Source: a virus (lineage: Duplodnaviria; Caudoviricetes). From it: 58,725 nt of DNA. Below are positions 1 to 58,725 of the stretch, one piece after another. The DNA is taken from IMG/VR virus record IMGVR_UViG_3300048672_000976, positions 1 to 58,725 of that record, one strand, 5' to 3'. The notes beneath the pieces were generated by a model, which ran no database searches, was not told the origin of the DNA, and saw only the letters and a program-made list of their open reading frames with translations. Each line of letters begins with the position of its first letter. Positions within the stretch are counted from its first letter, which is position 1. The translations under genes were made by a program, and so were the position numbers.

Positions 1-1
1 C

Positions 2-937
2 AATAACACCATTCACAATAAACGTTGTTCCGTAACTTTGTTTTGTTCTAACATCATAAAGTTTCATTAAGTCTGTTTTCAATTCATCTTTATTTTTTTT
101 AAAAACATATTGAAACAATTTTATTTTACTAATTCTACTTAATATTTTATTTGAATATTTGTATTTTTCACTAATTAATTTTAAAAAATTTACATAATCA
201 CATTCTTTTATTGTATTAATTAAAAAATCAAATTCACCATTATTTATGTTTACTTTATAAAATTCTTCAACATAATTATTACTATTTCTTTTAATAATTG
301 CATCTAATGATTTGGAATTTTTTTTAATATTAATTTCGTTTATATTTGGCTTGTTTTTTATTTTATTAACCCAATTAATTTGACGTTCATTATAAATTTT
401 TTCACCATCAATAATACCGAATTTCTTTATACATTTTTCTAATGTAAATGTTTTTTGTACATCTTTGATTTTTTCTTTTGATTCCTCTTCATTAAAACCT
501 TTATTTAACCAATAACCAATACTACGTGGTGAATGAATTTTACCATGTAATGACTTTTTTTCATTGTACATTTTTGAACCCTCAATTTCACCATATTTTA
601 TAATAAATGCTCTCTCAGTATTCATTAAATGTAATTCAACTTTTAATTTGCTTTCATCCAAATTAAAGCCTCTATGTTGCCAATATTCAACTAAACATGG
701 TTTCATAGTTTTAACTTTATATAATGCATCATCATAACCCATTCCACGTTTAATCCAATAATTTACACTAAATGCAGAGCCATTTATTTTTTCAATACCA
801 TTTTCTTTTAATATTCTAGTTATAACACTACCATCACATTTGAAATCTTTTGATATTTCCAATACCGATTTAAAATTATTAATATAATCTTCTTTAATTA
901 TATTTATTTGTTCTTCATTAAATTTTAGTTTTCCCAT
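2..937 (-). CDS. Free-standing putative homing endonuclease (partial; runs off the window edge; absent from ORF track)
   Basis: Manual translation from ATG at 937 is open to the window edge (>=312 aa): MGKLKFNEEQINIIKEDY... It has an N-terminal HTH-like segment (KSVLEISKDFKCDGSVITRILKKNGI), three YWxx(R/K)G repeats (NYWIKRG, EYWQHRG, GYWLNKG) and two K(Y/F)GxxxG repeats. It lies directly downstream of an intein-truncated sbcC. The catalytic domain would be outside the window. Confidence 0.6.
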   Translation of the reverse strand, partial: MGKLKFNEEQINIIKEDYINNFKSVLEISKDFKCDGSVITRILKENGIEKINGSAFSVNYWIKRGMGYDDALYKVKTMKPCLVEYWQHRGFNLDESKLKVELHLMNTERAFIIKYGEIEGSKMYNEKKSLHGKIHSPRSIGYWLNKGFNEEESKEKIKDVQKTFTLEKCIKKFGIIDGEKIYNERQINWVNKIKNKPNINEINIKKNSKSLDAIIKRNSNNYVEEFYKVNINNGEFDFLINTIKECDYVNFLKLISEKYKYSNKILSRISKIKLFQYVFKKNKDELKTDLMKLYDVRTKQSYGTTFIVNGVI

Positions 938-983
938 AATAATAAATATTACAGGGAAAACTAAAAGCTAAAATAAATACCAT

Positions 984-1535
984 TTATTTTAATTCATCGG
1001 GCAGAAAGCCTATTTTTTTTATAATTTCATTTTCATCAAATTCAATTTCTATTTCAGTATCTGATCTAAGGCACTTACCACCGAAATTTTTAGGCGAAGA
1101 TTCAATAACAGTAATACCATCCATTTTTGTGAAATCAATTGTGTTGTTTTCACCAAATGATAAAAAATTTGAAAAATCAATCTTTTTAATAAACCAACGG
1201 TTATATTTAACCGAATTTTGATTGTTTTTTACTATTTCAGCATTAACTTTATTATCTAATCTATCAATTAAATTCCACTTTACATCGATTTTATTATCGT
1301 TGATAAAATCTTTAATTAATGATTTCTGATATTGCTGATCCAATAATTTATCACTAACATCTAATGAACTAAGATTAGTATTTATATTTAATACTTTAGC
1401 AACCGGAACAACTTTTACTGATGATGTATGATACTTATTCTCAAAATAAGTTTTAACCCTTTTGATTTTTTCTTGAGTTAAATTTTCAGGTGTATCTTCC
1501 CAAACTACCTTTATATAAGGTTTAATTTTTGACAT
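984..1535 (-). CDS. sbcC: SbcC/Rad50/gp46-like recombination ATPase, N-terminal fragment fused to a split-intein N-part
   Basis: IKKIDFSNFLSFGENNTIDF..GITVI...KNFGGK is the SMC/SbcC N-terminus up to the Walker A Lys. Instead of the expected S/T it continues with CLRSDTEIEI and stops 29 aa later. An SbcD-like gene is nearby. Confidence 0.85.
   Translation of the reverse strand: MSKIKPYIKVVWEDTPENLTQEKIKRVKTYFENKYHTSSVKVVPVAKVLNINTNLSSLDVSDKLLDQQYQKSLIKDFINDNKIDVKWNLIDRLDNKVNAEIVKNNQNSVKYNRWFIKKIDFSNFLSFGENNTIDFTKMDGITVIESSPKNFGGKCLRSDTEIEIEFDENEIIKKIGFLPDELK
987..1073 (-). mobile_element. Split intein N-fragment (29 aa, block A only)
   Basis: CLRSDTEIEIEFDENEIIKKIGFLPDELK* starts with Cys1 and a CLxxDTxI block-A pattern exactly at the GK|S/T P-loop position. 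Confidence 0.75.
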
Positions 1536-1538
1536 ATT

Positions 1539-1901
1539 TTATTTATTATTATTCTCAAATAATTCAATTATACTATTTAACGCCCATACTGAACCTGCTG
1601 TAAACATGCCATCATAAAATATTCCTATAATTGGCAAGCAATCAAAAACATTGTGGAAAAAACCACCTAATGTGATTGACATAAAAAAACCAACCCAAGT
1701 TGATGTACATAACATACAACTTACTAAATCACCTAAAAAAATTGATTTTCGTTTAATAAATTCACGAGCAACTTCAAAAATTGACCCATAAACAATTATT
1801 GTTGACATACCATATGCTGCAACAATCCATAATAATATAATATAAAATTCCATTAAGTAAAAATAATTAAAAAAAACCAAAATAAGAAATTTATTCATCA
1901 T
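1539..1901 (-). CDS. Small membrane protein, DUF1360-like (true start probably MEFYII at ~1853)
   Basis: Hydrophobic helices with an SCMLCTSTWVG (CxxCxxxW) motif. Confidence 0.55.
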   Translation of the reverse strand: MMNKFLILVFFNYFYLMEFYIILLWIVAAYGMSTIIVYGSIFEVAREFIKRKSIFLGDLVSCMLCTSTWVGFFMSITLGGFFHNVFDCLPIIGIFYDGMFTAGSVWALNSIIELFENNNK

Positions 1902-2127
1902 ATAATGATGTTTCCTTTGGTATTATTTTAGGTTCCTCGATTATTTTTTTTTGTACACTATTATGGTTGGGTTTTTCACCATATTTTAAAATATTAAAAC
2001 CTTTATTAAAAACTTCTAAGGCCATTTTTTCCACATCCTCAATGTTATTTAGTTTACAATATTGGACAAATTCATTATCCAATATTAATGAGTAATTCTT
2101 TACCATCTTCAATATCTTTAATGTCAT
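1891..2127 (-). CDS. Hypothetical protein (start probably MVKNYS at ~2106)
   Basis: Fills the gap between the neighbouring genes with short overlaps. No recognisable motif. Confidence 0.55.
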   Translation of the reverse strand: MTLKILKMVKNYSLILDNEFVQYCKLNNIEDVEKMALEVFNKGFNILKYGEKPNHNSVQKKIIEEPKIIPKETSLYDE

Positions 2128-2878
2128 TTATCACAAAATGATAAAAAGGATTATTATTTTCAATATCATGAAATGTGTATTCATTTTTTAACACATCAAA
2201 TAAACCATAACCATGATGTTTAACTGTCTCGGCAAAGTTTTGTTGAATAAAACTACCAATTTGTATTCCATCACCGCCATTTGGTAATTTAAATCTTTGT
2301 CTCATATGGATATCACCACATAAAGCAACATCACAATCAACAAAATTAAGTTTATCAAATGCATCATCAAATTCATACCCCATTTCTGTTGATAAACCCT
2401 TTATTGGGCCATGAAACAACGCAACATAAACAAAACCTTCCTCCTTTTCAAACTTTGGTTTTTTATTATGCTGATAAAGTGAATATACAACCCATTTAAT
2501 ATTTAAATCATCATAGATACCATAATCTTTATAATAAACAACTCTATCATTATTTAATAGTTTTACTATTGGTGTTATACTATCTAATCGTTGAATGTTA
2601 TTTTCCAAAAAATCATGATTACCCGGTATAATAATTACTTTAGCTATTTTGCTTAATTCATTCAATACCCAAGAACATAAAATTAATTGTTCATTCGATA
2701 TATTTACTTTTTGATGAACAATATCGCCTGTAATTACAATCCGTAATTCAGATTCGTCAACACCATTAAATCGTTCATTTAATTCTATAAACAATTTTTT
2801 AAATTGGTCACGATAATTATCATGATATTGTATTGTTCTAATATGTAAATCACTAATATGTATTATTGTTTTTATCAT
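2075..2878 (-). CDS. sbcD: SbcD/Mre11/gp47-like metallophosphoesterase nuclease
   Basis: All five calcineurin-like motifs are present: HISDLH, GDIVH, PGNHD, FHG, GDIH. Confidence 0.88.
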   Translation of the reverse strand: MIKTIIHISDLHIRTIQYHDNYRDQFKKLFIELNERFNGVDESELRIVITGDIVHQKVNISNEQLILCSWVLNELSKIAKVIIIPGNHDFLENNIQRLDSITPIVKLLNNDRVVYYKDYGIYDDLNIKWVVYSLYQHNKKPKFEKEEGFVYVALFHGPIKGLSTEMGYEFDDAFDKLNFVDCDVALCGDIHMRQRFKLPNGGDGIQIGSFIQQNFAETVKHHGYGLFDVLKNEYTFHDIENNNPFYHFVINDIKDIEDGKELLINIG

Positions 2879-3729
2879 TTTAAATAATTTGTTAAATCCA
2901 TTGTATAAATTGTTTCCATTATATCCACAGGTACTCTATATTCGGCAAATGTAGAATTTTCCATTAATAATACCACAATATTACCAAATATTTTTTTATT
3001 CTGATATTTTGACCCTTCTAACATTTTTAAGAATAATCTACCATATAATGGTAATTGAATGAAATAATGGCCCAATGCTGTATCATCGTATTTATTAAAT
3101 GGATAATACATTTTTTTTGTATAAACTTGAGATTCAAATTTTTTGGGTGCATTCGTCTTCCAATCAGTTGTTACTATACCAAAGTCAGTTTTTGTTTTAT
3201 TATGAATTAGCCAAAATTTATCAGGTTGTCCTGTATATCCTAATGTTGGATCACCTAATACCACTTCAGTATCTAATAATACAGCACCACGTTCATGCAT
3301 TAAATCAATATATTCTTTACCTGCTTGAATCATATTATCTGACTTGATTCTCTGTTCTTCATTGATATTGAAAATAGGTTTTCTAATTTCTTTATATGAC
3401 CCATATAAAGAAATTAAATATTTTTCTAATTCATAATGTACACGACTACCTTGGTTGGTTGAAAGTTCATTTAAACGTTTCCATTCATTTAATAATTCTC
3501 GTTGAACTTCATAATTACCATTACTCATCTCTAAGGCTTTTTTTTCTGAATCAAAATGCGGATGAAACATCTTTATTACCTTAGATACCGATGGATAATC
3601 ATTTCTAACTATACCATTTAAATCTTTCATGAAATATAAATGATCCTCTTCAACAAAGGATAATTCAATCTCTTCTCGTCGTTTTTGTAAAATATCTTTA
3701 ATTTCTAAAGATATATCTGTTAAATTCAT
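2875..3729 (-). CDS. PD-(D/E)xK exonuclease (RecB/lambda-exo-like)
   Basis: YPSVS, GSRVH, E..V, GQPD, DWKT and QLPLY motifs. Confidence 0.8.
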   Translation of the reverse strand: MNLTDISLEIKDILQKRREEIELSFVEEDHLYFMKDLNGIVRNDYPSVSKVIKMFHPHFDSEKKALEMSNGNYEVQRELLNEWKRLNELSTNQGSRVHYELEKYLISLYGSYKEIRKPIFNINEEQRIKSDNMIQAGKEYIDLMHERGAVLLDTEVVLGDPTLGYTGQPDKFWLIHNKTKTDFGIVTTDWKTNAPKKFESQVYTKKMYYPFNKYDDTALGHYFIQLPLYGRLFLKMLEGSKYQNKKIFGNIVVLLMENSTFAEYRVPVDIMETIYTMDLTNYLK

Positions 3730-3730
3730 A

Positions 3731-4672
3731 TTAATCTAATTGTTTTGGTTTAATGTTTGTAAAATCACCTTTTAAATCTGCAATATCCTTTTCGCCTGTT
3801 AATTGTACTGACCATATGCGACCCATTAATTTACCACAATTTAAACGATGGTATAATTTTTCTTGATCGGATTGTGCATCAGGATCCAAAATTATTATGA
3901 TTTTTGCTTTGGCATTATCATATAATTTCATGAATAAATGGTCCGGAATAAATTTACCTAACATTGGTATTGAATTGGGAACAAAAATACTATCAAAGAC
4001 ACCTTCAACTAAATAAATGTCTTTATCCCACTCAATTAATTTTTCATTCCAAATTATTATTTCCTTTTGGGCTTCAGGATTTTGATATTTATATTTTGTT
4101 TTTTTTAAATAAGATCTTGCAATAAAATAATTCAAATGATTATTTGAATCGTATGATGGTATAATAATTCTATGTTCATAATGTCCTTGATAACAAAATC
4201 CAATATTGAATTTCTTTATCATTTCATCACTAATATTTCTTTCTTTAATATAATTAAATGCTTGTTTATAGTATGGTGTCATTTTTAAACCGGCACTTGC
4301 ATCTAAAAAATTTATAAATTCTTTGGGGAGTTTTATAGTATGATAAACCTTTTTGGGTAAATCATCATTTTCATCAGGTCTTAATATTAAATAATTTTTT
4401 AATTGTTTTTTATTACCATATTTTTTTATTAAACCATAAATTCTACCCGAAGTACCATGGCTTTCTTTACATGACCAACATTTATAAACATTCAATTTAT
4501 AATTTATTTCTAAATTACCTTTTCCATCTCCACAATCTAACTCTTTTATGTCATATGAGCATACAGGACAATCAAATGATATTTGGCCATTATATTCATT
4601 ATGTGATCTAATGTCGCCAAATATGTCTTCAAGAATGTCAATTACTGGTGAATAATCAACTATTGTATCCAT
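3731..4672 (-). CDS. DNA primase (Zn-finger + TOPRIM)
   Basis: CPVC...CWSC zinc ribbon; RIIIP; YFIARS; KYQNP; LVEGVFD; ILDPDA; KDIAD. Confidence 0.9.
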   Translation of the reverse strand: MDTIVDYSPVIDILEDIFGDIRSHNEYNGQISFDCPVCSYDIKELDCGDGKGNLEINYKLNVYKCWSCKESHGTSGRIYGLIKKYGNKKQLKNYLILRPDENDDLPKKVYHTIKLPKEFINFLDASAGLKMTPYYKQAFNYIKERNISDEMIKKFNIGFCYQGHYEHRIIIPSYDSNNHLNYFIARSYLKKTKYKYQNPEAQKEIIIWNEKLIEWDKDIYLVEGVFDSIFVPNSIPMLGKFIPDHLFMKLYDNAKAKIIIILDPDAQSDQEKLYHRLNCGKLMGRIWSVQLTGEKDIADLKGDFTNIKPKQLD

Positions 4673-4743
4673 TTAAAAATTTGGTTTGGTGAATATTGAA
4701 TATAATAATCAAAAAAAACGATAAAAACAAAAAATTTAAGCAT

Positions 4744-4785
4744 AAAAAAAGAGAGAACCGCACCACCAGTCCTCCCTTTTTTTTT
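4744..4785 (-). terminator. Intrinsic terminator
   Basis: Minus strand GGGAGGACT-loop-GGTTCTCTC, a 9-bp stem with G.U pairs that form only on this strand, followed by T7. Confidence 0.7.
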
Positions 4786-4883
4786 ACTCCCCCAATTATA
4801 TAATTGTATTTTTTTAACCATTTATTTAATAAATGATTATATCATAAATATAATTAAAAAAAATTAAATTACAAAATATTTGT

Positions 4884-5486
4884 TTATTTTTTTTCTTTAA
4901 GCATATTAACATAACCAATTACACAGGTAACTGAGTCTGACATATCATAACATTCTTTCTTTAATTTACCTTTTTTATCATAAAACCATTGAACTTCTGG
5001 AAATAATAAATTTACATGTTCCCAAACTATATGTTTTTTATCAATATCTTTATCATAACCACCAAATAAAACATATTTACCTTTACTATTTAGCCCAACT
5101 AAATCAGGAAATGCATATTTTCTTGAATTGTATGTGGAGATAAATGTCGGTAAAACATTTAAAACTTCATAACATGCATTTAAAATTAAAGTATTATATC
5201 TTAATAATGTACCAATTGTGTAAATATTATTTGACTGTAATAATGGCTCTTCAATTATTACACGAGTTATACCCACATCTTTATATTTTTCTAATTGTTT
5301 TTTAAAAGTGTTTGCTTTTTTTATCATTTCTTCAATTTTATCATCCGGCTGTGGTTTAACTTTGGGTGAAAAATGTGTTAATTCTAATAATTTTGACTCA
5401 TTAATATCAAATAATGCAAAACCAATTGTTTTTGTACTTATATCTAAACCAAGAATTTTGGGTGTGTTTTTTAATTTCTTATCCAT
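4884..5486 (-). CDS. RuvC-like Holliday junction resolvase
   Basis: ILGLDISTKTIGFALF, VIIEEP, DKKHIV and YDMSDS acidic catalytic motifs. Confidence 0.82.
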   Translation of the reverse strand: MDKKLKNTPKILGLDISTKTIGFALFDINESKLLELTHFSPKVKPQPDDKIEEMIKKANTFKKQLEKYKDVGITRVIIEEPLLQSNNIYTIGTLLRYNTLILNACYEVLNVLPTFISTYNSRKYAFPDLVGLNSKGKYVLFGGYDKDIDKKHIVWEHVNLLFPEVQWFYDKKGKLKKECYDMSDSVTCVIGYVNMLKEKK

Positions 5487-5523
5487 TTAATAAAAATATG
5501 TAAAATAAAATTAATTATCAAGA

Positions 5524-7662
5524 TTAAAAATCTAATTTCACAGCAAATACTTGTGTTCCAACTCTAGGTATTGGTTTACTTGTTTTTGCAATTACTAAAG
5601 TATCTTTATTAGCATCCAATAATGAAATTTCAGTAATCATTGGATTCATTGATAAATTATCATTTTTTGTTGGATTTTGCGACGTTGTGAATTTACCATC
5701 AGGCAAATTTATTAAAAATTTCATTTCTTCAATATCAGTTGCCCTAACTAATCTAATACTACCAGGAAATGGTTGTTCATCACCAAATTGCGGCGATAAA
5801 TTTGTTACATCATTTGATGATTGGTCGCCTAAATAATTACTAGATAAACTTGAGAAATGATTTTCTAAATCAAATAATGTTCCACTATTATATTTAGATT
5901 CATTAATTATAAATGTTGTTCCAGTTAATGATGATAACGTACTTCCACCTGCCTCTGTTGTGAAATCCATATATAACCAATTATCGGGTATTGGTGAATC
6001 ACCATCAATGGTTTCTTGTATTAAAATATGAAATGTATCTGCGGTTAAACCACCTATAAATCCATCCAATGTATTTAGAATTGTAGTAAATTCGTTTCCA
6101 AATTTAACACCTATATTTGATGGTGTTGTTATACCATCAATTTTTGAATAATAATTACATGGTAATGAATTTAATTCACCATCCGAATCAAATTTAAGTA
6201 AATAAGTTACCCAAAAAGTTTGGCCTGTTGAATTTATTAGTGATGTACTATCATCTGAATGTAAAATTGATAATTTTGGTGCTGGTAATGTATATTTTCT
6301 ATTTGAACGATAATCTAATATTGCCACTAATTCTTCATCATCAAAAACTATTATTTTTTTATCAACAAAGACTTTACCAACTTTATTATTTGATTCATCT
6401 AACAAATATCTAAATTTAATTTTTGATTTTTCATTATAAATTGATTTAACATAAAAATCATCTTCCCCCATAACAAATTTAGCCCCAATCGTTGTTCCTG
6501 TATTTCTATGATAACTGATAAATGGAATATAAACTTCAAAATAATCATTATCACTTATTGGGTCACCATTTATATCATCAATTATTGATATATCTTCACC
6601 ACTTATACCAATTTTACCACTAATATAATCATCATAAGTAAAAAATCTATCTGTGTTATTTGGTATATCTCCTACTTCTGAGAAATGAATTATTGCTAAA
6701 CATTTTTGTTCCTTTAATGTGATAGTTTCATTAAAACTATTTTTATATGTTGTCGGGTCAATTGTTCCACCTGTATAATTAATAAATGTTTGTCCTGTTG
6801 AACCATAGCCCAAATATTCCTTTGTTGAAATGTATTTGTTACTAGTGTATCCTGATAAATTTTCATCCGTGGAACTAACATCTGAACCGATAGGTTTAAT
6901 CCCCCAAACAACATTTAATGACCATGGGTTATGTTGTTCTTCACTATCAGGTAATATTGGGATACACGTTTCTGATGTATTTGTTAAATCAATTTCCAAC
7001 TCACATTTGTTACTAATAACATTACCATATCCTGTTATTGATGAAAGATCTGGCGTTTTTCTATCTAATGTTAATGATTGTGTTGTTCCTGATGTGGCAC
7101 CTGTAACACCCAATACTTTATAAATTAAACCATTCGTTGCCCCCGATATATATTTAATGTCACCATTGACATCAAAACTATTAAATGCTAAGGTTATATA
7201 TTCATTTGCTGTATATGTTGTTCCTGTTGCTTTAGTTATATTTAATATTGTACTTCCAGATATTTCTGAAAAATCAATACTATTTGAAAGACATTGTATT
7301 GTTGTTCCTGTTGTACCATCATATTCAACATAATTTGAAACAAACCCAGCTGGACCCATAACATTGCGAATTACTTCAGTTGTTGAACCTGTAATCGGAA
7401 TACCAAATATTGTTGAATCTGGTTCATATAAAAAAGGATATTTTAATTCATTGTCTTTATCTAATGGTGCGAAAACTCCTTGATGTGTAAACCCATTTGT
7501 TACACTACTCTTTATATTTGAAAATGGGTTACTATATACAAATTCGGAATCTCCAATATTAAAGAATTTAATATTAAAATCACCTTTTGCTATTGAATTT
7601 CTTCCTTTTTGTGTTATTCTTGCTGATAAATACTCAGAATTATTTTTATCTAAAAAACTCAT
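5524..7662 (-). CDS. Virion structural protein (baseplate/tail-associated)
   Basis: C-terminus ITEISLLD..KDTLVIAKTSKPI...FAVKLDF resembles a tail/baseplate terminal domain. N-terminal ARITQKGR. S/T/G-rich and located in a structural block. Confidence 0.6.
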   Translation of the reverse strand: MSFLDKNNSEYLSARITQKGRNSIAKGDFNIKFFNIGDSEFVYSNPFSNIKSSVTNGFTHQGVFAPLDKDNELKYPFLYEPDSTIFGIPITGSTTEVIRNVMGPAGFVSNYVEYDGTTGTTIQCLSNSIDFSEISGSTILNITKATGTTYTANEYITLAFNSFDVNGDIKYISGATNGLIYKVLGVTGATSGTTQSLTLDRKTPDLSSITGYGNVISNKCELEIDLTNTSETCIPILPDSEEQHNPWSLNVVWGIKPIGSDVSSTDENLSGYTSNKYISTKEYLGYGSTGQTFINYTGGTIDPTTYKNSFNETITLKEQKCLAIIHFSEVGDIPNNTDRFFTYDDYISGKIGISGEDISIIDDINGDPISDNDYFEVYIPFISYHRNTGTTIGAKFVMGEDDFYVKSIYNEKSKIKFRYLLDESNNKVGKVFVDKKIIVFDDEELVAILDYRSNRKYTLPAPKLSILHSDDSTSLINSTGQTFWVTYLLKFDSDGELNSLPCNYYSKIDGITTPSNIGVKFGNEFTTILNTLDGFIGGLTADTFHILIQETIDGDSPIPDNWLYMDFTTEAGGSTLSSLTGTTFIINESKYNSGTLFDLENHFSSLSSNYLGDQSSNDVTNLSPQFGDEQPFPGSIRLVRATDIEEMKFLINLPDGKFTTSQNPTKNDNLSMNPMITEISLLDANKDTLVIAKTSKPIPRVGTQVFAVKLDF

Positions 7663-7683
7663 ATTTTTAAACTATTTATTTTA

Positions 7684-10416
7684 TTATTGTGATTCAATTA
7701 GTACTTGTAATTTAAAATTCTTCATTACTGTACATTTATTTGGGCCATATTTATATGATTTGAATTTAACTTTATCCACCCCCTCATTATTTGTAAAAAA
7801 CTCAAAAGAAATTATTGGCGACATGATTGTTGTACCTGTAATTCCTGAATACCCAATTATATCACCATATACATTATCTTTACCTACGTTTTCACGAACA
7901 TATCCGTTAACATTATTAGTAATGAAAATTAAATTGGTTAAAGTTACATCCCATGATTGTTTTAATGTAACATAATTTACAGGTAGTGTTGTTTGTGTAT
8001 ATATTGAGGAACCACTATATACTACATTATCAATGTTCAATAATGGATAAAACTTAAATTCAGTATGTGTCGGCTCCTCATTAATTAAAGATTCAAAATC
8101 TGGATACCTATCATCAATAATTTCAAATATCTGACATGGCTTTTTATATTTATATTTACAACGTCCGAATTTACCATTTTCAATGATGTTTCCACCTGTC
8201 CATAATGAACTAGATGGTATAAATTGGTCAACAATATGTACCCAATATGGGCTCATTTTATCAATAAATTCATTAACAGTAACAAAATCATAAGGTACAT
8301 CACATAATTCAACATAGTCATAATATATCTTCTTTAAATCGAAATATGATGTGTCATATTTTACTGTATTAGATTTTTTAATTGATTTAGTGAAAATAAC
8401 ATCAATATATTCAGCAAATGTTAGGCCACTTTGTGGTAACATATTACCAAATGTTAAATTTAATGACCTAGATTGTCGATAAATATCATAATCAATTGTT
8501 TGTGATGGTGATAAATGAACACTAAGATTTTTTCTATTTAATACTAAATTTGTATCTACTTTAGCTTTTTTATTATCAATACTTGATTTTAACCCAAAAC
8601 CATAATTTAATCCGGGTAATTGCTTAAAATTATTAAAATAATCTTCGCCGTAAGTAAATGGTTTATTTTTTGTTTTAGTATATTTTGTTCTACCTGTTAA
8701 AATAGAATTTTCATAGTCAATCTCATTTAATGATCTATGTTCCAATGTTGATTTATACCAACCAGCACCTTTTTGAAAAAATATATTACCATCAGTACTC
8801 GTCACTTTTTTTGGTAATCCAAATTCATCAATTGGGTAATCACTTCTATTTAAACTTACCGTGGTTATCGTGTTTCCTGTACTATATGTTACACCTGATG
8901 ATGTTTGAGTTATACCTGTTATCATTATAGTATTTGAAATACCATTAATTACATCGTAAATATCATCTTCTAATGTTGATATGTTTGGTAACATGTCAAT
9001 ATTATAAACATATTCATCAATTTTTATCATTGGCTCAGGTGCACCTAAGAATCTTAAAAAAAAGTTTAATGAATTTCTAGTACCTTTGGATTTATAAATA
9101 TGTGATAAATTAACCAACATTCTTCGATAAAACTCATGTTCTGATTCAATTAAATTCTTCCCAATTGTTAAACCACCATATGAACTGTTTTGTCTATTGT
9201 AGAGTACATCATTTAAACTTTTTTCGTCAAAAAGATTTATGGTACTTAATCCTAAATTATTTGATAAATTTTTTAATAGTGCATCAGGTAAATTATTTAT
9301 TCCATCATAACTAACATGTCGCATATGTGCAATATTATCAATGTATTTCTTTACACTATCAAAACTTTGGCCATATAATTGAAAAATTGATTCTGCATGT
9401 TTATCTTCCGTATCAAATTCAAATAATTGTGGTGATGTTAAAAATCTTACAATTATATTTGATTTATAATCGTCGATTTCTTCTGCCAAAGTACTTAATT
9501 TATTAATAAATTGTAAATATTCAATACCAACTATTTGTATATTTCTATTATCTTTAGATAATGGCCAATTTAATTCAACACTTACAATATCAGTTCCTGA
9601 ATCATCAAAACTATCTCTAGGTACTTTAAATGATGAAGTATAAATTGGATTTGTTTCCCTATTTAATAATTGTGACTCCAAATCATCCAAATTATCATAA
9701 AAATTTTCAGTTATTTCATTATTTGGCCTAATTATTAAATCTTCACTTATTTCTGTTAATTCACCAAATGGATTACCTTTAACTTTTAATGTTATAATAT
9801 TGTTTATATTTGGTTCGATATAATTTATTATATCATATGTTTTATCATTATATTCTAATGTGTAGTTTTTATAAATTGAATAAAAATTTCTATTAGGGTT
9901 TTCAACTTCATTAATTGTGTTACTATTTGGTTTTTTTAATAAAATACCAAATGGGTTATATATTATGGAATATTCAATGTTAAATGTTGTCGTTCTATCT
10001 AATTTATTGTAAGTAATATTAAATGCTGTATTTAAACTATCCCTCACTATACTAGTATTATCAACTAAAATAATGGCAGGAAAATTTTTAATAATTCGAT
10101 TAATCGACACATTAATTCTTTGTTTCAATGAACCAAATAATGAACGGCCAGCATCATTTTTACCGCCATTGAATTTTATTTTTTCTTCTTGCTTTTCAAG
10201 TATTGTTTCAGATAAATCATCCAAAGTAACAAAATCGGAAAATGGTGATGTCACAAATGATTTACTATCTCTATCTACTATTTCTCTATCAATAGTAAAA
10301 TTTGCATTGGTTAATTGGCTTGTTCCATCTGTTATCTGAACACCAACTAAATTATCATTAAATGTTTCTAATCCACTACTTACTTGACTTGGTACTTTAT
10401 ATCTAACTTTCTTCAT
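7684..10416 (-). CDS. Baseplate wedge/tail protein with P2 gpI-like segment
   Basis: LPDALLKNLSNNLG...YRRMLVNLSHIYKSKGTRNSLNFFLRFLG resembles the tail-I/wedge motif. Confidence 0.6.
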   Translation of the reverse strand: MKKVRYKVPSQVSSGLETFNDNLVGVQITDGTSQLTNANFTIDREIVDRDSKSFVTSPFSDFVTLDDLSETILEKQEEKIKFNGGKNDAGRSLFGSLKQRINVSINRIIKNFPAIILVDNTSIVRDSLNTAFNITYNKLDRTTTFNIEYSIIYNPFGILLKKPNSNTINEVENPNRNFYSIYKNYTLEYNDKTYDIINYIEPNINNIITLKVKGNPFGELTEISEDLIIRPNNEITENFYDNLDDLESQLLNRETNPIYTSSFKVPRDSFDDSGTDIVSVELNWPLSKDNRNIQIVGIEYLQFINKLSTLAEEIDDYKSNIIVRFLTSPQLFEFDTEDKHAESIFQLYGQSFDSVKKYIDNIAHMRHVSYDGINNLPDALLKNLSNNLGLSTINLFDEKSLNDVLYNRQNSSYGGLTIGKNLIESEHEFYRRMLVNLSHIYKSKGTRNSLNFFLRFLGAPEPMIKIDEYVYNIDMLPNISTLEDDIYDVINGISNTIMITGITQTSSGVTYSTGNTITTVSLNRSDYPIDEFGLPKKVTSTDGNIFFQKGAGWYKSTLEHRSLNEIDYENSILTGRTKYTKTKNKPFTYGEDYFNNFKQLPGLNYGFGLKSSIDNKKAKVDTNLVLNRKNLSVHLSPSQTIDYDIYRQSRSLNLTFGNMLPQSGLTFAEYIDVIFTKSIKKSNTVKYDTSYFDLKKIYYDYVELCDVPYDFVTVNEFIDKMSPYWVHIVDQFIPSSSLWTGGNIIENGKFGRCKYKYKKPCQIFEIIDDRYPDFESLINEEPTHTEFKFYPLLNIDNVVYSGSSIYTQTTLPVNYVTLKQSWDVTLTNLIFITNNVNGYVRENVGKDNVYGDIIGYSGITGTTIMSPIISFEFFTNNEGVDKVKFKSYKYGPNKCTVMKNFKLQVLIESQ

Positions 10417-11339
10417 TATACATTAGTTATGTTATCTAAATTCAATGTTTCATCAATATCTGTTCTTTCTTCCCTAACTTCATACAATGTTTCACTAAAC
10501 TGATCTTTTATTTCATATAAATTATATTGCTTATAAATGTTATTATCTTTATCATAAATTGTGTAAATACCAGGCGTGATTGCTTTACTTTGATTACCAT
10601 AAAGTGCATTAGCTAGTGTACTTGCATCATGTTCAACCATATCAATTTCTATTGTGGTTGGATTAACAAATGTGTTAGATAAGATAATTTTTTGACTAGG
10701 TTGACCGATAAAAGGTACAACATTTGGTCTAGTTGATGGTGATGAGGATGGCGTTATTGTTAAAAATACCAAATTAGAAACCTGATCAGTATATTGATAT
10801 CTAATTGCTTTATCAGTTGTACTTGATAAATTAGAAGTTATTGGCGTACAATAAAATGATGACGTGATTACTCTATATGTGTTAGGTATTTTAGTTTTAC
10901 CATCATTTGTGTTAATATATTCAACACGGTATCCAACTAATCCTTGTGGCGTGAATTTACTTCTATCTTCCGACGGTACATTATTTAAATCAATAATTAA
11001 ACCTCTTACAGATGGTAATGAAGCCAATACACCACAATCAGTTATTGTAGTTCTAATTTGTTTAGGTCTAATATGTAATGTGTATATACCCAATTCAGAA
11101 AAATCATCGGCATTTAATTTTAAATTATATAAACCACCTAAAATTTCACTATTTGGTGCGGATGTATCATCAGTTGTTTCCGTATTATGATATACAGGTG
11201 TTAAAATATCTGTTGATATTAACTTTTTTAATGTTACGGTTTCTGTTGTTGATCTGGTTGATGAATAATGATAAAAAATATCAATATCATCGGGTGATAA
11301 ATCTGCTGGGCGTATAATCCCATATGAACCAATTGACAT
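10416..11339 (-). CDS. Putative virion structural protein
   Basis: Translationally coupled (TAATG) to the next gene; beta-rich; preceded by TATTTAT. Confidence 0.55.
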   Translation of the reverse strand: MSIGSYGIIRPADLSPDDIDIFYHYSSTRSTTETVTLKKLISTDILTPVYHNTETTDDTSAPNSEILGGLYNLKLNADDFSELGIYTLHIRPKQIRTTITDCGVLASLPSVRGLIIDLNNVPSEDRSKFTPQGLVGYRVEYINTNDGKTKIPNTYRVITSSFYCTPITSNLSSTTDKAIRYQYTDQVSNLVFLTITPSSSPSTRPNVVPFIGQPSQKIILSNTFVNPTTIEIDMVEHDASTLANALYGNQSKAITPGIYTIYDKDNNIYKQYNLYEIKDQFSETLYEVREERTDIDETLNLDNITNV

Positions 11340-11374
11340 AAATTAAATTTGTTTTATTATAAATAAATATTACC

Positions 11375-11893
11375 TTATTGTTTTTTAACTGTGTAATATC
11401 CGTTTCCGTACTTAGTTAACATATCAATATTATCAACCTCGCCTAATCTTAAATTCATTTCCATTACACTTTGATTACCTCTTTCTATGAAAACATCAGA
11501 AAATATTGTTGGTTGCTCAATAAAACCTAAAAAATGCTCATTTCTCGTTATTACTTGTTGAAAAACTTCCTCTTTTGTGAAACCACTAGTACTACCCATT
11601 ATCATTGTATATCCTTCCGGATAATCCTCATAATAGATATTATCAATTGTATAGCCACTAACATTTCCATTAATAGTTACACCACTATATTGATTTGTAC
11701 CATATTTTTTCAATTCAGATATTTTACTTTGGCCGATAGAATTATAATATGTGGTACCTGTAAATGATGTATAACCTGTATTAATAGAATAATCTAAATT
11801 AGTATAGTAACTTTGATCAATTGTTTCTGTTTCACCAGATAAATTTAAGTAATATGGAATAGTAAATGTAAGTGTTCCTGACTCTATAAGCAT
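11375..11893 (-). CDS. Putative virion protein (possibly the C-terminal half of a split gene)
   Basis: C-terminal DVFIERGNQSVMEMNLRLGEVDN motif; six [ST]GxT motifs in 172 aa. Confidence 0.55.
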   Translation of the reverse strand: MLIESGTLTFTIPYYLNLSGETETIDQSYYTNLDYSINTGYTSFTGTTYYNSIGQSKISELKKYGTNQYSGVTINGNVSGYTIDNIYYEDYPEGYTMIMGSTSGFTKEEVFQQVITRNEHFLGFIEQPTIFSDVFIERGNQSVMEMNLRLGEVDNIDMLTKYGNGYYTVKKQ

Positions 11894-11950
11894 AATATAT
11901 TGATATATATTATTAAATATAAAGAAAAAAATATTATTAATAAATGATTA

Positions 11951-12922
11951 TTAAATTAGTTCAAATGAAACAATTATCGATGGAAATTGACCATCACTTA
12001 ACCCAATACTATTTAAATATCTTGTTGGAAAAGTATATGATGTTGAATTTGGTGTTGAAATAATTGTTGAGGTTCCACCATAAGTAAATGATTCTATTTT
12101 TGTAATTTTATAACCCGAATCTGCCGTTATTTGAATACCTGATAAATTATATCCTGTTGTATTAATTAATAAGTTATAATTTGTTGTAAAAACTGCATTA
12201 TTTCCTGTTGAATTTAATGTCATAGTTCCACCACCTAAATTGCCATCAAAATTGCGTAATTCAAAATAATATTTATATTCTGTTGTTGGGGTTGGAGTTG
12301 GGGTTGGAGTTGGGACCGGTGTGATATATAAATCATCACATTGTTGGTAAGTTAATGTGGCCGTTTTGTATTCATTACTTGTTGAACCTGAAATATTGGT
12401 TATATTAAAACTAAACGTATATGTCCCTTGGAATAAAACAATTTTACCTATTTTATAACCAATACCTGTTTGTGTCAATGTTAATGTTTCAGGAACAGAT
12501 ACTGGTGTGTAAATATCATTCGGTGTAACTGTTATTGTTGATGTTATAATAGCATTACTGTCAAATATATTATCCAAAGTTAATTCCAAATATGGATAAC
12601 CATTTAAACCAAATAAATCAGTTTCATCTATACTATTACAATCAGATTTAATAGTTAATATATCTGAATAACAATCTATATCTGTTATCTCATAGCCTTC
12701 AGTTAATTGATTATACGTGACACCTGTTATATATGTCGTTATTGTAGGTTGTTCATTACTAACTTTAACAATACCTGAGCATAATGATGGACCATCAATA
12801 CTAATAGGATTGACTTTATTAGCATCCAAAGATAAACCACTTGATGGTGTTGACATTATTGTTATTGTGAATGGACCAATATCTTCTCTTGGTGTCTCAC
12901 TAAATCTTACTATTAAATTCAT
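11951..12922 (-). CDS. GPF-module fibre/decoration protein
   Basis: Start taken at MNLIVRF (12922). N-terminal IGPFTI module, short TP linker, and a C-terminal YKYYFELR domain shared with the 2805-aa protein. Confidence 0.6.
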   Translation of the reverse strand: MNLIVRFSETPREDIGPFTITIMSTPSSGLSLDANKVNPISIDGPSLCSGIVKVSNEQPTITTYITGVTYNQLTEGYEITDIDCYSDILTIKSDCNSIDETDLFGLNGYPYLELTLDNIFDSNAIITSTITVTPNDIYTPVSVPETLTLTQTGIGYKIGKIVLFQGTYTFSFNITNISGSTSNEYKTATLTYQQCDDLYITPVPTPTPTPTPTTEYKYYFELRNFDGNLGGGTMTLNSTGNNAVFTTNYNLLINTTGYNLSGIQITADSGYKITKIESFTYGGTSTIISTPNSTSYTFPTRYLNSIGLSDGQFPSIIVSFELI

Positions 12923-12933
12923 AATTTTAAATA

Positions 12934-15900
12934 TTAACATAAATTATTATATGCATCTAATCCTATTACATAATTACTACGACCTGATTCAACACCACAT
13001 ACCGTTTGTGTGACATAATATTGGAAGAAACTTTGTAATGTTGTGACAGTAAATACTGTTGAACCACTATTATTAACATTTACTTCAGCAAGAACATCAT
13101 TTAAATTATCTCTATAAAACTTAACTGTACAACCATTACCAACGGTAATTAAATTAGTAACCGATACAACATAATATCCACCATTTTCATTTCTACATAT
13201 TGACATTACTGGAGTATCTAATATTGGATTAGCAATAATAACACTATTAATTACAGTAAACGAACCTGCACAGGTATTAACAATCACTTTAACTTCCACA
13301 TTACCCGGACATATTGTTCTAGTGAATGATGTTGAACTATTTGAAGTAATAAGACTTTCTAGCAATATACCATCTTTATAAAGTTCATAATGAAAATCAA
13401 TATATGAACCATTAAACCCATCAACACTACAATTTATTATTGAATTACCATATGATGGATTATTGGTATGTAATGTTGCTGTGGTTGCAGCATTACAACA
13501 ACTACCAATTGTTGGTTGTGTTCCACCCACATCAATACCATTTACTTGGTAATGTCCATACGATGCCGAACATTGGTTATTATCTTGGTAAATTGTATAT
13601 TCAACACCACCACTACATGTTATATTTCCAGTACTGGTCCAACTAGGGTTAGTATTAATTGTATTTGACGGATTACTAGCATATGATGTACCATTCATAT
13701 AATATTGATTACCACCAAAACAAGCATTACTATTTTGATAAACAGTATATGATGTTACAACACCATTGCTGCATGTACTATATGTTCCAACATTAATACT
13801 ATAATTTGCTGAAGTATCAATAGTGTTTGATGGATTATATGAATATGTTGTCCCATTCATTAAATAATTTTGGCCACCACTATAACAAGCATTACTGTTT
13901 TGATAAACAGTATATGATGTTACAACACCATTACTACACGTACTATATGTTCCAACATTAATACTATAATTTGCTGAAGTATCAGTACCACATGTGGCCG
14001 AACATGTTTCCCAAACCTCAGCACTTCCAACATTATTACCTGTACAATTATATTTTAATTGACGATATTGGGTTGTTCCCACACAATAATAATCATAATA
14101 TGTTCCACCACAACTTTCATCACAATCACAAGTTGATGATGAAATAATTCTATAACTAAATGTTCCACATTTATTTGTTGTACCTTGACGTTTTTCACAA
14201 CCAACACAATATGGTGAACCATAATCATAGAAATATAATGCATTATATAAAATGATATCATATAACGTATCGGCAACAGTTGTTGTTGAATCACCATTCC
14301 ATGCGACACCATTTAATATCAATCCACAAATATTACTACTATAAATAATTCTAAAAATTGTACCGGCAGGATACGTTTGTGTTCCATTTTTGAAATTTAA
14401 ATCAGCAACCCAAGCACCATTTTGATAAAATTGTATTGCGTATTCATTAGTATTAGGGCTATCTTGTGGATTTAACGCAATAGTACTATATGACGGTGGC
14501 ACGATAATTGGTGATTTAGTTGGTGTAACCGTTACTGTTGGCGTAACCGTTCTAGTTGGTGTTACGGTGTTTGTTGGGGTTGGTGTTGGGGTTAAATTAG
14601 TTGTTTTAGTTGGTGTTGGTGTTAATGTTTTAGTTGGCGTAACCGTACTAGTTGGTGTTGGGGTTAAATTAGTTGTTTTAGTTGGTGTTAGTGTTAATGT
14701 TTTAGTTGGCGTAACCGTTACTGTTGGTGTTGGTGTAACACATAACCCAAATGTTGGTGTACTTGTTAAAACATATGATGGTTGACCTGTATAATTAATT
14801 AAATATTGTAAATATGTTGATGAAAAACGATTAATATCAATAAAAACATCGTAACTATAACCATTATAACATGTTTTTTGTTGAACACCAAATGGGTCAA
14901 AAAATGGATACCATTCAGGATCATATGATGTAACTGTACAAAATGGTTGTGATGAAATCGTAACACCACTAATAAATGTTGTTCTGATGCTATGTGGTAC
15001 TTCGATAAATAAGAATGTGTTAAAGTTAATGTAACCATCTCTACGATAAAATCCATTATCAATATGGAAATTACTATAAACCGCAGTTGGGTAACCACCT
15101 ATTTTACATATATCATTATCAAAATAACCTAAATCATAAATATAATACATAAACACCGGTGTTGTTGGTGTAATAGTATTAGTTGGTGTAACTGTTTTTG
15201 TTGGTGTAATGGTTGGTGTAACTGTTTTTGTTGGTGTAACCGTATTCGTAGGGGTAACGGTATTTGTTGGTGTGACCGTTTTTGTTGGTGTGACCGTTTT
15301 TGTTGGTGTAACAGTTCGTGTTATTGTTGGGGTTACAGTCATTGTTGGTGTTGGTGTTGGTGTTCGTGTTATACATGTTGAAATATCAAGAACAACACCA
15401 TCTCTACTAATTGTATAAACAACACCATTAATTGAATAATAACCTTGTGTTGCAATATTTGTTGATAATATTAATGCTGATTTATATACTATATTATCAA
15501 CTTGTAATGTTGATGAACCTTGCCAATATAGGTTAAAAATGTTTGTATAATTATAACAAGCATCATATTGCGATGTACTATTAAATTGTAAATTCAATAA
15601 TTCACGGATTGGCGTTGTTGGTGTCGGGGTATTAGTTGGTGTAACTGTGTTTGTTGGTGTTATACTAGGCGTAACTGTTGGTGTAACTGTTTTTGTTGGT
15701 GTAATTGTACTAGTTGGTGTTTTTGTTGGTGTAACTGTAACTGTTGGGGTTACTGTTTTAGTTGGTGTAATGGTACTAGTTGGTGTAATCGTACTTGTTG
15801 GTGTAACTGTTCTTGTTGGTGTAATTGTAGTTGTCGGTGTAACTGTTTTGGTCGGGGTTATACTAGGGGTAACAGTATTTGTTGGTGTTACTGTGTTTGT

Positions 15901-18900
15901 TGGTGTTATCGTGTTTGTTGGTGTTACTGTGTTTGTCGGTGTAACTGTGTTTGTCGGTGTAACAGTTTTTGTTGGGGTTACTGTATTTGTCGGTGTAATA
16001 GTATTTGTTGGTGTTATCGTGTTTGTTGGTGTTACTGTGTTTGTCGGTGTTATACTAGGTGTAACAGTTTTTGTTGGTGTTACTGTGTTTGTCGGTGTAA
16101 CTGTGTTTGTCGGTGTAACAGTTTTTGTTGGGGTTACTGTGTTTGTCGGTGTAATAGTATTTGTTGGCGTAACAGTTTTTGTTGGGGTTACTGTATTTGT
16201 CGGTGTAATAGTATTTGTTGACGTAACAGTTTTTGTTGGGGTTACTGTGTTTGTCGGTGTAATAGTATTTGTTGGCGTAACAGTTTTTGTTGGGGTTACT
16301 GTATTTGTCGGTGTAATAGTATTTGTTGGCGTAACAGTTTTTGTTGGTGTGATAGTGGGTGTTGGTGTTGGTGAACTAAATGGCGATGGAGTTACAGTAG
16401 GTGTAACGGTATTTGTTGGTGTAACGGTATTTGTTGGTGTTATACTAGGTGTAACAGTATTCGTAGGGGTTACTGTTGGAGTTGAAGTTGGGGCAACAGT
16501 AAAATTAAATTTTACTACTGGGTAAACAGTTATACCTGTACTATTAATAAATACACTAACAACACCACCAAAGGTATATGATGATGAATTTGGGTAAAAT
16601 ACCCAAATTAAATCATTATTAACATCATAATATTCTATTGAACTTATAATATTTCCTGAATTAGCAATAACATTCTTATTAGTTAATTCATATTGTGCTG
16701 TTGAAACAAATAAATCATATGTTGTTGTAACTATTATTGGATTTTTAGGGTCATTATCTAAATAAAATGACCCCCCACCAAATCCACCACCGGGGGCATA
16801 CATTACAAATCTATATCTAAAAATTGTTGGTGTTGATGTTGGCGTAACAGTAGGAGTAATGGTATTAGTTGGAGTAACTGTTTTTGTTGGGGTTATGGTA
16901 TTTGTTGGTGTAATAGTGTTTGTTGGTGTAACTGTGTTTGTTGGGGTAATACTAGGTGTAACTGTGTTTGTTGGGGTTACACTCATTGTTGGTGTAACTG
17001 TTTTTGTTGGAGTAACTGTGTTTGTTGGCGTAATAGTATTTGTTGGTGTTACACTCATTGTTGGTGTAACTGTTTTTGTTGGGGTTATAGTATTTGTTGG
17101 TGTAACTGTTTTTGTTGGTGTTATCGTGTTTGTTGGTGTTACAGTATTTGTTGGAGTAACTGTTTTTGTTGGTGTTATCGTGTTTGTTGGTGTTATGGTA
17201 CTAGTTGGTGTTACTGTGTTTGTTGGTGTATTAGTATTTGTTGGTGTAATAGTATTTGTTGGTGTAACTGTTTTTGTTGGTGTGACTGTGTTTGTTGGTG
17301 TAACTGTGTTTGTTGGCGTAATGCTACTAGTTGGTGTGACTGTGTTTGTTGGCGTAATAGTATTTGTTGGTGTAACTGTTTTTGTTGGTGTGACTGTGTT
17401 TGTTGGCGTAATAGTATTTGTTGGCGTAATACTACTAGTTGGTGTGACTGTGTTTGTTGGTGTAACTGTGTTTGTTGGGGTTACACTCATTGTTGGTGTA
17501 ACTGTTTTTGTTGGAGTAACTGTGTTTGTTGGCGTAATAGTACTAGTTGGTGTGACTGTGTTTGTTGGTGTAACTGTGTTTGTTGGGGTTACACTCATTG
17601 TTGGTGTAACTGTTTTTGTTGGAGTAACTGTGTTTGTTGGCGTAATAGTATTTGTTGGTGTTATAGTACTAGTTGGTGTTATTGTATTCGTTGGTGTCGA
17701 GGTATTAGTTGGTGTAACTGTGTTTGTTGGTGTAACTGTGTTTGTTGGTGTTATAGTACTAGTTGATGTTATTGTATTCGTTGGCGTTACTGTTTTTGTT
17801 GGTGTAACTGTGTTTGTTGGTGTAACTGTATTCGTTGGTGTTGGTGAACTGAATGGTGATGGTGTGATACTAGGTGTAACTGTGTTTGTTGGTGTAACTG
17901 TATTTGTTGGTGTAACTGTATTCGTTGGTGTAACAGTATTTGTTGGTGTAACTGTATTCGTTGGCGTTACTGTGTTTGTTGGTGTAACTGTATTTGTTGG
18001 TGTAACTGTATTTGTTGGTGTAACTGTATTTGTTGGTGTAACTGTATTCGTAGGGGTTATGGTAGTCGTAACAGTATTTGTTGGTGTTATGGTATTTGTT
18101 GGAGTAACTGTGTTTGTTGGTGTAACTGTATTTGTTGGTGTTATGGTATTTGTTGGCGTTACTGTATTTGTTGGTGTTACTGTGTTTGTTGGTGTAACTG
18201 TTACAGTAGGTGTTACTGTGTTTGTTGGTGTAACAGTATTTGTTGGTGTGATTGTATTTGTTGGCGTAACAGTTTTTGTTGGTGTAACGGTATTTGTAGA
18301 GGTTACTGTATTCGTTGGGGTGGTTGTAGGAGTTACAGTTACAGTATTCGTTGGGGTAACGGTATTTGTAGAGGTTACTGTATTTGTAGGGGTTACAGTA
18401 TTTGTTGGTGTTACGGTATTTGTTGGCGTTACTGTTTTTGTTGGTGTAACTGTTACTGTTGGTGTTACAGTATTTGTTGGAGTAACTGTTTTTGTTGGTG
18501 TAACAGTATTTGTTGGCGTAACAGTTTTTGTTGGTGTAACGGTATTTGTAGAGGTTACTGTATTCGTTGGTGTTACAGTATTTGTTGGGGTAATAGTATT
18601 TGTTGGCGTTACTGTTTTTGTTGGTGTAACTGTTACTGTTGGTGTTACAGTATTTGTTGGCGTTACTGTTTTTGTTGGTGTAACTGTTACTGTTGGTGTT
18701 ACAGTATTTGTTGGAGTAACTGTTTTTGTTGGTGTAACAGTATTTGTTGGTGTTACAGTATTTGTTGGTGTTATGGTACTAGTTGGTGTTATCGTGTTTG
18801 TTGGTGTTATGGTACTAGTTGGTGTAGCTGTGTTTGTTGATGTAATAGTATTCGTAGGGGTAATAGTATTCGTAGGGGTAATAGTATTTGTTGGCGTTAC

Positions 18901-21351
18901 TGTTTTTGTTGGCGTAACAGTATTTGTCGGTGTAACAGTATTTGTCGGTGTAACAGTATTTGTTGATGTAACTGTATTTGTCGGTGTAACAGTATTTGTT
19001 GATGTAACAGTTTTTGTTGGTGTAACCGTATTCGTAGGGGTAACGGTATTTGTTGGTGTGACCGTATTCGTAGGGGTAATTGTATTTGTTGGGGTTACAG
19101 TTTTTGTTGGTGTAATTGTATTTGTTGGGGTTACAGTTTTTGTTGGTGTAACCGTATTCGTAGGGGTAACGGTATTTGTTGGGGTAACGGTATTCGTTGG
19201 TGTAATTGTTTTTGTTGGTGTAATGGTTTTTGTTGGCGTAACTGTATTTGTTGGTGTAACAGTATTTGTTGGTGTAACAGTATTAGTTGGCGTAATTGTG
19301 TTTGTTGGTGTGATTGTAGGAGTTACAGTTACAGTATTCGTTGGGGTAACGGTATTCGTTGGGGTAATGGTTGGTGTAATGGTTACTGTTTTTGTTGGTG
19401 TAATGGTATTTGTTGGTGTAATGGTATTTGTTGGTGTAATACTACTAGTTGGTGTAATACTAATAGTTGGTGTAGGGGAACTAAATGGCGATGGTGTTAC
19501 AGTAGGTGTTGGTGTTGGGGTCGGTACTATTGATAATACAGCATCAATTATAATTGTATCTCCGTTTGTTATTGTTATACCACTAAAACTAGGTAAATCT
19601 AATGGATTAAAATAATCACTATTATATTCTTCATAAATAATATTTTCAACATTATTTATATTTCTAATTGTAATTTTTAAATATAATAATGAATTTTGTG
19701 TATTTGATACCCACCCAATTGTAAAATCATCAGCAGCATATTGTGTGATATTATAAATTGCATTAGTTATTGATGTATTAAAATTAAAAATGTCAACATT
19801 ATTTGCTGAAATATTTAAAATATCATTAGTGTTATTTGTTATTAAATTTACTATTAAATAATTACAATTTACATAACTCTCATATCTATTATCCCCATAT
19901 GTAATAGATGATTCACCTAAAGCTAAAACATCATTATTGCTATTTTTTAATAAGATAGTAAAATTAGTTGTATGTACAACATTTGAACTATCGTAATAAT
20001 TTATATAAGCATTTATTGGGTCATCAAAATTACTTAAATATGGTGCTGATGGACCATCTATTAATACTAATTCTAAATATGAACCATCAGGAATTGTAAT
20101 TGATGGTAAATCAAGATTAAATTGTACTGTACATAAATCATTTACATCGCAATCAGGTAAAATACATATCGGATCACCTAATGTTATTGTTGGTATAGGA
20201 CAATGAGCATTAAAATCAAAAATACCAACACCATTTGGTTTTATTACTGTGATTTGTAAAACTGATGGTGATGCATTTAATTCTTTATAAAAATATACTT
20301 CCGATGGTATATCGTTAATATCACTAATTAAATATAATTCATTACCATTATATTTTACACTTATTGAAGTGATGTTACCTGTCGCAATAATATCAATTAA
20401 AACCCATCCATTTGTTTCATTTTCTAAATCAATTGTGTAAGTATAAACCGCAGGATTTGAAAGTGTTGTACCTGTAAAACCAACATTATCGCCACAATTT
20501 GCATAGAATTGATAATAATCAATAGGTATTGTTTTTGTTGGGGTAATAGTTGGGGTTACAGTAGGTGTTTTTGTTGGTGTTACTGTATTTGTTGGTGTTA
20601 CTGTTGGTGTTGGTTTTATTGCAAAATATACGATAATCGACGGAAAATACCCTTCAGTAATACCGTTATTAGTCATAAATAACGTCCCAAAAGTATAAGT
20701 ATCAACATATGGTTCAGCTATTGTTGTTGTAACACCCCAATACGAAATTGAATCTATTTTTGAAATTGTGTAACCATTATTTGCTATAATTGTCGTCCCC
20801 AATAAATTATACGCACTATCATTTAATCCTAAATTATAATTTGTATAAAAAACAGCATTATTACCTACGCCATTTAATGTTATTGTTCCGCCACCCATAT
20901 CATTATATGGATCACGCATTTCAAAATAATATTTGTACGTATAAAGAACAACACTTTCGGTTGGTGTAACTGTTGGGGTAATAGTACTTGTTATTGTTAC
21001 CGTTGGTGTAACTGTTGATGTTACGGTTACTGTTGGTGTTAATGTATTTGTTGGTGTGACTGTTGGTGTAACTGTTGGGGTTGGTGTTGGGGTAACTGTT
21101 GGGGTAATTGGATAAATAATGTTACTATCACAACCTAATAGTGTATTATGTAAAATAAGTTGCGTTGTGGTATCAGGTATGGTAACTATTACACCATTAA
21201 CTGAATTTAACTGCGTTAATGTTAAACCAACAGCAAAGTCAGTTGTATTGAAAATAGTTGCATAATTATTTGCATTTATTTCATCATAATATATATTAAA
21301 TGGTCCTTCTGTTGAACCAGTTGTGATTTTTATTTTATAATATTTTGACAT
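12934..21351 (-). CDS. Giant (2805 aa) Thr/Pro-repeat fibre/adhesin-like protein
   Basis: N-terminal GPFNIYYD module, long TPT(N/K/S)T(V/I) arrays separating beta-rich domains, and a Cys-rich repeat C-terminus. Confidence 0.7.
13655..13985 (-). repeat. Near-identical tandem duplication (~55 aa, ~165 bp) of a Cys-rich unit
   Basis: [33 protein letters not shown] occurs twice; DNA differences in the core are synonymous. Confidence 0.9.
15612..16495 (-). repeat. 18-bp coding tandem repeat array (TPTNTV-type hexapeptide)
   Basis: Repeated plus-strand gttggtgtaac(a/t)gt(a/g/t)ttt units. Confidence 0.95.
16830..19525 (-). repeat. ~2.7-kb 18-bp coding tandem repeat array (TPT[NKS]T[VI])
   Basis: About 900 residues of almost uninterrupted hexapeptide repeat, with synonymous variation between units. 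Confidence 0.95.
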
Positions 21352-21378
21352 TAATTATAAATAGTTTCTTTTCAATTA

Positions 21379-22707
21379 TTAACCAATTTCACCGGTACAA
21401 GGATTTATAGTTATAAAGTTCCCACTTGGGCAACCATCAAATATTTTCATGTCGTTTAAATACATTTGTATCCAAGTAACATTCTCATGGCATTTACCAT
21501 ATCCATAACCATAATCCGAATTTGCTGGCGTTGCACAAATTAATGCAAATGTTATTTTATCATTTACAGTAGTACTAACAATATCATTTATTTGTTCGGA
21601 TGTTAGAGTAAATTCATTATATCTGTTTACATTATTTAACCCACTTTCGCCAGGTGGATAATTATGTAAATCAGTATTTCCATTAGTGTTACTTAAATAA
21701 ACTGTTCCAATATATGTACTATTACCTCTTATGAAAAATGTTGCTGCATTACAAGCATGGCCACCACTACATGGACCAATATTTAAATCATATCTTACAA
21801 TAATCTTTAAATTTGCTAAACATTCCGAAATTGTTGGTGTTTCTACTGCTGGTTGGGTGCAAGATATTGTTGCCAAATAATTATCACTTAATTGATAGTT
21901 TGTATCTGGATTACCATTACCAACCTCAACTACTAACTCATATTCACTTTCACCGTCATAAGTAAATGTTAATATACCTGATGGTGTACCAATACTTGAT
22001 CCGTCACCCCATGGGCCACTATATAAATTACCTTTTAAATCACCAACCCAATTACTAGATATTAATGTAACACTATTTTTATTAATTGTGAACTTATTTG
22101 GTCTTTCATATGCACTATAATTAATAGTTATTGTATCGCCACTAATCATATTACTTAAATTTAATGGGTACGTATCTACACTATAATCCATAGTTAAAAA
22201 AGCAGTTGAAAGATAAGAACCACAGCCATATGGTGATATTTCAACAATACTAGGTGTGTATTCTTCAAATGTTGCATCAAATATACAATTTAATGTAACT
22301 GTTGGTGTTACGGTTGGAGTTAATGTTGGTGTAGGGGTGTTAGTTGAGGTTAATGTTGGTGTAGGGGTAAGGGTTCTAAAAGTAGTTCTAGTTGGTGTAT
22401 GAGTTGGTGTTAATGTAATAGTTGATGTAACTGTTTTTGTTGGTGTGATTGTGGGTGTTACAGTTGGTGTTGGGGTAATAGAATGACTAACAGGTAGTAT
22501 AATAATACTACCACAGGTACCTGTTGAAATTAATTTAACATTTGTGGTTTCGTCGGGAACATTAATATAATAATCGCCATTAATTAAAATATCTCTTGAA
22601 ACATTTGTATCTATTGGTGTTAAATAATTATCAACATCAACATAAACATTAAATGGTCCTGTTGATGATGATGCTCTAGTTATTACTATTTGTACTGTAA
22701 ACGACAT
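21379..22707 (-). CDS. GPF-module fibre/decoration protein with Cys/His-rich C-terminal domain
   Basis: N-terminal STGPFNVYVD...VPDETTNVKLISTGTC, TP stalk, then two globular domains. Confidence 0.6.
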   Translation of the reverse strand: MSFTVQIVITRASSSTGPFNVYVDVDNYLTPIDTNVSRDILINGDYYINVPDETTNVKLISTGTCGSIIILPVSHSITPTPTVTPTITPTKTVTSTITLTPTHTPTRTTFRTLTPTPTLTSTNTPTPTLTPTVTPTVTLNCIFDATFEEYTPSIVEISPYGCGSYLSTAFLTMDYSVDTYPLNLSNMISGDTITINYSAYERPNKFTINKNSVTLISSNWVGDLKGNLYSGPWGDGSSIGTPSGILTFTYDGESEYELVVEVGNGNPDTNYQLSDNYLATISCTQPAVETPTISECLANLKIIVRYDLNIGPCSGGHACNAATFFIRGNSTYIGTVYLSNTNGNTDLHNYPPGESGLNNVNRYNEFTLTSEQINDIVSTTVNDKITFALICATPANSDYGYGYGKCHENVTWIQMYLNDMKIFDGCPSGNFITINPCTGEIG

Positions 22708-22719
22708 TAAAAAAATAAA

Positions 22720-24192
22720 TTATATTGTTACTCTCACTAATTCAGCTTTAAAACCTTTTAGTGTTATTGGTATTTGAATTTCATTACCTGTTAAATCATT
22801 AGCAATAACAGTAACAAATTCTAAGGTATCATTTGTTGCTTCAAAATTACATACATATATTAGACATTCACGTTTATTTAATTGCGTGTTGTAATAGTAT
22901 TTCATTTCTATCGTTGGCTCTTTGTAATGTAGATTATATGGAATTTGTTTATAGTCACCCGTTCTACGTACACCATGTGTGCTATGTATGAAATCAGGTG
23001 TAAACCATTCATAATTAGTATCTTCAATTATATCTTTGTGTTGTGATGCTTGCCACATAGCTAAAACAACATATTGATTAACACCTAGCCATATTATTGA
23101 TGGCCCAATAGTATAAATCTCATTTCTTAATGTAACTTGGATACTACCATTAACATTTTCTATCTCTAAATCACGTAACGTACCATCAACATTCACATCG
23201 CCAAATGCACAAAATCTATCAATAAAATGAAACAAACCGTCTGCTGTTGTCATTGCTGCTAATGCTAAACTATATGTAAAATTTGGGTTTGATGGTGCTT
23301 TTGTAAGCCCATCACCTTCACCTATTGTTATTAACGATCCATCATTTTTACGATATCGGAATTGAAAGCCGAAATTTTCACTATGCGACCATAATGTATA
23401 ATAAAAATTCTTATAAACTGTTTTATTGGTTAATTCATACTTACGTCTAGCTAATTGTTTTTCGAACATACCAAAAGCCACATAATAATGCGTTCTATCG
23501 TTACCAAAAACATAAACATCTTCCATTAAAAAATCACAACCACCCAATTCTTGGAGTGAAATTGGTGGATTTCTCAAATATTCACATAAAGTGTCACAAA
23601 CACTTGTATTGTTTATATTATAAAATTTATCTAATACATCATTAAATGCTGTTAATGAATAAATTCCAAATTTTGAATTTGGTTGTCTTTCTCTTGATTG
23701 ATTAAAAAAGTTATTTAAGTTTGTTAAATAATTTAATACCGGTGGTGACCCACCATACCCAATTCCCTGTTCACCATTAACCCATTGAAGGTATTCATTT
23801 GTTCCTGCACCTAATGTTAATGTATTATCGACTAGATTACCATCTTCATTTTTAAAACCTAATTGTTGGCTTGGCGTATATGCATTTAAAAAATCACTTG
23901 TTCGTGTTGTATTTTCATCAATAAAACCATTTAATTTTGGAAATCTATTATATCCAACTCTCTCACCCGGATCAATTCTTATTGATTCATTTTCTTGAGA
24001 TTTCATATATGAATAATCATATTCAGGATGTTCTGCTATTTTATTTGATGGTATTTGGAATGTGGGTATGGTATCATAACTATAAATTCTTTTCTTAGGT
24101 GATTTATAGTTTTTACTATTCATATCCGTTTCTATCTGAAACATATCGGTTTGGAAAAACCATTCCGGTATTGCACTTGTTTGTATTTTCAT
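22720..24192 (-). CDS. Hypothetical protein, possibly glycoside-hydrolase-like (TIM-barrel) virion accessory
   Basis: No TP stalk; aromatic-rich. Segments RQPNSKFGIYS and DFLMEDVY loosely resemble GH barrel strands. The ORF is solid but the function is weakly supported. Confidence 0.35.
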   Translation of the reverse strand: MKIQTSAIPEWFFQTDMFQIETDMNSKNYKSPKKRIYSYDTIPTFQIPSNKIAEHPEYDYSYMKSQENESIRIDPGERVGYNRFPKLNGFIDENTTRTSDFLNAYTPSQQLGFKNEDGNLVDNTLTLGAGTNEYLQWVNGEQGIGYGGSPPVLNYLTNLNNFFNQSRERQPNSKFGIYSLTAFNDVLDKFYNINNTSVCDTLCEYLRNPPISLQELGGCDFLMEDVYVFGNDRTHYYVAFGMFEKQLARRKYELTNKTVYKNFYYTLWSHSENFGFQFRYRKNDGSLITIGEGDGLTKAPSNPNFTYSLALAAMTTADGLFHFIDRFCAFGDVNVDGTLRDLEIENVNGSIQVTLRNEIYTIGPSIIWLGVNQYVVLAMWQASQHKDIIEDTNYEWFTPDFIHSTHGVRRTGDYKQIPYNLHYKEPTIEMKYYYNTQLNKRECLIYVCNFEATNDTLEFVTVIANDLTGNEIQIPITLKGFKAELVRVTI

Positions 24193-24194
24193 TT

Positions 24195-26273
24195 TTAATT
24201 ATATTTCTTATAAAAATTACAGTTTATTTTAAAATTAGAATATTTACTCATTTTTGAATCAAAAAAATCTTCTGTCATATCAATAATAAATTCATGAACT
24301 TCATTATTATCTATGTTATAATATTTTGGCATACCACCATTAATTATTAAATCACCATCGGGAATTGTTGTACCATTCATATATTTCAATAAATTAATCT
24401 CACTTCCTGTTAAGTTAAATTGTAATTGTTGGTTTACTTTATTAATATCACTTCTATTTTGATAAATCAATTTATATTTCATCATTTTTACATAACGATT
24501 TCCATTATCAGGATGATTATTATCTCTTATTGGACCATAATCACTAGTGTAACCAAAACCGCCTATAGTATCGCATAATTCCCAAATAACATTACCCTCA
24601 GCATTATTTTCAAATTCAATTAATTTCATATATACTTTAGATTTTTCTGAACCATGATACGTAATTGAATGTGTTGGAAAATCAACGCCTATATATTTTA
24701 TACCGTTAATATCTACTTTACCTGCAATATTATTAATACCACCATTAATATTTAATTCGGGGTAATTCGTACCTTTTTGTCCATAGAATCTAAATGCTGA
24801 TATACCTTCAGAAATTATACTATTTTGTGAATTAATATTATGTAAATAGGTCCAATAATCACTACCATATCTATATCCTTGCCATCCTAACCACCATGAA
24901 TTAAAATTATTCTGATCATTATTATCATAAGAATCAAAAGCCACTTCAATATTTTGACAATTTGTTATTATATCTTTTTTTGTTGGTGTTACATTTGGTG
25001 TTTTAGATGGTGTTTGAGTGATAATAGGTCCGTTTGTTGAATCAATTCCGATTAAAATTTGAAAAGAGGCATTAAATTCAGTTATTATATTTTCTATTCT
25101 CTTATAATATTCATCGTTTTTATTATTGTTATTTAATTCGGTAACTTCAACTGATATTATCAATTCAATTAACGAACCTCTAAACATATTTGGTATTGTG
25201 TATCCATTTGGTAAACCTATTATTTTTTTTAATCGGTTAATTGTAAAATATGGTTTGCAATTATAATTATGTTCACCTTGGTTATATACAAAAGAACCAT
25301 TGTTTTTTATTTGCTCATCAAAATTACCATTAAAGAATTGATAATTTAATGTTAAACCATCAGGTTCAATATTCAACTTATGTACCCAATAATTTCCTGC
25401 ACCACTTAAATATCCCCAACCATCAATTTTATCAACCTTAGTATAATAAGGAAATAAAATTTTTGTATTAACAACAGATGCATTGGGTACTATTAAATCA
25501 CCAATTTCGGTTACTTTACCATCAACTATTTTAACATATTTAGCTATATATTTTTCAAAATAACACATATACCCAGTAATATTAAAAAGAACACCATCAC
25601 CATTATATATTCCGCAATTTATTGCTAAACCATTAGATTTGTTTATTTTTACATTTTCAATAATATTTCTTACTGTTGATGCTTCAGGAATTATAAAATT
25701 ATATAATTCTGTTAAGTCTTTATAATACTCTAAATTTGGGATATTACCACTAAATCGTTGATATGTGGTGTAAACTAAAAATGGTAAATCATATAATTTA
25801 ATTACTTGTGGCGGTCCTGTTGGCGTACCACTATTGGTTGGTGTTATAGTATTGGTTGGGGTAATTGTTGCGGTAACGGTTACTATACTACTATTTGTTG
25901 GTGTTACCGTCATTGTGGGTGTAATTGTAGGTGTAACGGTTACTGTATTGGTTGGTGTTACCGTAATTGTGGGTGTAATGGTTACAGTATTGGTTGGAGT
26001 TACAGTAATTGTGGGTGTGACTGTTGTTTTTGAAATGTTATAATAAATATATTCTACTTGATTTTCTAACCCACTAGTATTATGTAGAATTATTTTTTTA
26101 CTATATTCAGGAACAACAATTAAAACACCAACGTTGGTTAATAAATCATAATCAATATTTGTGGCTAAATTATATCCTCCATAAATAAATGGTACATTAT
26201 TCAACACATCATAATAAACATTAAATGGACCACTTGATGTTGATGTTTTTGCTAATTTTATTTCTATTATCAT
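24195..26273 (-). CDS. GPF-module fibre protein with duplicated C-terminal head
   Basis: SSGPFNVYYD N-terminus, TP stalk, and a ~530-aa C-terminus paralogous to that of 26276..30340. Confidence 0.65.
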   Translation of the reverse strand: MIIEIKLAKTSTSSGPFNVYYDVLNNVPFIYGGYNLATNIDYDLLTNVGVLIVVPEYSKKIILHNTSGLENQVEYIYYNISKTTVTPTITVTPTNTVTITPTITVTPTNTVTVTPTITPTMTVTPTNSSIVTVTATITPTNTITPTNSGTPTGPPQVIKLYDLPFLVYTTYQRFSGNIPNLEYYKDLTELYNFIIPEASTVRNIIENVKINKSNGLAINCGIYNGDGVLFNITGYMCYFEKYIAKYVKIVDGKVTEIGDLIVPNASVVNTKILFPYYTKVDKIDGWGYLSGAGNYWVHKLNIEPDGLTLNYQFFNGNFDEQIKNNGSFVYNQGEHNYNCKPYFTINRLKKIIGLPNGYTIPNMFRGSLIELIISVEVTELNNNNKNDEYYKRIENIITEFNASFQILIGIDSTNGPIITQTPSKTPNVTPTKKDIITNCQNIEVAFDSYDNNDQNNFNSWWLGWQGYRYGSDYWTYLHNINSQNSIISEGISAFRFYGQKGTNYPELNINGGINNIAGKVDINGIKYIGVDFPTHSITYHGSEKSKVYMKLIEFENNAEGNVIWELCDTIGGFGYTSDYGPIRDNNHPDNGNRYVKMMKYKLIYQNRSDINKVNQQLQFNLTGSEINLLKYMNGTTIPDGDLIINGGMPKYYNIDNNEVHEFIIDMTEDFFDSKMSKYSNFKINCNFYKKYN

Positions 26274-27855
26274 TTTTAATTATATTTATTGTAAAAATTA
26301 CAGTTCATTTTGAAATTAGAGTAACTACCACTTAATGAATCATAGAATTCTTCTGTCATATCAATAATAAATTCATGAACATCATTATCATAAATATTAT
26401 AATACTTAGGAATACCACCATTAATTATTAAATCTTCATCAGGAATTATTGTACCATTCATATATTTCAATAAATTAACCTCACTTCCTGTTTTATTAAA
26501 TTGTAATTGTTGATTTACTATTGATGTGTTACTATTATTTTGATAAATCAATTTATATTTCATCATTTTCACATAACGATTTGCATTATCTGGGTGATTA
26601 TTATCTCTTAATGGACCATAATCACTAGTGTAACCAAAACCACCTTTAGTATCACATAATTCCCAAACAACTCTACCCTCAGTATTATTTTCAAATTCAA
26701 CTAATTTCATATATACTTTAGATTTCTCTGAACCATGATAGGTAATTGAATGTGTTGGTAAGTCTATTGTTATATATTTTACACCGTTAATATCAACTTT
26801 ACCTGAACGATTATTTGTTCCACCATTAACATTTAATGATGGATATGTAACGCCATATTGTCCATAGAATCTAAATGCTGATATACCATCTGAAATAGGG
26901 CTATTATATGAATTTATGATGTTTAAGTAGGTCCAATAATCACTACCATAACTATATCCTTGCCATCCTAGCCACCATGAATTAAAGTTATTCTGATCGT
27001 TATTATCATAAGGTTCAAAAGCAACTTCAATATCTTGACAATCTAATGTTACAGGTGTTGGGGTTGGGGTGATTATTGGTACAACAGTCGGCTCAATACC
27101 TATTAATATTTGGAAACTAGCATTAAATGTTGTTATTATATTTCTTATTCTAAGTTGATATGCTTCATCTAATACTGAAGGTGTTGGATATTCAATAGGC
27201 TCAATTGAAATTACTAACTCAATTAATGAGCCTCTAAACATATCAGGTATAATGTAACCATTTGGTAAACCATATATCTTATTTAATCTATTAATTGTGA
27301 AATATGGCCTACATGTATATATATAATCACCTTGAGTGTATAAGAAAGTCCCACCTGTATTTATTTCATTATCATAATTATTATTAACAAATACATAATT
27401 AATAGTTAAACCATCTGATTCTATATTCATTTTATGGTACCAAAAATCACCATTATCACCTAAATAACCCCATCCATCATCATTAAATACTGTTGTGTAA
27501 TATGGAAATAATATTTTTGTTCCAATGACACCAGTACTCGGTGCCGTTAATGTACCAATTTCAGTAACAGTACCACTAATTATTTTAACATATTTAGGTA
27601 TCCCTAAATTAAAATATAACATATAACCTGTTATATTGAAGTGACCGGCATTTTCGTTATAAATTTTACTACCAATTACCAAACCATTAGATGTGTCAAC
27701 TTTTACTGTTTCAATAACATTACTTACCATAGATGCTTCAGGTATTATGTAATTATATAATTCAGTTAAATCATTATAATAGTTTAATGTGCCTGTATTA
27801 TTAGTAAAATACCAATATGATGTATAAACCATATTACTAACACCATATAATTGTA
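24195..27855 (-). repeat. Diverged direct duplication, ~1.6 kb (24195-~25800 vs 26276-~27855)
   Basis: Long identical peptides such as [38 protein letters not shown] and [15 protein letters not shown] occur in both copies. Confidence 0.95.
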
Positions 27856-30340
27856 ATCCTGATGATGATGGTGTTACAGTAATTGTTGGGGTTACAGTTC
27901 TAGTTGGTGTATATGTTGGAGTTGGTGTTGGTGATTTAAATGGTGTTGAGGTTACACTTGGTGTTGGGCTTGGTGATTTAGTAATTGATGGTGTAACCGT
28001 TCTGGTTGGTGTTATTGATGGCGTAACCGTTCTGGTTGGTGTAACCGTCATTGTTGGTGTTGGTGATTTAAATGGTGTTGTTGTTACACTTGGTGTTACT
28101 GTTCTTGTCGGTGTATGTGTTGGAGTTACTGTTGGAGTTGCTGTTACTCCGCCTGTAACTTCAATATAACCTTCAACTATACAATCAATATCAACTAACG
28201 ATGTTGATGTAACAGTTGGTGTTACTGTTGTTGTTGGGGTTGGGGTAACCGTATTTGTTGGCGTTAATGTTGGTGTAGGGGTTGGTGATTTAAATGGTGT
28301 TGTTGTTGGGGTTAATGTTGGTGTAGGGGTTGGGGTTGGGCTAATAGTATTTATACAGTAAACAATAAATGACCATAATGTTTCAATTTCACTACTAGGT
28401 GTTACAACAATTTTAACTGTGTTTGCCGAACCATCTATTGTATATGTTTTACGTTTTAAATCAGTATTTCCGTCATTATCATTAATTGATTCTAACAATG
28501 TTGTTGTTGGGTAATATACATCAAAAGTATCACCTAATTGATTACTTTCATAATCAAAAACTAATGACCCAGCAACATAATCTACCGGTATTAGGAAAAC
28601 TAACGGACTTGCCGAATAACCACCATTAATTCTCATACCGCAAGTATATACTGGTGTTGCTGTTATTGAAGGTGTGACCGTTCTTGTTGGCGTTATAGTT
28701 GGTGTTAACGATATTGATGGTGTTATAGTTGGTGTAGGTGTTGGTGTTGGTGTTTTTGTTGCTAATGGTGTAACTGTTAATAAACAAGACACAATAAATG
28801 ACCATAATGTTTCAACACTATTATTACTTATTACGGTTACGTTAATTATATTACTACTACCATCAACATTAAAAGTTATTGAACTAGGTGATGTTCCTGT
28901 AATATAACCACCAGATAAAACCTCATTATTATATGATACGATGAAAACATCACTTAATGTATTCCCAGTATAACTGAAACTGAACGTACCTTCCCTTTTA
29001 CTAATTGGAATATTGTAGCTTAATGGTGTCTCTGAATATCCTCCACTAATTGTTTCATAACATGACAATTCTATATTCGTTGGTGTAACTGTGTTTGTTG
29101 GTGTTACTGTCATTGTTGGCGTTAATGTTGAGGTTGGGGTAATCGTTGGGGTTACTGTTGAGGTTGGTGTACTCGTTGGTGTTATCGTGTTTGTTGGTGT
29201 TATACTTGGAGTTGGGGTAGGTGTAGTATAAAGTGATGGTGTTACACTTGGTGTTATTGTATTTGTTGGTGTTGGAGTTGTGGTAACTGTGTTTGTTGGC
29301 GTAACAGTACTAGTTGGTGTTATACTTGGTGTTGGGGTAACTGTGTTTGTTGGTGTTACCGTACTAGTTGGTGTTATACTTGGAGTTGGGGTAGGTGTAG
29401 TATAAAGTGATGGTGTTACACTTGGTGTAGGGGTTGGTTCAACAATTGCAGCTTCAATATCAAACCCACATAATATTGTCGGTGTAATGCTTGGCGTTGG
29501 TGTTAATGTTGGTGTAATGCTTGGTGTTAATGTTGGTGTAGGGGTTAATGTTGCCGTAATGCTTGGTGTTGGTCTTGGCGTTCTTGTTGGTGTTACTGTT
29601 TTTGTTGGCGTTGGTGTTACTGTTTTTGTTGGCGTTATACTTGGGGTTACTGTTGGTGTTACTGTTTTTGTTGGCGTTATACTTGGGGTTGGGGTTGGTG
29701 TTGGGAATAACGTACAATCAATCATTATTGATTTAATTAATACACTATTGGTCCATGGTGCATCTAAGGTGATTTTTATGTTTTTTAAACCATTTGTTGC
29801 ATATGTTTTTGTTGCTTTATAACAATCAACTGTTTGACATAACCCATAAACACCGATAGGTGATGTTGTTCCATCACCCCAATCAACGGTAAATGTTATA
29901 TCACCTAAGCCTCTTAATTTCTTTAAATTTGTTGTGTTAGTAACTATTACACTATTACAATCTATTTCATATGTAAAATTAACATCATTTTCAGTTCCTA
30001 TATTACCATCAAACCCCACCATTTCACCAAATTCATCAATTTTTGATTCTAAAAAAATAGGTATTTGGTAGTCATCATATATTACTGAGTTTATTTGTGA
30101 AGTTGAGCCGGTAATACTATTCCATATATTACCAATTGGTGTTGCCCATTTATAATAACCTTTATTAATATATTCATCGGAATTATTATATACTGTGGTA
30201 CCTGTGGTAACATTTGGATTAATTAGATCTACCCAATCAACTAAATTATCTTCACCATCAATCCATGTTTGGCCACTTAATGATAATAATTTAACATTTG
30301 GTATATTTTTACGTCTAATTGTATATTTTAACTTCTTCAT
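26276..30340 (-). CDS. PKD-domain, Thr/Pro-stalked fibre protein (1354 aa)
   Basis: [12 protein letters not shown]/Ig-like signature, TP stalks, two copies of a C...[10 protein letters not shown] domain, and the duplicated C-terminal head. Confidence 0.65.
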
Positions 30341-30346
30341 TAATAA

Positions 30347-31159
30347 TTACGATGCTCTTGTTTCATAAAATTTTATTGGGTTATTATTATCTTTTCCTAC
30401 TCTATCCCCTGTGGTACCATCATATTTATAATATTCATATGAATGATTATTTTTATTTAATACAACTTTATAATACATATCTTGTTGTTCAATAATTTCT
30501 TTATTAACTGTTAACCCTGATGTTGTAAAATCGGCTATTGTACCATCTTTAGCATTAAAAAATTTTGCGGTAACAAAAAACACATTACTATCTAATGATG
30601 TACCACTCAAAACAGTATCATCTTGAAACCAAAAAAGATAAATCAATTCTTTGTTTTTATAATTGGTACCATTAAACACCGGAATAAAAATATTTTGCAT
30701 TAGTGTATTATAAAAAAATTTTTCACCCATTGGTATGTATATATTTTTTGAAAAAACTAATTTACGATTTATACGTGTTGGCGGTTCATCATTTGGTGTT
30801 TTAAAAAATTCTAACTTAAAAAAACTTTCTGTTGTTTGTTTTAACATTCTTGAATTTTCTTTTGGTGTTATACCAACTAAACTATAATCTAAACCATTTG
30901 AATAGTTACCGTTATTATCAATAAAATAAAATTTAAACCAAATATCCGATTGTAAATCATTTGTATTATTTGTTAAACCACTATATGGCGTATGAATATA
31001 TCTAATTGTTTCATAATTCTTAATTGGGTCAATGATAGTTTCTAAAATTTCATCTTCAAACTGTTTCATATTTTCATCCCACCCTAAATTAGTTAAAAAT
31101 GTTTGTTCTTGATTTAAAACTATATTATAACTTTCATTCTTTTTCTTTAATATCTCCAT
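30347..31159 (-). CDS. Putative virion structural protein
   Basis: Located in the baseplate operon; aromatic beta-rich (SFFKLEFFKTP, FFVTAKFFNAKDG). Confidence 0.55.
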   Translation of the reverse strand: MEILKKKNESYNIVLNQEQTFLTNLGWDENMKQFEDEILETIIDPIKNYETIRYIHTPYSGLTNNTNDLQSDIWFKFYFIDNNGNYSNGLDYSLVGITPKENSRMLKQTTESFFKLEFFKTPNDEPPTRINRKLVFSKNIYIPMGEKFFYNTLMQNIFIPVFNGTNYKNKELIYLFWFQDDTVLSGTSLDSNVFFVTAKFFNAKDGTIADFTTSGLTVNKEIIEQQDMYYKVVLNKNNHSYEYYKYDGTTGDRVGKDNNNPIKFYETRAS

Positions 31160-31160
31160 T

Positions 31161-32927
31161 TTAACAGAATTTTATACCGGTGAATATATTATTAAAATTA
31201 TTTATACCATCTTTTTTATTTATTGAATCAACTTCATTTCTTAAATAAAAATTAATATTTGATTTTACGTAATGTATATTATTTAAAAATGGGAAATTGG
31301 TCCCATTACCATCTGAATCCACATATCCATGGGGATATAAATCACGCCATTTCCAAATTTTATCAACTATATCATAATACGTATTATCCGGCAAATTATA
31401 AACCTCATTTGTGTCTGAACTTTCAATATATGGCGATAATTCTCGTATTTTTATCCGATAATGTGGTTGATAAAATAAACCATATGGATTTGTAAGTGTG
31501 GCACCTGAAAAAAATAAACTATTTGTTTGTTGATGGTCAAAAATTTCATAATTACAAGTTATTTTATGAAAAGATTCACTAATTACCCTTTCTTTTAATT
31601 CTATTTTATTATATTCAACAAATGCACCATTTAAAACAGTACCTATTGGTATTGTGGTTCCACTAACAAAAGTTTTACCTGAGATTGTAAATGTTTCTCC
31701 ACTTAAACCATTTTCTATTGAGGTTTCATTATCAAAATAATTATCTATCCAAGTATCATGAAAATTAAATTTATAACCAACCTTTGGTGGGTAATTAAAA
31801 TAACCATTACCATTTCTAAAAATTGTGGTTAAATAAAGTTCGAATGGTGAGAAGCCTAAATTATTTGTTAATCCATTAATATTAATTGGGTTCTTAAAAT
31901 CAAATATTATATTCTCCATTCGATTTCTTTCAACAATAACATCATTATCACCTGAACTATTTTCTATGATTATCTTTTTTTCATCTTCAAAAATTGAACT
32001 TTCAAACCCAATATTATCCATTATATAATCATCAATATTTGTTAATGTTTTATGTTTATGTACATAATAATTTGAGATTGTATGTGATATATTATTTTTA
32101 TCCAAACATCTTTTTCCAAAAACCACACCTTCCAATACTTGATTAGGTTTAAATTGTGATTTATATAATTTAATTACATAACTTTTTGAGTTATATGTTT
32201 CATTCCCAACACCATCAATATAAAATGTATTATCATTTGTTTCTATTGAACCGTCTAATGTTCCACCAGATAATACAATATATTCACTTTCATTTATACC
32301 ATGTGGCACAGGGCTTATTAATGTATAGAATTTACCATCATCAATTACACGAAAAGGAATACCATCACTTGATGTAAATTGATATGACGTACCACCTGAT
32401 AACGTATATTCCATAGGGTAGTCTTCGTCTTTATCAAAAACATAGGTTAAATATAAATTCCAATTATGATATGGTGCCGTAATTGTTGTTATTGTTGTAT
32501 GTTTTCTCGAACCGACATATGTTATTGTTGGATTATATTCAACACCTAATGTTGTACCTGTTTGTGGTGTCCTTTTTTCACGATATAAATCCCTTCTAAG
32601 GAACGCAAATTCATTATATGGTAGATAACCTGAGAAATCGTTATTTGTGCCGTCACCATTCAAATATAACGTTTCTTCTAAGTTTGGGTATGTTGTTGTT
32701 CCACTAAACATGTTACGGAAAATCATTTTTAATTTTCCATAAATTTTATATTGTGTACTTTTGTTACGTTCAATATCATTTAACTCAGCAACATCAATAA
32801 TAATATTTTTATCGCCCTCTCTCAATAAAGATTGTGTGGTTTCTAAATTTAATTGTAATAATAATTCATCATCTTTAGCCCCTTTATATCTTTTATTTGG
32901 TAAAATTATTTCTTTTTTTTCTTCCAT
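31161..32927 (-). CDS. Putative virion structural protein
   Basis: Coupled to its neighbours; WKWRDLYPHGYVD...NFPFLNNIHY C-terminus; eight [ST]GxT motifs. Confidence 0.55.
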   Translation of the reverse strand: MEEKKEIILPNKRYKGAKDDELLLQLNLETTQSLLREGDKNIIIDVAELNDIERNKSTQYKIYGKLKMIFRNMFSGTTTYPNLEETLYLNGDGTNNDFSGYLPYNEFAFLRRDLYREKRTPQTGTTLGVEYNPTITYVGSRKHTTITTITAPYHNWNLYLTYVFDKDEDYPMEYTLSGGTSYQFTSSDGIPFRVIDDGKFYTLISPVPHGINESEYIVLSGGTLDGSIETNDNTFYIDGVGNETYNSKSYVIKLYKSQFKPNQVLEGVVFGKRCLDKNNISHTISNYYVHKHKTLTNIDDYIMDNIGFESSIFEDEKKIIIENSSGDNDVIVERNRMENIIFDFKNPININGLTNNLGFSPFELYLTTIFRNGNGYFNYPPKVGYKFNFHDTWIDNYFDNETSIENGLSGETFTISGKTFVSGTTIPIGTVLNGAFVEYNKIELKERVISESFHKITCNYEIFDHQQTNSLFFSGATLTNPYGLFYQPHYRIKIRELSPYIESSDTNEVYNLPDNTYYDIVDKIWKWRDLYPHGYVDSDGNGTNFPFLNNIHYVKSNINFYLRNEVDSINKKDGINNFNNIFTGIKFC

Positions 32928-35900
32928 TATTGTACTGATGTAAATGCACCTTTTGGGCCAAATTCTTTAATAAATTTATCTATTGCTGTTTTGCCAGGTC
33001 TTAAACCAAAATAAAATAAAAATGGCGTGGATAAAATTTGTTTTACACCATAATAATTACTTGTTGTTGGTGTAATTATATAATCCATATTAAATGACCA
33101 AGTTAATGATGACCAATTACCTGCTGACCCTATTCTAGTATATAATATACCATCCGTTGCACCTAATAAACTACCATCACCATTAGTTATGTATAAAAAT
33201 GTAAAACCTTCTTCTTGATTATCATAATTAAGATGGGTTCCATCAATAATATTTGTTAAATCACCATAACTATCTTTATTTAAGTATTCAACATCATATG
33301 TTAAACTAAATCGAGTATATGATGGCGTGTTTAATGTAATTGTTTGGCCTGTGTATGTTTTTGTCATCGGAAATAGCACATACGAATCACTTGTATTATC
33401 ATTGTATTTATACTCATATGACATACCTTGTAGTGGTTTTGAAAATGCAATATCATCATTCCTATAATCCCAAGATTGATTAACGCCACTTCCAAATCCC
33501 AAACCCTTTTTATTCCATAAATAAAAAGGCACTTCTTGTGAGGAATCAGTTAATCTGCCCGGTTCATTTAAACAAACCCTAACTCTATAACCATCGTCAT
33601 CATCTAGTTTTAATTGTAACGGTAATGGTCCATTTTCATTCCCATTTTCGGCTTTAAAAAAATCAGGATATGCTTCAGGATCCAATACCAAAGGATTGTA
33701 AACTGAATAATGTTTCTTTTGTAAATCAAAGCCATCAATACCCACCTCATTATTCATTGAGATTAGTTGTAATATATCACCATTTAGGATTGAATTTTTC
33801 ATTTTTGTTTGAATCACTTTATCGAAGCCGTGATTTTCAAAGAATGATTTTATAGTGGCATCAGTATTTAATGCATCCATCTTATAATTCACGTATAACC
33901 CTAACATTTCTTTAAAATCTTGATATGATGATGGACCAATATTACGTACAACAGAACAATTTGGGTCCAAACTTGGGTCAATACATATTTCTTTTATAAA
34001 TTCATCTCTAGGACCTAAATCAACCATGGTTGTTGGGTGACCTAATGTTGATCTGTATGATAAAAAATTATTATTTAAATAATATGTTGAACGATAATAA
34101 AATCTTTTATCTTTTACTTTATAATATACCAAATCTTTACAATATACCGTTCTAAGATGATTCAAATCCAAAGTTTCTTCGTTATCCCATCTTACTTTTG
34201 ACCAAAATGGGAAGAAATATAATGACCCTGAAAGCCAATTATCCATAAATGAATAATTCACAATACCTTCACAAAATAATTTACCAACAAGTTTTCTTCT
34301 TGCGTATTCTTTTATTGCTTTTCTATTTAAATCTCTATTTGTTTGACTTGTGGCCGGTATAATAGCAAACTTACCCTCTCTAAATTCAGAAAAACCTGAT
34401 TTCGTTGTGCACGTTTTACATGGATTATTTTTTGTTTTCGATATAACTTGACCTGCAACCAATTTACCACCAGAACAACCATAACCGTTTTGTAAATTAT
34501 TTATTGTTAATCCTGAATATTTTAGTCCAACCAACGTATCAACACAATATGTTTGAGAAACAATATCTTCATCATATACTGTCATATATTGTCCACAACC
34601 TGATGGCAACGAATCATTAATTGTCGATTCACCATCATCGGGTGTTGTTTCAATTATGTATGGTTGTTCAACATCAACCACCTCATATTCAACTCGATTT
34701 CTTAGTTTTTCGGGTTCATTTGGGTCAAAATTATAATCAATTATATAATAATATGTTACACCACTATAATAATATGGATAAACATTCATTAATTCACCAT
34801 CACCAACACCATCTAATCGAACAATATATCTTAATGGATTAACATTAATATTATTTATCATTTGGTCAAATGTTACTGTACTTAATGTTGTAGCAACAGG
34901 TTGCGGATTTATATTTGTTGGAACGGTAATATATAATTTATGATATTCGGGGTAATCGTCAACAATTCCTCTAGGTAAATAATGTTTATCCGACCATATT
35001 ACACCAGAACTTACTAATTTATATTTTTCTGTTAGGTCTATTATTCTAGTGTCTGGCGTTGATTCTGTTATATTATCATCACCATTTTCATTATTACATT
35101 GTTCACATTCAGGATATGTTATTAATCCCAAATGTAATGTTCCGAATCGTTGTAATGGTTCTATAACTAATCTATCAACATCTAAAACAACATTTCTTTT
35201 TTTCTCTTCATCAACATTAAATGGCCAATAATGAAAAATCACATTATTGAAAACAGAAATTTTTATTTCCCAATTATATAATGCTTGGAATGGTATTATT
35301 AAAATCTGTATTGCACTAATAAATGCTGTATATGTTATTCTTTCAAATATATTAATCGTTGTTGCTAATATTATTGCGAATGTTATATTTTGAATACCCC
35401 AATTAACTGGTGGTGTTAATACTGAATTTTCACAATCGTCTTCTGTTTTTGGTGATAACTCTTTTAACCCTAAAAAAGTGTCTTTTCTTATTCCTTTATC
35501 ACTAAAATATGAACCCATAAAAGATGATAAAGTATAAACTTTATTATAAGTTAATCTAAAAAAATAATCTTTAGGGTAATATGAACCATTTATATTATTA
35601 AAAATAACTGTATTATTTATTGCACTATTTGGATATTCATTCCAATCTAACGAAAATGTGTATGATTTATCAATTTCATTTTCGTTTATTCCATATTCTC
35701 TAATATTTGGAACCAAGTATGAGCCCAATGTACGTTTACCGTTATTTAACGTATCATTTAATGTAACCCTAAAACGATAACATGCCGATGTTGGAATACC
35801 TTTATTTGGGTCATTTGTAACTTCATTTTCACCATATTCATTTGTAAAAACATATTCCATATTCATAGGAACAGGAAACACAAACGAACCATCTTCATCA

Positions 35901-36850
35901 ATATCCTCATTTAATTCATATATTTCAAGTATAGGTCTATTATTTGAATCCATTTGATTTGTAAATCGTATAGCTTCAATTTTTGCTGTGCCGGTTGTTA
36001 ACGTACATTTCTTACCCATGGTATTACTTGGTTGACAATCGCCACTAACGCCTTTTTTTGCTGAATCTGTATAAACCGAACCAATAAAATACGCCATTGG
36101 TTCTATTTTAAAACCTTCATTTGCTAAATCAAAATCAACTCTTGAAATCCCGATTTCACATATATCCTGACTACCCCAAAATGGGTAAACTGTGATTGTT
36201 TTGTTAATTGAAATAATTTGAGGTAATGCATCTAAATCATTTGAACTTTTAAATTGATACGTTGTTTTAAAATTATCAACACTATCGCCTTTTCTAATAA
36301 AATCATTTGGTCTTAATGAAAAACACCCAATGTCTGATAAATCAATATCAACATGTACTGTTTGTTCACCTAAAGGTACACCCCATATCATAAAATCACC
36401 TGATTCGTTTGTTTTGACGGTGAATGTATAATATTTTTCAAATACTTCAAGTATTTCTTCTCTATTTAAGATATCTAATTGATCAGGAAAAGTTCCTGTG
36501 GGTTCATGACCACCATGTTGTTTACGTGAAGGTAATAAATTATAACGATAATTATTATCGTTCTTATCATCTATTGATTTATATGGATATAATGCTGAAA
36601 TAACAGGATCTTCACTATCTTCATCTGATAATGGTATAAATATTGATACCTTTGCATTTGGGATACCCAAGCCATTATTTGCACTAATTCTACCACAAAC
36701 AACGCCGTAGTCGGCACATAATGATGTGTAAACATCTTGTTGTGTAAATTTTAATGAAAGTATTTCAAGAAAATCGTAACTTTGATTTAACTCAACAATT
36801 ACTTTATTATCTTCACCTATATTTGTTGATATTCTATGTTTCTGGATCAT
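32927..36850 (-). CDS. Large virion/baseplate-associated protein with N-terminal carboxypeptidase-regulatory-like beta domain
   Basis: GVVCGRISANNGLGIPNAKVSIF...VKTNESGDFMIWGVPLG; follows the gp6-like gene. Confidence 0.55.
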   Translation of the reverse strand: MIQKHRISTNIGEDNKVIVELNQSYDFLEILSLKFTQQDVYTSLCADYGVVCGRISANNGLGIPNAKVSIFIPLSDEDSEDPVISALYPYKSIDDKNDNNYRYNLLPSRKQHGGHEPTGTFPDQLDILNREEILEVFEKYYTFTVKTNESGDFMIWGVPLGEQTVHVDIDLSDIGCFSLRPNDFIRKGDSVDNFKTTYQFKSSNDLDALPQIISINKTITVYPFWGSQDICEIGISRVDFDLANEGFKIEPMAYFIGSVYTDSAKKGVSGDCQPSNTMGKKCTLTTGTAKIEAIRFTNQMDSNNRPILEIYELNEDIDEDGSFVFPVPMNMEYVFTNEYGENEVTNDPNKGIPTSACYRFRVTLNDTLNNGKRTLGSYLVPNIREYGINENEIDKSYTFSLDWNEYPNSAINNTVIFNNINGSYYPKDYFFRLTYNKVYTLSSFMGSYFSDKGIRKDTFLGLKELSPKTEDDCENSVLTPPVNWGIQNITFAIILATTINIFERITYTAFISAIQILIIPFQALYNWEIKISVFNNVIFHYWPFNVDEEKKRNVVLDVDRLVIEPLQRFGTLHLGLITYPECEQCNNENGDDNITESTPDTRIIDLTEKYKLVSSGVIWSDKHYLPRGIVDDYPEYHKLYITVPTNINPQPVATTLSTVTFDQMINNINVNPLRYIVRLDGVGDGELMNVYPYYYSGVTYYYIIDYNFDPNEPEKLRNRVEYEVVDVEQPYIIETTPDDGESTINDSLPSGCGQYMTVYDEDIVSQTYCVDTLVGLKYSGLTINNLQNGYGCSGGKLVAGQVISKTKNNPCKTCTTKSGFSEFREGKFAIIPATSQTNRDLNRKAIKEYARRKLVGKLFCEGIVNYSFMDNWLSGSLYFFPFWSKVRWDNEETLDLNHLRTVYCKDLVYYKVKDKRFYYRSTYYLNNNFLSYRSTLGHPTTMVDLGPRDEFIKEICIDPSLDPNCSVVRNIGPSSYQDFKEMLGLYVNYKMDALNTDATIKSFFENHGFDKVIQTKMKNSILNGDILQLISMNNEVGIDGFDLQKKHYSVYNPLVLDPEAYPDFFKAENGNENGPLPLQLKLDDDDGYRVRVCLNEPGRLTDSSQEVPFYLWNKKGLGFGSGVNQSWDYRNDDIAFSKPLQGMSYEYKYNDNTSDSYVLFPMTKTYTGQTITLNTPSYTRFSLTYDVEYLNKDSYGDLTNIIDGTHLNYDNQEEGFTFLYITNGDGSLLGATDGILYTRIGSAGNWSSLTWSFNMDYIITPTTSNYYGVKQILSTPFLFYFGLRPGKTAIDKFIKEFGPKGAFTSVQ

Positions 36851-36904
36851 ATTATAATAAATAGATATCTTGCGATTTTCTTATTATAATAACGAAAAAA
36901 CTTT

Positions 36905-38737
36905 TTAATATGTAGTCGTCCTAAATGTTTTTGTACGTATTCGCACGTCAGTATTTGGAAATCTAATTTGAAATATTTGGTTTGATTTCATAAATATAGT
37001 TTTATCAATTTGTTGTATTTCTTTGGTGATAGGATCTTTATATGTTTGTGAAACTTCAGATGAGGAATAATTACCACCTGTTTTACCAAAAACACGCACA
37101 TCAACAACATTAATAACACCATTAATATTACCGATTACTTTCGTTAAATCACCTACAAACAATGGGTCACCCATTTTATGATTTTCAACTTTAAAAAATC
37201 CATTAATACCCTCGATTGTTGTTTTAATAACATCAGTAGCATTAACATTTTTATTAATTACTAAATCAACCTCTAAACCTAAATCAATAACTTCACCTGT
37301 TGTAATATCAATATAATCATTAATCATTCTATATTCAGATAAATAATTTATAATATTGTTTTTTAATGTATTTGAAACCACATCAATCAAATTACCATTA
37401 TTATCATATGATAATAATTTAATTTTGATTTTATTATCTTCTTCCATAACATTAACCTTTGCTGGTGCACCAAAAGTTGCCGGCATTGTTTGTATTAATG
37501 ACATATAATCATTTAAAGTTACGGCCCTATTTTGTGCTGCAAAATTATAGGATATCATATTTCTAACTTCATCAATTGATGGTTGATCAGCACCGCCAAT
37601 TGCCGGTGTTATATTTGTTACTTTTAATGACTGAGAAACTTGAGTGTTAATCGTCGATATTGGTCCATTTATGTTGAAATCAGCATTATCTATTGATGTT
37701 ATTACATTTACACCTAAATTAGAGTTTTTTCCACCACCAATTCTATATTTTACAAATAAAGTTGTACCGGCTTTAGGTATTGAACCCAACGAAAGATTAT
37801 TTAGATACGATGATAAATTTACTTTTAAATTACCTGTCATATATTCATCCAAATTATCTAAAGGATCTACGGTTCCTGACCCAAATGTTAATGAAAAATA
37901 ATTTTCAGGTGTATATTCTGTAATAAATTTATTTTTTATCTCAATATATTTACCTGATTTAAAATTATCTCTATCCGAAACTGATGTTGGATCAGGTATA
38001 AAAATTTTATCTTGCATTAAACTTTTTACTTCATACCACTTATAAATTGAATTTTCAAATTCAGTTGATGATGGATTTGAACCTATGTTGGTACCTTCTT
38101 TATGTATAACAGAGACAACACCCAATACATCTTGTTCAGGTAAATAAATCTTTAAAAATGGTTTTTGGTCTAATTCTGTAATTACTTTCCTAAAAATACG
38201 TGATACACCATTTGCAACAGCATCTCTTTTAATTATTGTATATGATATTAAGGTATTATTTGTATCAAAATTTGGTATTTTTAGTCGATTAGGTTCACCT
38301 TTACTGTTAAATGGGCTTAAAAAGTCAATATCTTCAATTGTTTCAAATATTTGACCACCGCCAGATATTTGTACTCCCGACTTTAATACTCCTAAATATC
38401 GTTCATCTTCTTTATCACCACGTACAGGCACATTTATTGAAAAATCGCATAATGCTACTGAAGGTTTATTACCAGGTATTTTTAATCCATATGTTTTTGC
38501 TATATGATATAGTGATTGTCTTTGTTGTGCAAAATCCAACATCGTTTCTTGCCAAACTCTATCAATATGATAATGTAAATTATCTGCTACTGCCGCATTT
38601 AAATCTAATAAAACAGAGAAAATTGAGGCATCGTTAGTATTTTTTATTAAATCAGGATAATATTCTTTAGTTAAAGTAACTAATTCTTGTCTTAGGCCAA
38701 CAAAATCCCTAACTGCATATGATATTTTTTTTGCCAT
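36905..38737 (-). CDS. Baseplate wedge protein (T4 gp6 / baseplate J-like)
   Basis: RDFVGLRQEL, QETMLDFAQQRQS, YRIGGG.NSN, AIGGAD, FAAQNRAVTLNDY motifs. Confidence 0.85.
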   Translation of the reverse strand: MAKKISYAVRDFVGLRQELVTLTKEYYPDLIKNTNDASIFSVLLDLNAAVADNLHYHIDRVWQETMLDFAQQRQSLYHIAKTYGLKIPGNKPSVALCDFSINVPVRGDKEDERYLGVLKSGVQISGGGQIFETIEDIDFLSPFNSKGEPNRLKIPNFDTNNTLISYTIIKRDAVANGVSRIFRKVITELDQKPFLKIYLPEQDVLGVVSVIHKEGTNIGSNPSSTEFENSIYKWYEVKSLMQDKIFIPDPTSVSDRDNFKSGKYIEIKNKFITEYTPENYFSLTFGSGTVDPLDNLDEYMTGNLKVNLSSYLNNLSLGSIPKAGTTLFVKYRIGGGKNSNLGVNVITSIDNADFNINGPISTINTQVSQSLKVTNITPAIGGADQPSIDEVRNMISYNFAAQNRAVTLNDYMSLIQTMPATFGAPAKVNVMEEDNKIKIKLLSYDNNGNLIDVVSNTLKNNIINYLSEYRMINDYIDITTGEVIDLGLEVDLVINKNVNATDVIKTTIEGINGFFKVENHKMGDPLFVGDLTKVIGNINGVINVVDVRVFGKTGGNYSSSEVSQTYKDPITKEIQQIDKTIFMKSNQIFQIRFPNTDVRIRTKTFRTTTY

Positions 38738-38738
38738 T

Positions 38739-39191
38739 TTAAATGTTGATAATTATAAAATCCGAAGACGTAAATGCTCCGTTATTAACTGTATATTCTA
38801 TTTTTACTTTTGCTGTATGGGGTTTAGTTGAATAATCTGATACTTTAAATAGTCTTTCGTCTTCCATCTGATTAAAAGAACGATATGTCTCATTATCATC
38901 TTCAGCCGAACTAACCTCAATTTTTGTAATATCTAAATTTGGAATGTATTTTTTTACACTTTCTCTAATTTCATCTTCAATTAAATTAAATGTTACCATA
39001 TCATTTTGATCAAAAATAAATTGATACAATCGTGTACCAAAATCAGGTAAGTAATATCTACTACCTCTTTTTGTTAATAATAGATGTATTAGGTTTGCTC
39101 TAATTTCTTTTTCAGGTGTTGGGGTCATTTTCAAAAAACTACCCTCATTACTTTCCATAAAAGGAAAATCAATACCATATTTAATTCCCAT
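38739..39191 (-). CDS. Baseplate wedge gp25/gpW-like protein
   Basis: YGIDFPF, IRANLIHLLLTKRGSRYYLPDFGTRLYQFIFD. Start placed at MGIKYG (39191). Confidence 0.88.
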   Translation of the reverse strand: MGIKYGIDFPFMESNEGSFLKMTPTPEKEIRANLIHLLLTKRGSRYYLPDFGTRLYQFIFDQNDMVTFNLIEDEIRESVKKYIPNLDITKIEVSSAEDDNETYRSFNQMEDERLFKVSDYSTKPHTAKVKIEYTVNNGAFTSSDFIIINI

Positions 39192-39228
39192 ATAAATAAA
39201 TATAATGAAAATCAAAATGATAATAAAT

Positions 39229-39259
39229 AAAAAAACCTAACCGATTAAAGTTAGGTTTT
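39229..39259 (-). terminator. Intrinsic terminator separating replication and baseplate blocks
   Basis: AAAACCTAAC-8 nt-GTTAGGTTTT perfect inverted repeat with a T-tract on the minus strand. Confidence 0.75.
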
Positions 39260-39266
39260 ATATTTT

Positions 39267-39626
39267 TTATTTGCTGATACTCTTTATATGATAATATTTA
39301 ACCAAATTCTTATAACGTTCAATAATATACTCAGCATTTATTTCAAAAAATAACAATTCATAAGTTTTATCGAAACATATAAATCGAACATGATCTTTAT
39401 GAAATTTTGGAGATGTTTTCTTAAAAATATAAATTAATTCATCATTTCGTTTAAATTCAATCTTATCTTCCTTACTTGTTATATAAAATTCAATATATTT
39501 TTGACTTAAAGTTACCTCTTTATCAATATGTATTGAGGTAACTTTTAGACTATCAATGGTATATGTTTGTGAGTAAGTTTTACTCATTAAACACATTAAT
39601 ATAATTATTTTTAGAAAATTCTTCAT
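39267..39626 (-). CDS. Small secreted/periplasmic hypothetical protein
   Basis: Signal-peptide-like N-terminus MKNFLKIIILMCLMSKTYS|Q. Confidence 0.55.
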   Translation of the reverse strand: MKNFLKIIILMCLMSKTYSQTYTIDSLKVTSIHIDKEVTLSQKYIEFYITSKEDKIEFKRNDELIYIFKKTSPKFHKDHVRFICFDKTYELLFFEINAEYIIERYKNLVKYYHIKSISK

Positions 39627-39696
39627 AATATCTATATTTAAAATTAAATAATTTATTTTATTAAATTAACATTAAAAATATAAATATTAGTTCATA

Positions 39697-39966
39697 TTAA
39701 ATAAACTTTTCAATCATATTAACAATTTCCATTTTTGGTTTTGAACCAATAATCCTACCCACTTCTTTACCGTCTTTTTCAAAAACAATAACAGGTATTG
39801 AACGTACATTATACTTTTTTGCTTCATCAACATCATTATCAATATTATAGCTATCGAATTTAACGTCGGTATTATTTTTATAATCTAATTTAATAGATTC
39901 CACAACTGGTCCCAATATTCTACATGGTGAACACCAATCGGCTGAAAATTTTTTTATATTTAACAT
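39697..39966 (-). CDS. trxA: Thioredoxin
   Basis: FSADWCSPC, YNVRSIP, FEKDGKEV; adjacent to the RNR genes. Confidence 0.92.
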   Translation of the reverse strand: MLNIKKFSADWCSPCRILGPVVESIKLDYKNNTDVKFDSYNIDNDVDEAKKYNVRSIPVIVFEKDGKEVGRIIGSKPKMEIVNMIEKFI

Positions 39967-42717
39967 TTATTCACAATTTATACATTCTAAAATATTTCTT
40001 ACAAACGATTGGGCCGAACTTTTACTAAATTGATAGTATAATGTTTTAACACCTTCTTCGTGTGCATATAAATATAATTTATTTATATCTTTCGTTGGTA
40101 TTGATGGGTCAATCATAAGATTTAAACTTTGTGATTGATCAATAAATTTTTGTCTTTGTGCCGCCTGTAAAACAACCTCTTTTGGCGATATTTCAACAAA
40201 CGTTTTAAATACTTCTTTTGTTGGAAAATCCAAATGTTGTACCGAGCCATCTTTAGCCAATATACTTGACCATGTTTTATCATTATTTAAGTTATATTTA
40301 ATTAGTTCATCAATTAAATATGGGTTTTTATAAACAGTTTTAATTTTAGCTAAATCTTTTACAAAATAATTTGATTTAATTGGCTCAATCCCCATACTTA
40401 CTTGCCCTAAAATAAATGAACTAGATTTAGTTGGTGCGATAGCTACTAATGTTGTGTTAGCATAACCATCACGAATAGTTTTATATTTTTCAGGGTCTTT
40501 ATTATAAAGATCTTTTGATGTTGCATCTGTTCTTTCTTTTAGGGTTCTGAAAATTTTACTATTATATTGTTTAGCCTCAATGGATTCAAACGGTATTAAT
40601 TTTGATTGTAATAATGAATGATAACCTAAAACACCAACGCCAATTGCTCTATGATGTGTGGCAAATCTCCATGCTCTCTTCATACCTGCCATATTAGATG
40701 ATTTTGTTATAAATTCATCTAAAACAGCATTTAAAAATAACGTATAAATTTCAATTGCATCTGTTTTTTCAATTTCATCCCAATGTAATAGATTAATTGA
40801 ACCTATACAACAAACAAATGAATTATAACTATCTGTTGGCAATTGAATTTCTGAACAATTGAATGTTTTTAACCCATTAGAAACGAAAATATGTTCATCG
40901 TTGTTTATTGTTGGACAATAAATATCTTCATTTTCTACTTGTTCAATTGACACAACTTTCGTTTTCTTTTTTGTACTATCCAAATATTTTCTATTATCAA
41001 TTTTAATATTTTTTCTTGATAAGAAACCGGTTTTTTCTTCAATTATTAATCCATCATTTTTACTACCAAATATGAGTCTCCAACATTCTTTGGTTTTATA
41101 CATTTTTTTACCACCTTTACCATCAGGTAATAATGTCTCGCCTTCTTTTCTTAAACGATGAATACTACAACTTAAACCTAAATTAGTAAATAAAATTTGT
41201 AATTCATTTAAAAAATTTTTGTTTATATCAATATATGAGATTTCGAATGATTCACCATATTTTGATGATTTATTAACAGAACCATCAGCATATAATAAAC
41301 CCTTTAAATATTGCCATATTGTATTTTCATTAGATTCCCATATCCAAGATGGAACATACCCTTTTTCAAAATTTAATGATTTTTTTAAGGTTTTTGATGC
41401 TAATCGTTTTTTTAATACTAATGATTGATTAACCTTACAATTAAAAAATTTTGCTGGTTTTCTTTTTCTTACTTTATTCGTTAATCCAGTTTGATTAGTA
41501 ACAAAATATTCATCACATTTATATTTATAATGTATATTATTAAATTTATTCTGAATATCATCGATTAAATCAAAATCATTCTCCCAAATATCTAACATTA
41601 TTATGTCCTTATTTTGAGTACCATCTGATTGATATAAACCTAACAAATAAGCCTCATCTGGCATATCTATTTGCCCAAAAATACCTTTATTAGTTTGAAA
41701 TGGTATTGCATCGCCAATATTTAAATCTTTTGCTTCAATTCTTCTAATTTTATTATTTTTATCAATTACAGGTATTCCATGGTTAAATGAAACTTTTTGT
41801 TCCATTCCGTTTGAATATTTTATTTTTAAAATTTCAGCATTTTTACCTCTTAATAACATTGGTGATGATTTTACAGTCTCCGTACCGTTAAATAACGTTA
41901 ATTCATCACCATTTTCATACAATTCTTTAGCTGTTAAATAACCTTTATTTGTTACAACTCGTTGATCACCTGTTAAACAAAGATTACTTGCTGTTATTTC
42001 TAAACCTAATTCTTTATAAGGTGTGTTATTATTTGTATTATCCTTAAACATAATATAAGGAAAACCAAATTCACTACGTTTTTGAATTACTTTGGCCCAA
42101 ATTTTACGTTTTACCATATCGCCACCTTTCATTTCTTCAAGCCACTTATCAGTAACTGTAACACCAAATTGTAAATTTTGGATTGGGTTACCCTCAGAAC
42201 CAATATCTAAGAATTCATTAATATCATCATGTTCAATTGGTAAATAAACAGCACAAGCACCTCTTCTAGCTTCTGATTGTTTACAAACATCAATTGTTGT
42301 ATCATATAATTTTGCATAATGAACAGGACCATCAGCTTTGCCTCCTGTCGAAATACGAGTACCTCTAGGTCTAATATTACCTAAATATGCTGATGTTCCA
42401 CCCCCATATTTTGACATCATACCAATTTCTCTACTAGCATTTAATATGCTATCCATAGAATCGTCAATATTGGAACCATAGCAACTGATTGGTAATCCTT
42501 TCTCTTTTCCAAAATTAATCCAAACAGGTGTTGATAAACTATAATAGCCTTTTGCCATATAATCTTCGAACTTATCAGCAAAACCATCTATTTTGAGAAT
42601 TTGTTCTGCTTTATTTGCAATGTTTTTTATTCTTTGTTCTACCGATTCGTCAATATAACCTCTCGATAAAAATAAACGAGCATCTTCATTTGCCCAATAA
42701 TATTTTGTATAATTCAT
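39967..42717 (-). CDS. nrdA: Ribonucleotide reductase alpha subunit (short, no ATP cone; class Id-like) with intein
   Basis: GLPISCY, GGGTS, RRGACAVY, SNL|CSEI, AIAPTKSSS, GVKTLYY and C-terminal CINCE. About 542 aa after intein removal. Confidence 0.93.
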   Translation of the reverse strand: MNYTKYYWANEDARLFLSRGYIDESVEQRIKNIANKAEQILKIDGFADKFEDYMAKGYYSLSTPVWINFGKEKGLPISCYGSNIDDSMDSILNASREIGMMSKYGGGTSAYLGNIRPRGTRISTGGKADGPVHYAKLYDTTIDVCKQSEARRGACAVYLPIEHDDINEFLDIGSEGNPIQNLQFGVTVTDKWLEEMKGGDMVKRKIWAKVIQKRSEFGFPYIMFKDNTNNNTPYKELGLEITASNLCLTGDQRVVTNKGYLTAKELYENGDELTLFNGTETVKSSPMLLRGKNAEILKIKYSNGMEQKVSFNHGIPVIDKNNKIRRIEAKDLNIGDAIPFQTNKGIFGQIDMPDEAYLLGLYQSDGTQNKDIIMLDIWENDFDLIDDIQNKFNNIHYKYKCDEYFVTNQTGLTNKVRKRKPAKFFNCKVNQSLVLKKRLASKTLKKSLNFEKGYVPSWIWESNENTIWQYLKGLLYADGSVNKSSKYGESFEISYIDINKNFLNELQILFTNLGLSCSIHRLRKEGETLLPDGKGGKKMYKTKECWRLIFGSKNDGLIIEEKTGFLSRKNIKIDNRKYLDSTKKKTKVVSIEQVENEDIYCPTINNDEHIFVSNGLKTFNCSEIQLPTDSYNSFVCCIGSINLLHWDEIEKTDAIEIYTLFLNAVLDEFITKSSNMAGMKRAWRFATHHRAIGVGVLGYHSLLQSKLIPFESIEAKQYNSKIFRTLKERTDATSKDLYNKDPEKYKTIRDGYANTTLVAIAPTKSSSFILGQVSMGIEPIKSNYFVKDLAKIKTVYKNPYLIDELIKYNLNNDKTWSSILAKDGSVQHLDFPTKEVFKTFVEISPKEVVLQAAQRQKFIDQSQSLNLMIDPSIPTKDINKLYLYAHEEGVKTLYYQFSKSSAQSFVRNILECINCE
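40858..41979 (-). mobile_element. Intein (374 aa) with LAGLIDADG endonuclease in NrdA
   Basis: CLTGDQRV...KTFN|C inserted just before the catalytic Cys of NLC. LAGLIDADG motifs AYLLGLYQSDG and YLKGLLYADGS. Confidence 0.92.
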
Positions 42718-42767
42718 TGTGTTTTTATTTTATTATAAATAATTTTAAATATGGTTTTTTTTAAAAA

Positions 42768-44651
42768 TTAATCAAACAAATCATCTTCAGTTATTGATTT
42801 CGTTTTCTTTGAATAATCTATACTTTTCTTTTGGAAGAAGTCACCTTCTTTTGTTGATGAAATTTCAACATTGAACCATAATGTTTTTTCAAGATTATTT
42901 ATATTAACGTCAAAAATTGGTTTCATTCCAATCTTATTTAATGAATTATTAAATCTATCCATAATAAAATGACGAATAGTTTCTTTCGATAAAAAATCTA
43001 ATTCCCCATTTTCAAATATCCAATCAATAATTTTACATTCAGCTTTATATGCTTTTTTACATGCCGAATAAATTAATGAATTAAATTCCTCATCAAACCA
43101 TTCTGGGTTTTCTTCTTTTATAATATTAATTATTTCAGCACCGAAATTTCCATGGATATCTTCTTCTTTTGAAGTTGCTTCAACAACATTTGAAATACCT
43201 TTGAAAATATTTTTTTCTTTGTTAAAACTCATCATGATTAGAAATTGAGAAAATAAAGAAACATGTTCAATAAATAACGAGAACAATAATATGGATTTAG
43301 TGTACATTTTATTATCATCACTTCTAGTACCATCCAAATATTTTGTTAAATATTTAATTCTATCTTTAATTGCTGGTATTTCAATGACCGTTTTAAATTC
43401 ATCCTCTAATCCCAAGATTCTTAATAATCTAGCATATGCATCTTTATGACGAACTTCTGAATTACACGAAATTAATGAGTTATTATTAAATTTCGTAATT
43501 ATTCTTCCACTATCAACACTAATACAATATATATTACCGTCATAATTAAGTTCTTCTTTTTTAAATCCAATATTAGATGTTTCTTGGTTTTTAATGAATT
43601 GGATAGTATATAAAAATTTATATTTATTCACAATACATTTATATCCTGCACCAACACCAACCATTTGTACTTTATCAAAACATGATTTAACAGGTGTTGC
43701 ATATGTTGAATCAACATTATCTGCTCTATTATACCATATTAATAATTCATTTACAAATTCATTACACCATTCCCATGTTTTATCATTTAAATTAACCCAA
43801 TCAAACGTTTCAAAACCATACGTTTGGTCCATATCGATTTTAAATGTTATTACTTCATCATTTTTTGAATCTATAATTTCATTATATTTAAAATTTAAAT
43901 TTGATAAGATTTCTCGTAATCTATCTTTTTTATAATCATTTTTAATTTTTATTTCATAGACATTTGAATTATTTTTTAAATTGGCGTTATAATATAAATG
44001 TAACACAATTCTTAGTTTTTCTTCCCATGATAATTTATTAATTGTTCCACCAATTAATTTAGCAGCTTCAGGTAATAAGTTATCATCATTAATTTCCAAT
44101 TCTTCTGCCGTTTTAATAATTGGTTCATTTTTTCTATTAAAAACAATAAATCTATGATTTGGTGTTACGATTGCTTCTAAATTTTCTTTTGTAAATTTAA
44201 TAACTTTACCTTTATATGGTTCATTAGTTACTTTATTTACTTTGGTTATACTTAATGTCTTATCGTCATTATATTGTATAACATTATCACCAACATTAAT
44301 ATTTTTAAAGTTTACCCAACCATTTGGTGTTAATACCTCAGTACCTTCTACATGACATTCGGCAAATGTCATTCCAACGTCACCAATTTCTGTTATTGGC
44401 ATACGTTTATACATGTCGGCCCAAAATGTTTTAACATTTACTTCGATTTGTGCAATAGCTAACATAGTTCGTTTTATTGCTTCTCTCTCAGTATCATTAA
44501 TATTCACCATAAAATCATTAATATCCGTTGTGAAGTTATATTCAGTATCTATCCAATATGAATGCCTAATTGCATCTTTATACTGTAATAATGACGGATA
44601 ATCATAAGGTAAAATATTAACTCTTTTATTAAAAATACTTCTTTTTTTCAT
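42768..44651 (-). CDS. nrdB: Ribonucleotide reductase beta subunit (class Id-like) with intein
   Basis: AIAQIEVNVK, TFAE|SEVRHKDAY, IEHVSLFSQF, EEDIH, DFF.K..DY. About 328 aa after splicing. Confidence 0.93.
   Translation of the reverse strand: MKKRSIFNKRVNILPYDYPSLLQYKDAIRHSYWIDTEYNFTTDINDFMVNINDTEREAIKRTMLAIAQIEVNVKTFWADMYKRMPITEIGDVGMTFAECHVEGTEVLTPNGWVNFKNINVGDNVIQYNDDKTLSITKVNKVTNEPYKGKVIKFTKENLEAIVTPNHRFIVFNRKNEPIIKTAEELEINDDNLLPEAAKLIGGTINKLSWEEKLRIVLHLYYNANLKNNSNVYEIKIKNDYKKDRLREILSNLNFKYNEIIDSKNDEVITFKIDMDQTYGFETFDWVNLNDKTWEWCNEFVNELLIWYNRADNVDSTYATPVKSCFDKVQMVGVGAGYKCIVNKYKFLYTIQFIKNQETSNIGFKKEELNYDGNIYCISVDSGRIITKFNNNSLISCNSEVRHKDAYARLLRILGLEDEFKTVIEIPAIKDRIKYLTKYLDGTRSDDNKMYTKSILLFSLFIEHVSLFSQFLIMMSFNKEKNIFKGISNVVEATSKEEDIHGNFGAEIINIIKEENPEWFDEEFNSLIYSACKKAYKAECKIIDWIFENGELDFLSKETIRHFIMDRFNNSLNKIGMKPIFDVNINNLEKTLWFNVEISSTKEGDFFQKKSIDYSKKTKSITEDDLFD
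43461..44357 (-). mobile_element. Intein (299 aa) in NrdB, endonuclease apparently degenerate
   Basis: CHVEGTEVLTPNGW...VTPNHR...YDGNIYCISV...ISCN|S. Confidence 0.9.
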
Positions 44652-44658
44652 AATTGTT

Positions 44659-46941
44659 TTAATTTTGTTGTTGTCGTCTTAAAAATGCTTCCCTTGCTCT
44701 TGCGGCCCTATCTTCGGTTTTTTGTTCCTCATGGCCTAATAATGTATTTTGTGATTCTGTATCAATTATTAACATTTTATTATCAAATTTACAATTTTGA
44801 AAGATAATACCATCTTTACCTATTCTAGATTTTAATAATGTTATTGTTCCCAAATCATGCTCTTTCTGTTCTAATGTTTTACCAATAGAAATAATTACAT
44901 GAGCAATTTGTGCTTTTTTAATACTACCACCCATTTGATCACTTGTTACTACTTCAGATGAAATTGAATCTCGACTACCCTGTGTTGCTGTCCAAATAGC
45001 AATATTAAATTCATTTGTCATTGATTCTAAACTTCGCATTATACTTGCTTCACCTTTCCATTCTTCACCACCGGTACTTTTCACCGAAGTTATACAATCA
45101 ACGTAATCTATAATTAATAAATCCAATTTAAAACCATCAGAATTCATTTTTCTAATTTTACTTTTTATATCAGCAACAGTAATACCATCACTTGGTAGTT
45201 TTAATAAATGTAATTTACCTCTCGATCTTGTTTGTGCATCTAAAACTTTCTCTTTTACTTCAACAGCATAATCTGGTTGTTCATCTGGTTCAACACCAGT
45301 CCAAATGGTATAATGTTTACGTTTGATGTTCCCCGGATTATCTTCAAAAAATATTTGTAAAACATTAAAATCATGATTATATGCCGTATTTCCTATTTTT
45401 GTTAATATCGTTGTATTATGTGTTAGCACATAATCATTAGTAACAAATAATTCATCACTATTTGATACTTTAATACAAACAGCCTCCTCATCATGAGAAT
45501 AAGTAATTGATTTAACAAATTTTTGATAATTATATTTATTATGTTTTTCGTAACGTAATAAATGATGTTTTAATTTAAACGGTACAATATTATTTGAAAA
45601 CGATATTGTTAAAATATAAGACAATTGACCTATTTTAAATATATCTTTATATTTAATTTTTGGTGTTTTTGTTTTAACACTAACAGTACCACCTAGTGAT
45701 AGCACTAATTCTCTAACATTATTTGATAATTTATAAGAAACTGTTGTATATTTAATTGTGCCATTTTTTGATATATAACCATCAGTATCCATTAAACCTT
45801 GTAATAAATTAATCCTAATATTTTTAGTATTATATAGATACTCATTTGGAATGAATTTATTATTTGATTTATTGTCTCTAAAATATTCATCATCCTTAGT
45901 GGTTACATTTATTGATGAATCATCACCCAATAAACAACCTAATAAATATGGATCAATACTTACTTTTTGTTCATTAAAATCAATTGGTTCAATATTAGGT
46001 AATCTATAATTATATCTACCCCTCTTTTTAATACTATTCATCATATCAGATGTCTTCATCGTAATGAAACCATTGTTTGATGAGTAAGTATTGATTTTTT
46101 TATTATTGGTTCTCATGTTAAGTGTATTTACACTCCAAAGATGTTCTTCGTCACAATTTACACTTGTACCGTCGGTAAATTCCATTTTATATATTGGTCT
46201 TATACCTTGTGGATATACACCAATAATTTGTTGAGGTTTACCATCTGAACCCATAACAAAATCACCAACTTTTACATCACCCATAATTCCCCAACCATTA
46301 GGTGTTAGAATTTTTTCAGTAATAGGTAATGCTTTTCCAACACCAGTTGGGGCCAATATAACACCTAATTCACCACGCCCAAGACCGCCTTTTAATAATT
46401 GGTCAATACCAACTATTCCAGTTGGTATTGGTAATCGGTAATCATTTTCTAGTACACTATCAATATCATCAAAAACATCAGTTGTATCATCATTTGAACC
46501 TACTTGTAATGCATTTTGAATAATTTGTTCAATATGATGATATTCTTCAAAATTACCATTTTCTATGATATTATTTACAAGTTTTAGTTCCTTTTTTAAA
46601 TTTTGTTGTTTACAAAAATTAAGGGCCCTATCCATAACAAATGATGTGTCTTTTTCATCATTTTTTATTTGTTCTAAAGTATCTACATGGATTCTTGATG
46701 TGTCTTTATTTCCACTTTCAGATATTATTTTTTGTATTATGGTATCGTAATTAGGTATTTTGTCATATGCTTTATGTAATTCTTTAATATTTTCGATAAT
46801 ATATCTAAACGAATTATTATCAAAAAATTTAGTTTCTATTACATCAATAATTGTTTCACCATATTTTTTATTTTCAATTATGGCTTTAATTAAAGATTGT
46901 TGAAATGAGAAGCCTAAATAACCAAAATTTTTCTCTTCCAT
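44659..46941 (-). CDS. dnaB: Replicative DNA helicase (DnaB/gp41-like) with intein
   Basis: IPTGIVGID, GGLGRGELGVILAPTGVGK|TT, LLIIDYVD, WTATQ, KSRIG. Confidence 0.92.
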   Translation of the reverse strand: MEEKNFGYLGFSFQQSLIKAIIENKKYGETIIDVIETKFFDNNSFRYIIENIKELHKAYDKIPNYDTIIQKIISESGNKDTSRIHVDTLEQIKNDEKDTSFVMDRALNFCKQQNLKKELKLVNNIIENGNFEEYHHIEQIIQNALQVGSNDDTTDVFDDIDSVLENDYRLPIPTGIVGIDQLLKGGLGRGELGVILAPTGVGKALPITEKILTPNGWGIMGDVKVGDFVMGSDGKPQQIIGVYPQGIRPIYKMEFTDGTSVNCDEEHLWSVNTLNMRTNNKKINTYSSNNGFITMKTSDMMNSIKKRGRYNYRLPNIEPIDFNEQKVSIDPYLLGCLLGDDSSINVTTKDDEYFRDNKSNNKFIPNEYLYNTKNIRINLLQGLMDTDGYISKNGTIKYTTVSYKLSNNVRELVLSLGGTVSVKTKTPKIKYKDIFKIGQLSYILTISFSNNIVPFKLKHHLLRYEKHNKYNYQKFVKSITYSHDEEAVCIKVSNSDELFVTNDYVLTHNTTILTKIGNTAYNHDFNVLQIFFEDNPGNIKRKHYTIWTGVEPDEQPDYAVEVKEKVLDAQTRSRGKLHLLKLPSDGITVADIKSKIRKMNSDGFKLDLLIIDYVDCITSVKSTGGEEWKGEASIMRSLESMTNEFNIAIWTATQGSRDSISSEVVTSDQMGGSIKKAQIAHVIISIGKTLEQKEHDLGTITLLKSRIGKDGIIFQNCKFDNKMLIIDTESQNTLLGHEEQKTEDRAARAREAFLRRQQQN
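45415..46332 (-). mobile_element. Class 3-type intein (306 aa, Ala1) in DnaB Walker A
   Basis: ALPITEKILTPNGW...CDEEHLW...LLQGLMDTDG...AVCIKV...VLTHN|T, with the W-C-T triplet. Confidence 0.9.
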
Positions 46942-47393
46942 TAATTTGCTAATTGATAGTTCAAATATGTTGTTTTCAATTTTTTAGATGACATAACATC
47001 GGTTAGTTCAGTTAAGAACATTTTTAATTTTGGTCTAATATCAACAGTTCTAACCTTTGGATGATAATATTGTGATGGTATTAACCGTTCAATAAATATT
47101 TCATTACCGTATTTTATTTGTAATGAAAAATGTTCATCTGATCTATCTGTTGTATCTTCAACATATTCAGGTGACATATAATATTTACTATTTTCACATA
47201 AATAATCTGTTGTTTTAATTTTTAAATCGTTTGATATTTCCTCGGATATATATTTAACAGTTTCGTAGAGTTCTAAAGAATTTCTTGATTTTGGGTTAAA
47301 ATTATACACACTAAAAAATCGTTGGCAAATGATATTTTTACCAAATGTTAGTAAAAATTCATATTTATCTGTATTTTGATCATTATTGTTCAT
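46941..47393 (-). CDS. Hypothetical protein
   Basis: Overlaps both neighbours within the replication operon. Confidence 0.6.
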   Translation of the reverse strand: MNNNDQNTDKYEFLLTFGKNIICQRFFSVYNFNPKSRNSLELYETVKYISEEISNDLKIKTTDYLCENSKYYMSPEYVEDTTDRSDEHFSLQIKYGNEIFIERLIPSQYYHPKVRTVDIRPKLKMFLTELTDVMSSKKLKTTYLNYQLAN

Positions 47394-48417
47394 GGTTTCG
47401 TATTTTTATCATTTTGTTAAAGTTGTAATTGTTATTTTTCTCTTTTCTTGTTAATCGAAGAAAAGGATTTAAAAAAGTAATCCATGCATTATCTGATTTT
47501 GGTAAGACGTTAAATAATCCATCATTTATCATCATTTTCAAAGTGTTTTTATATGAACGACCTTCGGGGTCCAAATTATCAGTAATTAATAGATGAATTA
47601 TATTTTTAGCCTCGTCAGTTAAAAATGGGTCTGTTAGATTTACTATTTTATCATTTATTTCTAAAAATTCATCACCAAAAACGCCATATTTAGTTACACC
47701 TGTTAAGATATTTGCTAATGTTTTATTTTTTTTATCTTCATCAAATAAATTGTTGCTTTTTTCAATAATTTCATTAATTGTGAGTTCTTTTTCCTTTATT
47801 TCAGGAAAAAAACCTAAAAATCTTTTAATACCCAAATTTCTAATACCTGTAATATTATCAGAATAATCGCCACAAAAAATTTTTATTATTTTTACATTTT
47901 CAATTAATACTTCTTGATGTTGATATTGAATTATATCGTTTCTTTTATAAAGTTTTTGATGTGATGGATTGTATATCTGTGTATTATCAGATATTAATTG
48001 AGTTAAGTCCCCATCAGATGAATAAATAATTTTATTTTCTTTTGAATTTTGTGTATAATAAGCAATACAATCATCACTTTCACATAATTCAAATTCACCT
48101 TGTCTAACATATAATTCTTCAAGATATTGTTTAATTCTATCTCTTTGGTAATTATATGAACTAATTTCCTCCTCTGTTTTAAGTTTATCTTTTCGATTAC
48201 TTTTATATTCGGGGTAAATTTTTTTTCTATGGTAAGCACCATTTTCGCCGTCCCAAAAAACAACTATTTTATTTAAATGATAAGTTTCAAATGATTTTCT
48301 AAGGGTGTTTAAGAAATGAAATATTCCTCCAATATGATTACCTTTGTAAAAATAATTTTTACACCCATAGAAACCAATTGTTAATAAATTATCACCATCA
48401 ACGAGTAATACAGACAT
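47383..48417 (-). CDS. 5'-3' exonuclease / flap endonuclease (T4 RNase H, PolI 5'-nuclease-like)
   Basis: LLVDGDNL, VFWDG, YPEYKSNR, ESDDCIA, SSDGDLTQL, GDYSDNITGIRNLG. Confidence 0.92.
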   Translation of the reverse strand: MSVLLVDGDNLLTIGFYGCKNYFYKGNHIGGIFHFLNTLRKSFETYHLNKIVVFWDGENGAYHRKKIYPEYKSNRKDKLKTEEEISSYNYQRDRIKQYLEELYVRQGEFELCESDDCIAYYTQNSKENKIIYSSDGDLTQLISDNTQIYNPSHQKLYKRNDIIQYQHQEVLIENVKIIKIFCGDYSDNITGIRNLGIKRFLGFFPEIKEKELTINEIIEKSNNLFDEDKKNKTLANILTGVTKYGVFGDEFLEINDKIVNLTDPFLTDEAKNIIHLLITDNLDPEGRSYKNTLKMMINDGLFNVLPKSDNAWITFLNPFLRLTRKEKNNNYNFNKMIKIRNHEQ

Positions 48418-48439
48418 TTATTTTTAAAATTAAATTGAT

Positions 48440-50320
48440 TTAATCCTCTTCTTCCTTGATTTCTTCGAATTTAATGTCTTTTAAATCCATTACTTTTTCG
48501 CCAAATAATTTACTTATATATTCTAAATTACTTCTTACATATAGCTCTTTAGATACTTTTTCTTCAGCAGGTTCTTTTGCTTTTAAGAAACCATGAGGCG
48601 TAACCATAATCTTACCATCAGCAAATGCAATACCATTAACATGATTTTTCATTACTGATATTTTACTTCTAGTAGCAACACTAATTGTTCTTTTATTTTT
48701 CGTGATAGGTATTTTTGTTGTTCCAGCATTTTTTTGATTACCAAATAGAAATACCAATGTTGAATTTAAATAAATTGCTTCACCACCTTTTGCTTTAATT
48801 TTTGGTTGACCATAAATATTATCAGGTAACTCAACCCATGGTTGATTAACGATTATTAATGTGTTTGTATATGGTTTATCTGAACGACGTGATCCCGAAA
48901 TACGTTGATTAATACCCATACCAATTTTATCTGCCAATACTGATGCATTATGTTGTTTACCGCCTTTACCTTCATATGTCATTTTACATGGCACCGAACC
49001 CACAGAATCCCACAAAAATAAAAGATCATATGGTATTTTTCCCTTTTCCTGATCATCCATCATTTTATTCATGAAATCAGTTATTTGTTCTATATATTCA
49101 AAATCATTTCTAAATATATAAGGGCCACTATATGTAACTTCACCTGTATCTTCATCAACTACTGTTTCAACAGGTATATTCATTATTTTTGCATGTTCAA
49201 AATCAAACTTTTGCTCAGTTATAATAAACACAGGTAACATTCCTTTTTTAATTCCATCGGCGGCAGAACCTAAAAGACACGTAGTGTTATGTGTTACAAT
49301 ATAATCATCAGTAATATATAATGAATCATTATTACTAACCTTTATACATTGTGTTATTTCTTCTCCAATATATTCAATTTTTTCAATATATTTTGAAATA
49401 TCTAAATTAAAATCAATTAATTTTTCTAATTTATGATAATATGTTGGCGATGATAAAATTTCTTTAGGTAATTGTAAAGAAATTGTATAATAATTTATTT
49501 TTTTATTATAATTTACTTCAACAATACCGCCTAAACTTCTAATAATCTCTGTTATATTAGTTGTTAATTGTTTTGATTTAATATTTAATCTATTTTCATC
49601 AAAACTATCACTTTCAATTAATCCAATTAATAATAATAATCTATTTTCAATGCTTGTATAAATATACTCACTAGGTATAAACTTATTATCGTTATTAATA
49701 TCTTTATACCCTATATCATTAATTTTATTTATTATTTCATTACTAAATGAATTAACACCACCCAAATATTGTCCTAATAATAAAGGATCTACCGGTAACA
49801 CATCATTATTCTCAAAATGAATAGGTTTAACAACAGGTATTTGATAATTATTACCTTTTTTTATCTTAACATTATCCAACATTTCTTTTGTTGTTAATGT
49901 CTTATACTCGCCATTAAATAACTGTCTATCTTTATATTCATTAACAAACCATAAATGTTCTTCATCGCAAAAAGTTTCCCCACCATCACTAGTTGTTACT
50001 TTATAAACAGGCCTCATTCCTTGTGGATAAACCCCCACAACTGTTTGTGTTTTACCATTTGAACCCATAATAACATCATCTAGTTTAATATCACCCATTA
50101 ATTTCCATCCATTGGGTGTTAAAATTTTTGATGTTAATGGTTGTGCTTTACCTGTGTCCGAATGGCCCAATAACATATTAATATGTCCAATAGCCGGTCC
50201 TGGTATTCCTGTTGCATCTAAAAATGCATCACCTAAATCTAAAAATCTATCAGGTTTGTAACTTGTTTTACTCGAATATTCAGAAATTATTGATGCGAAA
50301 TCTTGTTTTTTTATTGCCAT
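48440..50320 (-). CDS. recA: RecA/UvsX-like recombinase with intein
   Basis: GHSDTGK|TT Walker A, ITEQK, LWDSVGS, IVNQPW, KGGEAI. Confidence 0.88.
   Translation of the reverse strand: MAIKKQDFASIISEYSSKTSYKPDRFLDLGDAFLDATGIPGPAIGHINMLLGHSDTGKAQPLTSKILTPNGWKLMGDIKLDDVIMGSNGKTQTVVGVYPQGMRPVYKVTTSDGGETFCDEEHLWFVNEYKDRQLFNGEYKTLTTKEMLDNVKIKKGNNYQIPVVKPIHFENNDVLPVDPLLLGQYLGGVNSFSNEIINKINDIGYKDINNDNKFIPSEYIYTSIENRLLLLIGLIESDSFDENRLNIKSKQLTTNITEIIRSLGGIVEVNYNKKINYYTISLQLPKEILSSPTYYHKLEKLIDFNLDISKYIEKIEYIGEEITQCIKVSNNDSLYITDDYIVTHNTTCLLGSAADGIKKGMLPVFIITEQKFDFEHAKIMNIPVETVVDEDTGEVTYSGPYIFRNDFEYIEQITDFMNKMMDDQEKGKIPYDLLFLWDSVGSVPCKMTYEGKGGKQHNASVLADKIGMGINQRISGSRRSDKPYTNTLIIVNQPWVELPDNIYGQPKIKAKGGEAIYLNSTLVFLFGNQKNAGTTKIPITKNKRTISVATRSKISVMKNHVNGIAFADGKIMVTPHGFLKAKEPAEEKVSKELYVRSNLEYISKLFGEKVMDLKDIKFEEIKEEED
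49286..50146 (-). mobile_element. Class 3-type intein (287 aa, Ala1) in RecA Walker A, endonuclease degenerate
   Basis: AQPLTSKILTPNGW...CDEEHLW...TQCIKV...IVTHN|T. Confidence 0.9.
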
Positions 50321-50336
50321 TTTAAAAATTTTGTTT

Positions 50337-50365
50337 ATAATACGTGGCGGTTAACCACGTATTAT
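50337..50365. promoter_or_regulatory. Perfect 11-bp inverted repeat between ssb and recA
   Basis: ATAATACGTGG-cggttaa-CCACGTATTAT; no U-tract on the coding strand. Confidence 0.6.
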
Positions 50366-50386
50366 TTGTTTAAATGTTAAATCATC

Positions 50387-51244
50387 TTAGAACGGTAAAT
50401 CATCATCCACATTTTCATTTTCTTGTGGATCTTCCACCATTGTTGAAACTGTTTGAGATGCATCACTTGTTGTTGTACTTGAAAGTTCTTCTTCAGATGT
50501 TGAATTTGAAACCCATTTACCATCTTCCCAACGTGGAACTTCGCCTTTAGCTACCATTTCCAAATAATCTTCACTTTTTTTACCGTAAACATCAGACCAT
50601 GTTAATGTATCCTCAATCCAACTATCCGCAAGTGCTTTATCGGTATGTAATGGGCCGATGTCATCAGGAATAATTGAATTAATCGTAGTGTATTCTTTAC
50701 CATTACCTGCTTTAGCTAGGCTAAGTGAAAGAATTAAATCACGACCTTGTTCCGGATCAGTAATGTTCTTTTTGTTACGGAAAATCGGAAAAATTTTATC
50801 AAAAATCCCATCACCTTTTGCATTATGCTTAAATCTCCAAAATTTTGGACCATCAGCTTCATTATCTCTGTCGATAACTTTTACAATGTAAAATCTTCGT
50901 GAACGATATTGACGAGCAAGTTCTTTATCCGCCTCAACACCTGTCATCATCAACCCTTCATAAACTTCATTTAATGGTGATCTTTTACCTTCTTGTTTTG
51001 GGTCATATAATTTAACCCATTTACCATCAACTTGAATTTCATGAAAGAAGACCTCAACAAATGGTGATTTACCATCTTCTGCCGGTAAAATACGTATGCG
51101 TTTTTCTTCACCCATTGAACCTTTCGGTAAAACAGTTGTGAAATACTTCTTCATACGATCTTCCATTGATACTTTATTAGTGTTACCGCCTGCGGTTTGT
51201 TTGTTTTTTTCGTACTGAGCCAGTACTGCTTCAAATGTTGTCAT
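50387..51244 (-). CDS. Single-stranded DNA-binding protein (T4 gp32-like)
   Basis: IRILP, FVEVFFH, YIVKVIDRD, GPKFWRF, ITDPEQGRDL, and acidic tail ending DDDLPF. Confidence 0.88.
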   Translation of the reverse strand: MTTFEAVLAQYEKNKQTAGGNTNKVSMEDRMKKYFTTVLPKGSMGEEKRIRILPAEDGKSPFVEVFFHEIQVDGKWVKLYDPKQEGKRSPLNEVYEGLMMTGVEADKELARQYRSRRFYIVKVIDRDNEADGPKFWRFKHNAKGDGIFDKIFPIFRNKKNITDPEQGRDLILSLSLAKAGNGKEYTTINSIIPDDIGPLHTDKALADSWIEDTLTWSDVYGKKSEDYLEMVAKGEVPRWEDGKWVSNSTSEEELSSTTTSDASQTVSTMVEDPQENENVDDDLPF

Positions 51245-51309
51245 TTAGTTAATTTGTATAGTTAATTTGTAATAGTTAGATGTGGCTACGTTCTTTCCTA
51301 ACCACAATC
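51245..51309 (-). promoter_or_regulatory. Candidate ssb leader: hairpin plus A-rich direct repeats
   Basis: TGTGGTTA/TAGCCACA stem, then ACAAATTAACTA twice just before the ATG. Confidence 0.5.
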
Positions 51310-51320
51310 AAAATATAAAT

Positions 51321-51349
51321 AAAAAAAACCGAATTAAGAAATTCGGTTT
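51321..51349 (-). terminator. Intrinsic terminator
   Basis: AAACCGAATT-4 nt-AATTCGGTTT inverted repeat ending in T8 on the minus strand, downstream of 51377..52057. Confidence 0.75.
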
Positions 51350-51376
51350 GATTATTTTAACTTTATTTTATCTTGT

Positions 51377-52057
51377 TTAATAACTATATTCGTTCTCTTC
51401 TTCTTGGTCAGGATTAAATGTGTCTCGTAGTGTGTTTGCTGTATAATCGTTTACATCGTCTTTGGTTAAAACATATTCATTTTTACCACTTGCTCTCATT
51501 TCTTCTTGTTTTTTTGTAAAAAATTCGTTAGGTTTTTGATTAAAAGGGTATGAATCTAATGATCTCATTTCTAATTTTTCTTCAGGTGTTTCGGGTTTCA
51601 TTTTCTCAACTTGTGAGCCTAATTGTTCTATTTTGGCAATAACCATATCCATTTTTTCAAGTTGTTGTGATAAACTATCTAATTTACTAAATACATTGTC
51701 CATTTTTGCAATTGCATTATTATTGTCATGTTTACTATCATCTACATCTTTTTTTATACTTCTAGTCATATTAACCAAATCGGTTATATCAATTTCTTCT
51801 GTATCTTCAGTATCCGTCATTGTTGGGTCTAATGGTGCATCTGTTGGCATTGCACCATCTGTTGGTGGTATTGTAGTATCTGTACCGCCCATTTCGGTAC
51901 CCAATGATGTGTCAGCCGGTGGTGCTTCTGCATTGTTAGCTGGTGCAGGTGTTGGCTCTTCTGGTGTTGGAATTTCTTGTTCCAAAATCATTTTTTTACC
52001 ATATCTTTCAATAGATTTAAAACGATTAACTTCTTCTTGTATTGTTTTCTTATTCAT
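51377..52057 (-). CDS. Acidic coiled-coil protein, possible head internal/scaffold-type protein
   Basis: EEVNRFK...ILEQ N-terminus, Pro/acidic linker, coiled coil, EKLEMRSLDSYPFN. Confidence 0.45.
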   Translation of the reverse strand: MNKKTIQEEVNRFKSIERYGKKMILEQEIPTPEEPTPAPANNAEAPPADTSLGTEMGGTDTTIPPTDGAMPTDAPLDPTMTDTEDTEEIDITDLVNMTRSIKKDVDDSKHDNNNAIAKMDNVFSKLDSLSQQLEKMDMVIAKIEQLGSQVEKMKPETPEEKLEMRSLDSYPFNQKPNEFFTKKQEEMRASGKNEYVLTKDDVNDYTANTLRDTFNPDQEEENEYSY

Positions 52058-52060
52058 ATC

Positions 52061-52258
52061 TTAATCTTGTAATAATTGTCGGCCATCATCGGTTACGAAT
52101 TTTTTATTTATTCTTTCAACAAGTCCATCTTTTGATTTAATAGTATAACATTCACCTGTCATTAAATCACATATTTCATTTTCTGTTGAATTACTATTTC
52201 TAACAATTTTAGGATTTAAGAATTGGTCCATTGTTTTATTTAATTTTGAACTATCCAT
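52061..52258 (-). CDS. Small hypothetical protein (CDLxTGEC motif)
   Basis: ICDLMTGECY; preceded by TATTTAT. Confidence 0.6.
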   Translation of the reverse strand: MDSSKLNKTMDQFLNPKIVRNSNSTENEICDLMTGECYTIKSKDGLVERINKKFVTDDGRQLLQD

Positions 52259-52300
52259 AATGTTTTTTATTAATAAATATCTATTATTTTATTATAATTT

Positions 52301-55300
52301 TTATTTTATTTGAAAATATATTAATTTACCTTCATCAATATTTAATTTTTTAGCTAATGAACGTGATATACTTAGACCAACGCCATTAATATTTGGCCCA
52401 ATAGCTACTGGTCCTTTTATATTATCAGGCGTTACTGTCACTATATTGTTATTATTTGTTAAAAATGGTGTTATAGTTATTTTTTTAGTTAAGTTTTTAG
52501 GATTATAAAAAGTTATTGTTGAACTCAGTATTTTATCACCCATTGTTTTAAATTCATTACTTGGTGATATCGTAGTATCAAATCTTAATGAATAGAAATC
52601 ATTTTTATTATTTTTAGATTTAATATCATTCCATGTTAATACGTTTGGTGTTTCATTTCTTCCATTATCAATTTCAATTAATTTTGATTTATTAAAAATA
52701 TCCATAATATCTGTATCATTCATTTTTGTCAAATTATCCATAATAGTAACTGTTGCTCTATAATATTCAACGCCATTATATTCAACCAATTGAATGTATT
52801 TTTCACCCCTAAATCCATTGTAACAGATACCATATTCATTTATACCTGCTTTACTTAATATTGTTTCACCTATTATTGCATTTTTTGGGTCACCTTTATC
52901 AATTGTGTATGTTCCATTACTTGTTAATATATCAATTTCATTCGTTGATACTAAACTTAAATTGATTTCATTTTGTCTTGCAATTGCTTTATTTGTTATT
53001 TTTTCAAATAAGACACGATAACTTGACATAAATGATTCTTTTGGGTCTGGTAACTGATTATTCGATACCCTAACACCTTTAAACGTTGTATTAATGGTAT
53101 TAGTACTCATCGTATGTGTTACTTCAGTTATCCAATAAGAACCATTAAATAATGGTATATTATTTAAATAAAAATACATTGTTGGTTGTATCATAACGTT
53201 ACCTAAACAACTTATTTCACAAGTATATGAAGATGCACGATAAATATCAAATAAACCAATATCAACTTGGTATGTTGCTGAACCTGTTTCTGAACGGCCC
53301 ATATTTTCTTGTGCAATATACGATTCAGTTGTGTTTTTTATTGATGTTTGATCAATTTTGATTGATTTAAATATACTTTGATTTTGGTCGCCGATATTAA
53401 CTTCAAACCCAACTACTTTATTTGATTTACTTAAATCATTTTCAGATATAACTTCAGGTAATGTTATAATCAATGAATTATTATTAATATCTCCGAATTT
53501 AAAGCTGTCATTATTAAATAAAAAACTTTCTTTATTTACATCTTTACCATTTAGAATTTTAGATGTTGGTCCTGTATATTGTAATACTATTTTTGGTGCC
53601 GAATCTTGGTAATCAACTTCTAAAAATGTACCGAATAGATTATTGGCTATATTTTTAGAAGACATTTTTTTACTTTTATTTGTGAAATTAGTACCATTAA
53701 AATTAATATATGATGGTAATGCTCTCATATCAAATCCTGTACCTTGAATTAATAAAGAGATGGCACCATAAAGATTTTGTTTTATGTTTTTTTCATTACC
53801 CAACTCTAAAATTCTATCCATGGTTAAATAAGCTAAATTACCAATATTTTTATTAGCTTTATCTAAAAATAAAAACTCCTCAATTAATGGTCGTTGACCT
53901 ATTGAATTACCTGATGCCCATCTATCATTAAATAATTTAAAATAATTATATAATTCCAATTTGATTAAACCTTCATTAAAACCTGATTCATTGGATAATT
54001 TAACATCTTTCATTTTACTATTTAAATTACCAAACATAGGTGTTAATAATGTTAGGAACAAATCGTGCCTATTTTTAAGACCAATAATTTCATTAGTGTT
54101 AGATATTACATTATCCACTAAATATTTCTTAAATGACGTGCTATTTTGTGCCTCACCGTTCTTAATGTAACCAGCATAAATTTGAATAATTGGTCTAAAC
54201 AATAAAATATTTTCCTCATTAATTCTTATATTATTAACCCGAAAGAAATCAACATATTTATTATATATTTCACCTTCATTATCATCACCAAGATATAATT
54301 TAATGAAATTTTTATTACTGTTTAATTCATCTGAGTTATATATATCAATAGATAAGGTACTTTCATTATTTATATTCACAAACCCACCTAAAATATAATT
54401 ATCTATTTCTTTTGGGTTTCCTAAAGTTATTTTTAATAGGTTATATTCACTTATAATATCTTGTGTTATATTTTTTAAATTTTCTTTTTGTCTTTTCTTT
54501 AATGTTAAAATTAAATTACTAATTTCTGTTGGATCATCACTTTTCTTTGTTACTGTTGTTATTGCTTTTAGTAATGTTTGGAAATTTGTGTATTTAATAT
54601 TTTTAAAATTATCAAACCCTGTTGCATCATTTATTTTTTCAGATGCAAATTCAATAAAATAATTTTCAAATTTATCTAAAATATTAGGTCCTAATGTTCC
54701 AATTAAATCAATAACTAATTTATAATCATTACCGATTTCAAAATCATGATTTATTGATGAAAAATATTCATTATAACTATTAATTGTAAGGCCACTATAC
54801 GTTACTTCATTATTATTATTCGACCATATTATTCTAAAATTATTTTGTTCATTGGTATCAAAATCATTATTGTTTAGATATTTCATTTCATTATCACCAT
54901 CTGAAGGTAAAAATGTAAAAAAATCATTATTTGATTTATATTTTGAATTATCAACAAATGAGGTCCATGTTTTACTATTTGTGTTATCCAAATATCTAAA
55001 ACGATTATTAATATGTTTATCTATTGATAATGGATTAAAGTCAACTGAACCAAGTGTCGTATCATAAGTACCATATCCGTTAACAATTTGATGAAACAAA
55101 GATTCATAAATTGGATGAAAACCGATATCTTTTTTGTTGCTATAATTAACAGTAATACCACCATTTTGATAATCATTTGGCGTATATGTGTCGTTTATAT
55201 TTTTATCAAAAAAATAACCACCAGATATTGGTGTTGAAATATTATTTGTTGTGAAACCACTTAATATATCATATCCATCATTTAAAAAAACTTTATAACG

Positions 55301-58021
55301 ATGATAAATTGCCCCCCATTTTAAAATTAAATGATATGGTATATAATGTGATGAACCGATTTCTTTTAATAATGTTGATAACCTAATAAAATCTGTATTA
55401 TTAAAACTGATTTTATCATGTAAATCTAAAAACGGTAATGAATTTAATAATAGATATGCCGAACCAACATATTTTCCGTATGATGATTTTTTATTAAATT
55501 CAGAGTTTAATTGTTTATGAAAATATGGCGTATTTAAAATTGAATCCGTGCCATTACCTATTTTTAATGTTTGTGAAAATAAGTCATCAACATATAATGA
55601 TTTAACCCATGATTTTGAATTAATTTTACTAGAAACCAAACCTTCAGATGTTTTAATTTCAAAATTATTATTGAAACTATCTTTAAAGTTAAAATCAACA
55701 TATGTTTTATAAATGTCGGAACTAAATGGATAAATATGATTTCTATATGGTTCAACTTTATAATTATTAATAAAACTCTTTAAATTATTAAACTTATTAT
55801 CTTTTTCAGTATTTTTTTCACTACCAAAATATTCCTCAATTTTAAAAGGTTTATTAATTAAATCAATAATATATTCTGTTGTTGGTAATTCATCTTTCAA
55901 GTATGGGTATTTTTCATATGGTGAATATGAAAATAAGGCATCTTTGAACTTATCTAATGAATTTAATTTTTTTAGAATATCAACAATATAAATATCATCT
56001 TCAATTATTGTTTGGATATTGGTAAATTCATTATTCACCATTTCACGAATTGTTTCTACATTAAATGAATCATAAGATGTAAGATACTTTGTTCGTTCCC
56101 AAATTTCATATAATGTTGTCACCAACGAATGTGAGCTATATGGTTTTAATGTTGCTATTTGAAATAAACTTGAATTTTTTATTATATCATTATTGGTCTT
56201 ATCTTTTGGTATAACATATTCAGTATTTTCTACCCCACCTTCTTTATCTGCTAACGTATCTAACCTTTTTGTTGCTATTGCGTGATAGTTTTCAACAAAA
56301 TCAACCTCCGGCCATAATATTGGGTCATTTGCACCCAATGTTTCCCTTATATCAGGATCACCAGGATATGTCAAAACTCGTTGCTTAGTGGAAGTTTCTT
56401 TTTTAATCTCAGGCCATGGGAATATAGCTTCACCAACAGAATCACTTGATAGTTTACCTATTTTTTTAGCACGTTCATTTGATGATTCAAACGATTTGGT
56501 ATGTACTTCTTTTAATAACCTAATATAAACATCAGCATTAGCCATTAGTACACCAAATATATTTTGAATTGTTGGTTCAAAACCTAACCCCTTCTCTTTA
56601 TCTTTTACTATTTTATTCATCTGTTCTTCAACAGAATCTTGTAATATTTTTTTCTGAGTGTTAAAAGATGATTTTATTTTACTAATATCTGAGATTAATT
56701 TATCAAAACATAAACCATAAATTCCATTATTATTTTCAATATATGAATCAATATTTGAAATTTCATTTTGAAACGTTAATTCTATTTTTTTAAAATCGGC
56801 GGATGTTTGATTTTTTAGTTTTTCGGTAAATATTTGTGTTTTTTTTAATCTATCAATATTATTTATAATGAGATTTTTTAAAGTGTTGTCATTTATATTA
56901 TCACTTTTTACTTTTTTTAAATAATCATTATTTGTTTTTAATAAAATTCTATAATTTAAATTGTTTTTAACAAATTGTTCATTTGTTAAATTTTTAATTG
57001 CCCAATTATTAACCTGTTCATCGAACTCTTCAACATATTTTTGAAATTCTTTGATACCTGAAAAAATTCTCATATCAACCTTTTGGTCAAATATTTCTCG
57101 TTCAAGTATTTTATCGATAGATGCCGCAATTGTGATAACCTCTCTCAATGTTCTTACAGGAAAATCTTTAGGTAGGTATCCCTTTTCCTTATATTCATCA
57201 TATATTGATTGTAACATCACAAAACCACGTGAAGTTTTATTTATTATTTTCTCATATTTACCTGTTTGTTGATTAAAATTCCCCTTCCCTTCTTTTTCCG
57301 ATAGAAACATAAATGGTGCATTTAATATACCCATTAATGGTATATCATTTAAAAACGCATATGTTGAACCCACAAATGATGTGGTTATCTCAAAATTACC
57401 ATTACTATCATTAAAACTAGATGAGAATTTTGTTAGATGTAATCTATATCTAATTGCTTTTCCATAATAACCTTTAATTGTTAAGTAAAATATTGGCCAT
57501 GGTAAATGAAAAAAACATTTATATGGTGAGTTTTGTGGTGATTCAAATAATGTTTTTGCTCTAATATCAATAAAATTTATTGTTATTTGTGGGATAAAAC
57601 TACCACCTTTAATATTAATATTAATACTACTAATACCAAATGATTGTGCTGTTAAATCAGATTTAACATCAAAAAAACCAACTGGTATTTTATTACCATA
57701 ACCATCAGTAACATATTCAACATCAATACTATCATTATATGCGTTTGTCCATGTGGTATCAAAATCACCAGTTGTTGATTTCATCAAATTAAATGTGCCT
57801 TTTGATATTGATGTTAATGACTTTTTATTATCTTTATCAATTAAAACAGTTCTTGGGATTAAATCAGCTTCTAAATTAACAAACATAACCATTTCTTCAT
57901 GCTTTATGTTTCTTCCTTGTACTTTACCGTCAACAATAACACTATTTGGATCAATATAAATTAAATTATTATGATCTGTTTTTATTAAAATATTCTCACT
58001 ATCATTATTTGTTACTGCCAT
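52301..58021 (-). CDS. Large baseplate hub/tail-associated protein (1906 aa)
   Basis: YTCEISCLGNVMIQPTMYFYLNNIPLFNGSYWITEVTH resembles the gp27/gpD-type hub end; adjacent to the LysM wedge gene. Confidence 0.6.
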   Translation of the reverse strand: MAVTNNDSENILIKTDHNNLIYIDPNSVIVDGKVQGRNIKHEEMVMFVNLEADLIPRTVLIDKDNKKSLTSISKGTFNLMKSTTGDFDTTWTNAYNDSIDVEYVTDGYGNKIPVGFFDVKSDLTAQSFGISSININIKGGSFIPQITINFIDIRAKTLFESPQNSPYKCFFHLPWPIFYLTIKGYYGKAIRYRLHLTKFSSSFNDSNGNFEITTSFVGSTYAFLNDIPLMGILNAPFMFLSEKEGKGNFNQQTGKYEKIINKTSRGFVMLQSIYDEYKEKGYLPKDFPVRTLREVITIAASIDKILEREIFDQKVDMRIFSGIKEFQKYVEEFDEQVNNWAIKNLTNEQFVKNNLNYRILLKTNNDYLKKVKSDNINDNTLKNLIINNIDRLKKTQIFTEKLKNQTSADFKKIELTFQNEISNIDSYIENNNGIYGLCFDKLISDISKIKSSFNTQKKILQDSVEEQMNKIVKDKEKGLGFEPTIQNIFGVLMANADVYIRLLKEVHTKSFESSNERAKKIGKLSSDSVGEAIFPWPEIKKETSTKQRVLTYPGDPDIRETLGANDPILWPEVDFVENYHAIATKRLDTLADKEGGVENTEYVIPKDKTNNDIIKNSSLFQIATLKPYSSHSLVTTLYEIWERTKYLTSYDSFNVETIREMVNNEFTNIQTIIEDDIYIVDILKKLNSLDKFKDALFSYSPYEKYPYLKDELPTTEYIIDLINKPFKIEEYFGSEKNTEKDNKFNNLKSFINNYKVEPYRNHIYPFSSDIYKTYVDFNFKDSFNNNFEIKTSEGLVSSKINSKSWVKSLYVDDLFSQTLKIGNGTDSILNTPYFHKQLNSEFNKKSSYGKYVGSAYLLLNSLPFLDLHDKISFNNTDFIRLSTLLKEIGSSHYIPYHLILKWGAIYHRYKVFLNDGYDILSGFTTNNISTPISGGYFFDKNINDTYTPNDYQNGGITVNYSNKKDIGFHPIYESLFHQIVNGYGTYDTTLGSVDFNPLSIDKHINNRFRYLDNTNSKTWTSFVDNSKYKSNNDFFTFLPSDGDNEMKYLNNNDFDTNEQNNFRIIWSNNNNEVTYSGLTINSYNEYFSSINHDFEIGNDYKLVIDLIGTLGPNILDKFENYFIEFASEKINDATGFDNFKNIKYTNFQTLLKAITTVTKKSDDPTEISNLILTLKKRQKENLKNITQDIISEYNLLKITLGNPKEIDNYILGGFVNINNESTLSIDIYNSDELNSNKNFIKLYLGDDNEGEIYNKYVDFFRVNNIRINEENILLFRPIIQIYAGYIKNGEAQNSTSFKKYLVDNVISNTNEIIGLKNRHDLFLTLLTPMFGNLNSKMKDVKLSNESGFNEGLIKLELYNYFKLFNDRWASGNSIGQRPLIEEFLFLDKANKNIGNLAYLTMDRILELGNEKNIKQNLYGAISLLIQGTGFDMRALPSYINFNGTNFTNKSKKMSSKNIANNLFGTFLEVDYQDSAPKIVLQYTGPTSKILNGKDVNKESFLFNNDSFKFGDINNNSLIITLPEVISENDLSKSNKVVGFEVNIGDQNQSIFKSIKIDQTSIKNTTESYIAQENMGRSETGSATYQVDIGLFDIYRASSYTCEISCLGNVMIQPTMYFYLNNIPLFNGSYWITEVTHTMSTNTINTTFKGVRVSNNQLPDPKESFMSSYRVLFEKITNKAIARQNEINLSLVSTNEIDILTSNGTYTIDKGDPKNAIIGETILSKAGINEYGICYNGFRGEKYIQLVEYNGVEYYRATVTIMDNLTKMNDTDIMDIFNKSKLIEIDNGRNETPNVLTWNDIKSKNNKNDFYSLRFDTTISPSNEFKTMGDKILSSTITFYNPKNLTKKITITPFLTNNNNIVTVTPDNIKGPVAIGPNINGVGLSISRSLAKKLNIDEGKLIYFQIK

Positions 58022-58334
58022 AATATAATTTATATAAATCTATTCCTTGTTTATAATCTTGTAATGTTACTTTTAATGGGAAAGGAATTCTAATATATGA
58101 GTTATCGGGTATTTCAAATTCAACACTACATATATTTTGATTGGCTTGTAAAATTAACCAACCAAATAATGGTGTTCCATAATATTCATTTGATATTTTA
58201 TCTAATCTATCTTTTCCTTTTTTATATTGAAAATATTTATCCGAACCCTTAATTGGTATTTCAATACCCGGTACCATCATAAAATCGCCATCTAATTCAA
58301 ATTCTGTATATCTATCGTAATATTCTCTTCTCAT
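58005..58334 (-). CDS. LysM/gp53/tail-X-like baseplate protein
   Basis: DRLDKISNEYYGTPLFGWLILQAN...IRIP. Confidence 0.8.
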   Translation of the reverse strand: MRREYYDRYTEFELDGDFMMVPGIEIPIKGSDKYFQYKKGKDRLDKISNEYYGTPLFGWLILQANQNICSVEFEIPDNSYIRIPFPLKVTLQDYKQGIDLYKLYYGSNK

Positions 58335-58723
58335 TTTCTAAAATATTTTAAATTATTACCTAAATACGGTTGTGTTGACCATAATAATAATATGTCATTT
58401 TTTTGATTTACATCCGTAATTTCATTATTAGTTAAAACACCATATTTAATTTGTTCATCGTTTTTAGTTGTTAATTTCTTTAATGGTTTAATTTTTAATT
58501 CTGCTGGTTGTTTAATTAATTTATTTAAAATATCGTTAATATTTTTAACTATTTTCGCATTCGATACACTCAACCCATTTACGATAATATTATTTATTTT
58601 TGTTTTAAGATTTTGATTACCTAATAATATAGATAAAAATTCCAATATAATGGAGTCATTAAATGTTGGATTATTGAAATTAATTGATGTATTATCTAAA
58701 TTTAATTCAATATTTAATTGTTT
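58331..58723 (-). CDS. C-terminal part of a larger protein (start outside window)
   Basis: The frame of the 104-aa ORF stays open to the window edge (KQLNIELNLDNTSINFNNPTFNDSIILEFL...). Confidence 0.7.
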   Translation of the reverse strand, partial: KQLNIELNLDNTSINFNNPTFNDSIILEFLSILLGNQNLKTKINNIIVNGLSVSNAKIVKNINDILNKLIKQPAELKIKPLKKLTTKNDEQIKYGVLTNNEITDVNQKNDILLLWSTQPYLGNNLKYFRK

Positions 58724-58725
58724 TT

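Follow-up and report, generated by a model that had tools for sequence, protein, structure and literature searches.

A fractured SbcC/Rad50-like ATPase gene with a probable short-IntN split intein in an uncultured freshwater phage and its relatives

Fractured genes and atypically split inteins

Fractured genes, as described by Dassa et al. in 2009 (PMC2677866; gp41-1, gp41-8, NrdJ-1, IMPDH-1 and others), have an endonuclease gene set into the gap of a split intein and belong mainly to phage enzymes of DNA metabolism. Both features recur in the locus presented here and its relatives. A hairpin upstream of the endonuclease start codon, also described in that paper, is present as well, and the overlap between the 3' end of the endonuclease gene and the 5' end of the IntC gene, given there as 6-69 bp, amounts to 4-28 nt in 9 of 15 relatives of the present locus. 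Most inteins of that set are split canonically, with an IntN of 88-105 aa, whereas the IntN here has 29 aa. Eight host types are named in the paper, and the terms SbcC, gp46 and Rad50 have no occurrence in its main text; the only SbcCD-related case given there concerns an SbcD-like gene that a Vsr-like ORF breaks up, with no intein.

Natural inteins with a short IntN form a separate group, in which this piece measures 15-37 aa (PMC13014065). The atypically split TerL inteins (GOS-TerL, AceL-TerL and the consensus 'Cat', PDB 6dsl) resemble the present case in combining a short IntN with a long IntC, in which blocks B, F and G are located. The TerL-type split is placed after the first helix, at the 'S2' position (PMC13014065), and the GOS terminase locus is a fractured gene with a 122-residue C-part (PMC2677866). 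The differences concern the host and the chemistry. TerL inteins reside in a terminase, while the host here is an SbcC/Rad50-like ATPase, interrupted inside its Walker A motif between GK and T/S; the nucleophiles here are Cys1 and Thr+1, as compared with the Ser and Cys given for GOS-TerL. Sequence similarity to the TerL group is only remote, with the IntC of one relative (L119) matching CatC at E 8e-4. The best solved-structure sequence match to the contiguous form of the intein is VidaL (PDB 6vgv; residues 272-397 of P0243 against residues 21-143 of the chain). VidaL is likewise atypically split and reported as cysteine-dependent, but its IntN is described as 16 aa long and split after strand beta-2 ('S1'), not 29 aa as here. 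Among cultured phages, the nearest intein is that of the Delftia phage PhiW-14 terminase, with 31% identity.

Homing endonucleases of the EDxHD/Vsr-like type, such as I-Bth0305I (PDB 3r3p), combine an N-terminal HTH/NUMOD-like region with a C-terminal nuclease and are found in fractured genes (PMC3239194). The variant in the present locus differs from this type in being longer, in possessing an extra helical domain and in lacking a D-x-x-H in the core of its homologues. Literature searches agree with the earlier note on this DNA, by which no atypical split intein is known to have been characterised in SbcC/Rad50, and no split intein in SbcC is described in the literature searched. The locus represents a known arrangement in a host protein where it was undescribed, and it introduces no new principle.

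The interrupted ATPase gene and its intein-like tail

The record studied, IMGVR_UViG_3300048672_000976, derives from an uncultured freshwater phage. Its whole length of 58,725 bp constitutes the window, to which all coordinates refer; CheckV places its completeness at only ~19%. The break point, the IntN, the endonuclease ORF and the hairpin all lie at the beginning of the window, beside a gene for the putative partner subunit:

984..1535, minus strand: N-fragment ORF, 183 aa, made of a 154-aa N-extein and a 29-aa IntN
1074..1535, minus strand: N-extein, the first 154 residues of an SbcC/Rad50-like ATPase up to and including the Walker A Lys (NFGGK), assigned by identity to P0001
987..1073, minus strand: IntN, 29 aa, from Cys1 to PDELK, with a TAA stop at 984..986
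923..992, minus strand: two RNA hairpins in and around a 46-nt spacer (MFE -23.5 kcal/mol, z -5.89, 0/200 shuffles as stable)
966..923, minus strand: the second of these hairpins, with the endonuclease start codon region (AUGGGAAAACUAAAA) paired with its upstream complement
2..937, minus strand: free-standing homing-endonuclease-like gene, the first 312 of ~421 codons, cut by the contig end
2075..2878, minus strand: gene for an SbcD/Mre11-like nuclease subunit (phrog_100 'SbcD-like subunit' E 1.3e-19; Pfam Metallophos E 1.1e-10)

The earlier note described an SbcC that stops at the Walker A lysine, continues with a 29-aa acidic, intein-like tail and then terminates, and both halves of this description hold. 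In BLASTP, the N-fragment is 71% identical to the uninterrupted 778-aa protein P0001 over residues 6-155 (P0001 residues 4-153), and the match ends exactly at NFGGK, after which P0001 reads S-T-A-T-V-D. In the N-fragment, the codons at 1079..1071 encode G-K-C, and GGKC occurs in none of the 120 listed long homologues. The tail itself (C-L-R-S-D-T-E-I-E-I-E-F-D-E-N-E-I-I-K-K-I-G-F-L-P-D-E-L-K) starts with Cys and has a net charge of -5.

Conservation of the tail was assessed in the best 120 of 187 short-homologue hits (724 candidates, proteins of 100-321 aa). The tail is present in 89 of these 120, the window's own included, with 73 recognised by the pattern GKC...P[DN][EQ]LK and 16 as near variants; the remaining 31 are truncated pieces of uninterrupted genes. 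Because of this conservation among the listed short homologues, chance read-through into the tail is excluded. IntN length in the 73 pattern-matched proteins is 29 aa in 61, 30 in 5, 31 in 2 and 37 in 5. Cys155, Gly176, Pro179, Leu182 and Lys183 are invariant in 20/20 aligned N-fragments, and Cys155 is invariant in 20/20 DNA-derived tails as well. The tail is retained across N-exteins only 47-65% identical to that of the window, with a mean pairwise identity of 64% for the IntN vs 53% for the N-extein. Its dN/dS is about 0.17 (129 pairs; dS saturated), and the value of 0.53 for the flanking extein is unreliable, that stretch having been compared ungapped and with saturated dS.

Assignment of the host protein to SbcC/Rad50 holds at the superfamily level, that of SMC-like ABC ATPases. 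Longer homologues of the N-fragment number 1781, several of them named by JGI as 'DNA repair exonuclease SbcCD ATPase subunit'; uninterrupted members are ~780 aa long, and P0001 displays CPTC, SGSGYE, VVMDEV and SHN motifs. The protein of L113, a relative with a contiguous intein, matches Rad50 in the PDB at E about 1e-6. The NCBIfam sbcc/Rad50 models give E 1e-8 to 6e-8, yet far under their cutoffs, SbcC_Walker_B profile hits are sub-threshold, and Pfam and PHROGs assign 0 families to the 183-aa ORF. An extra N-terminal region of ~100 aa, with no family match, is characteristic of the family. The SbcD-like gene is intact and adjoins the fractured gene, in the same order as in L005, where SbcC is uninterrupted.

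The C-part of the intein and the endonuclease gene

The IntC, its catalytic residues and the complete arrangement are present in relatives. In 19 distinct related IMG/VR loci, an N-fragment with its IntN is followed by an ORF that encodes IntC and the rest of SbcC, starts at its own ATG and lies 27-1587 nt downstream of the IntN stop. The IntC consists of 122-126 aa and ends in SHN, with T as the +1 residue in 16 loci and S in 3. At the insertion site, between GGK and S, these downstream ORFs rejoin the intact protein at T/S-T-x-(V/I)-D, without a shift in register. An endonuclease gene separates the halves in 15 of the 19 loci, as the earlier note described for phage fractured genes with split inteins, and just 27-96 nt separate them in the other four. 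The same note had also proposed an IntC with the remainder of SbcC downstream; this holds in the 19 related loci and, by analogy with them, is probable in the studied phage, whose contig ends in the endonuclease gene. Coordinate 1 is that contig end, and the C-half of this phage is unreadable because the contig stops inside ORF 2..937; SbcC C-parts and IntC sequences gave no tblastn match anywhere in the 58,725-bp window.

Sixteen IntC sequences share an invariant His60 (block B), Asp104, His121 and Asn122. In the block B motif TxxH, the Thr position is occupied by Ala (A-D-Y-H) or Ser in relatives, with the His kept in 16/16. In L113, the same intein is contiguous, 158 aa long and inserted at the same site. 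Conservation of the intein exceeds that of its host protein on both sides of the split, with a mean pairwise identity (12 full-length rows) of 66% for IntC vs 36% for the C-extein. Both intein pieces are acidic overall (median net charge -4 for IntN and -7.5 for IntC), and hence show no sign of the complementary charges reported from certain split inteins.

In searches for close relatives, a single N-fragment retrieved only two loci, both with an uninterrupted gene, and an N-fragment alignment retrieved 80 loci, none matched past query residue 158, where the IntN tail would lie. Among cultured phages, tblastn with the N-fragment had no hit at E<=1e-5. The tail pattern had four matches in GTDB genomes; none encodes a relative, and they are therefore regarded as chance matches that give no clue to the host.

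The HINT-like identity of the intein, whose first residues the earlier note recognised as intein-like, is supported by matches to split inteins in the PDB. The contiguous intein of L113 matches VidaL at E 8.4e-6 and gp41-1 at 5.6e-4, and the L119 IntC matches gp41-1 at 3.4e-4, CatC at 8e-4 and VidaL at 9.5e-4. The NCBIfam model TIGR01443 (intein_Cterm) is passed by relatives at 21.8 and 16.3 bits vs a cutoff of 15.6. The corresponding intein_Nterm model remains below threshold (15 vs 24.5), as does Pfam Intein_splicing (16-21 bits vs a gathering value of 35.8, E 3.6e-4 to 0.01), and Pfam gives no hit for the L113 protein. AlphaFold, run on the single sequence of the contiguous L113 intein, gave an unusable model with a pLDDT of 34.

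In silico, the two fragments are predicted to associate into one fold, with the IntC taken from the relative L119. Prediction of the complex between window residues 146-183 and L119 IntC 1-135 reached 0.79, as compared with 0.01 for the best of three controls; the runs agreed in at least 84% of contacts, with a partner pLDDT of at least 75. The mark used is reached by 58/80 solved complexes and by 2/110 mismatched pairs. Since structures of split inteins have been solved, this pass may reflect likeness to them. Judged by sequence and model, the split probably falls at S2, after the first helix.

The spacer between the IntN stop and the endonuclease start comprises 46 nt. Comparable start-codon hairpins occur in relatives, with z <= -2.5 in 9 of 16 loci including the window (mononucleotide shuffles). 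ORF 2..937 encodes an HTH together with helical modules of the repeated YWxxxG type and a middle domain that is likewise helical. It is 65% identical to the 421-aa protein P0241 over all 312 aa, and its residues 1-190 share 56% identity with the endonuclease that separates the two parts of SbcC in L096; its relatives at E<=0.001 number 4637. The separate ORF with HTH and YWxxxG repeats, singled out in the earlier note, corresponds by homology to the ORF that separates the halves in 15 of the 19 relatives. As for its reading as a free-standing endonuclease, the DNA-binding part lies in the window and the nuclease core beyond the contig. By homology, ORF 2..937 appears to represent the DNA-binding two-thirds of a divergent EDxHD/Vsr-like variant.

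Two forms of the endonuclease can be distinguished. In 13 of the 15 endonucleases of related SbcC loci, the motifs YDF(T/V)D, IIE(Y/F)xGDxxHxNP and IWDSEY are found. The longer variant (that of the window, P0241, P0242, L112 and L117) is about 407-437 aa long and carries an additional helical domain; its core reads RSxxE...YDFY...YIEYxG, without D-x-x-H. In 60 aligned sequences, P0241 residues S315, Y338, D347, F348, E358, G361 and K385 are invariant, E318 is present in >=90%, and none of the conserved residues is a His. For P0241, AF2 gives a model with a pLDDT of 94.1. In Foldseek, the C-terminal domain of this model places I-Bth0305I (3r3p) and Vsr among the top matches at probability 0.77-0.95, with E values of 0.6-2.5 that are not significant; 3r3p is the nearest nuclease fold of the model (probability 0.95 and 0.92, target TM 0.51-0.61). 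Profile searches of the PDB gave T7 endonuclease I at E 0.024 for the longer-variant (type B) endonucleases and nothing significant for type A. No Pfam family covers the endonuclease, and Pfam and PHROGs gave noise-level matches only for ORF 2..937. A search of viral and metagenome contigs with P0241 returned distant relatives only, and not its own contig. As leads only, ESM Atlas neighbours of the P0241 C-terminal part include DUF559 (20% of one cluster), AbaSI-like and homing-endonuclease-repeat clusters.

Proposed trans-splicing and competing explanations

Very probably, the SbcC/Rad50-like ATPase gene is a fractured gene whose Walker A intein is split after ~29 residues, with an endonuclease gene in the split and protein trans-splicing as the route to an intact product. 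A separately translated C-fragment (by analogy, ~122 aa of IntC and ~620 aa of SbcC), which in this phage would lie just beyond the contig end, would pair with the N-fragment through the intein pieces. The reassembled HINT fold would then carry out trans-splicing: Cys1 would form a thioester, Thr/Ser+1 would attack, and the terminal Asn would cyclise. Splicing would restore the GK(T/S) P-loop and yield a full-length ATPase of ~775 aa, a likely partner of the neighbouring SbcD-like nuclease. Judging from its homologues, the endonuclease may be active; it presumably cuts intein-free alleles, thereby spreading the cassette, and its translation is probably held back by the start-codon hairpin.

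It is distinctly unlikely that the halves associate but splice poorly or not at all, leaving a non-covalent two-chain SbcC or a decaying locus. The replacement of the block B Thr by Ala or Ser and the sub-threshold scores of general intein HMMs would fit such a state, and a fractured phage gene whose product assembles without splicing has been reported (PMC3045599). However, Cys1, the block B His, the penultimate His, the terminal Asn and the +1 Thr/Ser are invariant in all sequences examined, and the intein is conserved more strongly than the exteins. Moreover, without splicing, a HINT domain of ~150 aa would separate the Lys and Thr of the P-loop.

Even less probable is an orphan N-fragment in this phage, with the C-half lost or located elsewhere and the 183-aa ORF as a remnant. 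The absence of a C-half from the 58.7-kb window, together with a contig end inside the endonuclease gene, would agree with this, but the record is only about 19% complete, and the C-fragment lies 27-1587 nt from the IntN stop in 19/19 loci that reach far enough. In addition, the N-fragment ORF and its tail are intact and conserved, and the partner sbcD-like gene is intact.

An assembly or sequencing error that broke a contiguous intein is extremely unlikely, even though a contiguous form exists naturally (L113). Contigs from the public run X1 match window positions 105-1600, and those from X2 match 156-616, 595-949 and 1042-1600, in each case with 0 differing letters and 0 gaps; the IntN stop and the spacer are therefore not a one-off assembly error. 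The two runs belong to two studies, and the best-matching run may be the source sample. Contigs from four public runs, starting at 16-105 or later, give no extension past coordinate 1, and no RNA runs carry the sequence among the public-run matches listed. Furthermore, 88 other protein clusters from independent assemblies end at the same place, and the IntC ORFs of relatives have their own start codons.

Removal at the RNA level, by a group I/II intron with an endonuclease ORF and the tail as read-through, can be dismissed almost entirely: Vsr-like endonucleases are reported from group I introns too (PMC2677866), but Rfam gives no match at E<=1 in window positions 1-2000, the tail is conserved at the protein level with the same stop always, the downstream ORFs of relatives encode the complete set of blocks B, F and G, and an intron is implausible in the endonuclease-free loci because 27-96 nt between the halves is too short.

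The present case extends fractured-gene organisation to the phage SbcCD/Mre11-Rad50 nuclease, namely to its ATPase subunit. Split inteins with a short IntN are sought as tools for protein ligation, and few of the natural ones have an IntN small enough to be made by peptide synthesis; AceL-TerL, GOS-TerL, VidaL and PolB16 are those named in the literature consulted. The SbcC intein family adds a 29-aa IntN, a Cys1/Thr+1 pair and a new host protein. Dozens of natural variants are available for consensus design, together with a natural contiguous form for comparison. The three states found in one gene family, namely the split with an endonuclease, the split without one and the contiguous form, bear on the origin and re-fusion of split inteins.

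An unlikely extension of the trans-splicing explanation is that the split and its cassette were co-opted as a timing or assembly switch, in which the N-half would come from the upstream operon and the endonuclease and C-half would stand behind a late-promoter-like element gated by the hairpin. ATPase function of the SbcCD nuclease would in that case depend on the presence and splicing of both halves. As part of the same unlikely reading, at least 88 other natural clusters of the family, in endonuclease-bearing, endonuclease-free and cis-fused forms, could yield an efficient Cys1/Thr+1 ligation tool with a short IntN. That the split persists in endonuclease-free loci, and that the intein is conserved more strongly than its host, would agree with selection acting on the split state itself.

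The break in the SbcC-like gene and its conserved tail

The minus strand carries every gene at this end of the window, and the features that matter here are the following.

984..1535, minus strand: N-fragment ORF, 183 aa
937..2, minus strand: endonuclease ORF, 312 aa, open at the sequence end
2075..2878, minus strand: SbcD-like metallophosphoesterase (phrog_100, E 1.3e-19), upstream of the N-fragment in transcription order
Also upstream of the N-fragment in that order: phrog_298 exonuclease and two small ORFs

This gene order is common to the window and L005, a related contig whose SbcC-like gene is uninterrupted. Over residues 6-155, the N-fragment is 71% identical (BLASTP) to P0001, an uninterrupted SbcC-like homologue, and the similarity stops at NFGGK, where P0001 reads on S-T-A-T-V-D-L-L. 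Longer SbcC-like proteins gave 1781 matches among 5977 candidates; the best 120 of these are mostly 776-789 aa long, several bear the JGI name 'DNA repair exonuclease SbcCD ATPase subunit', and the Walker A Lys is followed by S in 102, by T in 18 and by Cys in none. Since the window has at this point Cys and 28 further residues (CLRSDTEIEIEFDENEIIKKIGFLPDELK) followed by TAA, the earlier note was exact in describing an SbcC that stops at the Walker A Lys and continues as a 29-aa peptide to a stop codon, as both the P0001 alignment and the ORF reading indicate. Residues 1-100 of the N-fragment (984..1535, minus strand) form a conserved extension of about 100 residues (P-x-I-K-V-x-W-E-D-x-P-E-N...) before the usual Rad50/SbcC start, for which no Pfam, PHROG or NCBIfam match was found.

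The 29-aa tail, the putative N-terminal intein piece (IntN), recurs widely. Homologues of similar length to the N-fragment numbered 187 among 724 candidates, and within the best 120 of them 73 end in GKC...P[DN][EQ]LK (regular expression), 16 more end in near variants (PEELK, PKELK, PDELI and the like), and the remaining 31 come from uninterrupted genes truncated at the end of a contig. An alignment of 20 N-fragments, with exteins sharing 47-65% identity with that of the window, has Cys155, Gly176, Pro179, Leu182 and Lys183 invariant, and its consensus for the tail reads C-V-R-x-D-T-E-I-E-I-E-F-D-E-x-x-I-I-N-K-L-G-F-L-P-D-E-L-K. On average, pairs of sequences are 64% identical in IntN versus 53% in the N-extein, and pooled dN/dS over the 29 IntN codons is about 0.17 (129 pairs, not independent, with saturated dS). 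Judged by these sequences, the tail is a conserved element and not read-through.

The second half in related loci and the nature of the intein

The window is the complete 58,725-bp record, 19% complete by the CheckV estimate, so there is no adjacent window and no neighbouring sequence to read. IMG/VR was scanned twice with degenerate DNA patterns matching the tail end, and 24 loci came up; of these, L093 was spurious, L099 has no more than the IntN tail and a portion of the endonuclease gene, and L115 and L118 repeat L114. In 19 distinct loci, tblastn and ORF listing located a second ORF after the N-fragment and tail. It opens with a 122-126-aa segment (M-x-K-E-I-T-I-G-E-L...G-A-D-Y-H...L-Y-D-I-Q-V-A-E-V-H-Q-Y-Y-x-N-G-I-V-S-H-N), the C-terminal piece IntC, past which it picks up the uninterrupted protein, in register, at the position that follows the Walker A Lys; this position holds T in 16 of the loci and S in three. 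The proposal that IntC and the rest of SbcC lie in a separate downstream ORF is thus supported by the relatives, the window's own such ORF being off the contig. In effect, the split-intein fracture of the SbcC-like gene is real, and its reading as protein trans-splicing is supported.

Removal of the endonuclease-bearing interruption as an RNA intron would be an alternative to trans-splicing. However, the tail is conserved at the protein level, window positions 1-2000 match no Rfam family, and four of the 19 loci (L087, L090, L091 and L101) have no endonuclease, with merely 27-96 nt from the IntN stop to the IntC start. In these four, the split either outlasted loss of the endonuclease or predated its gain. 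Reproduction of the region in public contigs and the same stopping place in 88 other protein clusters speak against an assembly error that broke a contiguous intein. Association of the halves without splicing and an orphan N-fragment in the window phage alone are both unlikely given the universal synteny and the invariant catalytic residues: the block B His, the block F Asp and the terminal His-Asn do not vary in 16 aligned C-fragments, in which Ala or Ser replaces the usual Thr of TxxH. Across 12 full-length rows, identity between pairs averages 66% for the intein part versus 36% for the host part, which would be the pattern expected of a mobile element under selection for splicing.

Separate evidence also points to an intein. 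In L113:2764-5292 (minus strand) the element occurs naturally uninterrupted, within one reading frame, at the same Walker A site (G-K, a 158-aa intein, S-S-I-I-D), with K-L-E-N-A bridging IntN to the IntC Met of the split forms; this is either an unsplit ancestor or a re-fusion. This natural form served as the search query, with no artificial joining of halves, and matched the PDB entries of the split inteins VidaL (E 8.4e-6) and gp41-1 (E 5.6e-4). The IntC of L119, a split locus, matched gp41-1 (E 3.4e-4), CatC, a consensus atypical TerL intein (E 8e-4), and VidaL (E 9.5e-4). Intein profiles gave mixed results: NCBIfam intein_Cterm passed (21.8 and 16.3 bits, cutoff 15.6), whereas Pfam Intein_splicing fell under its gathering score and NCBIfam intein_Nterm under its cutoff. 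The nearest intein in cultured phages is that of the Delftia phage PhiW-14 terminase (31% identity). Complex prediction with window residues 146-183 and L119 IntC 1-135 scored 0.79 (best of three controls 0.01), passing a mark that 58 of 80 solved complexes, and 2 of 110 mismatched pairs, also attained, with at least 84% contact agreement between runs and partner pLDDT of at least 75. Because split inteins are already among solved structures, this pass suggests likeness rather than proof.

In L112:5021-6067 and L117:3418-4764 (both minus strand), the N-fragment is 348 or 448 aa, with an SbcD/Mre11-like phosphoesterase fused ahead of the SbcC N-part. Their P-loop site, too, is occupied by this split intein, which puts the intein allele in at least two host-gene architectures.

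The endonuclease gene and its surroundings

The free-standing endonuclease gene noted after IntN has homologues between the SbcC halves of relatives. Residues 1-190 align with all 15 such ORFs (56% identity to that of L096) and diverge beyond. Thirteen relatives (type A, 336-352 aa) carry EDxHD/Vsr-like motifs, from a family that PMC2677866 and PMC3239194 describe in fractured genes. The longer type B comprises the window endonuclease, its homologues P0241 and P0242 (421 aa each) and the ORFs of L112 and L117, in a family of 4637 proteins at E<=0.001. As all 312 window residues align with P0241 at 65% identity, some 109 residues at the C-terminus, the nuclease core among them, lie beyond the contig end. 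The P0241 AlphaFold model (60 sequences, pLDDT 94.1) had no Foldseek match at E<=0.001; the hits that stand out at an alignment length of about 90-105 columns are Vsr (probability 0.77-0.85) and the I-Bth0305I catalytic domain (probability 0.95 and 0.92, target TM 0.51-0.61). A type B profile search reached T7 endonuclease I at E 0.024. With moderate confidence, the window endonuclease can be taken as a divergent Vsr/PD-(D/E)xK-like homing endonuclease, any features that bear on its catalysis coming from relatives and not from the window.

Two hairpins form in the 46-nt spacer and first endonuclease codons (z -5.89; none of 200 shuffles is as stable); in the second, the start codon region pairs with an upstream complement. 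Relatives have comparable hairpins, whose loops often contain a conserved A/T-rich motif. In L086, L088, L092 and L095, the endonuclease gene is separated from the IntC ORF by extra small ORFs (59-172 aa, function unassigned), so the cassette can carry additional cargo.

Relation to known fractured genes and the wider window

Dassa et al. 2009 (PMC2677866) described this arrangement as the 'fractured gene'. That paper reports such hairpins for 15 of 16 endonucleases in fractured genes, frequently together with a late-promoter element, and an endonuclease-IntC overlap of 6-69 bp, compared with 4-28 nt in 9 of 15 related SbcC loci. It lists eight host enzyme types, never mentioning SbcC, gp46 or Rad50, and includes an intein-free case in which a Vsr-like ORF fractures an SbcD-like gene. 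Natural atypically split inteins in the literature covered are AceL-TerL, GOS-TerL, VidaL and PolB16, with IntN of 15-37 aa. The earlier note's remark that no atypical split intein is characterised in SbcC/Rad50 holds in the literature covered, chiefly main texts outside subscription journals, where no split intein in SbcC was found. The passages and abstracts examined yielded no relevant intein report for SbcC, gp46 or the phage Rad50 Walker A, and the main text of the intein survey PMC4760082 has no occurrence of SbcC or Rad50. The finding should be of moderate to good interest to intein and protein-engineering specialists and of modest interest for general biology.

Seven of ten large neighbouring ORFs scanned (5524..12940 and 21379..31159, minus strand) had no PHROG match at E<=1e-5; a primase and a RuvC-like resolvase could be identified, and for two ORFs the sole match was a PHROG of unknown function. 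As most large ORFs lack a PHROG match and tblastn of the N-fragment finds nothing in 50,697 cultured-phage records, the window belongs to a lineage of large, uncultured freshwater phages that has been poorly sampled. Opposite a 2805-aa ORF (12934..21351, minus strand) run open frames of 918 aa (16859..19615, plus strand) and 292 aa (15647..16525, plus strand), probably a compositional effect of a repetitive or low-complexity gene.

Follow-up and report, generated by a model that had tools for sequence, protein, structure and literature searches.

To our knowledge, glycosylation of phage particles has rarely been documented, and we know of no sequence sequon dispersed over the proteins of a phage particle. 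Nor do we know of any bacterial or phage O-glycosylation sequon with the form [ST]GxT (Ser or Thr, Gly, any residue, Thr); a literature search for a bacterial or phage sequon of this form found none. In mycobacteriophage and in chlorovirus PBCV-1, a virus-encoded glycosyltransferase modifies capsid or tail proteins without the host secretory pathway. The mycobacteriophage sites are located in C-terminal Ser/Thr-rich tails, and those of PBCV-1 are atypical N-linked sequons; neither kind of site is an [ST]GxT motif dispersed over many virion proteins, as in the phage described below. According to the paper on the jumbo phage XacN1, the PBCV-1 capsid is glycosylated by virus-encoded enzymes, and at least two virion glycoproteins exist in XacN1 itself (PMC5852040). 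Like the phages considered here, XacN1 is a jumbo myophage that encodes glycosyltransferases; one protein annotated as such is 48% identical to a GT60-like protein of the relative that we call G002. It differs in that the accessible portion of the paper describes no sites or sequon (PMC5852040), and in that its relative, Stenotrophomonas phage CM1, has no [ST]GxT excess.

The GT60 (PF11397) polypeptide alpha-GlcNAc-transferases of Trypanosoma cruzi and Dictyostelium provide another comparison. According to the source, these enzymes carry out the first step of mucin-type O-glycosylation, with Thr in Thr-rich peptides as the target, a characterised relative of the PF11397 family adds GlcNAc to Thr of T. 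cruzi mucin peptides, the known acceptors are Thr runs (KPPTTTTTTTTKPP), and the eukaryotic enzymes act in the Golgi or in microsomes (PMC3769586). Relatives of our phage likewise have genes for one or two homologs, as well as Thr-rich virion proteins. However, the known GT60 acceptors differ from a dispersed [ST]GxT and are more closely approached by phage (TPTxTV)n arrays than by the motif, and the phage enzyme, whose activity is predicted, would need to work in the bacterial cytoplasm.

Hydroxyl acceptors adjacent to Gly are found in the S-G-x-G sequon of xylosyltransferase, in the ...[ST]-G... sequon of EOGT and in the GPT repeats of Bacillus BclA, whose Thr is O-glycosylated. In the collagen-like (GxT)n region of BclA, two adjoining GxT triplets read TGxT. 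Both the eukaryotic Ser-Gly sequons and BclA involve, however, other enzyme families, compartments and contexts, and the phage copies are isolated and form no triplet arrays. The general O-glycosylation motif of the Bacteroidota, D-[ST]-[AILVMT], consists of three residues and is present in many surface proteins, but its sequence is different and the system is periplasmic and host-encoded. Motifs that form beta-turns or cap strands are similar to [ST]GxT in having Gly in a loop just before a strand, hydroxyl residues and hydrophobic flanks. Generic turns take Asn or Asp, though, and occur in all beta-rich proteins, neither of which is the case for [ST]GxT.

The window, that is, the whole stretch of DNA analysed (58,725 nucleotides, IMG/VR record IMGVR_UViG_3300048672_000976), belongs to an aquatic jumbo phage. 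In the outer virion proteins of this phage and its relatives, [ST]GxT is about 10 times more frequent than expected. The relevant features of the window are listed in Table 1.

Table 1. Features of the window, with observed and expected numbers of [ST]GxT. For the 712-, 910-, 172- and 588-aa proteins, the expected number is the mean of composition-preserving shuffles.
Feature	Position	Strand	Observed	Expected	Remarks
712-aa distal virion protein	5524..7662	-	13	1.19	Last gene of the baseplate/fibre block
910-aa protein	7684..10416	-	7	0.60	
172-aa protein	11375..11893	-	6	0.40	
2805-aa fibre-like protein	12934..21351	-			About 1,500 residues of repeat array, mucin-like Thr/Pro
Protein similar to the C-terminal part of the 1354-aa protein	24195..26273				
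1354-aa protein	26276..30340	-	5	4.05	3 motifs in the first 85 residues
270-aa protein	30347..31159	-	2	0.16	Shuffle p 0.010; weak enrichment
588-aa protein	31161..32927	-	8	0.51	Two genes after the gp6-like wedge protein
1307-aa protein, gp7 position	32927..36850	-	3	0.93	p 0.066; borderline
gp6-like baseplate wedge protein	36905..38737	-			Pfam Baseplate_J and tblastn to annotated baseplate wedge proteins
Intein-bearing protein	44659..46941				
Intein-bearing protein	48440..50320				

The manual counts of the preliminary description for the 712-, 910-, 172- and 588-aa proteins proved exact. In none of the four was the observed number reached in 10,000 composition-preserving shuffles, and the observed/expected ratio is approximately 10-15. 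When local composition was kept by shuffling within blocks of 10, 20 or 40 residues (12 protein-by-block-size tests, 5,000 shuffles each), no shuffle matched the observation, with the sole exception of 1 in 5,000 for the 910-aa protein at block size 10. Whole-protein and block shuffles thus agree that the enrichment outlasts correction for composition.

The earlier impression that SG and TG are mostly followed by xT was also borne out: this is the case for 34 of the 46 [ST]G dipeptides of the four proteins, and for just 11 of the 117 Gly residues preceded by any other residue. Broken down by the preceding residue, xT follows Gly in 18/27 cases after Ser, 16/19 after Thr, 2/17 after Asn and 2/16 after Asp. 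Asn-Gly and Asp-Gly, which are equally good turn formers, are uncoupled to xT. In an unbiased scan of every residue triplet in six gapped shapes, SG.T (18 copies, 1.29 expected; Poisson p 4e-15) and TG.T (16 copies, 1.44 expected; p 4e-12) left the runner-up of the same shape (p 1e-3) far behind. Two properties of an O-glycosylation sequon are found in the motif, namely over-representation in the class of substrates beyond composition and an obligatory hydroxyl residue, as Thr at position +2 goes together with Ser or Thr at position -1 and not with Asn or Asp.

Codon choice varies among the copies, and Ser is encoded by both AGY and TCN; the signal is therefore at the protein level. As BLASTP found neither a domain common to the four proteins nor internal similarity, the copies are not repeats, in agreement with the preliminary description. 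The possibility of a tandem or low-complexity repeat was rejected on the basis of the irregular spacing of the copies (3 to 194 residues), the varied codons and the lack of BLASTP similarity.

No Pfam or PHROG family was found for the 712-aa and 910-aa proteins. In the 172-aa protein, 6 of the 7 [ST]G dipeptides are followed by xT, and 120 homologs carry a mean of 5.99 motifs (0.57 expected). Homologs of the 588-aa protein, examined in 16 of 32 fetched loci, hold 149 motifs where 10.4 are expected. The protein at the gp7 position of G002, counterpart of the 1307-aa protein, has 11 (1.56 expected). In the 1354-aa protein, the three early copies that had been reported are confirmed (residues 22, 46 and 77), and the count for the whole protein is not significant. 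Beyond its first 85 residues this protein is made up of Pro/Thr linkers and, at the C-terminus, of a domain common with a 692-aa protein; over the C-terminal ~590 residues, identity with the protein at 24195-26273 is 66-68%.

The gp6-like protein, a conserved core component, served as an internal negative control. Its match to Pfam Baseplate_J (E 2.9e-4, 20.7 bits) lies just below the cut-off of 21.1 bits. As claimed beforehand, it lacks the motif, and so does the primase-like protein: xT follows none of their 7 and 2 [ST]G dipeptides, respectively. The same had been said of a DnaB and a RecA protein. Here the count holds, as two intein-bearing proteins have xT after 0 of 5 [ST]G each, but their identification as DnaB and RecA was not confirmed, Pfam matching only their intein and endonuclease parts. 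Neighbouring proteins of 692, 490, 442 and 307 residues have 0, 0, 1 and 0 copies. Hence, enrichment does not extend to every adjacent virion protein.

Among the 304 ORFs of G002, a 288-kb relative, the 14 most enriched, which were chosen post hoc, hold 127 motifs (17.4 expected), and the remaining 290 ORFs hold 58 (54.4 expected). The excess is thus located in about 14 virion proteins, among them a gp23-like capsid protein and the tail sheath. Residues 1-660 of the sheath show the motif at 7 of 17 [ST]G dipeptides, and its conserved core at 0 of 4. The gp6-like core protein of G002 has no motif, like that of the window. The view that the motif is limited to peripheral virion proteins or domains is thus upheld in the window and in G002, where non-virion proteins and conserved cores show no excess.

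Other phages gave different results. There is no excess in the structural region of T4 (11 copies, 11.6 expected) or in CM1 (45 copies, 55.3 expected). In two 50-kb stretches of the huge phage LR756508, the nearest GenBank relative by gp6-like protein, 7 copies were found with 5.5 expected and 11 with 6.5 expected (in total 18 and 12.0), which was counted as no excess. As judged by comparison with T4, LR756508 and CM1, the motif is lineage-specific and not general to beta-rich phage proteins.

The family of the 712-aa protein has more than 1,400 members, and site turnover was followed in 120 aligned homologs, none of which has less than 50% identity to the window protein. In this alignment the motif is spread over 91 columns. 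Only 2 columns hold it in at least 80% of the sequences, 22 in at least 20% and 69 in less than 20%. Thirteen control motifs fill 7-52 columns, and [ST]GxT gains new sites 2-13 times more often than they do; the reversed motif T.G[ST] and controls of the same composition are 7-180 times rarer. Despite this turnover the number of motifs is maintained, with a mean of 15.2 per protein (1.3 expected). Full-length homologs with 0 motifs were also found (P0254, P0290 and P0359, with 40%, 29% and 24% identity), and P0255, with 41% identity, carries 15. At locus L117, five large ORFs contain 18 [ST]G dipeptides and 0 motifs. The motif is dispensable for the fold, because full-length homologs lacking it exist. 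A structural motif required by the fold would be positionally conserved; the 2 conserved columns among 91 and the zero-motif homologs show the opposite. The turnover is like that of a selected sequon.

The motif also follows rules of sequence. In the 120 homologs, position +2 is occupied by Thr about ten times as often as by Ser (1,821 and 178 instances), while Ser and Thr are about equally frequent at position -1 (80 and 89 of 169 instances). The x residue varies between hydrophobic and polar from site to site, and is Pro in 0 of 169 instances, with a Pro background of 4.3%. A hydrophobic residue precedes the motif in 97 and follows it in 81 of the 169 (background 34%). The consensus is Phi-[ST]-G-x-T-Phi, with x never Pro. 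At sites that have lost the motif, the replacing residues are S, N, D, G and T, and Gly gives way to S, N, T or D.

An AlphaFold2 model of the 712-aa protein (pLDDT 81.7, pTM 0.77) gave a local Foldseek match to a Klebsiella phage tailspike (7w1c_C, probability 0.99, 99 columns); the model of the 172-aa protein was poor (pLDDT 55.8). In the 712-aa model, [ST], G and x are in coil at 9, 11 and 11 of the 13 sites, respectively; at 7 sites a beta-strand begins with the Thr, and at 1 site the Thr caps a helix. In this one model, the motif thus has a defined backbone context, a loop leading into a strand. Given the coil positions, the S, N, D, G and T replacements and, in the sheath of G002, the placement outside the conserved core, the sites look like exposed polar loops. 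Mapping on a predicted structure places the motif in loops, as the idea of a surface sequon demanded, but the loop-to-strand entries suit equally well the recurring turn that the preliminary description offered as alternative.

In the window, the only part of this genome covered by the analysis, Pfam detected no glycosyltransferase among 29 of the 34 larger ORFs. The enzyme argument therefore rests on related records, whose fibre proteins are 45-63% identical to those of the window. Each of five such records has 2-8 GT2 matches above the Pfam cut-off. In G002, sugar-nucleotide enzymes are accompanied by two PF11397 (GT60-like) genes, whose matches (E 3.1e-72, 244 bits; E 7.1e-48, 164 bits) are well above the curated cut-off of 21 bits. 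PF11397 was found in 4 of the 5 relatives, and none of 14 control genomes contained it. Hence, the relatives are unusually rich in glycosyltransferases, the one class of modifying enzyme seen in excess.

The most likely interpretation, to which we assign a probability of roughly 0.45, is that [ST]GxT acts as an acceptor sequon for O-glycosylation. In these aquatic jumbo myophages, which form one large clade, selection would keep the motif dense on exposed, fast-evolving virion proteins and domains; among the carriers are distal proteins of the baseplate and fibres, joined in relatives by the outer domains of the sheath and by a portion of the major capsid protein. Phage-encoded glycosyltransferases would O-glycosylate these proteins in the cytoplasm as virions assemble, the sugar being carried by the strictly conserved Thr or by the preceding Ser/Thr, and the particle would thereby acquire a coat of glycans. 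Enrichment, residue coupling, restriction to this lineage and to virion proteins, turnover of sites, a fold independent of the motif, placement in loops and the many glycosyltransferase genes of relatives are observations; what we infer is a modification at these sites, the enzyme responsible and the acceptor residue. The idea of a modification sequon, already put forward in the preliminary description, gains from lineage specificity, dispensability for the fold, fast turnover, the absence of Pro at x and the glycosyltransferase-rich relatives, whose enzymes include a family with characterised members that glycosylate Thr of polypeptides; the virion glycoproteins of XacN1, which has a GT60-like homolog, also speak for it. 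It loses from the lack of a glycosyltransferase among the scanned ORFs of the window, from CM1, which has a GT60-like homolog but not the motif excess, from the neighbouring fibre proteins of 692, 490, 442 and 307 residues with their 0 or 1 copies, from the hydrophobic flanks and from the loop-to-strand placement.

The placement introduces the main rival, a lineage-specific structural idiom that involves no modification and would consist of a favoured loop end and strand start: Ser/Thr would cap the loop, Gly would be left-handed and the beta-branched Thr would open the strand, the whole being inherited and re-used in new surface domains. We consider it less likely than the sequon, although it would account for the predominance of coil at [ST]-G-x and the strand-starting Thr in the 712-aa model, the hydrophobic flanks, the exclusion of Pro, the 22 columns held by at least 20% of the homologs, the turn formers that replace a lost Gly and the beta-rich nature of the motif-bearing proteins. 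What it leaves unexplained is that beta-rich virion proteins of T4, LR756508 and CM1 have no excess, that position -1 is intolerant of Asn and Asp, at least equal as turn cappers, and that homologs of the same fold may have zero copies. The scarcity of conserved columns and the rapid gain of new sites are equally hard to reconcile with a structural idiom, as is the fact that, within the same genomes, neither non-virion proteins nor conserved cores carry the motif; the variable character of x indicates, in addition, that the local environment is not uniform.

A selected surface motif could also have another function, either recognition for a modification other than a glycan (Thr might be phosphorylated or acylated, for example) or a weak multivalent contact with a ligand (host polysaccharide, particles or a decoration protein). 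Restriction to peripheral virion proteins, site turnover, lineage specificity and the required hydroxyls fit any such motif; however, Pfam scans detected no kinase, acyltransferase or decoration protein, and glycosyltransferases are the only modifying enzymes in excess, which makes this explanation quite improbable. We give practically no weight to an artefact, whether it be due to composition, to low complexity or to repeats that escaped notice. The carriers are somewhat rich in Ser, Thr and Gly (10.1%, 10.4% and 7.9% in the 712-aa protein) and some copies adjoin, for instance those at residues 187 and 191, but an artefact is refuted by both kinds of shuffle and by the control motifs, and is at odds with the varied codons and the BLASTP results. 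Furthermore, the Pro/Thr-repeat proteins, which are very rich in Thr, are unenriched (6 copies, 11.25 expected).

If [ST]GxT is a sequon, glycosylated virion proteins could be predicted straight from metagenomes, and the abundance of glycosyltransferase genes in these jumbo phages would be explained. In phages, the glycan coat would correspond to the glycan shield of eukaryotic viruses and would bear on adsorption, particle stability, and grazing or recognition by immune systems, and the motif could provide a short tag for engineered glycosylation. Should it be a structural idiom instead, it would still be an unusual, lineage-restricted sequence habit in fast-evolving receptor-binding proteins.

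The GT60-like enzymes deserve separate consideration. A homolog of the G002 protein occurs in only 4 of 50,697 phage records, XacN1 among them. CM1 possesses Pro/Thr-rich proteins and, at 45% identity, a homolog of the GT60-like protein, yet shows no [ST]GxT excess. The occurrence of the GT60-like enzyme follows that of Pro/Thr arrays more closely than that of the motif, for which another enzyme would be needed. A broader scenario, which we offer tentatively and at less than even odds, is that jumbo phages of a widespread marine and freshwater clade cover their own particles with sugar, that cytoplasmic glycosyltransferases encoded by the phage read an undescribed sequon, Phi-[ST]-G-x(not P)-T-Phi, borne by the surfaces of capsid, sheath, baseplate and fibre and continually re-created like a viral glycan shield, and that giant mucin-like fibres with (TPTxTV)n arrays are glycosylated in parallel by GT60-like polypeptide GlcNAc-transferases. 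In the window, the mucin-like array of the 2805-aa protein is a possible second substrate of glycosylation: an 18-bp unit is present there in 145 and 41 copies, and Thr makes up 29.8% of the residues of the protein.

Tetrapeptides of the form [ST]GxT are strongly enriched in a set of window proteins, and the enrichment is real. The preliminary description had counted 13, 7, 6 and 8 copies in the 712-, 910-, 172- and 588-aa proteins, plus three in residues 1-85 of the 1354-aa protein, and these counts proved exact. The excess survives correction for composition: the means of shuffled sequences were 1.19, 0.60, 0.40 and 0.51, and 0 of 10,000 shuffles reached the observed count in any of the four proteins. 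Shuffling in blocks of 10-40 residues gave the same outcome: no more than one shuffle in 5,000 attained the observed number. Ten of the copies in the 712-aa protein fall within its residues 1-300. It had also been stated that most SG and TG dipeptides are followed by xT; this holds for 34 of 46 [ST]G, compared with 11 of 117 glycines preceded by any other residue. Sorted by preceding residue, xT follows S-G in 18/27 cases, T-G in 16/19, N-G in 2/17 and D-G in 2/16. The signal is thus a coupling between positions, not composition. Among the remaining 24 window proteins examined, in which threonine makes up 6.6% of residues, xT follows 5 of 52 [ST]G. When all residue triplets were scanned without bias in six gapped shapes, SG.T (p 4e-15) and TG.T (p 4e-12) ranked top by far.

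The earlier view that the copies are not repeats is likewise upheld. Codons differ from copy to copy, which rules out an origin at the DNA level, and no common domain that might explain the motif was found by BLASTP among the motif-rich proteins. Chance, composition and hidden repeats are excluded as causes of the excess. In 169 instances pooled from the window and one relative, a wider pattern, Phi-[ST]-G-x-T-Phi, is seen: a hydrophobic residue precedes the motif in 97 and follows it in 81 (background 34%), and proline, with a background of 4.3%, never occupies the x position (0/169).

The window is a 58.7-kb fragment of about 26% GC with all large ORFs on the minus strand, and Pfam scans reveal the gene content of a large T4-like myophage (see table). 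Downstream of the gp6-like gene lie 13 ORFs (172-2805 aa) without any Pfam or PHROG family, except for one weak match to a PHROG of unknown function; the 712-, 910-, 172- and 588-aa proteins have no family in either database. Gene order suggests that the 13 ORFs encode baseplate-distal and fibre proteins. For the 712-aa protein, this assignment is supported by a local resemblance between its predicted structure and a phage tailspike, detected with Foldseek (probability 0.99 over 99 columns). Two of the distal proteins, of 692 and 1354 aa, are 66-68% identical over a common C-terminal domain of some 590 aa that is almost free of the motif; they are adjacent paralogous modules joined to different N-terminal parts. 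Four genes within 11 kb carry inteins: the two ribonucleotide reductase subunits and two other proteins of the replication region are split by Intein, Hint and LAGLIDADG homing-endonuclease domains.

Coordinates of features in the window and in two long related jumbo-phage records, G001 and G002
Feature	Record	Location	Strand	Remark
712-aa protein	window	5524-7662	minus	motif-rich
910-aa protein	window	7684-10416	minus	motif-rich
172-aa protein	window	11375-11893	minus	motif-rich
329-aa protein	window	11951-12940		
2805-aa protein	window	12934-21351	minus	
18-bp unit, first array	window	15629-16350		41 tandem copies
18-bp unit, second array	window	16862-19457		145 tandem copies
692-aa protein	window	24195-26273		
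1354-aa protein	window	26276-30340	minus	
588-aa protein	window	31161-32927	minus	motif-rich
Intein-bearing genes	window	39967-42717, 42768-44651, 44659-46941, 48440-50320	minus	
gp25-like protein	window		minus	identifiable myophage gene
gp6/Baseplate_J-like wedge protein	window		minus	identifiable myophage gene
Ribonucleotide reductase subunits with inteins	window		minus	identifiable gene
gp32-like protein, 5'-3' exonuclease, primase-like protein	window		minus	identifiable genes
PF13640 matches	G001	C1:37117-44828, 208556-209372		
388-aa protein (locus L074)	G002	C1:101506-102672		
PF11397 cluster (locus L062, 5375-7907)	G002	C1:265375-281748	plus	

Placement of the motif along a near-complete genome could be followed in G002, a 288-kb record (33.5% GC, estimated 92% complete) in which 304 ORFs were called. 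The 14 ORFs of lowest Poisson p, a set chosen after the fact, hold 127 copies against 17.4 expected, and the other 290 hold 58 against 54.4. The enriched set includes homologs of the window fibre proteins, a 2007-aa protein, a DUF5122 propeller protein and several unknowns, together with the protein at the gp7 position (11 versus 1.56 expected), the gp23-like major capsid protein (4 versus 0.6) and the tail sheath (7 versus 1.64). All seven copies in the sheath fall between residues 121 and 653 and miss the conserved domains matched by Pfam (667-941); of the 17 [ST]G up to residue 660, 7 belong to a motif, and of the 4 in the core none does. No copy is present in the gp6-like protein. The restriction to peripheral virion proteins noticed in the window is thus borne out, and [ST]GxT marks peripheral, lineage-specific parts of the particle. 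At one G002 locus, the window 172-aa protein is matched by the C-terminal portion of a 388-aa protein whose N-terminus, judged by eye, resembles that of the window 1354-aa protein, an arrangement that points to module shuffling between genes of the two types.

The 712-aa family has more than 1,448 database homologs, and a profile search yielded 641 cluster representatives at 50% identity. The best 120 homologs carry a mean of 15.2 motifs (range 6-23; expected 1.3), and in them xT follows 1,821 of 2,838 [ST]G versus 336 of 3,607 other glycines. Across the 150 listed representatives, the observed/expected ratio drops from 9.5 to 5.7 with falling bit score and the excess is kept. Comparable excesses are found in the 172-aa family (5.99 observed versus 0.57 expected in 120 sequences) and in the 588-aa family (149 versus 10.4 over the 16 loci examined out of 32), as well as in 22 of 24 further viral and metagenome loci from freshwater and marine sources. 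The two others are a 2.8-kb piece (1 versus 1.5) and L117, 12.3 kb of a metagenome contig with a distant relative of the 712-aa family (0 versus 1.6). On L117, none of 18 [ST]G over five consecutive large ORFs is followed by xT, which makes it a candidate motif-less lineage. No excess was detected in the structural region of T4 (11 versus 11.6 expected, with 167 [ST]G) or in the 301 ORFs of the Stenotrophomonas jumbo phage CM1 (45 versus 55.3); the huge phage LR756508, which on the basis of its gp6-like protein is the closest relative in GenBank, gave 7 versus 5.5 and 11 versus 6.5 and was counted with the phages lacking an excess. The motif is therefore a trait of one clade, not of phage fibres generally. 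Low GC was rejected as its cause because the motif is present in relatives at 30-36% GC and not in T4 at 36%.

Within the 712-aa family the sites themselves are mobile. Of the 91 columns that the motif occupies in the 120-homolog alignment, 2 show it in at least 80% of sequences, 20 in 20-80% and 69 in less than 20% (23 singletons); 13 control motifs with a comparable composition are spread over 7-52 columns, and alignment error in variable regions, which may inflate such numbers, affects the controls equally. Where sites are lost, Ser mostly takes the place of Thr, one of S/N/T/D that of Gly and N or D that of the first residue, a spectrum that would be expected of exposed polar loops. Three full-length homologs, at 40% (P0254), 29% (P0290) and 24% identity (P0359), have no motif at all, and another, P0255 at 41%, has 15. 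The more distant relatives found for P0254 and P0290 do carry it, the short locus L117 being the exception. The motif is not needed by the fold, though it is continually re-created in most lineages.

These data are best read as a surface motif under selection. The most concrete mechanism is putative O-glycosylation of [ST]GxT by phage enzymes, to which we assign a probability of roughly 0.45. A serious rival, which we consider less likely, is that the tetrapeptide is a lineage-restricted structural idiom. The AlphaFold2 model of the 712-aa protein (pLDDT 81.7, pTM 0.77, 58-sequence alignment) is usable. In it, [ST] is in coil at 9 of 13 sites and G and x at 11 each, and the Thr is the first strand residue at 7/13 and a helix N-cap at 1/13; the modelled sites fit a strand-entry turn just as well as an exposed acceptor loop. 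A pure physico-chemical turn preference is hard to reconcile with the lack of excess in beta-rich proteins of other phages, the exclusion of Asn and Asp from the [ST] position, the dispensability of the motif for the fold and the turnover of its sites. Structure searches with the 712-aa protein returned no global match in the PDB beyond the local tailspike one, only an uncharacterised homolog in BFVD and only its own family in the ESM Atlas; the 172-aa model (pLDDT 55.8) was unusable.

The preliminary description had proposed a modification sequon, for example for O-glycosylation by a phage glycosyltransferase. Among the 29 window ORFs scanned, Pfam detected no glycosyltransferase. Literature searches on phage virion O-glycosylation brought up no sequon of this kind. 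The five long relatives compared carry 2-8 GT2 matches above the Pfam cut-off (4-9 at E <= 0.01), and G002 has two operon-like gene clusters. One contains an NAD-dependent epimerase/dehydratase, a UDP-GlcNAc 2-epimerase, an FkbM methyltransferase, GT2 genes and Glyco_tranf_2_5. The other, tightly packed and also containing GT2 genes and many family-less ORFs, has two PF11397 'GlcNAc' genes (E 3e-72 and 7e-48), a HAD/nucleotidyl-transferase fusion and a RuBisCO-large-like ORF (E 1e-31), an odd presence in a phage glycan cluster. PF11397 is found in four of the five relatives, including G001, which among the long records has the 588-aa protein most similar to that of the window (60% identity), and in 0 of 14 control genomes. 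A characterised enzyme of this family, related to the Dictyostelium enzyme, attaches alpha-GlcNAc to Thr residues of mucin peptides from T. cruzi (PMC3769586). G001 also has seven matches to the prolyl-hydroxylase-like 2OG-Fe(II) oxygenase family PF13640, four of them among GT2 genes; a part in a clade-wide system was ruled out because the other four relatives have none.

Homologs of the G002 PF11397 (GT60-like) enzyme were found in only 4 of 50,697 phage records: XacN1, for which detection of at least two virion glycoproteins is stated (PMC5852040), Xoo-sp13, CM1 and RAS14. CM1 has the gene without the motif excess, which weakens the case for this enzyme as reader of [ST]GxT, and has seven Pro/Thr-rich ORFs; neither GT60 homologs nor Pro/Thr arrays were seen in those parts of T4 and LR756508 that were sampled. 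The enzyme is therefore more naturally paired with mucin-like arrays, and if [ST]GxT is a sequon, its reader is probably another of the many glycosyltransferases. The window encodes such an array in its 2805-aa protein (29.8% Thr), where an 18-bp unit that specifies [12 protein letters not shown] is repeated about 186 times; the resulting ([12 protein letters not shown])n stretches, some 1,500 residues in all, are broken by globular inserts, and a Cys-rich C-terminal region ends the protein. A 5472-aa ORF with 45% Thr occupies the same position in G002. The array looks mucin-like, and it may plausibly be a substrate of the relatives' GT60-like enzymes. A duplicated globular module is formed by the C-terminal 105 or so residues of the neighbouring 329-aa protein, which match residues 139-244 of the 2805-aa protein at 52-53% identity and show a weak similarity to residues 1511-1608 of that protein.
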